In this document: piece by piece, positions 1 through 40,053 of the stretch
How positions within the stretch are numbered: position 1 is the first letter of the stretch
Layout: every line of letters begins with the position of its first letter
NCBI GenBank assembly: GCA_043803945.1
Contig: JAZDJN010000051.1
Span: 1 to 40,053 of the forward strand
Direction of reading: 5' to 3'
Length of the DNA stretch: 40,053 bases
Origin: a bacterium
GTDB taxonomy: Bacteria > Bacteroidota > Ignavibacteria > UBA10030
Made by a program: the position numbers and the translations under genes
The notes under the pieces: generated by a model
The model's input: the letters and a program-made list of their open reading frames with translations, nothing else
The model's database searches: none
Told to the model about the DNA's origin: nothing

Positions 1-42
1 CAGAAGACCATCAACATATAATTGAAGGAGTTTCTTGTCCAT
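1..42 (-). CDS. 5' start of an unidentified gene running off the window (MDKKLLQLYVDGLL...)
   Basis: ATG at 42 preceded by GAAGGA (RBS-like) on the minus strand; frame open to the window edge. Confidence 0.35.
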   Translation of the reverse strand, partial: MDKKLLQLYVDGLL

Positions 43-130
43 GGGCTATCCTTCGATTAATTTCACCAGTTACATAGTTTCACTCTTTGGGCTGTGTTCA
101 AATATACGATTATTTCAATTTTGCGTAACA

Positions 131-2071
131 TCACTTATTAAGATTCTCTTCGGCACCTTCAACTTCGATCTTGATCTTTCCAAGATATTTCTGTGATGTA
201 ATAAAATCTTTTATACTTGCGATGTTAGGCAGATATGATTTCAGATTATCGAAGCGGTAGAATTCCAGACGCGACAGGGCCTTTCGAATAATAGGGATTC
301 CGAAATCAAGAAGATTGATATCCTTTTGTTTCTTGCCAACTTCAGCTTGGGTCGTTCCTTCAAATATGATGGAAGATTGTGTAATACCGGTTAAGAGGTT
401 TACATGGAACCGATGTTCTGTAAGGGTATTCGGAAGTGCAGTAATATCTGAGCGGTCATATTTCTTCGACTCGTTTTTAAATATGTGTCCCTTTTTATAG
501 AAATCAGTTTCCTTGAAATCTAATTTTAATTCGAGCTGTATTTCTCTCGCAATCTTCCCGAGTATTCCCGTTTCCTGCAAAGCGGTTCGTAATTCATCGA
601 TATACCGAGGATTAGATGCGCTGTGATAATACAACTCCTCACAAATTCTCAATTCGTTATCTATTTCATCGTCATATTTTCTCTGGTACTTTGGTTGCGT
701 TTCGGACAATTGAAAAGGGCAATATCTTGCTCCACGGCCTATCAATTGAGCCTCGGAAATAGTCGTATTGCCCGGTTTTCCTTGCTTGGCATCTCTTGTA
801 TCATATAAACGGACAATATCAAAGAGATTTAACACATCCCAACCCTCATTCAGCTTGTCCACGGCAAATACTGCTCGATATTCGTTATGGACATCTTCAA
901 GTGTGTTAACCGCAATTTGTTTCTCTTCGCTTTCCTCTTTGCTGTTGACTTCAACGCATTTCTCTGGTGAGAAATCATTTTTCAATTCGACAATGAGATT
1001 ATCGAGTGTGATTCCATTCGTAGAATAATATGCAAAGCATGCTTTGAGAGTTGGATCTTGATTATGTTGAAGAGGGCGCAAATCTGATATTTTTAGATTC
1101 CGTATCTTCTCCGTAAACTCGGCAAAGAATGATTTACTCTCTGCAATGAATTTTGATTTGAACAACACCACCGGTTTGATGGCTTTCTTGTTTTTCTCAA
1201 ATACCTTCCGCCTATATTGACTTAAAAGAATTGCCTGCAATGCTCTCTGCATTAACGGAACATCTGATTGCAGAACCTTGACTTCTTTGGAATATCCATC
1301 GATGCGAAATTGTTTCAAGGGGTAATCAAAGATAATCTTGTCGGAATATTTTGCGGCTATATCGGGATATGATAAGTCTACCGTTGCGGTAAATTCGAGG
1401 AGAATGTTCTCATTGTTGGAACGAAATATCTTATTGACCGTATTTTCCCACGACACAGCCTCTTCTCGTTCTTCCTTTGAAAGGTTTCTCCTTTTTGTGT
1501 CGACATTGATATGGTGGGCTTCATCGGAAATCAGCACGATCTTCTTGTCTACAAAGTCATCATACGTCAATGAATTTTCTTTTGGTGTGTTCAAGCGGCT
1601 GTGCAAACCCTGGATAGTAGAGAAGACGATACTGATCTCTTCCTTATTGCCTGTCTGGAAATTATCGACCTCACGTACTTCGACTTTCTTATGGCCATAG
1701 GAGATCGTATCAGAAAAGAGATATTTAGAAGAACGCCGATTGAGAAAGTTATCACGTGTCTTATTGATAATATTTGTGCTGTTCACAAAGAAAAGGAAAT
1801 TACGATATCCTTGCTGATAGAGATGAAGAATACTCCCCGCCATGATAAGTGTTTTCCCGCTTCCTGTTGCCATGTGGAACAATATTTGTGCGGGTTTTTG
1901 TCTCAGCCTGTTATTGCCCAAATAATAAAGAAACCGCCCGAATGCCTCGATCTGATATGGACGCAGCTCAAAGGTGGATTTGAGATTATTCGATACATAC
2001 AACGGAACCTCAGGCAAAGGATTGCCAAGATCGACGTAGGAAGAGATTTTCTGTTCAAGCGTTTGAGGCAT
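131..2071 (-). CDS. res: Type III restriction-modification Res subunit (SF2 helicase/ATPase), apparently lacking the C-terminal PD-(D/E)xK nuclease domain
   Basis: LRPYQ, Walker A MATGSGKT, DEAHH, LNEGWDV, QLIGRGAR motifs; starts 2 nt after the mod stop; no PD..ExK motif before the stop at 646 aa. Confidence 0.88.
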   Translation of the reverse strand: MPQTLEQKISSYVDLGNPLPEVPLYVSNNLKSTFELRPYQIEAFGRFLYYLGNNRLRQKPAQILFHMATGSGKTLIMAGSILHLYQQGYRNFLFFVNSTNIINKTRDNFLNRRSSKYLFSDTISYGHKKVEVREVDNFQTGNKEEISIVFSTIQGLHSRLNTPKENSLTYDDFVDKKIVLISDEAHHINVDTKRRNLSKEEREEAVSWENTVNKIFRSNNENILLEFTATVDLSYPDIAAKYSDKIIFDYPLKQFRIDGYSKEVKVLQSDVPLMQRALQAILLSQYRRKVFEKNKKAIKPVVLFKSKFIAESKSFFAEFTEKIRNLKISDLRPLQHNQDPTLKACFAYYSTNGITLDNLIVELKNDFSPEKCVEVNSKEESEEKQIAVNTLEDVHNEYRAVFAVDKLNEGWDVLNLFDIVRLYDTRDAKQGKPGNTTISEAQLIGRGARYCPFQLSETQPKYQRKYDDEIDNELRICEELYYHSASNPRYIDELRTALQETGILGKIAREIQLELKLDFKETDFYKKGHIFKNESKKYDRSDITALPNTLTEHRFHVNLLTGITQSSIIFEGTTQAEVGKKQKDINLLDFGIPIIRKALSRLEFYRFDNLKSYLPNIASIKDFITSQKYLGKIKIEVEGAEENLNK

Positions 2072-2073
2072 GG

Positions 2074-4020
2074 TTATGCCTCGCCATAAAATTGGCGATT
2101 GAGTATCTTGTCGGTTTCTGAGACGCCATATTCTTTATCATCAATCTCGCTGTAATTCACATAGAGTTGATTCTTATCTAATACTTCGATGAGAAATCGT
2201 TTTTGGTCTGCCAGTGAGAGTTCTTTAAAACTCGCAATATTGTCATTGATGGTTTCGGGATCGACTTTATAGCTGATAAATGCTCTTTCTTGCATTTCCT
2301 CCCAGAATGCAAGCAATTCCTTTGTTGTTTTTGCTTTCTTGATTTGCGAAATATATGCATCATTCCAATGCATTAGCTCAAAAGAATTGAAACTGACTTT
2401 GCCGGCAATAGCTTTAACACGTTTGATTGTAACATCTTCAATATAGTCAAGCTGCTCACAAAGAATAAAATTACGATGCCCTTGATCAGCCTCGTTAATT
2501 CTGATAACTGCTTCAGCGGTTGTACCACTTCCTGAAAAGAAGTCTAAAATTATTGAATCTTTCTCTGTACCGACAATTTTTATTAAATATTCTATGAGTT
2601 CAACGGGTTTTGAATAGCTAAAATCAATGTCAAGATTCTTAATATAGTCTGCACCTTTACGATTAATAAATTGATCAAGGTAATTTCTTGGCTTGGTTCC
2701 TTTCTCTTGTCTATCTAATAAATAGCTTTTTGTATAAATATTCCATTTTGCTTGTTTACCTTTTTCATCAATTAGTGGCGATGTCTTTGTACTTTTGAAA
2801 ACTAATAGATTTTTATTTTTCAAATATGTCTCATATGTCCAACGCCATACTTTGTCATCTTTGGTTTTAGGTGGTATAAATGAAGCATCTTTTTTCTTTA
2901 AAGGAAAAGTCAAACCTGGAGGTATAAGTAATGTCCCATTTGGAGCTTTGATATAATATCTTTGATTTTTACAACCTCTGAGTGGGTCCAATGAAGATTG
3001 GTACAATGCGACATCATCTCTGAACTTTTCACCTTTCCTTTCCCCATCCTTCTCAACCCTCTTGTACAATAATTCATCAACATCATCCGAAAATTCGTTC
3101 AAGAGGGTCTTGTTTTTTGCATAGCATAAAATGAAATCTATTGAAGGCGCAAAAAATGTTCCCTTGTCACTAGCCGTCTTTGATACCCTGGCAATTGTAT
3201 TAATAAAATTATCTCTGCCAAACACAGCATCACACAACACCTTAAGATAATGGACCTCTTCATCTCCAATTTGAATAAAGATAACACCCTCATTCATTAA
3301 TAATCGATTGGCTATTTCAAGCCTATTCCTCATAAAAGAAAGCCAAGTTGAATGGGAAAATGTATCGTTATATCTAAAGGTATCACCATCCATATTATAT
3401 GGCGGATCAATATATATGACCTTTACTGTTCCAGCGTATTTTTCAAAAAGAGAATAAAGGGCGAGCAAATTATTTCCTTTGATGATATGATTTTCCTTAA
3501 AGAAATTAATCTTTTCATTTCCCCTTAATACATATTCACCTTTGCTATCATATCTCTTAAAGTTTGTAAATACTTTGGGTGCCAACAGTCTATCTATCTC
3601 ATCCGGTGCAAGTGTCTCATTCCAGAATATTTCATCACGCTTTTGATCTTCCTTTGTTTGTCCACCTTCGAGTATGCAATCCTTATACGGCCAGGCGAGC
3701 ACAACTTCTCGGCTCTCGGAGAGATAGTCACCGTTTTCATTTACAAGACCTATCTTATTCTTAAAAGCAGTATAACTATCCGGTAGAAATTCTTTATTGG
3801 AAACAAAATGCTGGAATTTGACCTTATCAAACACAAGAACACCATCGACATCGGTAAAGAAATGCTTTTTGATGCTTTTGTTCTTGAAAAGAAGTTTGAT
3901 CACTCCTGCATCAACAGCAAGGGCAAGTTCAATGATCTTGTTTTTGAGCAACTGTCCTTCGGCAACACAGCGTTCGTCTTGTTGCAGGAGTTGTTTGAGG
4001 TCATCCAGTAGATTTTGCAT
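2074..4020 (-). CDS. mod: Type III R-M Mod subunit, N6-adenine DNA methyltransferase (beta class)
   Basis: IYIDPPYN catalytic motif before the TRD, KPVEL and DFFSGSGTT SAM-binding motif; likely start MQNLL at 4020, since the longer start at 4071 lies inside a repeat. Confidence 0.93.
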   Translation of the reverse strand: MQNLLDDLKQLLQQDERCVAEGQLLKNKIIELALAVDAGVIKLLFKNKSIKKHFFTDVDGVLVFDKVKFQHFVSNKEFLPDSYTAFKNKIGLVNENGDYLSESREVVLAWPYKDCILEGGQTKEDQKRDEIFWNETLAPDEIDRLLAPKVFTNFKRYDSKGEYVLRGNEKINFFKENHIIKGNNLLALYSLFEKYAGTVKVIYIDPPYNMDGDTFRYNDTFSHSTWLSFMRNRLEIANRLLMNEGVIFIQIGDEEVHYLKVLCDAVFGRDNFINTIARVSKTASDKGTFFAPSIDFILCYAKNKTLLNEFSDDVDELLYKRVEKDGERKGEKFRDDVALYQSSLDPLRGCKNQRYYIKAPNGTLLIPPGLTFPLKKKDASFIPPKTKDDKVWRWTYETYLKNKNLLVFKSTKTSPLIDEKGKQAKWNIYTKSYLLDRQEKGTKPRNYLDQFINRKGADYIKNLDIDFSYSKPVELIEYLIKIVGTEKDSIILDFFSGSGTTAEAVIRINEADQGHRNFILCEQLDYIEDVTIKRVKAIAGKVSFNSFELMHWNDAYISQIKKAKTTKELLAFWEEMQERAFISYKVDPETINDNIASFKELSLADQKRFLIEVLDKNQLYVNYSEIDDKEYGVSETDKILNRQFYGEA

Positions 4021-4065
4021 GGAAGCTCCGTTTATGATTCTAGAGCTTCGGGAGGTATCTTTTTC

Positions 4066-4169
4066 TGTCATTCCAGAATGCTTTTATCTGGAATCCAGGC
4101 GTGAGGTGATCTTGGTTCTGGATTCCCGCTTTCCGCCAAAAAGATGGCGGACAGGTCGCGGGAATGACA
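4066..4169. repeat. REP/MITE-like palindromic element (TGTCATTCC...GGAATGACA) with a nested 24-bp insert
   Basis: 9-bp terminal inverted repeat; internal hairpins ATTCCAGA/TCTGGAAT and ATTCCCGC/GCGGGAAT; related copy at 25170-25290. Confidence 0.8.
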
Positions 4170-4174
4170 AGAGA

Positions 4175-4390
4175 GAGAAAAAGGGGGCACCTCTTTTTCG
4201 GCTGTCTTTTAGGCGGGTTCTACAGGTACAAAACAAAGGCGCGAATCTAACGCTCCTCTGTCTTAAGGTACCTGAGAGTACCCGCACGCAAAGAAGACAT
4301 CAGACCGCGCCCTTTCGGGCGTGGCTGACTCCAATCTTGCGTGCAATAAAAAATTCTCAGGTTTTTAAGACAAGACAGCAGCCGAAGCTA
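4175..4390 (-). ncRNA. Putative structured leader RNA upstream of mod-res: ~115-nt multi-segment hairpin followed by a terminator-like hairpin
   Basis: Nested pairings 4259-4266/4365-4372, 4270-4277/4355-4362, 4284-4291/4337-4344, apex 4300-4328 with a GAAA loop on the minus strand; hairpin at 4177-4199. Confidence 0.55.
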
Positions 4391-4470
4391 CGCTATTTAA
4401 AAATATGTGAGTTGTGAGTATTAAGTTGTTGAGTTAACCTTTCAGAATTCAAATGAATATACAATAAAAG

Positions 4471-5088
4471 TCATTCCTGTATGGGGGAAATTCCTTCTGC
4501 AATCATTCTGCGAACAATAACCTCGTCTGATACATAGAAGCGTTTGGCAAGTTTTGGCGCAATAAGCTCCCGTATAGCTGATTCCTCAAGATCGGGTACA
4601 ATTATTTTCCCCTTCTCAATAAGCGGTTTCATCAATTTCAGTTCTTGAATCAATAATACTGGTGGAACGAGCAGGCGCCCTGCAAATTCACGAGCCTGAT
4701 ATTCCGCCCGTCCCCATAATGCTTCTGGCAATTCGCGCTGAATTGTTTTCCATTCTTCATAGCTGCTTGATCGCAGTTGTGAGATGATTTCTTTATGGAA
4801 TACATAATGGCCAATTTCATGTGCAATGGAAAATCGAATGCGTACATCTGGGCTGGCAGGATCAATAACAATCTCACGCAGATTTCCCGAGAGATAAGCG
4901 TCTGTATGTGCTTGATAACGTAAGTCAGGGACTGGAATAATAAGGAGGTCAAGACTACGTTCGACAATAAGGTCCACATCGATTGGGAGCTTTTCTCCCC
5001 AGTACTTTTCACGGAACTCATCAGCACGACGACGAATTTCCTCATCATTGCGTCGCGGTAACTGGATTTTTGAAAAGTCGATGGACAA
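4471..5088 (-). CDS. ImmA/IrrE-family Zn metallopeptidase (DUF955)
   Basis: RFSIAHEIGHY (HExxH) and EYQAREFAGRLLVP motif; TTG start directly after the HTH gene. Confidence 0.88.
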   Translation of the reverse strand: MSIDFSKIQLPRRNDEEIRRRADEFREKYWGEKLPIDVDLIVERSLDLLIIPVPDLRYQAHTDAYLSGNLREIVIDPASPDVRIRFSIAHEIGHYVFHKEIISQLRSSSYEEWKTIQRELPEALWGRAEYQAREFAGRLLVPPVLLIQELKLMKPLIEKGKIIVPDLEESAIRELIAPKLAKRFYVSDEVIVRRMIAEGISPIQE

Positions 5089-5092
5089 GTAA

Positions 5093-5455
5093 CTATCTCT
5101 TCTTAATCAGGGCAATTAATTTATCAAGCTCTTCCTCGCTTGGTTTTTCTCCCCGCACTGTGCGGAAAAACACGGGCAATGCTTCAATGACCTCTTTATC
5201 GTTATAGACATCATCCGGTATTCGCTGCTGAGAGAGGGAAGCAAGATCGAAAAATGTTGCCCAATCGCTTGAATGTTTCTTGAGCTTAAACAGTTTTGCA
5301 ATGTTTTCCAGCGACTCACGCGTACCCAATGCTGGAAGGAGATCGCGTTCTACCTTGCTCCAGTTGCTCGGATCAAGTTCGGCTTGTCTGCAAAATTCGC
5401 GCAGACTTAATTCTGCCTGTAATCGCTTCTCGCGGACAAATGCCCCAAATGTCAT
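5093..5455 (-). CDS. XRE-family helix-turn-helix transcriptional regulator
   Basis: FGAFVREKRLQAELSLREFCRQAELDPSNWSKVER is a typical XRE HTH; GAGGAG RBS before the ATG at 5455. Confidence 0.88.
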   Translation of the reverse strand: MTFGAFVREKRLQAELSLREFCRQAELDPSNWSKVERDLLPALGTRESLENIAKLFKLKKHSSDWATFFDLASLSQQRIPDDVYNDKEVIEALPVFFRTVRGEKPSEEELDKLIALIKKR

Positions 5456-5469
5456 GGTTCTCTCCTCTT

Positions 5470-5530
5470 GGTGTGGTAATAAATATACCACACCGCCTTC
5501 CTATTGTCAAGTATTTTTTTTTGGTGTGGT
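5470..5530 (-). promoter_or_regulatory. Sigma70 promoter with overlapping palindromic operator for the XRE-ImmA operon
   Basis: TTGACA (5510-5505), 17-bp spacer, TG-extended TATATT (5487-5482); perfect IR GGTGTGGTA-N7-TACCACACC at 5470-5494; third half-site GGTGTGGT at 5523-5530. Confidence 0.78.
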
Positions 5531-5794
5531 TTTCGATTTGCTAAGAAGAAAAGTATAAAACTCATTGATGGAAAAATGATTGGTGGTTTATATCTGTACT
5601 GATGAGCGATAAGAAAGGTAGTGTCGGAGTTAAACATCGTTCTAATTCAGGAGGGAAAAGTTCTCCGATCTTCAAAGTCGATCGTATAGAATTACAAGAT
5701 GAGTATTTGTGTTAGAATAACATTTTTTGAAGGTGTACCGTTAAGCCTTTGGAATTACAGTATTTCCTAATACAGCATCAGTAAATACACATCT

Positions 5795-6721
5795 TCAATA
5801 CCCAATCCCACGAGCTGCTGAATCCAGAATCTCTGCACTCCGTTCCAGTGCTTTGCGCTCATCTTCTGAAAGTGCCGGCTGAAGCGTTGAGACGACTCCC
5901 TGAAAACCGATTACCCGTGGCAGCGATAAGGTAACATCTGCGAAGCCTGCAAGCCCACCTTGTGATACCGTAAGCACTGCCCCTTCATTGTCATGGATGG
6001 CCTGAGCTATCCGCGTTAAGCCAACTCCAATGCCGTAGTACGTAGAGCCTTTGCCTTCGATAATCTTATACGCTGCATGGCGCACACCGCTGTCGATATC
6101 AAATTTCAATTGCTCTGTAAGTTCTTTTCCACTCTGACTGCCGTACTCAGCGATCGGAAGCCCTGCGGCGGTTGCGCTGGACCAAAGAAGTACTTCGGAA
6201 TCGCCATGTTCCCCCACGACATAGGCGTGAACAGACTTGGGCGAGATCTCAAAGAAATCTCCCAGTAATGCCCTGAGTCGTGCTGTGTCGAGAATAGTCC
6301 CTGATCCAATGACTCGCGAGGGCGCTCCTCCCACGATTTTCGTTACGACCCGAGTCATGATGTCGACTGGATTTGATGCAACAAGGAGAATGGCATCGGG
6401 AGCATGCTGAAGAACTTTTTTTGTCACTTCCTCGAAGATCTGTGCGTTCTTACCAAGTAGTTGAAGCCTCGATTCATCGGGTTTCTGGTTCACACCGCAG
6501 GTTAACACTACAATGGCTGAACCAGCGATCTCTTCATAGCCTCCGGCTGAAATTTTTACTGGATTGGAGAAGGGTGTTGCGTGAAGAATGTCTTCGGCTT
6601 GAGCACGCGCGAGTGATGTATTAATATCGACAAGAACAATCTCACTCGCAGTCCGGCGTAACACCATAGCATAGGCCGTCGTGCTTCCAACGAATCCCGC
6701 TCCGATAATACTGATTTTCAT
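5795..6721 (-). CDS. ldh: L-lactate dehydrogenase
   Basis: IIGAGFVG Rossmann motif, GVNQKPDESRL (Gln in the specificity loop), NPVD, LDTAR, GEHGDS. Confidence 0.93.
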   Translation of the reverse strand: MKISIIGAGFVGSTTAYAMVLRRTASEIVLVDINTSLARAQAEDILHATPFSNPVKISAGGYEEIAGSAIVVLTCGVNQKPDESRLQLLGKNAQIFEEVTKKVLQHAPDAILLVASNPVDIMTRVVTKIVGGAPSRVIGSGTILDTARLRALLGDFFEISPKSVHAYVVGEHGDSEVLLWSSATAAGLPIAEYGSQSGKELTEQLKFDIDSGVRHAAYKIIEGKGSTYYGIGVGLTRIAQAIHDNEGAVLTVSQGGLAGFADVTLSLPRVIGFQGVVSTLQPALSEDERKALERSAEILDSAARGIGY

Positions 6722-6732
6722 AATTTCCTTAC

Positions 6733-6882
6733 ATCTGCGACAATCTGTGATCTTTCCGTGTGCTCAGTGTTCTAACTTTTCGAACTGGACCACTGATAAC
6801 ACTGAAAAAGGGATGCTCACTGATCTGTGTAAATCTGTGATCTTTCCGTGTAATCAGTGTTCTATCTTTTCAAACTGCTCTA
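6733..6882. repeat. Intergenic repeat: two 46-bp direct copies 90 bp apart, built of ATCTGTG/ATCAGTG units
   Basis: 6742-6787 vs 6832-6877 match at 42/46; terminus CTTTTCAAACTGCTCTA matches the end of the 31923 element at 15/17. Confidence 0.75.
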
Positions 6883-7031
6883 TTCATTACAACCACATTT
6901 GCAGCGACTCAGTTCCCATAAAGAAATGAGACTCCCTTCTGATCATAGAGCGAATTCAAATGGTTGGACATTTAGGTCGAATTGTACGTCAGATGAGAAA
7001 TTGCAGGAGTGGTAGGTTTCTGCTGTGGAAA

Positions 7032-7066
7032 CAAAAGAGGAGTCCCTCAAATTGAGCGACTCCTCT
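7032..7066 (-). terminator. Probable intrinsic terminator after the S9 peptidase gene
   Basis: AGAGGAGTC...GACTCCTCT stem followed by a T-run on the minus strand. Confidence 0.6.
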
Positions 7067-7152
7067 GCGAAGATGGTTTACTCAAGCGGATATGTGAGAT
7101 ACCAAAAAACTCTTAGGGCTTTAGCCCTTTCTCTATGAGAGGATTACTTGAT

Positions 7153-10005
7153 TTACTTTACGTCCAATTCATATCCTCTCGTTTTCCCTTTTTCGATTGC
7201 CGGAAGACCTTTTGTCATCCAGACTGGAGCCGGTTCACCTTTCAGGTAATGATCGAAAAATTGGGAAAGACGGATAGAGAGGTCTTTTCTGTTCTTCCGT
7301 TGAACAAGGTTGTGTGCTTCACCATTATAGACCAGCAGCCAGGCCGGCTTCTGCAGACGCCGGAGTGCCGTAAAGAATTCAATACCTTGATACCAGGGAA
7401 CTGCTCCATCGGCATCATTGGACATGATCAGGAGTGGTGTGTTGATATACGGTACACGGAAGATTGGAGAATTCTCGATATAAAGCATTGGCGCCTCCCA
7501 CAGTGTTGCACCGATGCGGCTCTGTGTTTTTTCATACTGGAACATCCGGCTCATACCCGATTCCCACCGGATTCCGCCATAGGCACTTGTCATGTTCGAA
7601 ACCGGTGCCCCTGCACCTGCGGCGGCAAACATTTTCGAATTTGCCACCATATACGCAGCCTGGTATCCACCCCAGCTTTGCCCCTGAATGCCGATCTTTG
7701 AACTGTCGATGAATCCCTGAGCGACCAGTTTCAGAATGCCGGGCACAATACAATCGAGAGCGCTCTTACCGGGATACCCAACCTGATACCGGATGTCAGG
7801 AACAAATACAATGTACCCCCGACTGACAAAGAAGGAAATATTAATCGTGGAAGCGGATGGTGCCGGTGCAATATAGCGGTGGAGTCCATCGGACATGCGT
7901 TCATAGAAATAGGAGATGAGGGGGTATTTCTTTTTCAGATCGAAATTCTCCGGCTTGTAGAGCAATCCCTCAAGCGGCTTTCCATCCGCTGCCATCCAGG
8001 AGATCAACTCAACGCTGCCCCAGAGATACTCCTTCTGTTGCGGATTAATAGTACTGAGCCGCTCGAATGTTTTGAATGAAAGGTCCGTCAGGTACAGATC
8101 GGGAGATTCCTTGAACGTGCTTCGTGTCAGAATAATCCTGTCGACCTGCTCTGCTTTTCTTGGTGTGGCGAAATCATAAGCATCAAGCAAAAGCCGCGAT
8201 GGCGGCTGTGAACCATTCAACTTCATTGTCGAGAAGCCTGCGGATTTACTCACGTATGAGAAAGTTGACAAGAGGATCTGAACATCAGGTTTTAGAAATC
8301 GTTCCTCAGGATCGAGACGCACATAGCGGAACCGCAGTTGCTCCTGCCTGCCAACGCTGCGTGTGATATTTTCAGCGGCTCGTTTTCCATCGGGGTCGAG
8401 CCTCCAAATATCATACCGATCATAGACAAACAGATCTTCATCATTTTCAGTCCAGCCCATCAAACCGTACGACGAGGGAGTATCGGGAACATCATTTAAC
8501 TCGTTATGGACGGCATAGGGAATCCTTGCGCTCAGGTTGATCATCTTGCCCGAACTGAGCGAGTAGCAATGCCAGCTAGAATCTGTACCGGTAAACCAAT
8601 AGAGGTACTCCAGGTTGGGAGAGAGGGATGCGCTTCCGTCGAGTTTTTCCAGTATTTTCTTCGTCGATCCGGTGTTGACATCGACCAGATAGATATCGTT
8701 ATAGGATCCATCCCACGAGACAAGCTGCCGGTACTTGATATCCGATGTACCAATTGCAATCTCGGCATCACCGTCTTTACTAATAGATACGGTTGGCAAC
8801 TCTTGCGATGCCAATTGTATGAATTTCTTTTTCTTCAGTTGGAAGACTGAAAGGTACGAACGCTTCTTTTCTGTCTCCAGGTTCTTCAATTGTTGCGGCT
8901 GCAAGAGAGGATCTTTCCAGTTCCAGATATCGAGTTTGGCGGTCTCTTCATCATTCATCGTAGTATCGTCGGGCATCAACACGGGGGAAGTACCGAGGAA
9001 GAGCTTCTTGCCATCCTTCGAGAAATAGACCCGTGCATTTTCATTCACCAGCCACTTTGAAGGAAGTCCCGCTGTCAAGGTATCAACAACCTTTTCCGCA
9101 GATTTTAACTCCGTGTTCCAATAATACAGAGCATAGTATTTCTGCTTTGCCTTTGAGGTATCCTTATGTGCGATAAATGCAGCCTGGTTCCCTTCATCGT
9201 CACAGATGACATTCTTATACTTTCCTTTGCCGGAGAGTAGTGTATCGATGATCGTTTGCGGCGGTTCAGCGGCTGCCTTGGTTGTACTCATTGTTAAGAC
9301 ACCAGAGTTTAATGTGCTGTCGTTGCCTGTTGTGGTGAGAATAAGCCGACTGCCATTTTTCGAAAACACAAACTCACTGGCAAAGGGGAAGGAGTACTCC
9401 TTGGCGGTCAGAAGATTCCGCAGAATAACGGTCGTTCCCTTTTCCTCTTTCTTATCAGCTTCATCTTCCGGGGCATCGCTCACGCCGTCCTTTTTCTCAG
9501 GAGTCTTTTTGACCTTTTTCGTTGTATCGACAGGTTCTTTTTCCAGTTGATAGGCTAACCAACCGGATCCCTTCTCCGGCGTCTTGAACGATTTGACGCG
9601 GGGAATTTTCGTTACCTTCATTGTGGCGAGATGGAGGATACCGAGTGTATCTTTGGGCATATCATCAGGCTTCTTCTTGGCGATTTTCATTTTCTTCACT
9701 TCTGCGAAGAACGGTTTGATCATGAAGGCAGCATAATCCGAAGCTTCCGATATGCGAGCTCCGGTTGCCCGGGGAATGGTATCGTAACGACAGGATTCTG
9801 TGTTATACACTACAAGATGTGCATCGCCCTCTTGGGGTTCAACAGAATAGAGAATCCATTTACCGTTTTTCGAGATGACGTCGCCGGCAATGCGATTCCA
9901 TCCATCGTAGACGTTATGATCGAGCGGTTTTTTTGTTGTCTGGGCAAGGAGTGTCGGTGTGAGAAGAACCAGAGCAATGAGGAGAAGTACAAGCGAAGAA
10001 CGCAT
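7153..10005 (-). CDS. Secreted S9 family (prolyl oligopeptidase-like) peptidase
   Basis: Signal peptide MRSSLVLLLIALVLL, beta-propeller region, GQSWGG nucleophile, DGAV Asp, GEAH His. Confidence 0.92.
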   Translation of the reverse strand: MRSSLVLLLIALVLLTPTLLAQTTKKPLDHNVYDGWNRIAGDVISKNGKWILYSVEPQEGDAHLVVYNTESCRYDTIPRATGARISEASDYAAFMIKPFFAEVKKMKIAKKKPDDMPKDTLGILHLATMKVTKIPRVKSFKTPEKGSGWLAYQLEKEPVDTTKKVKKTPEKKDGVSDAPEDEADKKEEKGTTVILRNLLTAKEYSFPFASEFVFSKNGSRLILTTTGNDSTLNSGVLTMSTTKAAAEPPQTIIDTLLSGKGKYKNVICDDEGNQAAFIAHKDTSKAKQKYYALYYWNTELKSAEKVVDTLTAGLPSKWLVNENARVYFSKDGKKLFLGTSPVLMPDDTTMNDEETAKLDIWNWKDPLLQPQQLKNLETEKKRSYLSVFQLKKKKFIQLASQELPTVSISKDGDAEIAIGTSDIKYRQLVSWDGSYNDIYLVDVNTGSTKKILEKLDGSASLSPNLEYLYWFTGTDSSWHCYSLSSGKMINLSARIPYAVHNELNDVPDTPSSYGLMGWTENDEDLFVYDRYDIWRLDPDGKRAAENITRSVGRQEQLRFRYVRLDPEERFLKPDVQILLSTFSYVSKSAGFSTMKLNGSQPPSRLLLDAYDFATPRKAEQVDRIILTRSTFKESPDLYLTDLSFKTFERLSTINPQQKEYLWGSVELISWMAADGKPLEGLLYKPENFDLKKKYPLISYFYERMSDGLHRYIAPAPSASTINISFFVSRGYIVFVPDIRYQVGYPGKSALDCIVPGILKLVAQGFIDSSKIGIQGQSWGGYQAAYMVANSKMFAAAGAGAPVSNMTSAYGGIRWESGMSRMFQYEKTQSRIGATLWEAPMLYIENSPIFRVPYINTPLLIMSNDADGAVPWYQGIEFFTALRRLQKPAWLLVYNGEAHNLVQRKNRKDLSIRLSQFFDHYLKGEPAPVWMTKGLPAIEKGKTRGYELDVK

Positions 10006-10068
10006 GATGACCTCAAAGGTTGTGTGGATCAAGATGGGTAATCAACTCGGTCGATCGCCCATGGTGAA

Positions 10069-11763
10069 TTAATTGGAATAGAGATACCGTTTTATTTTCT
10101 GTGTTGGAGTTTTTTCAAACGGTTCTGTCTGTTCGATGATGCGTGCAAGCCGCGAAAAAGTGGAGACCTGCTCGTTGACCTGTTTCTTAATATCATCGAG
10201 CAATTGCGTAATCTTTTCCTGTGATTGTGCCCCGGCGAGATTGAGTTTTGCATATTCAATATCAAGTCTTTCATAATCGAGGTGAACTCGTGCAACAAGC
10301 TGTCCGTGATCTTCGAAGACCAGTGACTCAAGGACGATCTCAAAGCGATTGAGAACCGATTCGACCGCTTCCGGGTAAATATTTTCGCCGCTCGGTCCGA
10401 GGATGACATTCTTCAGCCGGCCCTGAATATAGAGGTAACCATTCTTGTCGAAGTTTCCCAGATCACCGGTACGAAACCACCCGTCAGCAGTGAGAACCTC
10501 TGCGGTACGTTCGGGATCCCGGAAGTACCCTTTCATAACACTGGATCCGCGTACGATAATCTCTCCAACGCCTGTGTTCGCATCAGGTTTATCGATGCGC
10601 ACTTCAAGTCCCTCGACGGAAGGTCCTGTGGAGCGATAGCGGGTATGTGCGGCATCGGTGCCGGCAACGAGAGGAGATGTTTCGGTCAGGCCGTAGCCGA
10701 TGGCATAGGGAAATTCTGCTTCGCGTAAAAAGTGTTCAACCTCTGCGGAGAGTTTGGCACCGCCGATACCGAAGAAACGCATCTGACCGCCAAACGTAGC
10801 CATCAGTTTTTTGCCGGCGACTTTATTGATCCGTTTGCGGAGGAGAGGGAATTTGTATAATACCCGTACCAGTGCCCGTTTCCGTAATTCAGGCATAATG
10901 CGTGTCTTGAACATTTTTTCGATGATGAGCGGTACGGTCAGCATCATAGTCGGCTTGATTGCTTCGAGTGCTGGAAGCAGAACGGCAGCCGTGGGAGGTT
11001 TTCGGACATAATGGACCGAAGCACCACAGAGTAACGGCAGAACCAGTCCTAACGTACATTCGTAAACATGAGCAAGCGGAAGAACGGACAACATGCGATC
11101 GTTCGTATCGATGTTTGGAATTTTTGATGATGCGATTGCATTCCAGACAATATTCTTGTGCGTCAGCATAACGCCCTTTGAATGCCCTGTCGTTCCTGAA
11201 GTATAGATGATCGATGCCACATCATCTTCATTGACCTTTGTATCGATCAGCCCAACGAACCGCATGGCAAGAATCTTTATCTTCCGCAGTTCCTTGCTTC
11301 CTTCGGTAATAAGCCGCTTAAGCTTTGCCTTCGAAGTGTCGGGGCTGATGACGGAAAAATCCTGCAGAAGGACTACAGAGTTGAATTGTGTAAAATCGAA
11401 ATCCTCTATCTTATAATAGAACCGATCAGAGACAAAGACCACTTTACTGCCCGAGTGTCGGAGAATGTGGTGCACTTCGGAGGTATGAAAATCGGGAAGG
11501 ATGGGGACAACGATTGCCCCCATGGAAGTGATGGCGAAGTAGGCGATTCCCCATTGGGGAGAATTCTCTCCCAGTATCGCAACCCGATCGCCATGGAGAA
11601 TTCCCTGCTTAATAAGAAAGCGGGATAGCTGTTCGACCTGTTTCTGATAATCCTGGTAGGTGAGAGGCGTTTCGTCGGTGAATCCGGCGGCAGTTTTGTG
11701 TCCATACAGCTTTGCGCTGCGGTTGATGACTTCAGCCAATGTCAAAACTTGTAAGTCTTGCAT
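10069..11763 (-). CDS. Long-chain fatty acid-CoA ligase (AMP-binding enzyme)
   Basis: IYTSGTTGHSKG, GYGLTETSP, GWFRTGDLG, terminal KTPTQKIKR. Confidence 0.92.
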   Translation of the reverse strand: MQDLQVLTLAEVINRSAKLYGHKTAAGFTDETPLTYQDYQKQVEQLSRFLIKQGILHGDRVAILGENSPQWGIAYFAITSMGAIVVPILPDFHTSEVHHILRHSGSKVVFVSDRFYYKIEDFDFTQFNSVVLLQDFSVISPDTSKAKLKRLITEGSKELRKIKILAMRFVGLIDTKVNEDDVASIIYTSGTTGHSKGVMLTHKNIVWNAIASSKIPNIDTNDRMLSVLPLAHVYECTLGLVLPLLCGASVHYVRKPPTAAVLLPALEAIKPTMMLTVPLIIEKMFKTRIMPELRKRALVRVLYKFPLLRKRINKVAGKKLMATFGGQMRFFGIGGAKLSAEVEHFLREAEFPYAIGYGLTETSPLVAGTDAAHTRYRSTGPSVEGLEVRIDKPDANTGVGEIIVRGSSVMKGYFRDPERTAEVLTADGWFRTGDLGNFDKNGYLYIQGRLKNVILGPSGENIYPEAVESVLNRFEIVLESLVFEDHGQLVARVHLDYERLDIEYAKLNLAGAQSQEKITQLLDDIKKQVNEQVSTFSRLARIIEQTEPFEKTPTQKIKRYLYSN

Positions 11764-11954
11764 GTGATACTCTTTCGTTTATTCAACTCTGATGTATGGC
11801 ACGCGTGGAAAGGTAAAAGATTCTTCCTCGAAATTCTCAATATTTTTATTGGATTGTTCAGGAAATAAACCTGCAGCCCGATGAGTGAGTGAGAGCCACC
11901 CTTTCTGAGCAGGGAGATGAGGACATTCGCGTCACCGGGAAAGTGCCAGTAATA

Positions 11955-12389
11955 CTATTCCTTCTTTCCCATATAGACGAGTTCAACATTTGCCTGTTTG
12001 GCATAATCACCGATCCGTTCATCCTGGTAGAATTCTTTATAGTACACCACCCGGATGCCGGCATTGGCAGCAAGCTTGAAACAGGTGAGGCATGGCGAGG
12101 CAGTGACATAAATCTCGGAATCGTTGATCGCCACACCATGCTTCGCAGCCTGGGCAACGGCATTCGCTTCGGCATGGACAGTACGAACACAGTGTCCGCT
12201 CTCCATATCATGTCCCGCATCGTCGCAGTGGGGAGCACCGCGGAGGCTGCCGTTATAGCCTGTGGAGAGGATGGTCTTGTCGCGCACGATCACCGCACCC
12301 ACATGTTTTCGATCGCAGGTGCTCCGGGTTGCTACCTGTTCGGCGATATTCATAAAATACTCATGCCAGTCAACGCGTGTATCGGTCAT
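11955..12389 (-). CDS. dCMP deaminase (ComEB-like cytidine/deoxycytidylate deaminase)
   Basis: RSTC..HVGAVIV, TGYNG, HAEANA, SPCLTC Zn-binding motifs. Confidence 0.92.
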   Translation of the reverse strand: MTDTRVDWHEYFMNIAEQVATRSTCDRKHVGAVIVRDKTILSTGYNGSLRGAPHCDDAGHDMESGHCVRTVHAEANAVAQAAKHGVAINDSEIYVTASPCLTCFKLAANAGIRVVYYKEFYQDERIGDYAKQANVELVYMGKKE

Positions 12390-12778
12390 AGAGAATCTCC
12401 ACTTGTAGTAGTATGGTGATCGATAATTATTGCTCCATTAATGATGCGTCTGCTGCTCGATTCTCCCGGTTCGTGGATGGTTCAGAGAATCAAGGACATT
12501 CGATTGAGCAAGGCAGAGTGTGAGGAAAAAGGCTCATTCCCTTTCCAATCTTCGTTCAAAAAGTAGTAAAATAGAAGGGAAAATCAAAGGATTACCACCA
12601 TCGAAGATCATTCCTCGATGAGAAGCTTCACCTGATATTTCCATGGGTTGAGAAAATACGGGAGAATTCACATCTGAAGTCCACCAACGAAGAAGTATTA
12701 TCACAAATGGAGTAGAATTTTTTGATAAAAAGCTTTATCATAAAAGGCAACCGTTGTATGATGATGAAAGGTAATTGT

Positions 12779-13777
12779 ATGCAAAAAATATTCTCATTTA
12801 TGCTCATTACGCTGTTAATTTTTCTCCTTCCGTTAAATCAGATGCTGGGGAGTGGCAATAAAGCTCCAGCCAAGAAAATAACAATCGGCTTTATCGGTAA
12901 GATTGAAGGAAACCCGGTCTTCCAGGCGGCGTTCTCAGGTGCAAAGGTTGCAGCAAGAGAGCTGGCGGCGAAGAATAACATTGAAATCACCATCAGCCAA
13001 CAATCGCCAGCAACTCAAAGTGCCACTGAACAGGCTGCGCGAATTGAATCGCTGCTGAGTAGTGGAGCTGCAGGAATAGCAATCGCTTGCAGCGATCAAA
13101 AAATTGTGGCACCGGCGATCAATAAGGCCATGAAAGCAGGAATCCCGGTAGTGTGTTTTGATGCTGATGCACCGACCAGTAAACGCATTGCATACTATGG
13201 CCCGAACGATGTCGAATTCGGCAGAATGTTGATGAAGGAACTCTCGCGTGAATTAAATGGAAAAGGAACGATCGCAATACTGGCTGGGAATCCCAAAGCA
13301 TTGAACCTCCAACGCAGGCTTCAGGGAATTAAAGAGGAGCTGGCAAAGCATCCGGGCATTACTCTTCCCTCGAAAGGTGTTCTCTATCATCAAGAATCAC
13401 CGGTAGCTGCAGTTGAGGCCCTCGATCGACATCAGCAGGCCAATCCGAATATTAAAGGATGGATATCAATCGGGAGCTGGCCATTCAATCTTAAAAACAG
13501 CATTAAATGGAAACCGGGTGAGGTGAAGCTGGTTGCAGGGAATGCTGTACCGTCGGAATTAGCCTACGTGGAAAGCGGATTTATCCAGGCTCTGGTCGGT
13601 GTCAATTGTTTTGAAATGGGTTACAAATCTGTCGAAATCCTTGTCGATAAAATCGTCAACAACCAAGTTCCGGCAACCACAATAATCTATGCTCCTCTCA
13701 CAAGGGTTTCGAAAGAGAATTTCAAAGAGTGGACATTAAATTGGCGGAAGTGGCTCATAAAGGAAGCCTTGAACTAG
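12779..13777 (+). CDS. Periplasmic sugar-binding protein (RbsB/Peripla_BP type), no adjacent ABC genes
   Basis: Signal peptide; NPVF, AINKAMKAGIPVVCFDADA, FEMGYKSVEIL motifs. Confidence 0.85.
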   Translation: MQKIFSFMLITLLIFLLPLNQMLGSGNKAPAKKITIGFIGKIEGNPVFQAAFSGAKVAARELAAKNNIEITISQQSPATQSATEQAARIESLLSSGAAGIAIACSDQKIVAPAINKAMKAGIPVVCFDADAPTSKRIAYYGPNDVEFGRMLMKELSRELNGKGTIAILAGNPKALNLQRRLQGIKEELAKHPGITLPSKGVLYHQESPVAAVEALDRHQQANPNIKGWISIGSWPFNLKNSIKWKPGEVKLVAGNAVPSELAYVESGFIQALVGVNCFEMGYKSVEILVDKIVNNQVPATTIIYAPLTRVSKENFKEWTLNWRKWLIKEALN

Positions 13778-13789
13778 CAGGATTCGGAG

Positions 13790-14032
13790 TTTACACCGTA
13801 TCGTAATTCCACAGTGTTCGGGAAACAACTGAAGAGTTACCGCGAGGGAAAAGGTATCGCTCGTTCAACCAAAATCTCAACGCTGGTTATTCTCTGGGTC
13901 AGCATCATCTCATCTGCATGTTACTCCACTGAGTCGCTTCTCGTACGAATTATCCTTGCGCTGGTTGGGATTGGCGTGACAATTCATCTCTTGACGATTC
14001 CAACCGCGACGCAGGAACAGAGTGTGGAATAA
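13790..14032 (+). pseudogene. 3' half of a YbaN/DUF454-like membrane protein
   Basis: FGKQLKSYREGKGIARSTKISTLVILWVSI...GVTIHLLTIPT resembles the DUF454 C-terminus; no room for an N-terminal half after the preceding stop. Confidence 0.6.
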
Positions 14033-14052
14033 TGGATCGTACGTTTAGTCGA

Positions 14053-14829
14053 TTATGACATGTCTGCCGCTGATGGGGAATTGCCGGCAGAGCCTCTCCA
14101 TTCATTGATCTGATCGATAATCATTTGCCTGATGGAGTCTCGCAGTGTCGAGGCATCTTTTTGCGTGAGGCCTGTTGTTTCGATTGGATCGAAAACTTTG
14201 AGCTTGACTTCCGCCGGTCTTCCAAAAATCCAGCTTTTCTTGGGAAGGCAGTGGTAAGAACCCTCGATGGCGAGAGGGAGAATTGGCACACCTGCTTTGA
14301 TAGCAAGATAGAATGCACCGTCGGTGAACGTTCCGACGTTTCCATCACGTGTCCGGGTGCCTTCCGGAAAAAACATGACCGGGCAATTGTCTTTTAGGTA
14401 CTGCATCGCTTTCATGAGCATCTTTGCGCCGCTGCGAGGGTCTTTTCTGTCGAGAGCGATATCACCGGAAAGTTTCATCAACCAGCCGATGAACGGGGTT
14501 TCGAACAATTCTTTTTTCCCCACCCATTTCATTTCCCACTTGAGATTGGAGATCAGCGGAATGTCTGCCATCGATTGATGATTGCTGATTACGACATACC
14601 CGCGTTGCTCGGGAAGTGTGTCGCGCCCGATGATTTGAAGTTTCCAGTATGAGTTCGCCCTGGTGAGAGCCCGGCCCAGCCGTCGGAACCAGAGCCCGGT
14701 GCGCATCACACTCTTGTTTCGATCGAAAAGCCTTACACTTGCAAGCAAAGGAAGCCAGAGCACAATGATCAATCCACTGGCAATCCAGACGCGGATGGAT
14801 CGAGCGACCACTTTAATAGAATGTTCCAT
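14053..14829 (-). CDS. plsC: 1-acyl-sn-glycerol-3-phosphate acyltransferase (PlsC family)
   Basis: NHQSMAD (HX4D) and FPEGTR motifs. Confidence 0.88.
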   Translation of the reverse strand: MEHSIKVVARSIRVWIASGLIIVLWLPLLASVRLFDRNKSVMRTGLWFRRLGRALTRANSYWKLQIIGRDTLPEQRGYVVISNHQSMADIPLISNLKWEMKWVGKKELFETPFIGWLMKLSGDIALDRKDPRSGAKMLMKAMQYLKDNCPVMFFPEGTRTRDGNVGTFTDGAFYLAIKAGVPILPLAIEGSYHCLPKKSWIFGRPAEVKLKVFDPIETTGLTQKDASTLRDSIRQMIIDQINEWRGSAGNSPSAADMS

Positions 14830-15398
14830 AAGCGAAGATAGAAAGTTTTTCTCTCTGAATCACCAAGAACTTTGCCCCGAACCCTATCCTTTCCCGCGAT
14901 AAGGAGCGGGAAGAGTTGAACATGTTATCAGTGAAGATGATGGATCTCCAAGGCGCAGAGTGAGGATGCTTTGGTTGCCCCAATGGTTGATGGGAAGGAA
15001 ATAAGTTTCTAGAATAATACTATTGAACCAGCCGTTCATCTGAGTTGAGCGCTGGATAAAGGAGACTCGACGAGGAGTAACTCTTCACTTTATCCAAAGT
15101 GTTTTATTATTAGGCCGGTCCGGGTGGGATTAAGCGGCTGTGAGTGTTCCAATACGCTTTTATGAGGATTGCACAGAAAAAGGACAATACTTGCAATTAC
15201 AGCGCAAATTTCTTAAATAGTAATGTGATATCTGTCCACCGCAAGCAGGAATATTGCGAGATCGACAGATCATCGGCATAGTCTCTGTTGGCTGAACAGT
15301 ATCCAAACCGATATTCTTCCCCCATTGCATGGTGTGAAAACATGTACCGGGAGAGGGAATAGTGTATTTTCTATGATAAGCGAGAAAGTTGCCAGGAA

Positions 15399-17228
15399 AT
15401 GATCACAACTGAACATCGGTTTCACATTCCGGTTATGGGAACCGGATTCTCGGCGGATACACCAATTCGTGTGGCACCTTTCGGTATTTCGTCTGTTATC
15501 TCCATCGTTGACGATTTGCTGCTGGAACGCATTCGTGAACATTACCACCGGCTGTTCGACATGCCGTACAAGAAAATTCAGCGGTACGAAGAGGATGGAC
15601 GGGCAAAGCGCATTACGGCGTACCTGGAAATGGTACAGGAAATTGTCCGCCAGAAAATGGAAAGCTTGAAAAGCCTTTCACTCTCTGAAGAGAATGACAA
15701 ATCGAAGTATTTTGCCATGTTGCCGGACGAAAGCATTCTGAAACAGAAGTACCTCCTGTTTTTACATAGCAGTCACCCCGCAGAACGTACTGATCTTGAA
15801 CGTGAACTGACCGAAAAGATGAAACCGGGTTCCATCGATGTCAATATTATGACCAAGCTCGATAAAGTAAATACGACGCGTCTCGGTGAAATATTAAGCG
15901 ATGAGTATACGGATGCCAAAGCAGCACTGAGAGGTTATGCAAACAGCACTCTCCATTCGAGCATCATTTTTTCAGCCGGATTAAACCAGGGGCTGTTCAA
16001 TTACATCACACGATTCAGGGATTTTTATCGCAATGAAGTTGGAGAAATAAAAAAGAACATCGTCCTCAAGGTCAGCGATTTTCGCTCTGCATTAATTCAG
16101 GGGAAAATTCTCGCGAAGAAAGGTCTTGAAGTAGGGGAATTCCGCATCGAATCCGGATTGAATTGCGGCGGTCATGCGTTTGCTTCAAATGGATATCTGC
16201 TTCCTCCCATCCTGAAGGAGTTCAGTGAAAAACGGCATCAGATTGCCGAAGAGTGTAAACCTCTGGTGAAAAAGTTCTACGAGTCGATGGGTTGGCACTA
16301 CAACGATTTGGCAGTGAGTTCAGAGCCTTTGGTAACCGTGCAGGGTGGAATCGGAACGCATGGTGAAGATCAGCGGCTCAGGGATGTCTTTAATGTCGAT
16401 CGAACAGGATGGGCAAGCCCGTTCTTGCTAGTACCGGAAGCAACATTAGTGGACAACGCTACCCGTGAACTATTACGCAATGCGAAGGAGGAAGATCTCT
16501 TCCTCAGCAATGTTTCACCGCTTGGGGTTCCATTCAATACCGTGAGCGGGAGCGGCTCCATCCGCTGGACTGCAGAGCAGGCGCAACGGGGAACACCGGG
16601 ATCGCCTTGCCCGAAAGGATTTCTTAAATCGAATCGCGAGTACACTGACCAACCGATCTGTACTGCCTCACGCGAATTTCAAAACCTCAAACTGGCTGAG
16701 ATTACTACAAACTCTCATCTCGATGAAACCCAGAAAGATGAACTCACTGCCAAGACCCATCAGAAGACCTGTCTTTGTGCACACCTGGGGAATAGCGCTC
16801 TCATTGCTCTCGGTCTCGAAGAGGAACGAAATGCACCGCAGTCCATTTGCCCCGGACCGAATATTGCCTGGTTCAACCGGTATTATAGTCTGCGGGAGAT
16901 GATCGATCATATCTATGGCCGCGGACCCTCATTGGTGCCGCAGGAACGCCCGCACATGTTCGCTAAGGAAATAGAGATGTATGTCGATTACTTCGGACGC
17001 TTGGTGAAGCAGTGTATGGGAACTCGAAAGGAATTGCAAAAGCTTCGGGAGTTTAAGGAAAATCTTGTCGAGGGTATGGATTACTGCCTCGAATTAGCGG
17101 CAGCAACACCAAATCAGAACGAAAACCTCTCATCGATTCCACCTGTTGTTGAGAAACAGCGTTCACGCCTACTGAAGCATTATGATGAGTTAATAGGATC
17201 TTTTGTGCCGGCGTTGACCGGAGTGTAG
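15399..17228 (+). CDS. Conserved hypothetical protein, possible flavin TIM-barrel/Fe-S oxidoreductase
   Basis: 609-aa ORF; ESGLNCGGH, VQGGIG and clustered Cys (SPCPKG, PICTAS, CLC, ICPGPN). Confidence 0.6.
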   Translation: MITTEHRFHIPVMGTGFSADTPIRVAPFGISSVISIVDDLLLERIREHYHRLFDMPYKKIQRYEEDGRAKRITAYLEMVQEIVRQKMESLKSLSLSEENDKSKYFAMLPDESILKQKYLLFLHSSHPAERTDLERELTEKMKPGSIDVNIMTKLDKVNTTRLGEILSDEYTDAKAALRGYANSTLHSSIIFSAGLNQGLFNYITRFRDFYRNEVGEIKKNIVLKVSDFRSALIQGKILAKKGLEVGEFRIESGLNCGGHAFASNGYLLPPILKEFSEKRHQIAEECKPLVKKFYESMGWHYNDLAVSSEPLVTVQGGIGTHGEDQRLRDVFNVDRTGWASPFLLVPEATLVDNATRELLRNAKEEDLFLSNVSPLGVPFNTVSGSGSIRWTAEQAQRGTPGSPCPKGFLKSNREYTDQPICTASREFQNLKLAEITTNSHLDETQKDELTAKTHQKTCLCAHLGNSALIALGLEEERNAPQSICPGPNIAWFNRYYSLREMIDHIYGRGPSLVPQERPHMFAKEIEMYVDYFGRLVKQCMGTRKELQKLREFKENLVEGMDYCLELAAATPNQNENLSSIPPVVEKQRSRLLKHYDELIGSFVPALTGV

Positions 17229-17616
17229 TCAGTCCTGCTGCCATTGTCCGAACCTTTATTCTTTGTCCTCTAAGGATGTAGTTCTCCTATACTTAGATCG
17301 TAAGTCCGATTCACATCGATTAACTCATGGAAACGGAGAAGACTTGCCTCTCTGCCTATGAGTATTCCTTCAAGTTGACCAAATAGCCCCAAAGATCGGG
17401 CAGGCAGTAATAACTCCCCGTAAATTAGCCGCAAAAGTCTCAGCGCTTTCTCAAATTTTGGCCTTACCATTTTACTTTCTTCAACTCATACATTACATTG
17501 CCATCAAGATTCGGAGGAGAATCCTCTCAGTCGCACAGTCTGGCTGTCGTGCTCACGAAGCCCTGCGACCACGTTGAACGCCTGTGCGATTACTTGTCGT
17601 GTCACACCTTTTTTGA

Positions 17617-20600
17617 TTGATGATAAACGGAAGGACCTGCCCAATGCCTGACCGTCGATCCTGGTATGCATCACTCTTTCCCCGGAATGCGATCATTATT
17701 GCACTTGCTGCGGGGATGGCAGCATTACTCACAGTGCTTATTGGTCTTCATGTGATGTTTCCCGGAACACCCTATGGAGGAGATCCAAGACAGTTCTTTG
17801 TCGTGCTCGGTGCCGCACTCTCGGGACCCATTGGAGGATTACTTATTGGCTTTATGGCATCGATTCTCGATCCGATCGCTGATGTCAGGTTCTATACGAT
17901 CTTGCAGCATATGCTTGGTGCATTGTGGGTGGGCTGGGCCTATCGACGGTTCTGCATGAACAAGAACAACTTTCGAACATTTATCCTCTCCTGGTTTGCT
18001 ATCCTCTTTGTATTCTTTTTCGGTTCAATCATTCCGGTCATCCTCTCCGCATATTATTTCGCACCGCTTGATTACCGTATCATCGCGGGCCCCACGGCCT
18101 CTCCTCCTGAGGTGTGGTACCGAATTTTTCAAATTTGGATGTCGGACTTTATTTTCACTCTGGTGTTTACAACAGCACTTTTGCTTGTCGTTCCTCCATC
18201 GTTCCGAAGAGCCTATTGGGGTACCACAGAGCCTGACGCGCTCCCCAGAAATCCACACCGTGCCTTAATCGGAGTTCGATTAACTTCCGGAATGCTGGTG
18301 TTAATCGTCCTTCCTATTATCATCATCAGTTCATTTCTTCAAAAAAATATTGTCACTTCTTATGGGCAGTATGTCAATGGGAACATCGCCAAGCGATCCC
18401 GAACGCTTGCGAACCAAATCAGAAATTTCCAGGACCCCCGCCATCTTCAATTACTCGTCGGCCCAGAGACGAGTTCCGCAATTTATACCGCAGTGATTAC
18501 AGCCTCAGGAAATTATGCCGCTCATCCCGATACCGATAGACTCAATCAAAGCGCATCTTCGGATTTCTCTCCCAGGGTATATGAGAAAATGCTTCAGATG
18601 GAACATGGGAGCCTCGATGATGCAGCGATGAAGAAGGTGGTTGGGGTGACACGCGTTGTCGGTACTCCATTCATTGTGCTGGCCATTCAGGATCGTGCCG
18701 ATATTTGGACACCCTTCTATGAATTCGAGCAGCGAGCATCGCTGCAGATTGTTTTTAGTGTCCTTCTGGTAGCAGCCATTGGCAGTTTCTTAATTTTGTT
18801 TGTTCTTGTCAAACCGCTCCATCGTCTCAGTAAGGCTATTGAGGAGGTTCGAACGGGTAACTATTACGTGAATGTCGATACAGCCGATATGACAGATGAA
18901 ATCGGTATGCTGGGAGAGTCGTTTAATAGCATGGCAAATCACGTCAGGAAAGCGCGGGCAGACCTGGAAGTAGAAGAGGGGCGCTTCCGTGCTCTCAATG
19001 AACATTCACCGCTCAGTATCCTCCAACTCAATCTGGATGGTTGTTGCGTCTATGCAAATTCACGCTGGCAGGAAATATCCGGGCTCTCTTCTGACGAGAG
19101 CTTCGGGAATCGGTGGCAGAAAGCGATGGACCTTGAGGATCGGGGGCATTTTCAGCAGCGTTGGAATGAGTATGTTGAGCACAACATGAAATTCCTCTTT
19201 GAAGGGCGCATTTGCTCATCGGCAGGAATCACGACCTGGGTGCAATGCCGCGCCGGCCGTATCCGTAGCAAAACTAATGAGGTGACCGGATTCGTCTTAA
19301 CCATCGCCGATGTCACTGAGCGAAAGCGAGCACGACAGGCAATAGAGGAGAGCGAAATGCGGTACTGGTCGCTCTTTAACTCTGCAGCCGATGCCATCTT
19401 TTTAATGGAAGGTGATCTCTTTATTGACTGCAACTCGAGTACATTGATAATGTTCGGATGTACACGTGAGGATATTCTCGATACAACACCTTATCGTTTT
19501 TCTCCAACACGACAACCTGACGGTAGAGATTCCAAAGAGAAAGCGCTTGAGGTGATCAACGCTGCACTTAATGATCAACCACAATTGTTTGAGTGGAAGC
19601 ATTGTAAAGCCGATGGGTCACTCTTTGATGCTGAGGTCCGATTTAATCGCGTGGAGCTGTCTGGAAAACCTCACATCCTTGCCACCGTTCGGGATATCAC
19701 TGAGCGGAAACATGCAGAAAAACAGCTCCACCTCCTGGCGCATACTGTCCGAAGTATCAATGAATCAATTGTTATCACAGATATCGAGAATACTATTTTC
19801 TATGTCAATCCTGCACTTCTGAAAACCTATGGATATTCTGAAGAAGAGGTGATCGGCAAGAATATATCTTTTCTCCGTCCTCAGGTACAAGCCGATGAGG
19901 AGAATGATACCATACTCTCTTCATCACTACAAGGGGGATGGAAAGGTGAACTCCTGAATAAGAAGAAGGATGGGACAATATTTCCGATCGCACTTTCAAC
20001 GTCGATCGTGTATGATGAAAGGAACGACATCATCGGTTTGATCGGTATCTTCACCGACATCACGGAGCAAAAGCGTTCCGAAGAAGCGCTGCGCGCCAGT
20101 GAAGAACAGCATCGCCTCTTTCTGGAAAATTTTACTGGTATTGCCTATCAAACGCAGCCACTCACGTTCAAACCTTCCATCTTTCAGGGTGCCATACAAC
20201 AGATCACCGGTTATTCTGCCGAGGACTTTGAGGAGGGAAGAATTTCCTGGGACAAACTCATTTATCCGGAGGATGTTCCGACTGTCCGGGAGGAAGGGAT
20301 GAAGCTATCGCAAACCCCGGGCTACTTCGGATCGAGTGAGTATCGTTTGATCCGCAAGGATGGATCGGTGCGATGGGTTCAGGACCTGGCCCATGGTGTT
20401 CAACATCCTGAGAATGGCACGAGCTGCATCCAGGGAGCGGTGTACGACATCACCGATCATCATCGTGCAGAAGAAAAGCTGCGCGAAAGCGAACATCGCT
20501 ACCGGTTGCTCTTTCAAAGTAATCCGAATCCGATGTGGGTGTATGACCTTGATAACCTGGCGTTTCTCGATGTGAATGATGCTGCAATCTACCACTATGG

Positions 20601-23175
20601 TTATTCACGGGAAGAATTTCTCGAAATGACAATTATCGATATTCGACCCCCTGAGGATGTTGCAGCACTTCTCAAGAATGTGGCGGCAGTAACCGAGGGG
20701 ATTGATGAGGCGGGAATTTGGCGTCATCGGTTGAAGGACGGCGAATTGATCGATGTTGAGATTACGTCGCATACCGTTGATTATGCTGGCCGCCGGGCCG
20801 AAGTCGTTCTGGCTCATGATGTCACCATCAAGAGACGGTCTGAAGAAGCGTTGCGCTCGAGTCAGGAGCAGTTGCAGAAAATTCTTCAAACCGTACCCGA
20901 TGGTGTCGTAATGGTCGATGCCCAGGGCAGGATCACCTTTGCAAATCCCACAGCTGAACGTACTCTCGGATTGGAACTAAGTTCTATCGCTGACCGGACG
21001 TATAATGATCCCCGCTGGAAGATTACCGCAATTGACGGTTTGTCATTCCCCGAGCATGATCTTCCCTTTATCCGGGTGCAGAACTCGAAAGCTCCCGTCG
21101 TTGGGATTGAACATGCGATCGAATATCCGGATGGAGAGCGGATAATTCTTTCTATTAACGCAGCGCCCCTCTTCGATTCAATGCAAAGATTTTCCGGGAT
21201 GATCGCTTCGTTACAGGATATTACCACGCGGAAGCGAATGGAAAAGGCTCTCGCCAATGAACGAAACCTCCTCCAGACGCTCATCGATACCATCCCCGAT
21301 GCAGTGTACATCAAGAATACGAAGCATCAATTTCTTGCGGCAAACATCACCACGGCCATCTACATGAAGGCAGACAAACCGAACAATCTGATTGGAGCGT
21401 GCGATCATGATTTTTATCCAAGCGCATTGGCCGATACGTTCGTTGAACAGGAGCGTACGATCCTCACAACGGGAACCGCCTTGGAAGAATTTGAGGAAAT
21501 TCGTCTCGACTCATCAGGGAAGCCACAATATTTTCTCACAACGAAGGTTCCTTTGCGGGATAATCAGCAGACGATCATCGGGCTCGTGGGGATTACCAGG
21601 GATACTACAGAACAGCGCGCCTCTGAACAAGCCTTGCGTGAAAGCGAGATGCGGTACCGCACGCTGATTGATAATCTCGGTGAAGGAATTTGTACGGTGG
21701 ATTCTAAGGAACGCATCCTCTTTGCAAACCCGGCTGCGGAAGAGATTTTCGGTGTCCTTCCGGGTATGTTGAACGGTGCTTCACTTGACCGATTTCTCAC
21801 ACCGGATCAATTGAACATTGTTCTGGAGCAGGGACGATTGCGCCAAACGGGTGAACGGACAAATTATGAATTAGAAATTCTGCGCCCCGATGGCGGGAAA
21901 CGGTATCTCGCGGTCACGGGAACACCGGTGTATGATCATCGCGGCCAATTCAAAGAGTCCCTGGGCGTGTTTCGGGATATTACGAAGCAGAAAGAGGCGG
22001 AAGAGGAACAGCGAAATTTGGAGGCACAGCTTGCTCAGGCACAGAAAATGGAAGCGATCGGGAAACTGGCCGGGGGGATCGCCCATGACTTCAATAATAT
22101 TCTCCATGCGATTCTCGGGAATGCAGAGGTTGCCCGGCTCAAGCTCGAGGCAGGGCATCCGATTCATAAATATCTCGATCGGCTGCTGCAAGCCGCGGAG
22201 CGCGCACGAGAGCTTGTACAGCAAATTCTTATCTTCAGCCGCAAACAGGAGATTACCCGCCGCCCGAGTCAAATACAAGAGATCATCAAAGATGCACTGA
22301 AGCTGCTTCGCCCGACGGTTCCCTCGTCGATTAAGATCGTAACGGAGTTACAGGAGATGAGCCCTGTTATTCTTGTCGATCCGGGTCAGATCAATCAGGT
22401 GTTGATGAATCTCTGCGCTAACGCAGTTCATGCGATCGGCATTGAGGGAGGCACAATCAAGATCAAGCAGCAACTAGTGACCATCAGGAAGAAAGGGAAG
22501 CAGAAGAGCCTTCAGTTGCACGAAGGTGATTATGTTGTCGTCTCGTTCATTGATTCAGGCCATGGGATGGACAAGGAGACGATGGATAAAATATTCGAAC
22601 CCTTCTTTACCACGAAAGGGCCCGGACAGGGAACCGGCCTCGGACTTGCCGTGGTACTCGGGATCATGAACAAGCATGAGGGAACGATTACGGTTGAGAG
22701 TTCGATTAGCAGAGGTTCAACATTCTCCCTCTACTTCCCCGTTACGAACATTCCAGCGGCGGCAGAGGAAGAGGAGAAAGTCCCTGCCTTCCCCAAAGGC
22801 GCCGGGGAAAAAATCCTTTTCGTTGACGATGAACAAGCACTGACTGATCTGATGGAAGAGATGCTTCCCGGGTTAGGATATAAAGTAATAACCTATAGGG
22901 ATCCTGAAAAAGCGTGGCAGTATGTTCAGAAGCATCCACAGGAAATCGATGCCCTGATCAGCGATTTTACGATGCCCGGAATGACAGGAATGGTGCTTGC
23001 TTCAAAAATTCATGCTCTCAGACCGGAACTGCCGATCATTATTGTAACGGGATTTGATCAGAATATTGAGATGGTGAAAGCCGGTGCGATAGGTATACGG
23101 GATGTCTTGCTCAAACCGTATCGAACTGAAACGATAGCTCATACTCTCCAAAAAATACTGAGAAGGGATCAATAA
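17617..23175 (+). CDS. Hybrid sensor histidine kinase/response regulator: membrane domain, Cache-like, HAMP, 8 PAS/PAC, HisKA, HATPase, REC
   Basis: DEIGMLGESFNSM HAMP; eight PAS units ending in D(I/V/T)T; GGIAHDFNN H-box; FEPFFTTK, GTGLGL; VDDE...SDFTMP...LLKP receiver; start may be the ATG at 17644. Confidence 0.93.
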   Translation: MMINGRTCPMPDRRSWYASLFPRNAIIIALAAGMAALLTVLIGLHVMFPGTPYGGDPRQFFVVLGAALSGPIGGLLIGFMASILDPIADVRFYTILQHMLGALWVGWAYRRFCMNKNNFRTFILSWFAILFVFFFGSIIPVILSAYYFAPLDYRIIAGPTASPPEVWYRIFQIWMSDFIFTLVFTTALLLVVPPSFRRAYWGTTEPDALPRNPHRALIGVRLTSGMLVLIVLPIIIISSFLQKNIVTSYGQYVNGNIAKRSRTLANQIRNFQDPRHLQLLVGPETSSAIYTAVITASGNYAAHPDTDRLNQSASSDFSPRVYEKMLQMEHGSLDDAAMKKVVGVTRVVGTPFIVLAIQDRADIWTPFYEFEQRASLQIVFSVLLVAAIGSFLILFVLVKPLHRLSKAIEEVRTGNYYVNVDTADMTDEIGMLGESFNSMANHVRKARADLEVEEGRFRALNEHSPLSILQLNLDGCCVYANSRWQEISGLSSDESFGNRWQKAMDLEDRGHFQQRWNEYVEHNMKFLFEGRICSSAGITTWVQCRAGRIRSKTNEVTGFVLTIADVTERKRARQAIEESEMRYWSLFNSAADAIFLMEGDLFIDCNSSTLIMFGCTREDILDTTPYRFSPTRQPDGRDSKEKALEVINAALNDQPQLFEWKHCKADGSLFDAEVRFNRVELSGKPHILATVRDITERKHAEKQLHLLAHTVRSINESIVITDIENTIFYVNPALLKTYGYSEEEVIGKNISFLRPQVQADEENDTILSSSLQGGWKGELLNKKKDGTIFPIALSTSIVYDERNDIIGLIGIFTDITEQKRSEEALRASEEQHRLFLENFTGIAYQTQPLTFKPSIFQGAIQQITGYSAEDFEEGRISWDKLIYPEDVPTVREEGMKLSQTPGYFGSSEYRLIRKDGSVRWVQDLAHGVQHPENGTSCIQGAVYDITDHHRAEEKLRESEHRYRLLFQSNPNPMWVYDLDNLAFLDVNDAAIYHYGYSREEFLEMTIIDIRPPEDVAALLKNVAAVTEGIDEAGIWRHRLKDGELIDVEITSHTVDYAGRRAEVVLAHDVTIKRRSEEALRSSQEQLQKILQTVPDGVVMVDAQGRITFANPTAERTLGLELSSIADRTYNDPRWKITAIDGLSFPEHDLPFIRVQNSKAPVVGIEHAIEYPDGERIILSINAAPLFDSMQRFSGMIASLQDITTRKRMEKALANERNLLQTLIDTIPDAVYIKNTKHQFLAANITTAIYMKADKPNNLIGACDHDFYPSALADTFVEQERTILTTGTALEEFEEIRLDSSGKPQYFLTTKVPLRDNQQTIIGLVGITRDTTEQRASEQALRESEMRYRTLIDNLGEGICTVDSKERILFANPAAEEIFGVLPGMLNGASLDRFLTPDQLNIVLEQGRLRQTGERTNYELEILRPDGGKRYLAVTGTPVYDHRGQFKESLGVFRDITKQKEAEEEQRNLEAQLAQAQKMEAIGKLAGGIAHDFNNILHAILGNAEVARLKLEAGHPIHKYLDRLLQAAERARELVQQILIFSRKQEITRRPSQIQEIIKDALKLLRPTVPSSIKIVTELQEMSPVILVDPGQINQVLMNLCANAVHAIGIEGGTIKIKQQLVTIRKKGKQKSLQLHEGDYVVVSFIDSGHGMDKETMDKIFEPFFTTKGPGQGTGLGLAVVLGIMNKHEGTITVESSISRGSTFSLYFPVTNIPAAAEEEEKVPAFPKGAGEKILFVDDEQALTDLMEEMLPGLGYKVITYRDPEKAWQYVQKHPQEIDALISDFTMPGMTGMVLASKIHALRPELPIIIVTGFDQNIEMVKAGAIGIRDVLLKPYRTETIAHTLQKILRRDQ

Positions 23176-23345
23176 CAATCGATGAGATTGCTGGAGTCCA
23201 AATGAATCTTGCGGATGGCCTGGAGTATCCTGCTATGGGATGCTATTCTGGCAAAAAAAATCCATATTCCTTCTGCACGTGGTCTACCATCGTACTGAAG
23301 CCATGCTTTGAAATGACATTCGTTTATAACAATTGAGGAAATACT

Positions 23346-24911
23346 ATGCGGCCAATCGCATTAATTATTCGTGATGGCTGGGGATACAATGAGAACCCCA
23401 GAGGAAATGCTGTGAAGGCAGCCAACACACCCAATATTGACAGCTATCTGGTAAAGTATCCCTGGATCCTTCTGGACACTTCTGGAGAGCCGGTCGGATT
23501 GCCCGAGGGCTATCAGGGATCGAGCGAGGTCGGCCACCTGAATATGGGTGCGGGGCGTATCGTCATTCAGGAACTCAAGCGCATTGACGATGGATTGAGT
23601 GATGGTACGCTGTATCAATCCGAGAAGTGGCTGAACCTCATTGAGAATTGGAAAGCGAAGAAATCGCGGCTGCATTTCTTCGGTTTACTACAGGACGAGG
23701 GAGTCCATGCACATCAGGAACACTTATTTAAGATGATGCGTCGGGCACGTAGGGAGTTTCCTGATGGGGCAATGATCATCCATCCATTCCTCGACGGTCG
23801 TGATACTCCGCCGCGCAGCACGATGGAGTACATCGCCAAGCTTCAGCAGGTGATGATGGAGGTTGGGAACTGTTCCATCGGAACGTTGATGGGTAGATAC
23901 TATGGCATGGATCGTTCGAGGAACTGGAACCTCACCGATATCGCATATCATTGCATCGTTCTGGCAGAAGGACGCCGAAGTGAATCATCTGAGGCAGCCG
24001 TTAACGAATCGTATGAAAAGGATAAAACGCCGGATGACGTGGAGATGTTCGATGAATACATTCCGCCATACGTTATTGGCTCCTACAATGGAATCCATGA
24101 TGGCGATTGCATTCTCCATACCAACTATCGCCAGGATCGTGCAATTCAATTAACCAGAGCGTTTGTCGATCCGACCTATCCAGGCACTCTTAGGGTAAAA
24201 CCGAAAGTGACCTATATCGGGTTCACACAGTACTACGATGAGTTCACAGAATACATGCTTGGCTCGATGAGTTCTGGCGGCGGGATGAATAACTTATTGG
24301 GTGAGATTATTTCAAATGCCGGCTTGAAACAACTCCGTATTGCCGAAACACAGAAGTTCAGGCACGTCACAAGCTTCTTTAATGGAAAGCAGACTACCCC
24401 GTACAAGCTCGAAGATCAGGTTGAAATCAAAGGACGTTTCGACCCGGCAACCTTCGCGAGTCATCCGGAGATGGATGCGTACAACGTTACCGATGAACTT
24501 CTGAAACGGTTGGAGAATAATCCCTATATGTTTATTGTAGTGAATTACGCGAATGGCGATATGGTCGGACACACCGGCAATTTTGATGCAGCGAAAAAAG
24601 CGATCGAGATCGTCGATGAAAATGTCGGAAAGATCGTCAAGCGATTGATGGAATTAGATGCCCACATCCTCATCACCGCTGATCATGGAAATTCCGAACA
24701 GATGGTCGATTACCAGACCGGTATGACAAAGACGAGTCATACACTCTTTCCGGTTGAACTTATTTACGTGGCGCGGGATAGTGAGGGAAAAAAGTTAATA
24801 TCTCACGGCAAGCTCAGCGACATTGCACCTACAGTGCTGAAGCTGCTCGGTCTTCCGATTCCGACTGAGATGACAGCAGAGGTGTTGCTGAAGGAACAGA
24901 ATGAACACTGA
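23346..24911 (+). CDS. gpmI: 2,3-bisphosphoglycerate-independent phosphoglycerate mutase
   Basis: DGWG, GSSEVGH, DGRD, DMVGHTG, TADHGN motifs. Confidence 0.96.
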   Translation: MRPIALIIRDGWGYNENPRGNAVKAANTPNIDSYLVKYPWILLDTSGEPVGLPEGYQGSSEVGHLNMGAGRIVIQELKRIDDGLSDGTLYQSEKWLNLIENWKAKKSRLHFFGLLQDEGVHAHQEHLFKMMRRARREFPDGAMIIHPFLDGRDTPPRSTMEYIAKLQQVMMEVGNCSIGTLMGRYYGMDRSRNWNLTDIAYHCIVLAEGRRSESSEAAVNESYEKDKTPDDVEMFDEYIPPYVIGSYNGIHDGDCILHTNYRQDRAIQLTRAFVDPTYPGTLRVKPKVTYIGFTQYYDEFTEYMLGSMSSGGGMNNLLGEIISNAGLKQLRIAETQKFRHVTSFFNGKQTTPYKLEDQVEIKGRFDPATFASHPEMDAYNVTDELLKRLENNPYMFIVVNYANGDMVGHTGNFDAAKKAIEIVDENVGKIVKRLMELDAHILITADHGNSEQMVDYQTGMTKTSHTLFPVELIYVARDSEGKKLISHGKLSDIAPTVLKLLGLPIPTEMTAEVLLKEQNEH

Positions 24912-25040
24912 TGACGCTGAAGAAGACAAGATTGCCACAAAAATTATAGCATTACTGCGGATAGCATGGCATTCAGAATTATTCATAATACTTCATCTGT
25001 GGCTATCAGTGCTTTTCGTGTGTTATCGGTGTTCTATCCT
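24900..25040. repeat. Degenerate inverted-repeat element of the ATCTGTG/ATCAGTG family
   Basis: GAACACTGATGAC... arm and ATCTGTGGCTATCAGTG...ATCGGTGTTCTATC arm resemble the 6733-6882 units. Confidence 0.5.
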
Positions 25041-25146
25041 TGGTTTTTCTTATGAATGAAATTATTATCTGAACATCTGACGTTACGCAGGAAGAAGAAT
25101 ATGTATAATTGAAGTGATTAATCTTGTTTTTGACCTCCCCTTTTGG

Positions 25147-25319
25147 GGGCTGTCCAAAAAGAAATGATGTGTCACACCGGAATGCCTTAATCCGGTGTCC
25201 AGTGCCTTAGTTAAGCATTTTTCTGGATTCCCTGCCTGCCAAAGTTTCTTTAGCACGCAGGCATGCGGCTAAAAGATTGCCGGAATGACAGACCGCAAGT
25301 ATTCTTTTTAGTCAGTCCC
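25147..25319. repeat. Nested palindromic element: outer imperfect IR, REP-like core 25170-25290, 35-bp insert 25231-25265
   Basis: Core homologous to 4066-4169; outer arms GGGCTGTCCAAAAAGAA / TTCTTTTTAGTCAGTCCC. Confidence 0.75.
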
Positions 25320-25414
25320 ATATGGGGTGGTTTGGGATTTACTAATGAGAGCCCAGATTGATTGATGATTTTTCGTTTATACGGAAAGTGTGTTAGTAAT
25401 TAGAAGGGAACAAT

Positions 25415-26275
25415 ATGAAAATCAAAGCGCTCGTATTCGTCTTTTTGCTCTCTGGTTATACAACTTTTTCGCAAGTCACAGTTCGCGAAGACTCCCTTAA
25501 TTCCCCGTCGGTGGGGATGACAATGAAATACCTGGTCCTCTTACCCGATGGTTATGAGAAGAGTCAGGAGCGTTATCCAGCGCTTTATCTGCTGCATGGC
25601 TTTGGAGGCGACTATACGAACTGGGTAAAACAAACGGATTTGGTGCGGTACGCGAAGCAGTATCGATTCATTATTGTTACACCCGATGCAAAGAATAGCT
25701 GGTACACCAATTCAGCGGTGAATGCGCGTGCGAAGTATGAAGATTATATCATGAAAGACCTGATCACGACCATCGACCAGCGCTATCGAACGCTCCAATC
25801 GAAATATCACAGGGCAATCATCGGCTTGTCGATGGGTGGTTATGGTGCGTTAAAACTTGGCATGAAATATCCCTCAAAATATTTCTTTGCCGCCGGATTG
25901 AGCCCTGCAATCCAATTTCCCTCTCGATTGAATGATACGGCAATTGTGAACCGCCGGTCGAAAGAGTCGATTCAGAGCCTCAAGGACATCTTTGGGGAGA
26001 AGCAGGGAGATTCCTGGCTCGCAAACGATGTCTTTGTTCTTGCAGAGAAAGCGAAGCCGAATACACTGCCCTATCTTTATCTTGCGGTCGGATCGCAGGA
26101 TGGCATTCCGGAAATCATCGATGAGACACACCGCTTCGCCGCTACGCTGAGAAAGCTCAACATTCCGTTCGAAATGCACGAGTCCCCCGGTGCCCATGAG
26201 TGGAGATTTTGGGATAAGGAGATTCAAATCATCCTGCGGAAGATTGCAGGACAGATTCGGATGACGGCGCAATAG
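25415..26275 (+). CDS. Secreted alpha/beta-hydrolase, esterase family
   Basis: Signal peptide; LYLLHGFGG, GLSMGG nucleophile, GAHEWRFW His motif. Confidence 0.9.
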   Translation: MKIKALVFVFLLSGYTTFSQVTVREDSLNSPSVGMTMKYLVLLPDGYEKSQERYPALYLLHGFGGDYTNWVKQTDLVRYAKQYRFIIVTPDAKNSWYTNSAVNARAKYEDYIMKDLITTIDQRYRTLQSKYHRAIIGLSMGGYGALKLGMKYPSKYFFAAGLSPAIQFPSRLNDTAIVNRRSKESIQSLKDIFGEKQGDSWLANDVFVLAEKAKPNTLPYLYLAVGSQDGIPEIIDETHRFAATLRKLNIPFEMHESPGAHEWRFWDKEIQIILRKIAGQIRMTAQ

Positions 26276-26408
26276 TTGTTCTCATTGGATTAGTAGCTAC
26301 TCGATATCTCAATGCCGGGATCGAAGGACCAAGCGAGGACTTCGTTGTTGGCGATGTTATATGCCATTTGCTCACATGATTTTTTGTTCATAGATAGGTT
26401 CAAATCCA

Positions 26409-28913
26409 ATGGTTAATTTCAAAAGTCTCGTCAAAAGGAAACGGGTTCTCGATCCGACGAACCTCGTTGGTCTATTCAATTCACTTGATCGTTATGCTTC
26501 ACATACGGAGTTGAGACCAGCTCAAGATCAGGCATTAAAACACCTTACAGATCGGCGATCTGAAAAGGACATCATTCTTAAGATCAGTACTGGTGCTGGT
26601 AAAACAGCTGTGGGTCTTCTCTACCTTTATTCGCACATGACGGAGACCGAGGAGCCCGCATTATATCTTTGCCCAACAGTTCAACTCGTTGAGCAAGTGC
26701 TTGAAGAAGCGGTCAAACTAGGAATTCCAGCGTTCGCCTATCCTGGAAATGAGCCATTTCCAAATCCAGAGGCGGTAGCGGGCAATGCTCTTATTGTATG
26801 TACCTACGCTAAGCTATTCAACGCGAAATCAACATTTGACCGAAGTGATGTTCTTCTGAGGCCAAGAGCCATTGTTCTCGACGATGCACATGCTGGTGTT
26901 GAAGAGATAAGAAACAAATTCACCTTGACAATTGTCGAACCATCACAGGTTCAAGAATTGTTGTCCCTTTTATCTGATCCTTGTCGAACTCTCCGATCTG
27001 GAACTTGGGAGCGAATTCTTGCGGGTGATCCATACTCCTCGCTTGAAGTCCCCTATTGGTTTTGGAAACCGCTTATTCCAGAAGTCGTTAAGAAGCTCTC
27101 CCAGTATGCTGATCATGAATCTTTCCTGTTCGTCTGGCCATTCATACGAGACACACTGCGGTGGTGCCGTTGTATTATCACTGGCCGAGGTATTGAGATC
27201 ATCCCAGAGATTCTTCTAATCCATAAATGTGAGGCGTACGCAAAGGCTAGTCATCGGCTCTTTATGTCAGCAACACTTGCGGATGATTCGGTGTTGATTC
27301 GAGAGATTGGAGCCGATATTGAGGCTGCCCGCAATCCAATTGTTCCGAAGAAAGATTCTGGACTCGGAGAGAGGATGGTTCTTGCCCCATCACTTGTTGA
27401 TAAGAGCCTCAACAGAGAATATGTGATGAAATTGGCTGCCGCCCTCTCCAAGAAAACCAATGTAGTAGTTCTCAGTCCGAGCAAGGACGTAGGTCGTGAG
27501 TGGGAAAGTGTAGGCGCTAAGCTGGTTCCGGGGGACGAGGTGGCTGTCACTATAAGGGACCTTCGTAATCCCAAATCTGGATTCAAGTTCGTCGTATTTG
27601 CGCAGCGCTACGATGGCGTCGATTTGCCTGATAATGCTTGCCGTGTTCTCGTCATAGATGGCCTTCCATTTGGCGAAGGCATCACAGACAAATACGATGT
27701 GAGCCTATCTTCGACCCCAGGAGGAATGCGAAACAGAATAGTCTATCGAATCGAGCAAGGGATGGGAAGAGCAGTACGTTCTCACGTCGACTATGCTGTT
27801 GTTATCCTTGCCGGTTCCGATCTGGCAAACTTCATTGCAAAGAACGAAGTCTTGAAAAACATGAATCCAGGCACACGGGCTCAACTTAAACTTGCAATGG
27901 ATTTGGCCTCCCTTGCCAGAGACGAATCACCACAAGATCCCAGTAAAGCTGTCGTCAGCATGATCAATCAATGCCTCAAGAGAGACGAAGATTGGAAACA
28001 GTACTACGAGGAGAAAGTCCGGAGTGTAAAGCCGCCACACGGAAAAACGGAAGATGCTCGACTCGAACTCGCCTCCGCTGAACGCAAGGCTTTTCATCTT
28101 GCTGATTCAAACAACGCTCGAGAGGCAGTGAAGACCCTGAGAACAACCATCAACAACTTTGAACTCGATGACAGCGATAAAGGCTGGTATCTTCAGAGAG
28201 TTGCAAATTACATGCTTGACGCAAACCCGGAAGAATATCTTGAAATTCAGCAGGCCGCCTATTTAAAGAACAACTCCGTTCTTTGCCCACCAAGCGTTAC
28301 GATTCGGCCTCCCTCACCATCGACTAGCGATATCCATTCAACAATAATTCATTGGCTCAAACAGTTCGGAAATCCAAACGGGGCGATTGCTGCCATCCAA
28401 GATATCCGCGCAAGGTTGTCATACGATGGAAGTCCTGAAACTTTAGAGCAAGCGTTGTCCGATCTTGGCAGATTGGTTGGCGCTCTCACCTTCCGACCGG
28501 AGAAAGAATACGGCAAAGGCCCTGATGACCTTTGGCTCTGGCCGTCAACAAGTTTTGTGATCGAGGCGAAAAACCAGAATCATGAGTCTCTACACAAGAA
28601 GGATGCAGGACAACTTCATCAAAGTCTTCAGTGGTTTTCAGAGAACTACAAGACTAGAAATGGGCAACCAATCGTTGTTGCGAAAGTTGCCCTAGCCGAC
28701 AGGAACGCTGAGTTTCCACCTGACACGAGAGTATTGCTTCCAGCAAAAATGGTTGATCTCCTTAACAATATTGAGGATTTTTATCAGGCTATTATCGGCG
28801 ATTTGCCCTCTTCATTGGACCCCAAGAGGATCATTCAACAACTCCCGCATTTTAATCTTGAACCCGATCAGTTTGTCGGAAAATACACAGTCCGTCTGAC
28901 AGAGAAGAAATGA
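26409..28913 (+). CDS. SF2 helicase fused to a C-terminal PD-(D/E)xK nuclease; Hna-like anti-phage protein
   Basis: LRPAQ, STGAGKT, DDAH, MSAT, YDGVDLP, QGMGRAVR helicase motifs; GPDDLW...VIEAK and Q-L motif at the C-terminus; 834 aa. Confidence 0.8.
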   Translation: MVNFKSLVKRKRVLDPTNLVGLFNSLDRYASHTELRPAQDQALKHLTDRRSEKDIILKISTGAGKTAVGLLYLYSHMTETEEPALYLCPTVQLVEQVLEEAVKLGIPAFAYPGNEPFPNPEAVAGNALIVCTYAKLFNAKSTFDRSDVLLRPRAIVLDDAHAGVEEIRNKFTLTIVEPSQVQELLSLLSDPCRTLRSGTWERILAGDPYSSLEVPYWFWKPLIPEVVKKLSQYADHESFLFVWPFIRDTLRWCRCIITGRGIEIIPEILLIHKCEAYAKASHRLFMSATLADDSVLIREIGADIEAARNPIVPKKDSGLGERMVLAPSLVDKSLNREYVMKLAAALSKKTNVVVLSPSKDVGREWESVGAKLVPGDEVAVTIRDLRNPKSGFKFVVFAQRYDGVDLPDNACRVLVIDGLPFGEGITDKYDVSLSSTPGGMRNRIVYRIEQGMGRAVRSHVDYAVVILAGSDLANFIAKNEVLKNMNPGTRAQLKLAMDLASLARDESPQDPSKAVVSMINQCLKRDEDWKQYYEEKVRSVKPPHGKTEDARLELASAERKAFHLADSNNAREAVKTLRTTINNFELDDSDKGWYLQRVANYMLDANPEEYLEIQQAAYLKNNSVLCPPSVTIRPPSPSTSDIHSTIIHWLKQFGNPNGAIAAIQDIRARLSYDGSPETLEQALSDLGRLVGALTFRPEKEYGKGPDDLWLWPSTSFVIEAKNQNHESLHKKDAGQLHQSLQWFSENYKTRNGQPIVVAKVALADRNAEFPPDTRVLLPAKMVDLLNNIEDFYQAIIGDLPSSLDPKRIIQQLPHFNLEPDQFVGKYTVRLTEKK

Positions 28914-29010
28914 GCAAACGGCATATAACAGCACAAACCACAACACTCGCTCATTTAAGAAGGCTATGTTGATTCTTGGTTTCAGAATTAGTTGTGCTCG
29001 TTCCATGCCG
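28911..29010 (+). mobile_element. attC-like recombination site
   Basis: ATATAAC just after the stop codon; CGGCATATAACAGCACAA pairs with TTGTGCTCGTTCCATGCCG; inverted match to GTTATATGCCATTTGCTCA (26356-26374) at 18/19. Confidence 0.6.
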
Positions 29011-29017
29011 CTGAGTT

Positions 29018-29914
29018 GTGGAGTTTGACGAAGGAAGAATTGAAAGACATCATGGAAAGTTTAAAGGAGATGAAATAGGCTTGGACAAAGAGCTGATCAT
29101 TTTTTGCGATGAATCTGACCGCCGTGGAAAATTCTTTTCAAATTTCTATGGCGGTGTACTGGTCGGCTCCTCTCAGTATGAACAAGCGACACGCATGTTG
29201 AATCAAAAGAAAGAAGAATTGCATTTCTTTGGAGAAGTCAAGTGGCAAAAGGTGAGCGAGCGATATCTCAACAAGTACAAAGCCCTCGTCACCTCTTTTT
29301 TTGATGAGGTCGTATCGGGAAAGATAAAAGTAAGAGTAATGTTCACTCAAAACGCTTACGTTCCCAAAGGCTTGTTGAGAGAACAGGTCGAGATTGAGTA
29401 CTTTTTGCTGTACTATCAATTCATAAAACATGCGTTTGGATTGCAGCACAATCCGTTCAAGGGAAATGGTGTCCGCCTGCGATTATATTTCGACGTGTTC
29501 CCGCACAAGCGTGAAAAGGTAGAACAGTTTAAAGGGTTCCTTCTCGGTTTGGGGAAAAGCGACGCATTCCGGATTGCGGACATTCATCTTCAAAAAGAAG
29601 ACATCGCAGAAGTCCGATCACACGAACATGTTTTGCTCCAATGCCTCGACATTGTATTGGGAGCAATGGCCTTTCGACTCAATGAGAAGCATAAGGGAAA
29701 AATGTCGGGTCAACGTCGGCGGGGGAAGAAAACAGTTGCAAAGGAACAACTCTATCGCCACATCCTGGCCCAAATTAGAAGAATATTTCCAGGATTTAAC
29801 GTTGGTGTTTCAACCGAGATGCGAACAGGCTTTCAATCTTTATGGAACGACCCTTACCGACATTGGCGACTCGTTCCGCGGAATTCGCATTATGATGAAG
29901 CCTTAACGAAGTGA
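29018..29914 (+). CDS. DUF3800 family protein (RNase H-like fold, putative nuclease)
   Basis: N-terminal IFCDES, GEVKW, LYFD, and SHEHVLLQCLDIVLG; probable start is the TTG at 29081. Confidence 0.8.
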   Translation: MEFDEGRIERHHGKFKGDEIGLDKELIIFCDESDRRGKFFSNFYGGVLVGSSQYEQATRMLNQKKEELHFFGEVKWQKVSERYLNKYKALVTSFFDEVVSGKIKVRVMFTQNAYVPKGLLREQVEIEYFLLYYQFIKHAFGLQHNPFKGNGVRLRLYFDVFPHKREKVEQFKGFLLGLGKSDAFRIADIHLQKEDIAEVRSHEHVLLQCLDIVLGAMAFRLNEKHKGKMSGQRRRGKKTVAKEQLYRHILAQIRRIFPGFNVGVSTEMRTGFQSLWNDPYRHWRLVPRNSHYDEALTK

Positions 29915-29922
29915 AAATGGTC

Positions 29923-30070
29923 AAAAAAATAGAAAACCCCGCTTGGCCTACGTAAGTACCTGACGCATGACGTCAAGTTTCGGACAAGCAGGGTTAAACA
30001 ATCTAAACGTGGGCCGACTTTCGTCGTCCCGGGTTAATCCTACTCAGAAGTCGAGCTGCCTTTCGGATTC
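29923..30070 (-). ncRNA. Putative ~145-nt structured ncRNA convergent with DUF3800
   Basis: Own promoter, three stem domains with G-U pairs only on the minus strand, GAAA motifs, closing 11-bp stem followed by a U-rich tract. Confidence 0.72.
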
Positions 30071-30076
30071 GAGTAC

Positions 30077-30105
30077 AATCTACAAACGCCATTCGACAAA
30101 AGCAA
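30077..30105 (-). promoter_or_regulatory. Sigma70-type promoter for the putative ncRNA
   Basis: TTGCTT (30105-30100), 17-bp spacer, TAGATT (30082-30077). Confidence 0.6.
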
Positions 30106-30510
30106 ATATTACTACTAACGGGAAATGAAGAAAAGTGCGGCGATTTCTGTAAATTCATAAACAACATAAATATACATATATATGATCGCCATGCACCACT
30201 TCTGGACTGTAACACATTGAAGAAGTAGCCCTTAAGAGGAATCTAAAAAATGAGCGAGTTCGCAGAGACACTCCAAACAATAATGACGGATAACTCAGCA
30301 TCGTTCTGGATTTCAAACGCCATCATTTGAAATAAATTGACGCAAGATAATATTCATCCTTCGGCTTTGGGCACGCCGTTCAGCTATGGGGATTGAGCAA
30401 GGAAGAAGTGAAAGCAATTTCAACTGGAGGTCATTAGACTTCGATAAAGTCTAAGGGACTCTATCGAGCTGATGAGCCTCTAACTCAAAGGAGAGCATGG
30501 AGGAGATGAG

Positions 30511-31065
30511 ATGAAGGATCTTGTGCCACAAGAAATCATCGAACGAAGGATATTCCTCATTCGAGGACAGAAAGTGATGCTCGGATTACATCTTGCTGAA
30601 TTGTACGGAGTCGAGACACGAGTGCTCATACAGGCAGTGACCCGGAATAGCGAGCGTTTCCCGGAAGATTTCATGTTCCAACTGAGTCGTGAAGAGATAT
30701 CGAGGATATCACAAACTGTGATATCCTTAAAATACTCGAAGAGAGTCTACGCCTTTACCGAGGAAGGAGTTGCCATGCTCTCGGGTGTTCTCCACAGTGC
30801 CCGTGCAGTGCAGATGAATATTGCCATCATGAGGACGTTTGTTAAATTACGGGAAATCTTCAGCACACATAAAGAACTTGCACAAAAACTCATCGAGCTT
30901 GAAGAGAGAATTGAGAGGCACGATGCGGAGATACATGCTATCTTTGAAGCGATCCGTCGGTTAATGCAGCCGCCGGAGAAATCGAGGCGTCAGATTGGAT
31001 TTAAAGTGGAAGAACCAATCGCAAAGTACACTGCACGGAGGAAAAAATCCGCAAAAAGGGAATAA
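30511..31065 (+). CDS. ORF6N domain DNA-binding protein
   Basis: IRGQKVML..LAELYGVET..L.QAV.RN.ERFPEDFMFQL, YAFTEEGVAMLS; coiled-coil tail ending in IGF; GGAGGAG RBS. Confidence 0.9.
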   Translation: MKDLVPQEIIERRIFLIRGQKVMLGLHLAELYGVETRVLIQAVTRNSERFPEDFMFQLSREEISRISQTVISLKYSKRVYAFTEEGVAMLSGVLHSARAVQMNIAIMRTFVKLREIFSTHKELAQKLIELEERIERHDAEIHAIFEAIRRLMQPPEKSRRQIGFKVEEPIAKYTARRKKSAKRE

Positions 31066-31203
31066 GGAATGATTACGGGCGGTTACATTAAGTGATTGTT
31101 TGACAGGTATCGCCAAACCATCCGCTGGGGATCGTTGAATTCGTTTTCAATGTTGCAGAGAGTCTGTCTTACAGCATTCCTAACCAATCGTTCCTGATGG
31201 TTC

Positions 31204-31235
31204 TTCATCCTCTTTTCATCTTAATTGTGTAAAAT
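31204..31235 (+). promoter_or_regulatory. Putative OmpR-family binding box plus -10 element (likely leaderless transcript)
   Basis: TTCATC-N5-TTCATC, 9 nt, TAAAAT, then ATG 6 nt later; same architecture at 36644-36675. Confidence 0.65.
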
Positions 31236-31241
31236 GAATCT

Positions 31242-31919
31242 ATGCGTATCCTTGTTATCGAAGATGATTCGAAAATTGCCGCTTCCATCTCCAAACACTT
31301 GCGCGCCGAAGGGTTTGCCGTCGACATTGCCTCCGATGGGAAAACAGGAGAAGAACTCGCCTATGTGAATACCTACGATGTTATTTTATTAGATGTACTG
31401 TTGCCTCGTCAGGATGGCTGGGTGACATGCCGCAACCTCCGCCGGGCTCGCATTCTGACACCCATTCTCATGCTCACAGCATTAGATGATGTTCAGGATA
31501 AAATCCGGGGCCTGGATGGTGGTGCGGATGATTATCTGGCAAAACCGTTCCACAGCGGGGAACTGCTCTCGCGCATTCGGGCTCTTGCACGGAGACGAAC
31601 AGAAGTTCGATCGTCCATGATTGAATACTCCGGCTTGCGCGTTGATCTTGCCGCGCGCCGAACATATCGAGAGGGAAAGGAAATTCTTCTGACGGCAAAG
31701 GAATTTTCTTTGTTGGAGTTATTTATGATGAATCCCGGAAAAGTCCTTTCACGCGAAACCATCTCCGAACATCTCTGGGATATGAATTTTGAACCGCGCA
31801 GCAACGTTATCGACTCATTTGTCCGTTACCTGCGACAGAAAGTCGATAAGGGATTCGAGACCACGCTCATTCATACGGTCCGTGGTGCGGGATACCTGCT
31901 CTCAGAGAACGAGGACTAA
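31242..31919 (+). CDS. OmpR/PhoB-family response regulator (CusR/CzcR-like)
   Basis: VIEDD, LLDVLLP, GADDYLAKPF, winged-helix IHTVRGAGY. Confidence 0.95.
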   Translation: MRILVIEDDSKIAASISKHLRAEGFAVDIASDGKTGEELAYVNTYDVILLDVLLPRQDGWVTCRNLRRARILTPILMLTALDDVQDKIRGLDGGADDYLAKPFHSGELLSRIRALARRRTEVRSSMIEYSGLRVDLAARRTYREGKEILLTAKEFSLLELFMMNPGKVLSRETISEHLWDMNFEPRSNVIDSFVRYLRQKVDKGFETTLIHTVRGAGYLLSENED

Positions 31920-31922
31920 CTA

Positions 31923-32064
31923 TAGAGCCGGTTGAAAAGTCTGCCACAGAGACACAAAGCTCACTGAGATTGATAATAGTTTGTTATATCCTCAATATTT
32001 CAAAAAGATTATCTCTGTGTTCTCTGTGACTCGGTGGCAAAGTCACTTTTCGACTAGATTACTA
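31923..32064. repeat. MITE-like inverted-repeat element between the response regulator and kinase genes
   Basis: Ends GTTGAAAAGT / ACTTTTCGAC; inner arms GCCACAGAGACACAAAG...GAGAT / ATCTCTGTGTTCTCTGTGACTCGGTGGC. Confidence 0.7.
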
Positions 32065-32084
32065 TCAGAAGACTTCAAAACACG

Positions 32085-33470
32085 ATGATGACGATAAAAA
32101 CAAAAATTATCCTTCTGGTTTCCCTTGTTGTCGGACTCCTGTTCACTGGATTCGGGGTATTCATTTATCATCAGGTACACAATGCCAATCTGGATAAAAT
32201 TGATGCACGCCTTGTCAGTCTCAGTCAACAGATGCGCGATGAACTCGATGAACAAATCGAGAAAAAACGCTTTCCCGACAACGCTGACCTGAAACGACTC
32301 CTGTCTGAAAATCTGTCGAAAAGCTGTATGCGGTTGTATGACTCTTCAGGGAGCATCGTCTATGCCGATTCAATGTTCCGAAGCGAAACCAATACTCTGG
32401 AACCGAAAACTGTAGGCGCGAAACCCATTGTCCAAACAGTAAAACTTCATGGACATCATTACAGAAGTCTCATCCGCACAGTGGAGATCGAAGATAACCC
32501 GCGATGGTTGTTGCAGATAGCAGCACCTCTCTCAGAGGTCGAGGCGAATTTAAACCAATTGCGCATTCTCTTATGGACAACGATCCCGATTGCGTTATTA
32601 CTCTCAGCGTTTCTGGTGAATCTCATTGTACGGCGGGCATTTCGCCCGTTGAGCGCCATGATTGAAACGGCGAATCGAGTCTCTGCTTCGACATTGCATG
32701 AACGATTAATGCTCCCAAAAGGACGCGATGAGGTTGTCCTGTTGGGCATTGCTCTGAACCGGATGGTCGAGCGCCTTGAGGCAGCATTCAAGAGCCAAAA
32801 ACAATTTATCGTTGATGCATCCCATGAACTTCGTACGCCGCTCACGATCGTGCAGTCTGAGTTGGAGTTTGCTAATCGTTCTTTATTGCCGGATGCCGCA
32901 AAGCAGAGCATTAGCATTGCACTCGACGAGCTGGATCATCTTCGGAAGTTGGCAAACGATTTGTTGATGCTCGTCAAGCTGGAGGTTGCAGGTCAGGTGG
33001 TGGAGTGCAGCGCCGTGCGAGTCGATGAGCTGATTACAGATTGTGTGCAAAAGATTTCCCGAATAGCATCTGAGAAACAGGTCGCTCTACACCTTGAAAT
33101 TGCCGAAGCTGTTGAAATGGTGGGAGATGAAGATAAATTACGGAGTGCGTTCATGAATGTACTGGAGAATGCGCTCAAGTATACGCAGGGCGGTGGGAGT
33201 GTCTCAGTCAGGCTTACAACACAGAAGGGGAGTGTGGTTATTGCACTTCAAGATAATGGCATTGGAATTTCTCCAACCGATCTTCCCCATATTTTTAAAC
33301 CATTCTACCGCAGCGCTGCTTCCCGTGCGCAGAATGCGGGAAGCGGACTAGGCCTGTCGATCGCTCAGCGCATCGTCGAGTTGCATGGGGGTACGATTAC
33401 TGTTCAAAGTGATGGTGCCAGTGGATCGACATTTACAATTCAGCTTCCGATGGCAAGAACAGAATCGTAA
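32085..33470 (+). CDS. Membrane sensor histidine kinase (CusS/CzcS-like)
   Basis: Two TM segments, HAMP, DASHELRTPL, NALKY, DNGIG, GSGLGL. Confidence 0.95.
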   Translation: MMTIKTKIILLVSLVVGLLFTGFGVFIYHQVHNANLDKIDARLVSLSQQMRDELDEQIEKKRFPDNADLKRLLSENLSKSCMRLYDSSGSIVYADSMFRSETNTLEPKTVGAKPIVQTVKLHGHHYRSLIRTVEIEDNPRWLLQIAAPLSEVEANLNQLRILLWTTIPIALLLSAFLVNLIVRRAFRPLSAMIETANRVSASTLHERLMLPKGRDEVVLLGIALNRMVERLEAAFKSQKQFIVDASHELRTPLTIVQSELEFANRSLLPDAAKQSISIALDELDHLRKLANDLLMLVKLEVAGQVVECSAVRVDELITDCVQKISRIASEKQVALHLEIAEAVEMVGDEDKLRSAFMNVLENALKYTQGGGSVSVRLTTQKGSVVIALQDNGIGISPTDLPHIFKPFYRSAASRAQNAGSGLGLSIAQRIVELHGGTITVQSDGASGSTFTIQLPMARTES

Positions 33471-33598
33471 GTCCCTTCGTTACACTTTTCCAACTGTTAC
33501 CATATGGCACCGAATGACCTGCGGTGAACTGTGTGAACACCGGTGATCGGGTTGGCAGAATAGTATCCATCGCAGGCATTGGTTTCATAAGAAAGATG

Positions 33599-34138
33599 TT
33601 ATTTCTTCTTTTCCTTCTTTTCTTTCGATTCTTTTTCTTCCTTTTCTTCCTTCTCTTCCTTTCCCTCTTTTTTCTTTTTGGATACGATAGAGCCATCAGG
33701 ATTCAGAACGACCTCATACTGCTCCTTTTTCACAGTAACCACAAGCTCATATTGAACTGTAGCGTCTTTGGTAACCTTCTCTGTGGTAGAGATCTTTGCT
33801 TTTGGAAATTCTTTCGCGATGGTTTTTCGGACCGCATCTGGCAAGCTGGCGTATGGAAGAGTTTCTTCTGCTGATATCATGCTTCCGTCAGATGAGTAGG
33901 TGATGTCGCGTTTGATTTTGCCTTCAGTGCTTTCGATTTCATACACCGTAGCGTCCTTTTCTGTTTCCTTCGAATATCCCTTGATTGTTGCCTTGGGATA
34001 CGCTTTCTGGAATGCATCGAGAATTGCTTTTGGTACATCCTTTTTCTTTATGGACTGTTCCTGGGAAAAACTGCTGCCGGCAAGAACAACGCAAAGAAGA
34101 AGTGTTACGAGTGTAGCGAACCGGAATCGTGTGGCCAT
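33599..34138 (-). CDS. Exported PepSY-like/BLIP-like (DUF2874-type) protein with a K/E-rich tail
   Basis: Signal peptide; two repeats (VPKAILDAFQKAYP..YEI..DG; LPDAVRKTIAKEFP..YEL..DG). Confidence 0.75.
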   Translation of the reverse strand: MATRFRFATLVTLLLCVVLAGSSFSQEQSIKKKDVPKAILDAFQKAYPKATIKGYSKETEKDATVYEIESTEGKIKRDITYSSDGSMISAEETLPYASLPDAVRKTIAKEFPKAKISTTEKVTKDATVQYELVVTVKKEQYEVVLNPDGSIVSKKKKEGKEEKEEKEEKESKEKKEKKK

Positions 34139-34189
34139 GGTTGTGGTACCTTTCATTGAGTGAATGTGGTTGTTTGTTGTGAAGCCTTA

Positions 34190-36598
34190 TTAGATGCTAT
34201 TATCGTACTTCAGGAGTTCTTCGTTCGATTTTTTCGGTGGAGTGCCAAAATGATAGGTCAGGCCGAAGTAGAATATTTGGGAATCGCGCTTGTTCACTGT
34301 ATGCCGGCGCAGGAATGGTGTGTAGGTATCGTTCTCTCCCTTCACTGTTTTAAAGAGGTCTGCGACCGTAAAGACCAGGGAGACAGTTTTTTCCCAAAGA
34401 TCCTGCCGCACTCCAGCATTCACAACATAGCTTGAGGGGCGTTCACCCTGAGGGGTCAATCGGGCTGAGTTGTAATTCGCTTTGAGCTGAATCATCGTTG
34501 TTGCCGTTGGATTGATATTGAAGGTGAACGCACCCCGCCATGTCACTTGCGACTTGTTGCTGCTGTAACCAAGATTTGAAGCATCGATCTGGTTATAGAA
34601 CGCATTTGCGCTGACGTGCGTTGTGAAACGACTGTTCATGCTTGCCGAGACAATCACTTCCATGCCTGCCGATTGATCCTCGGAGAGATTTTGTTCTGTC
34701 GTGAGCAAGGTTGAGTCGTTCAGCGCCTGCGTTACGCTCGTAAATCGATTATAGGTGTACCGGTAGTAAAGTGTTGGGAGTATCGACATCCAATCGTTTT
34801 GCAGCATGCCGCCGAGTTCCAGAGAGTGTGTGTACTCCGGCAATAAATGCGGGTTGCCTGCAGAAATATTCCTCGGATCCTCATAAGTGGGGAACGGATT
34901 GAGCTCCTCCGCATCGGGCCTCTCCGTGCGCCGGCTGTAGTTTAACTGCACCTCCGCCTCTTCGCTAAATTTGTAGGTAAGATGGAGCGATGGATAAAGA
35001 CTGTTATAAGAATTATTGATGATCGAATCACGCGTGACAAGATTTGAAGTCGTTGTGACTCGTTCTGCCCGCAAACCGCCTAAGATTCCAAACTTCCCAA
35101 AAGAGTGCTGAAACGTTGAATAGAATGCATGAATATTCTGATCGAGAATGAATCGGTTTGATCTGCCGATGTCGATAAGAAATTTTTGCTGGATAGGGTT
35201 GAATAACTCCTGAACATAGTCGAGGGCGATGCGGTTAAACTCACCGGAATATCCGGCTTCGAGCATGGAGTTGTCGAACAGTGGATTGGAGTAGTCGAGC
35301 GAGAGCTCCTGTTGATTCTCGTCTTGCTTGTCGAATATGTTCTCAAGTTGATCAGGGCTGCGCGGCACTTGATAGAGAGTGGTAAAATGGTCGTCTTCGT
35401 TATCGATCTGACGTGAAGCTTTATACTCAACTTGGAGCTGATGATCCTCTTCTGGGAATTTATGTTCTCCACGCATTGTGAGACTGTACTCTCTCTCGAA
35501 CTGATCCTGGCTCAGATTCCGTGTATAGTTGCTTGTTTCCATTCTGGTATTATTCCACAGAATTGTTCTGGCGTTGTCCATCCGATTCCTGCTGTTCAGG
35601 AAATAGGTACCGGAGATCCCAGCGTTGGTCGATGGATCAAATTTGTAATCGCTGCCGAGCGTGATCATATGGGAAAGAGGCCGTGCAGCAGATACTTGTT
35701 CCTGGTTATAGTAATGCACCTGCAGCGAATCATCGATCTGTTCCCGGGTATCAATATTCGATCTATTCCGGTTTTCCTTTCGTATGCCGTAGCTTCCAAA
35801 GAGATTAAGGTTCCCTGGATTGTAATTGAATTGAACGTTGCCGTTATACCGATCACTGTTTCCGGCATTTACCGTTGTGCTTCCATGAGCGCCAAGATTT
35901 GAGTTTTTCTTTAAGACGAGGTTAATGATTCCCGAAGTCCCTTCCGGTTTGTACTTTGCCGAGGGATTGGTGATCACTTCAATTTTCTCAATGGTGCTTG
36001 CCGGCATTTGCTGCAACACATCCGCGCGATTTCTTCCCATTAACGGAGAAGTTTTACCATCGATCATCACAAGAACATTCGAAGACCCGCGTAGGCTTAC
36101 GTTTCCGTCAATATCCACTTCCACCGAAGGGATGGTCTGGAGGAGTTCGCTCACAGAGCCGGATTTGCTCATAATGTCCTGATCCACATTAAACACTTTT
36201 CGGTCAATGGCATTATTGAATAATGCTTTTTGTCCTGTCACTAATACTTCATCAAGGTTGACAGTCGTTTCTTTGAGCACAATAGTACCAAGGTTCACGG
36301 TGCTGCGCTCCGGCGTAACGTTGGGAACCGGAATTCTTTTTTCACGATATCCGATGAAACTGATCCGGAGAAAACAGTCACCGTTTGGAATGTTCTCGAC
36401 AATAAATTTTCCAGCTTTATTTGTCACAACACCCTTGACAAGAGTACTATCAGCGTTCTTTTGCACCATGACATTGACAAATGCGATTGGGAGATGTGTC
36501 GATTCATTAATGATGATGCCGGTAACACTCTGTGCTGCGAGCAGAAGAGGCAGGAGATGAAGGAGGAGAAACGTAATTCTTGAACTGGCTCTGATCAT
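34190..36598 (-). CDS. TonB-dependent outer-membrane receptor
   Basis: Signal peptide, carboxypeptidase-regulatory-like N-domain, plug IEKIEVITNPSAKY..EG, barrel GNPHLLPE, FGLTYHFG. Confidence 0.9.
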   Translation of the reverse strand: MIRASSRITFLLLHLLPLLLAAQSVTGIIINESTHLPIAFVNVMVQKNADSTLVKGVVTNKAGKFIVENIPNGDCFLRISFIGYREKRIPVPNVTPERSTVNLGTIVLKETTVNLDEVLVTGQKALFNNAIDRKVFNVDQDIMSKSGSVSELLQTIPSVEVDIDGNVSLRGSSNVLVMIDGKTSPLMGRNRADVLQQMPASTIEKIEVITNPSAKYKPEGTSGIINLVLKKNSNLGAHGSTTVNAGNSDRYNGNVQFNYNPGNLNLFGSYGIRKENRNRSNIDTREQIDDSLQVHYYNQEQVSAARPLSHMITLGSDYKFDPSTNAGISGTYFLNSRNRMDNARTILWNNTRMETSNYTRNLSQDQFEREYSLTMRGEHKFPEEDHQLQVEYKASRQIDNEDDHFTTLYQVPRSPDQLENIFDKQDENQQELSLDYSNPLFDNSMLEAGYSGEFNRIALDYVQELFNPIQQKFLIDIGRSNRFILDQNIHAFYSTFQHSFGKFGILGGLRAERVTTTSNLVTRDSIINNSYNSLYPSLHLTYKFSEEAEVQLNYSRRTERPDAEELNPFPTYEDPRNISAGNPHLLPEYTHSLELGGMLQNDWMSILPTLYYRYTYNRFTSVTQALNDSTLLTTEQNLSEDQSAGMEVIVSASMNSRFTTHVSANAFYNQIDASNLGYSSNKSQVTWRGAFTFNINPTATTMIQLKANYNSARLTPQGERPSSYVVNAGVRQDLWEKTVSLVFTVADLFKTVKGENDTYTPFLRRHTVNKRDSQIFYFGLTYHFGTPPKKSNEELLKYDNSI

Positions 36599-36643
36599 CG
36601 TATTATCCAGGGGTATTGAGTATTGTCTGAATCGTGTGGATGT

Positions 36644-36675
36644 AAGATAAGAGAGAAAGATGAAAAGGGGATGAA
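36644..36675 (-). promoter_or_regulatory. Second copy of the putative OmpR-family box plus -10 element, upstream of the TonB receptor
   Basis: Minus strand TTCATCCCCTTTTCATCTT (18/19 to 31204-31222); TATCTT 9 nt after the second TTCATC. Confidence 0.65.
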
Positions 36676-36817
36676 AAGAAAGGCTTAAAGTACTCTCTTT
36701 GAAAAATACTGTTCGGGATAAGATAGTCTTAAGGTACTCTTTGAACGATAACGTTGCAGATGAAAATGGCAGGTTTGATCATTCAGATGTTTGGAGGTGT
36801 TAGAATAAGACAGGTCA

Positions 36818-38965
36818 TTAGAAAAGGGGATTCAAACCTTCCCAACGAACGTTCCATGTTTCGTCCTTTGGGAAACCAGGTGTAGAGATTGTGTTTCCCT
36901 CAAATCCAGCGCACATCATCGCGACGGCTGATAGTAAGGCGCCATTGCCGGGTAGGTAGAGTCGCAATCGACCATCCTGATAATTATGCCCGCTTACAAG
37001 GTACGTGTTTGTTCTCTGATTCATGAAGAGAGCTTCGATCGCCTGCTCGGGCGAATGTAATCGAGTTGCGGCCATTGCTGTAAAAGGGAAGTCCCAGCCC
37101 CAGGTCTCTTCCCAATGCCAATTCTGCAAGACGGTATGAAAAGTCTGTTTCATAATCGTGGTGTCGACGTATCCCGATCCATCAAGCATACCGTAGATAC
37201 CGAGAACTGCCGGATGATCGGTCATCAACCGAGGATTAGAATAACTGTCGGGCGCGCTTTCAGCGGCGAGATAGAGATCATCTTTCTGTGGAAGGGAAGA
37301 GAGCTTGCTGAGCACGGCAACCCACTCGGGATTTTGTGGCAATCCTAAACGATCACACCATATCAACGCGGTCGATAATCCCCAGCGCCAGTAAGCAAGT
37401 TCGAACGGAGTATTAAAAGTCTCTTCGGGATTGAATCGTTCTTGAGCGGGAATAATTCCCTTACCTAAGATAAAGCGTTTGTTTGTGCTGTCATACTGTG
37501 CACATGAGGCCATGAAATCAGCGGTGTCAAACACAAGATTCTTATACTTCTCGAGTGTCTGTCGATTCCGGTAGTGTCGGTAACAGAGTTCAGAAAAGTA
37601 GATGATATGTGGTTGCTGCCAGAGTAAGAAAGGTCCGATTTTTGAAGGGCTGTCCATCCCTTCCGGATCTGTCATCTTAGGCCAACGGACTCCTTTGAAT
37701 CCCTGACGTGCAGCAATTGCTTTGGCAGCAGTATATGTTTGACGATACCATACTAAGCTTTTCTCCAGAAGGTCGATTCGATTCCAAAGTGCGAAATGAA
37801 CTCCATGCCACCAATGCATTTCGAGGTGAAATTTTCCATACCAGCTATTATAGGTCAATCCTGTTTCCTGTGGAGGAAGGGAACCAGAGCATTGGATTTT
37901 GGTGAGATATTGTGAAAGAACAACGCGACGCTCTAACTCTTTGGCGCGCTTATCAGTGCATAACGAAAAATCAACTGCACCGCCACGAATCCAGAACGTT
38001 TTCCATGCTCCTCGATTGTCTGATTCTGTCGAGGGAAAGGAAGAGAGTGGTTGGGTGACTTTCTCCTGTGAGAAGAGACAGCTAAACTCAAGCTCGCTTT
38101 GATCGGTCGATAAGAGATAGGAGTGATTTTCTTTTTTGGTGAATGAGCAGTGACCGTTCCAATCGACCTTCACAAAATAGATTGTGGAATCTAACCGTCG
38201 TTCAATAATAGTACTATTCTTTAACTCTGTCTCGATTGTAGAATGTTTTTCACTCTTGGTCCAATCGCAAGCCCAGTCTGTGTGTTCTCCTGATGGATAG
38301 GGAAATCGAAATACTACCTTGATCTTTCCAGAACGCAATCGTTCCGATACAACCCTGACACCAATTTGATCTTTCTCTGGATGACAAATGGTTGTCACAA
38401 AGATTGTTTCGCGGTCAATCTCAAACCGGCTCATGATTTCACCGGTCCAGAGATTCAATTCCTGGCGGATGTTTTTGATTTCTTCCGGAGATATTTTTAT
38501 TCCCTGATCAGAAAGCAGTTCGAATCCGATTATGCCAAGGTGAAGGCGATGGGGATTTTGCCGGAAGAATTCTGAGGCTTTTTTCTTCCTCTCTGGTTCT
38601 GACCATTGATATGGAACACTGGCAACAGTATTTCCAAAGTTGAATTCCTTTAAAGTCTCCTTATATCTGAAGTCGTTAGGATTTGGGAAGGAATGCCATG
38701 CCCATTGTGATTGTGTGCCGAGAGGAATTCCATTCTTGTAATATTCGGGAAATGTCTGTAATCCTGTCGCATCAACGGTGAAAGCGAATTCACCATTTCC
38801 GACGGAAAGAGATGAAAGAGAATCGAATGTGGTAACCGAAATGGTATGTCGTAAAACCAACGCCTTTCTGTCAATGGGAGCCTGTGGTTGGGATGAACTG
38901 TCCAATGCAAAAAGCAGCAACGCTCCAAATAATATCGTAGTACTTTTCTTCAGAGTCTCACTCAA
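36818..38965 (-). CDS. Secreted six-hairpin glycosidase-like protein (GH65/GH95-like; family uncertain)
   Basis: Signal peptide; LSVGNGEFAFT N-domain, PPQETGL, WYGKFHLE, Trp-rich (alpha/alpha)6 region, YLPGNG. Confidence 0.7.
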   Translation of the reverse strand: MSETLKKSTTILFGALLLFALDSSSQPQAPIDRKALVLRHTISVTTFDSLSSLSVGNGEFAFTVDATGLQTFPEYYKNGIPLGTQSQWAWHSFPNPNDFRYKETLKEFNFGNTVASVPYQWSEPERKKKASEFFRQNPHRLHLGIIGFELLSDQGIKISPEEIKNIRQELNLWTGEIMSRFEIDRETIFVTTICHPEKDQIGVRVVSERLRSGKIKVVFRFPYPSGEHTDWACDWTKSEKHSTIETELKNSTIIERRLDSTIYFVKVDWNGHCSFTKKENHSYLLSTDQSELEFSCLFSQEKVTQPLSSFPSTESDNRGAWKTFWIRGGAVDFSLCTDKRAKELERRVVLSQYLTKIQCSGSLPPQETGLTYNSWYGKFHLEMHWWHGVHFALWNRIDLLEKSLVWYRQTYTAAKAIAARQGFKGVRWPKMTDPEGMDSPSKIGPFLLWQQPHIIYFSELCYRHYRNRQTLEKYKNLVFDTADFMASCAQYDSTNKRFILGKGIIPAQERFNPEETFNTPFELAYWRWGLSTALIWCDRLGLPQNPEWVAVLSKLSSLPQKDDLYLAAESAPDSYSNPRLMTDHPAVLGIYGMLDGSGYVDTTIMKQTFHTVLQNWHWEETWGWDFPFTAMAATRLHSPEQAIEALFMNQRTNTYLVSGHNYQDGRLRLYLPGNGALLSAVAMMCAGFEGNTISTPGFPKDETWNVRWEGLNPLF

Positions 38966-39102
38966 ATGATAAACGGTGTCAATCCGAATAAAAGGATTGA
39001 TTAGAAGAATATCAAGCTTCGAAATGTTAGTAATGAGTATGAGAAGATACTGCGGTGGACTCTGGATGCTCGTTTGCGACTTGTACGGCGGAAGACCATT
39101 TC

Positions 39103-39328
39103 AGGATGTAGAACCAGGCAGGCAATCGAAATTCTCCCGGGTAAATCAATGTCCCTCGACTCGTCTTTCGGTTCACACCTCGACCGCTCGACTGTGCTCG
39201 CGGCTCGGTGTCCGCTCGGGACTCTTCGACACTCACCGATGGGGCAAAGCTCTCAGCGAGCCCCGTTGCCTCTTAAAAAAAGGTGCCCCGTTGTAAAGGA
39301 TACGGGGCGAGTCGAAGAGTTCCGCGGG
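39103..39328 (-). mobile_element. Degenerate tandem unit: tRNA-end remnant, palindromes and the first codons of a GIY-YIG gene
   Basis: Colinear with 39690-39922; encodes LPAWFYIL vs MPAWFYIL of the intact gene; GTCGAAGAGTTCCGCGGG vs GTCGAAGGGCTCCGCGGG. Confidence 0.7.
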
Positions 39329-39427
39329 TCCGCCTACGTTTACACTTCCGCCTTCACTTGTGTTCCGGACAGGTCGGCGGATAAATAGGGCCCTGCGTCT
39401 GCTAACCAACCTATGGAAAAATTGAGA

Positions 39428-39712
39428 TTATTTCTTTCTGCATTTTGCCAAAGATTTCAGCTCAGTGATATCTCCTTTGATCAGGGCCTCCTTTTTAGCA
39501 CGGGACCAACGCTTGACCTGATGCTCGCGTTGCAGGGCTTGTTTCATTGTGTCGAATTGTTCGGAGTAAGCAAGAGTAAGTGGAGGATCTATCTTTGTAG
39601 TACGACAACCTCTCCCTGAGAAGTGATCAGTTATTCTTTGCTCAAGCGTTCTTGTAGCGCCTGAATAAAGTGAACCTGATGTTAACTGCAATATATAGAA
39701 CCAGGCGGGCAA
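39428..39712 (-). CDS. Small GIY-YIG nuclease (YhbQ/COG2827-like)
   Basis: WFYIL...LYSG..LEQR..H..G..TT, ALQREHQVKRWSRAKKEALI; TTG start. Confidence 0.9.
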   Translation of the reverse strand: MPAWFYILQLTSGSLYSGATRTLEQRITDHFSGRGCRTTKIDPPLTLAYSEQFDTMKQALQREHQVKRWSRAKKEALIKGDITELKSLAKCRKK

Positions 39713-39738
39713 GAATTCTTTCCTCCACTGGAATAGGT

Positions 39739-39911
39739 CCCTCGACTCCGCCTCGATTCAGCTTTCGGTTCATTTCGTTCACTCAGGCTTCACACGGCGT
39801 CGCTCGGGACTCTTCGACTCGTCCCTTCAAGGGGCAGAGCCCTGAGCCAGTCCCGCGTCCATCAAAAATAGCACGTCGGACTACTTATTCAAATAGCGGG
39901 ACGAGTCGAAG
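39739..39911. repeat. Nested REP-like palindromes upstream of the GIY-YIG gene
   Basis: Perfect 14-bp IR CTTCGACTCGTCCC (39812-39825) / GGGACGAGTCGAAG (39898-39911); CCCTCGACTC...CGCTCGGG unit. Confidence 0.75.
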
Positions 39912-39912
39912 G

Positions 39913-39977
39913 GCTCCGCGGGTAGGGCTCTGCGCCAAATATAGGCGCATGAGCCTCCGGCTCAGAACCTACAACCT
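39913..39977 (-). tRNA. tRNA 3'-half fragment (Asn-like) with a 34-bp insertion in the T-loop
   Basis: GGTTGTAGGTTC[insert]GAGCCCTACCCGCGGAGC: T-stem GTAGG/CCTAC and acceptor 3' strand ending GGAG; no 5' half or anticodon, so identity is inferred. Confidence 0.75.
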
Positions 39978-39985
39978 AACATTAG

Positions 39986-40015
39986 AAAAGGCTTGAGTAT
40001 ACACCCAAGCCTTTT
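39986..40015 (-). terminator. Intrinsic terminator hairpin downstream of the tRNA 3' end at the window edge
   Basis: AAAAGGCTTG / CAAGCCTTTT perfect 10-bp IR, extended by a G-U pair on the minus strand. Confidence 0.7.
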
Positions 40016-40020
40016 GTTCA

Positions 40021-40053
40021 GCTCCGCGGGTAGGGCTCTGCGCCAAATATAGG
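40021..40053 (-). tRNA. Second tRNA 3' end with the same T-loop insertion, cut by the window edge (possibly the full gene)
   Basis: 33 bp identical to 39913-39945. Confidence 0.65.

Follow-up and report, generated by a model that had tools for sequence, protein, structure and literature searches.

The four small inserts in the window (the whole 40,053-nt stretch of DNA that was analysed) are members of several related repeat families, ultra-small, palindromic and non-coding, whose insertion is precise and biased by structure, and they are among the smallest apparently mobile DNA. Dozens of exact filled and empty pairs, from the genome, its relatives and metagenomes, define the unit that moved, the absence of a duplication and the preference for loops. 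We give slightly better than even chances to these being REP-like or SDR-like mini-elements that move in the form of single-stranded hairpins, the enzyme, as we infer, being probably of the HUH type.

The four inserts and their hosts

All four mini-hairpins that the initial annotation had described inside pre-existing hairpins lie where it placed them and have the sequences it gave (Table 1). A host hairpin is left at every site when the insert is removed, and for sites 2 and 4 exact empty copies occur at other places in the genome. Two of the inserts carry slightly different limits in the table: the stretch first given as 4134–4157 is the identical insert to 4132–4155, offset by a boundary ambiguity of 2 nt, and 39349–39375 corresponds to 39347–39373 by the convention of the family. 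The ends said to be common to sites 1 and 3, CGCC...CGGACAGGTC, are real, and a search of the genome with this pattern gave 15 matches.

Table 1 Coordinates of the mini-elements, their hosts and neighbouring features in the window
Feature	Position	Strand	Description
Site 1, family A mini-element, 24 nt	4132..4155	+	TCCGCC stem, 8-nt loop, GGCGGA, CAGG tag
Site 1, host hairpin	4122..4165	+	ATTCCCGC (4122-4129) / GCGGGAAT (4158-4165), loop TTTC
Site 2, composite CCTGCC...GGCA(T)G mini-element, 35 nt	25231..25265	+	Inner hairpin degenerate; 1-nt boundary ambiguity
Site 2, host, MITE-like repeat, ~200 nt	25130..25330	+	Internal hairpins 25170-25203 and 25227-25289; other copies in same genome
Site 3, outer mini-element	39330..39386	+	TCCGCC...GGCGGA with TAAA(T) tail; ~30 nt without guest
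Site 3, inner element, degenerate, family-A-type	39347..39373	+	13-nt-loop subtype, 2 stem bases lost
Site 4, double hairpin, 34 nt	39931..39964		Hairpins 39931-39949 and 39950-39964; in T-loop of tRNA-Asn 3' fragment
tRNA-Asn 3' fragment (T arm and acceptor 3' strand)	39913..39990	-	Upstream of GIY-YIG ORF
Small GIY-YIG-domain ORF, 94 aa	39428..39712	-	PF01541, E 2.7e-14; no NCBIfam match

Once the insert is removed, the host of site 1 folds with −10.9 kcal/mol (z −4.3 relative to shuffles), and the junction lies in its 4-nt loop. This host belongs to a CTGG-ATTCC...GGAAT-GACA repeat family, with an inverted partner hairpin at 4070–4094, and among the 36 matches to the family in the genome 28 are uninterrupted (20 or 25 nt) and 5 interrupted; the uninterrupted relatives include one with an identical TTTC loop (C99:8345). 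The empty counterpart of site 2 is an exact 24-mer at C18, and the predicted fold places the junction outside the loop of the host, in its 5′ stem (ATTC/CGGC, the slash marking the junction). Nine copies of the ~200-nt host repeat could be aligned, in which mini-inserts are present or absent at several positions, and in the C16 copy both hairpins are empty.

At site 3 the loop of the outer element holds the inner one, and the outer element is itself missing from the neighbouring paralogous unit (39913 onward). Relatives of the outer element with the GGCGGATAAA(T) tail are found at C101 and G286, and intact copies of the inner 13-nt-loop subtype at C32, C101, C104 and C113. The junction of site 4 has no ambiguity (m=0), and the exact empty copy lies in C29 within an intact tRNA-Asn(GTT) gene, which is followed there by the same tRNA fragment carrying the site 4 insert. 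The fragment in the window is not a functional tRNA gene, and ARAGORN called no tRNA in the window. Such inserts can disrupt structured sequences, tRNA-like ones among them, and also break assemblies: a second, truncated copy of the site 4 element begins at 40039, and the end of the window, which is the end of the contig, falls inside it.

Families of small palindromic repeats

Members of the main superfamily combine a GC-rich stem of 6 bp (TCCGCC, CCCGCC or CCTGCC) with a loop of 4–23 nt and a 3′ tag of 4 nt, which is CAGG, CAAG or CTGG, so that on the opposite strand the tetranucleotide comes before the palindrome, an arrangement like that of REP elements. A second family consists of pairs of T...A hairpins of 30–34 nt, and across the families the units measure 19–37 nt. 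A CAGG tail stands behind 141 of the 4460 GC-rich perfect hairpins in the genome, when about 17 are expected for one 4-mer, and hairpins with a perfect stem and any of the three tails amount to 216 strand-hits and 158 loci. The family A 24-mer alone has 36 copies at up to three mismatches. Placement is intergenic, with 7 of 143 elements within ORFs of at least 300 aa, although such ORFs make up 71% of the genome.

The hosts are many and unrelated: some are themselves mini-elements, some are other palindromes of REP/MITE-like kind and some are remnants of tRNA T-arms. Nesting between elements is seen in both directions and reaches three levels (for example at C101:1914).

Precision and position of insertion

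An unbiased scan of the genome for filled and empty pairs gave 246 non-tandem candidates and, for hairpin inserts of up to 64 nt, 99 distinct events. What a filled copy has and an empty one lacks begins exactly at the first base of the stem and ends at the last base of the tag, in many hosts without ambiguity, and paralogous copies of a host carry other inserts or none; a 50-nt insert distinguishes paralogues whose flanks are identical at 194 of 200 positions. The predicted position of the junction is a loop in 60 events, a stem in 25 and outside both in 14, against 36.5%, 40.9% and 22.5% in the null, which leaves 39 of the 99 outside predicted loops; as the scan requires the host to be a repeated sequence, palindromic hosts are favoured in this sample. 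Of the 99 junctions, 52 can be placed without ambiguity, whereas 32 are ambiguous by 1 nt, 12 by 2 nt and 3 by at least 3 nt; no target duplication is made, and the initial annotation had likewise noticed no clear one.

The initial annotation had proposed a mechanism that targets structure immediately after TTC, and the first part of this proposal agrees with the precision and loop bias of the 99 events. TTC does precede all four inserts of the window (on the minus strand at site 4, and within an ambiguity of 1–2 nt), but it is not a general target, since it stands before 11 of the 99 junctions against 6.8% expected (p = 0.07), and no 3-mer is prominent upstream of them, the excesses of TC and CC being weak. 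In the 24-nt family the TC of this motif is part of the element itself (TCCGCC...), and in metagenomes a T precedes TCCGCC in only 44 of 104 contexts.

In these events the guest is located within the host, not adjoining it, and the host hairpins are restored exactly once the element is removed. Both observations argue against a history with no insertion at all, in which mosaic repeat arrays (BIME- or NIME-like) were reshuffled by recombination, or longer palindromes suffered deletions that left the "empty" copies. Palindromes are indeed prone to deletion, and ambiguities of 1–2 nt are in slight excess (44 of 99 events, where equal base use would give about 23), but ambiguity of 3 nt or more is so rare that slippage between direct repeats is unlikely. 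The many filled copies with the same host and site, which would also fit such a history, indicate that these were copied as composites, while a 24-nt unit with identical ends recurs in more than ten unrelated hosts in this genome, besides the metagenome contexts. We therefore regard reshuffling or deletion as improbable, and insertion as the better account.

The elements have no preferred orientation, whether judged by GC skew (91 of 189), which tracks the gene strand well in this genome (odds ratio 8.5), or by the strand that carries the majority of genes (57 of 105). IS200/IS605 elements show a replication-strand orientation bias, so that its absence here speaks against the HUH model, although passive copying within hosts could blur a bias of this kind. 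Transcription-dependent spread might also give a bias, relative to neighbouring genes, and its absence counts against an RNA intermediate, in which a transcribed hairpin would be inserted by reverse transcription or in a manner like reverse splicing. Such an intermediate has reportedly been proposed for cyanobacterial SDR elements, which the present elements resemble in size, nesting and hairpin form, and the genome holds four reverse-transcriptase matches. However, no link between the elements and any reverse-transcriptase gene was seen, and DNA transesterification explains the precise, duplication-free boundaries at least equally well, so the RNA route appears to us an unlikely one compared with movement as single-stranded DNA.

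Spread across genomes and metagenomes

The 24-mer, at up to three mismatches, occurs in 23 of the 301 genomes of the phylum sample, from several families (a reversed control gave 2 hits), and the 24-nt family is found in at least 122 metagenome stretches, with some copies in head-to-tail tandem. In the 104 distinct metagenome contexts the element lies in a loop in 54, against 36.9% expected (p = 0.0013). A gapped pattern specific to the site 1 locus had 0 matches in the metagenome scan, and in the 30 relatives searched, none of them congeneric with the source genome, the matches were repeat fragments only and gave no orthologous empty site. For a 10-kb stretch of the window no public sequencing run was listed. 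In literature searches with the element sequence, neither the 20-nt palindrome nor the 18-mer turned up in any paper and the matches to a 10-mer were unrelated, and the listings of searches on Marinimicrobia repeats and nested palindromic insertions showed nothing on these elements.

The loop of the 24-nt family is conserved like its stem, across genera and families, and a larger context, in which the element stands between CCTAACGGA... and TAAGCTGC..., recurs in several genomes and metagenomes. Both features would suit a selected functional site, such as a protein-binding or RNA motif, that arose or is kept by selection and not by mobility. We attach little weight to this explanation: the 104 contexts are otherwise unrelated, a strand preference relative to genes is absent, the copies form tandems and nest within other repeats, and a comparison of the window with Rfam gave no matching family, the four sites included.

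Candidate enzymes

The initial annotation had named the GIY-YIG protein as a candidate enzyme; on this reading the protein would cut hairpin loops after TTC and drive the insertion of the mini-elements. Its ORF lies within ~250 nt of sites 3 and 4. The genome contains 16 matches to GIY-YIG, of which about 13 are small ORFs, and several are flanked by palindromic repeats of their own (of the ATTCC...GGAAT host type at C112). However, tagged hairpins are not enriched near the 13 small genes (1 within 1 kb, against 0.74 expected), sites 1 and 2 are distant from every GIY-YIG gene, and TTC fails as a general target. The small ORFs are instead tied to tRNA genes, with 4 of 13 within 600 nt, in addition to the tRNA fragment of the window, and GIY-YIG enzymes are known as nucleases of homing and repair that nick DNA or cut both strands, and not as strand-transferases. 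The suggestion is therefore dropped as very improbable.

The HUH enzymes that we favour are represented in the genome by 12 Y1 genes, each flanked by its own palindromes, with a canonical GTAG-tagged Y1/RAYT-like gene at C56. Their association with tagged hairpins is weak: five lie within 1 kb of a Y1 gene, against 0.77 expected, and four of these five are at one locus. Over six genomes a family A copy lies within ~1.5 kb at only 2 of 37 Y1 loci, and G145 has three diverged copies of the element and no Y1 match. Co-occurrence of Y1 genes and elements cannot discriminate here, because Y1 is present in 93 of the 121 genomes of the class.

Two RAYT-like genes do have mini-elements beside them. 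Around the one at C72 there are four CCCGCC...GGCGGG-CTGG copies, guests in another palindrome, and the one in G133 stands between two host hairpins whose loops hold the 24-nt family. As the mini-element is in both cases a guest in the flanking palindrome, the cognate repeat of these RAYTs may be the host and not the guest. A dedicated gene carried between tagged hairpins was also considered and rejected: 22 pairs spaced 250–3000 nt enclose unrelated ORFs of housekeeping type, except for the RAYT-like gene at C72, and between paired copies in G133 and G195 there are redoxin, DUF5677, PIN and HEPN/nucleotidyltransferase genes and no transposase.

Proposed mechanism

We propose that the element would fold and move as single-stranded DNA, and that a trans-acting HUH/Y1 enzyme (RAYT or IS200-like) may cut it out and paste it. 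Insertion would prefer hairpin loops because these are accessible single-stranded stretches of repeat-rich intergenic DNA, and host-plus-guest composites would then be copied onward as a whole. HUH chemistry and the definition of REPs are used here as given in Corneloup 2021 (PMC8266576). The exact filled and empty pairs open the question to tests in which oligonucleotides of defined sequence are combined with the 12 Y1 proteins that are candidates.

A bolder reading, which we find possible but doubtful, is that these are unrecognised, widespread "hyperparasitic" hairpin transposons of ~20–37 nt, each a tagged single hairpin, excised and pasted precisely as single-stranded DNA, and choosing targets by structure and not by sequence. 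Their targets would be the loops of other REP-type hairpins, of tRNA arms and of each other. If this were true, few mobile DNAs would be as small, and the dissemination of REP-type repeats could for the first time be viewed directly, in the exact filled and empty pairs.

Comparison with known systems

One likeness of the proposed single-stranded mini-elements is to REPs, which are palindromes of 20–50 nt, compared with 19–37 nt and 6-bp stems here. Both are high-copy and intergenic, and this genome has many palindrome-flanked Y1/RAYT-like genes. REPs are further defined by a conserved tetranucleotide beside the palindrome (PMC8266576), mostly GTAG, or CGTC, whereas the conserved tag here is CAGG, CAAG or CTGG (CCTG on the other strand), and no cognate RAYT was identified for these elements. 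REPs inside other palindromes have been described in three species by Di Nocera 2013 (PMC3733652). The present elements differ in that they nest repeatedly and occupy, as guests, the loops of REP families other than their own, and in having their moved unit set by exact filled and empty pairs, for which the texts consulted give no REP counterpart.

The proposed model also resembles the peel-and-paste movement of IS200/IS605-derived PATEs (palindrome-associated elements), in that insertion and excision would be single-stranded, hairpin-dependent, precise and duplication-free. PATEs, however, exceed 19–37 nt several times over, carry two subterminal hairpins that differ from each other and insert 3′ of a fixed target of 4–5 nt with strong replication-strand bias, whereas here a single hairpin of 19–37 nt is found, with neither a fixed target nor a strand bias. 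MITEs (Correia/NEMIS, ERIC, RUP and others) are likewise non-autonomous, intergenic, hairpin-folding repeats, and they make target-site duplications. Their length is given as 70–300 bp, with terminal inverted repeats, in PMC3733652. The elements described here are much shorter, at 19–37 nt, and make no duplication.

In their small size, dispersal and nesting, both in themselves and in other repeats, the elements are like the SDRs. Elhai et al. (2008, Genome Res 18:1484) reportedly described SDR1–8 of Nostocaceae as dispersed, hairpin-forming repeats of 21–27 nt that nest in each other and in other repeats. The sequences here are probably unrelated to these and come from another phylum, with the closest matches in Ca. 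Neomarinimicrobiota MAGs, and the families have a 3′ tag and a measured loop preference. SDR-like repeats are reported in Nostocaceae only, according to PMC5861425. The present families extend very small nested mobile repeats beyond Nostocaceae to an unrelated, largely uncultured lineage.

Mini-hairpin insertions across the genome

The initial annotation had described four mini-hairpin inserts in the window (sites 1 to 4), and its sequences at these sites proved correct as written when re-read from the window. The observation is confirmed and is much broader than four sites. The genome (G000) contains 99 distinct events. To obtain these, each 12-mer of G000 was combined with a second 12-mer lying 12-100 nt downstream, and we asked whether both are adjacent elsewhere in the genome. 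Removal of tandem repeats and CRISPR arrays left 246 candidates, which were reduced to inserts of at most 64 nt whose stem has 5 bp or more, identical contexts being merged. Sites 2 and 4 are among these filled/empty pairs (the same flanks with and without the insert); sites 1 and 3 were not recovered by the exact-match scan of G000, and the empty relatives of their hosts, the hairpins receiving the insert, are only near-identical. Three CRISPR arrays with differing repeats were also met in the scan, and the repeat of the C48 type has about 120 copies in G000.

Across many different hosts, the filled/empty pairs delimit the insert exactly: its first base is the first of the stem and its last base the last of the tail. 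The junction can be placed without ambiguity (0 nt) in 52 of the 99 events; it is ambiguous by 1 nt in 32, by 2 nt in 12 and by 3 nt or more in only 3, which bears out the earlier remark that no clear target duplication is visible. The ambiguities of 1-2 nt lie somewhat above the expectation for equal base use; GC-rich ends could account for this excess, as could a duplicated stretch of no more than 1-2 nt. The ambiguity pattern does not fit a deletion caused by slippage between direct repeats. One 50-nt insert separates two paralogues with flanks identical at 194 of 200 positions, which points to a recent event. A tiny tagged hairpin with exact ends is, as a single unit, present or absent in otherwise matching sequence, with no duplication.

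The four window sites and their hosts

The hairpins at sites 1 and 2 belong to one family, with arms ATTCC...GGAAT and flanks CTGG and GACA. This family has 36 matches with a 3' GAC, 28 of them uninterrupted (20 or 25 nt) and five with inserts of 5-35 nt, while the remaining three are long and probably due to chance. The site 1 host without its insert folds with -10.9 kcal/mol (z = -4.3 relative to shuffles), the junction lying in the 4-nt loop, and at site 2 the predicted fold is a 25-nt hairpin whose 5' stem, rather than its loop, is split by the 35-nt insert. Site 2 lies within a repeat of about 200 nt that resembles a MITE and contains two hairpins. In an alignment of nine paralogous copies, the one on contig C16 is among those without insert; others carry a 35-nt or 20-nt insert at the same point, a 21-nt insert at another position of the loop, or a double hairpin of 30 nt, which in one copy has 47 nt more nested within it.

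The window is the entire contig C51 and ends inside a repeat of the site 4 region. It contains two units of about 590 nt in tandem, the GIY-YIG ORF being absent from the first. The site 3 insert is a degenerate copy within the loop of a second small element, which is absent from the paralogous unit starting at 39913. Site 4 had been assigned to a tRNA T-loop; the T-loop is real, but the window copy is only a duplicated 3' tRNA fragment, and ARAGORN called no tRNA genes in the window. The uninterrupted version is found on contig C29 within an intact tRNA-Asn(GTT) gene. A terminator-like hairpin comes next after that gene, and beyond it the same 3' fragment as in the window, with the insert. Two tandem arrays elsewhere in G000 have a 99-nt period. 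Each unit is the decayed 3' part of a tRNA-like sequence, and its T-loop contains a composite of 54 nt, a double hairpin with family A (defined below) in its second loop.

Positions of features in the window and at related loci (C-numbers, contigs of G000; G133, a further genome)
Feature	Position	Strand	Remarks
Type III restriction-modification pair	window 131-4071 (res 131-2071, mod 2074-4071)	-	just upstream of site 1
Site 1 host arms	ATTCCCGC 4122-4129 / GCGGGAAT 4158-4165		insert (4134-4157) between arms
69-nt direct repeat	window 6733-6801, 6823-6891		81% identical
Site 2 insert	window 25231-25265
Rfam DUF3800-VIII RNA	window 29933-29997	-	52.6 bits; directly after DUF3800 gene 29018-29914
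Site 3 insert	window 39349-39375		outer element 39330-39386
Site 4 insert	window 39931-39964		paired small hairpins within T-arm-like sequence on the minus strand
GIY-YIG ORFs beside tRNA	window 38976-40053; C29 ~8200-8350; C109, C99, C98
Palindrome-flanked GIY-YIG genes	C112:9248-9800; C73:17200-17700; C68, C80, C12, C101
99-nt tandem arrays	C102:41-440; C60:19340-19720
CRISPR arrays	C48:900-2300; C7:30000-31700; C56:45-1560
Reverse-transcriptase match	C7:27580-28194		adjoins C7 CRISPR array
RAYT-like locus (L211)	G133:C2:729842-733273		RAYT-like gene, 210 aa, between cas9 3' part and cas1-cas2

Insert families and their distribution

The largest group of inserts, the tagged hairpins, combines a GC-rich stem of 6 bp (TCCGCC, CCCGCC, CCTGCC and a small number of others) with a 4-23-nt loop and a 4-nt tail. 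The tail CAGG follows 141 of the 4460 GC-rich perfect hairpins of G000, compared with 51 for the next commonest tail and about 17 expected per 4-mer; with CAAG and CTGG included, the tagged hairpins occupy 158 loci (216 strand-hits). The 24-nt member, at site 1, represents family A (TCCGCC stem, 8-nt loop, GGCGGA and CAGG tag) and has 36 copies in G000 at up to 3 mismatches; site 3 is a subtype with a 13-nt loop, and the element at site 2 is of the CCTGCC type and contains an inner hairpin. Site 4 represents a second family, the 30-34-nt paired T...A hairpins (double hairpins). Nesting of one family in another occurs in either direction and reaches three levels.

Of 301 genomes sampled from the phylum, 23 contain the family A 24-mer with up to 3 mismatches, compared with 2 hits for the reversed control pattern. 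They include 8 of 14 genomes from the same family, 3 of 14 from two further families of the order and 7 of 16 from one family of the class. The 24-mer also matched at least 122 stretches of public metagenome contigs. The elements range across a clade of class level and numerous environmental samples, and across genomes the loop sequence of family A is conserved as well as the stem. Among the relatives searched, G000 is the sole member of its genus, and the phosphoglycerate mutase of the window has at most 82% identity to proteins of Candidatus Neomarinimicrobiota MAGs.

Family A also recurs across genera in a larger conserved context, CCTAACGGA..GGCGC, then the element, then TAAGCTGC.., seen at C52:906, in genomes G203 and G282 and at no fewer than ten metagenome loci (e.g. 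L218, L228, L255, L283); this may be a larger repeat or structured element including family A. At metagenome loci L229 and L277, two or three family A units lie head to tail with no spacer.

Placement of the insertions

The restored 60-mers were folded with DNA parameters, all positions of the same 60-mers serving as the null. Of the 99 events, 60 have the junction in a loop enclosed by a stem, 25 in a stem itself and 14 outside hairpins altogether, against 36.5%, 40.9% and 22.5%, respectively. The within-genome scan detects repeated hosts only, and therefore favours palindromic hosts. The metagenome contexts of family A are free of this bias, and there the junction is in a loop in 54 of 104 distinct contexts among the matches listed (36.9% expected, p = 0.0013). 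Contexts from other genomes of the phylum give the same picture, several having perfectly complementary arms around the element. The proposed structure-biased insertion of very small non-autonomous elements is supported, and the loop bias is replicated in the metagenomes. The tagged hairpins are intergenic: only 7 of 143 lie inside ORFs of at least 300 aa, though such ORFs make up 71% of the genome. The elements sit in many unrelated hosts, are repeatedly nested and prefer loops.

The proposal of TTC as the insertion site holds for all four window sites (on the minus strand at site 4, and with 1-2-nt ambiguity) but not as a general target, since 11 of 99 events have TTC before the junction on either strand (6.8% expected, p = 0.07). 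Junctions show only a weak dinucleotide excess, of TC (33/99 vs 20%) and also of CC. The apparent TTC at family A comes from the element, whose own first bases are TC. In the metagenome, the base preceding family A is T in 44 and the following base T in 56 of the 104 contexts among the matches listed, and this mild T preference on either side is all that is left of the TTC rule.

Candidate enzymes

The GIY-YIG protein suggested as the enzyme is not supported, as the 13 small GIY-YIG genes have one tagged hairpin within 1 kb of them, compared with 0.74 expected. These ORFs (83-105 aa) adjoin tRNA genes or duplicated tRNA fragments, the types being Asp, Pro, Ser (twice) and, for the fragment in the window, Asn. 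On C99 the ORF has a 5' tRNA-Pro fragment on one side and the intact gene on the other. The association looks like a tRNA-targeting GIY-YIG cassette. Each small GIY-YIG gene has copies of its own palindromic repeat on both sides, which on C112 are of the ATTCC...GGAAT host type. The arrangement resembles a REPtron, with the GIY-YIG gene standing where the RAYT would.

The Y1 transposase family has 12 matches in G000, mostly RAYT-like ORFs of about 180-220 aa. In favour of a Y1/RAYT link, five tagged hairpins lie within 1 kb of them (0.77 expected), but four of these are at a single locus on C72. Each match lies between its own palindromes, one of which is a canonical GTAG-tagged REP. Also in favour, the mini-element at the RAYT-like genes of C72 and of G133, the latter between cas9 and cas1, is a guest in the loop of a different, gene-flanking palindrome. 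Evidence against a Y1 link is that a family A copy is nearby at only 2 of 37 Y1 loci in six genomes, that the three diverged copies of genome G145 are not accompanied by any Y1 match, and that Y1 genes occur in 93 of 121 genomes of the class. The elements also show no orientation bias relative to GC skew (91/189) or gene strand (57/105), which counts against the link; GC skew itself tracks gene strand (odds ratio 8.5). In the G133 locus a 30-nt palindrome (AACCCTTCCAGCGTT...AACGCTGGAAGGGTT) lies within both the cas1 and RAYT ORFs, with unbroken frames.

No common gene was found in the intervals between paired elements. G000 also has four reverse-transcriptase matches and one match of IS110 type. 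The elements probably move as folded single strands through a cut-and-join reaction of HUH/Y1 type. Loops would be targeted as the unpaired parts of repeat-rich intergenic DNA, and host-plus-guest composites would afterwards be copied whole.

Relation to known systems

Very small nested repeats, the SDRs, were reportedly described in Nostocaceae by Elhai et al. in 2008. Another study states that no SDR-like repeat was found outside Nostocaceae (PMC5861425), and our literature search by sequence returned no paper with the 18-mer or the 20-nt palindrome of the elements. REPs are defined as a tetranucleotide plus a 20-50-nt palindrome, intergenic and in many copies (PMC8266576). The present elements have the same architecture, but a different tag, and no cognate RAYT was identified in the surroundings of the 12 Y1 genes. 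REPs inside other palindromes have been noted in three species (PMC3733652). The elements are REP-like or SDR-like, and the real interest of the finding is that their exact filled/empty pairs make the mechanism of dissemination testable.
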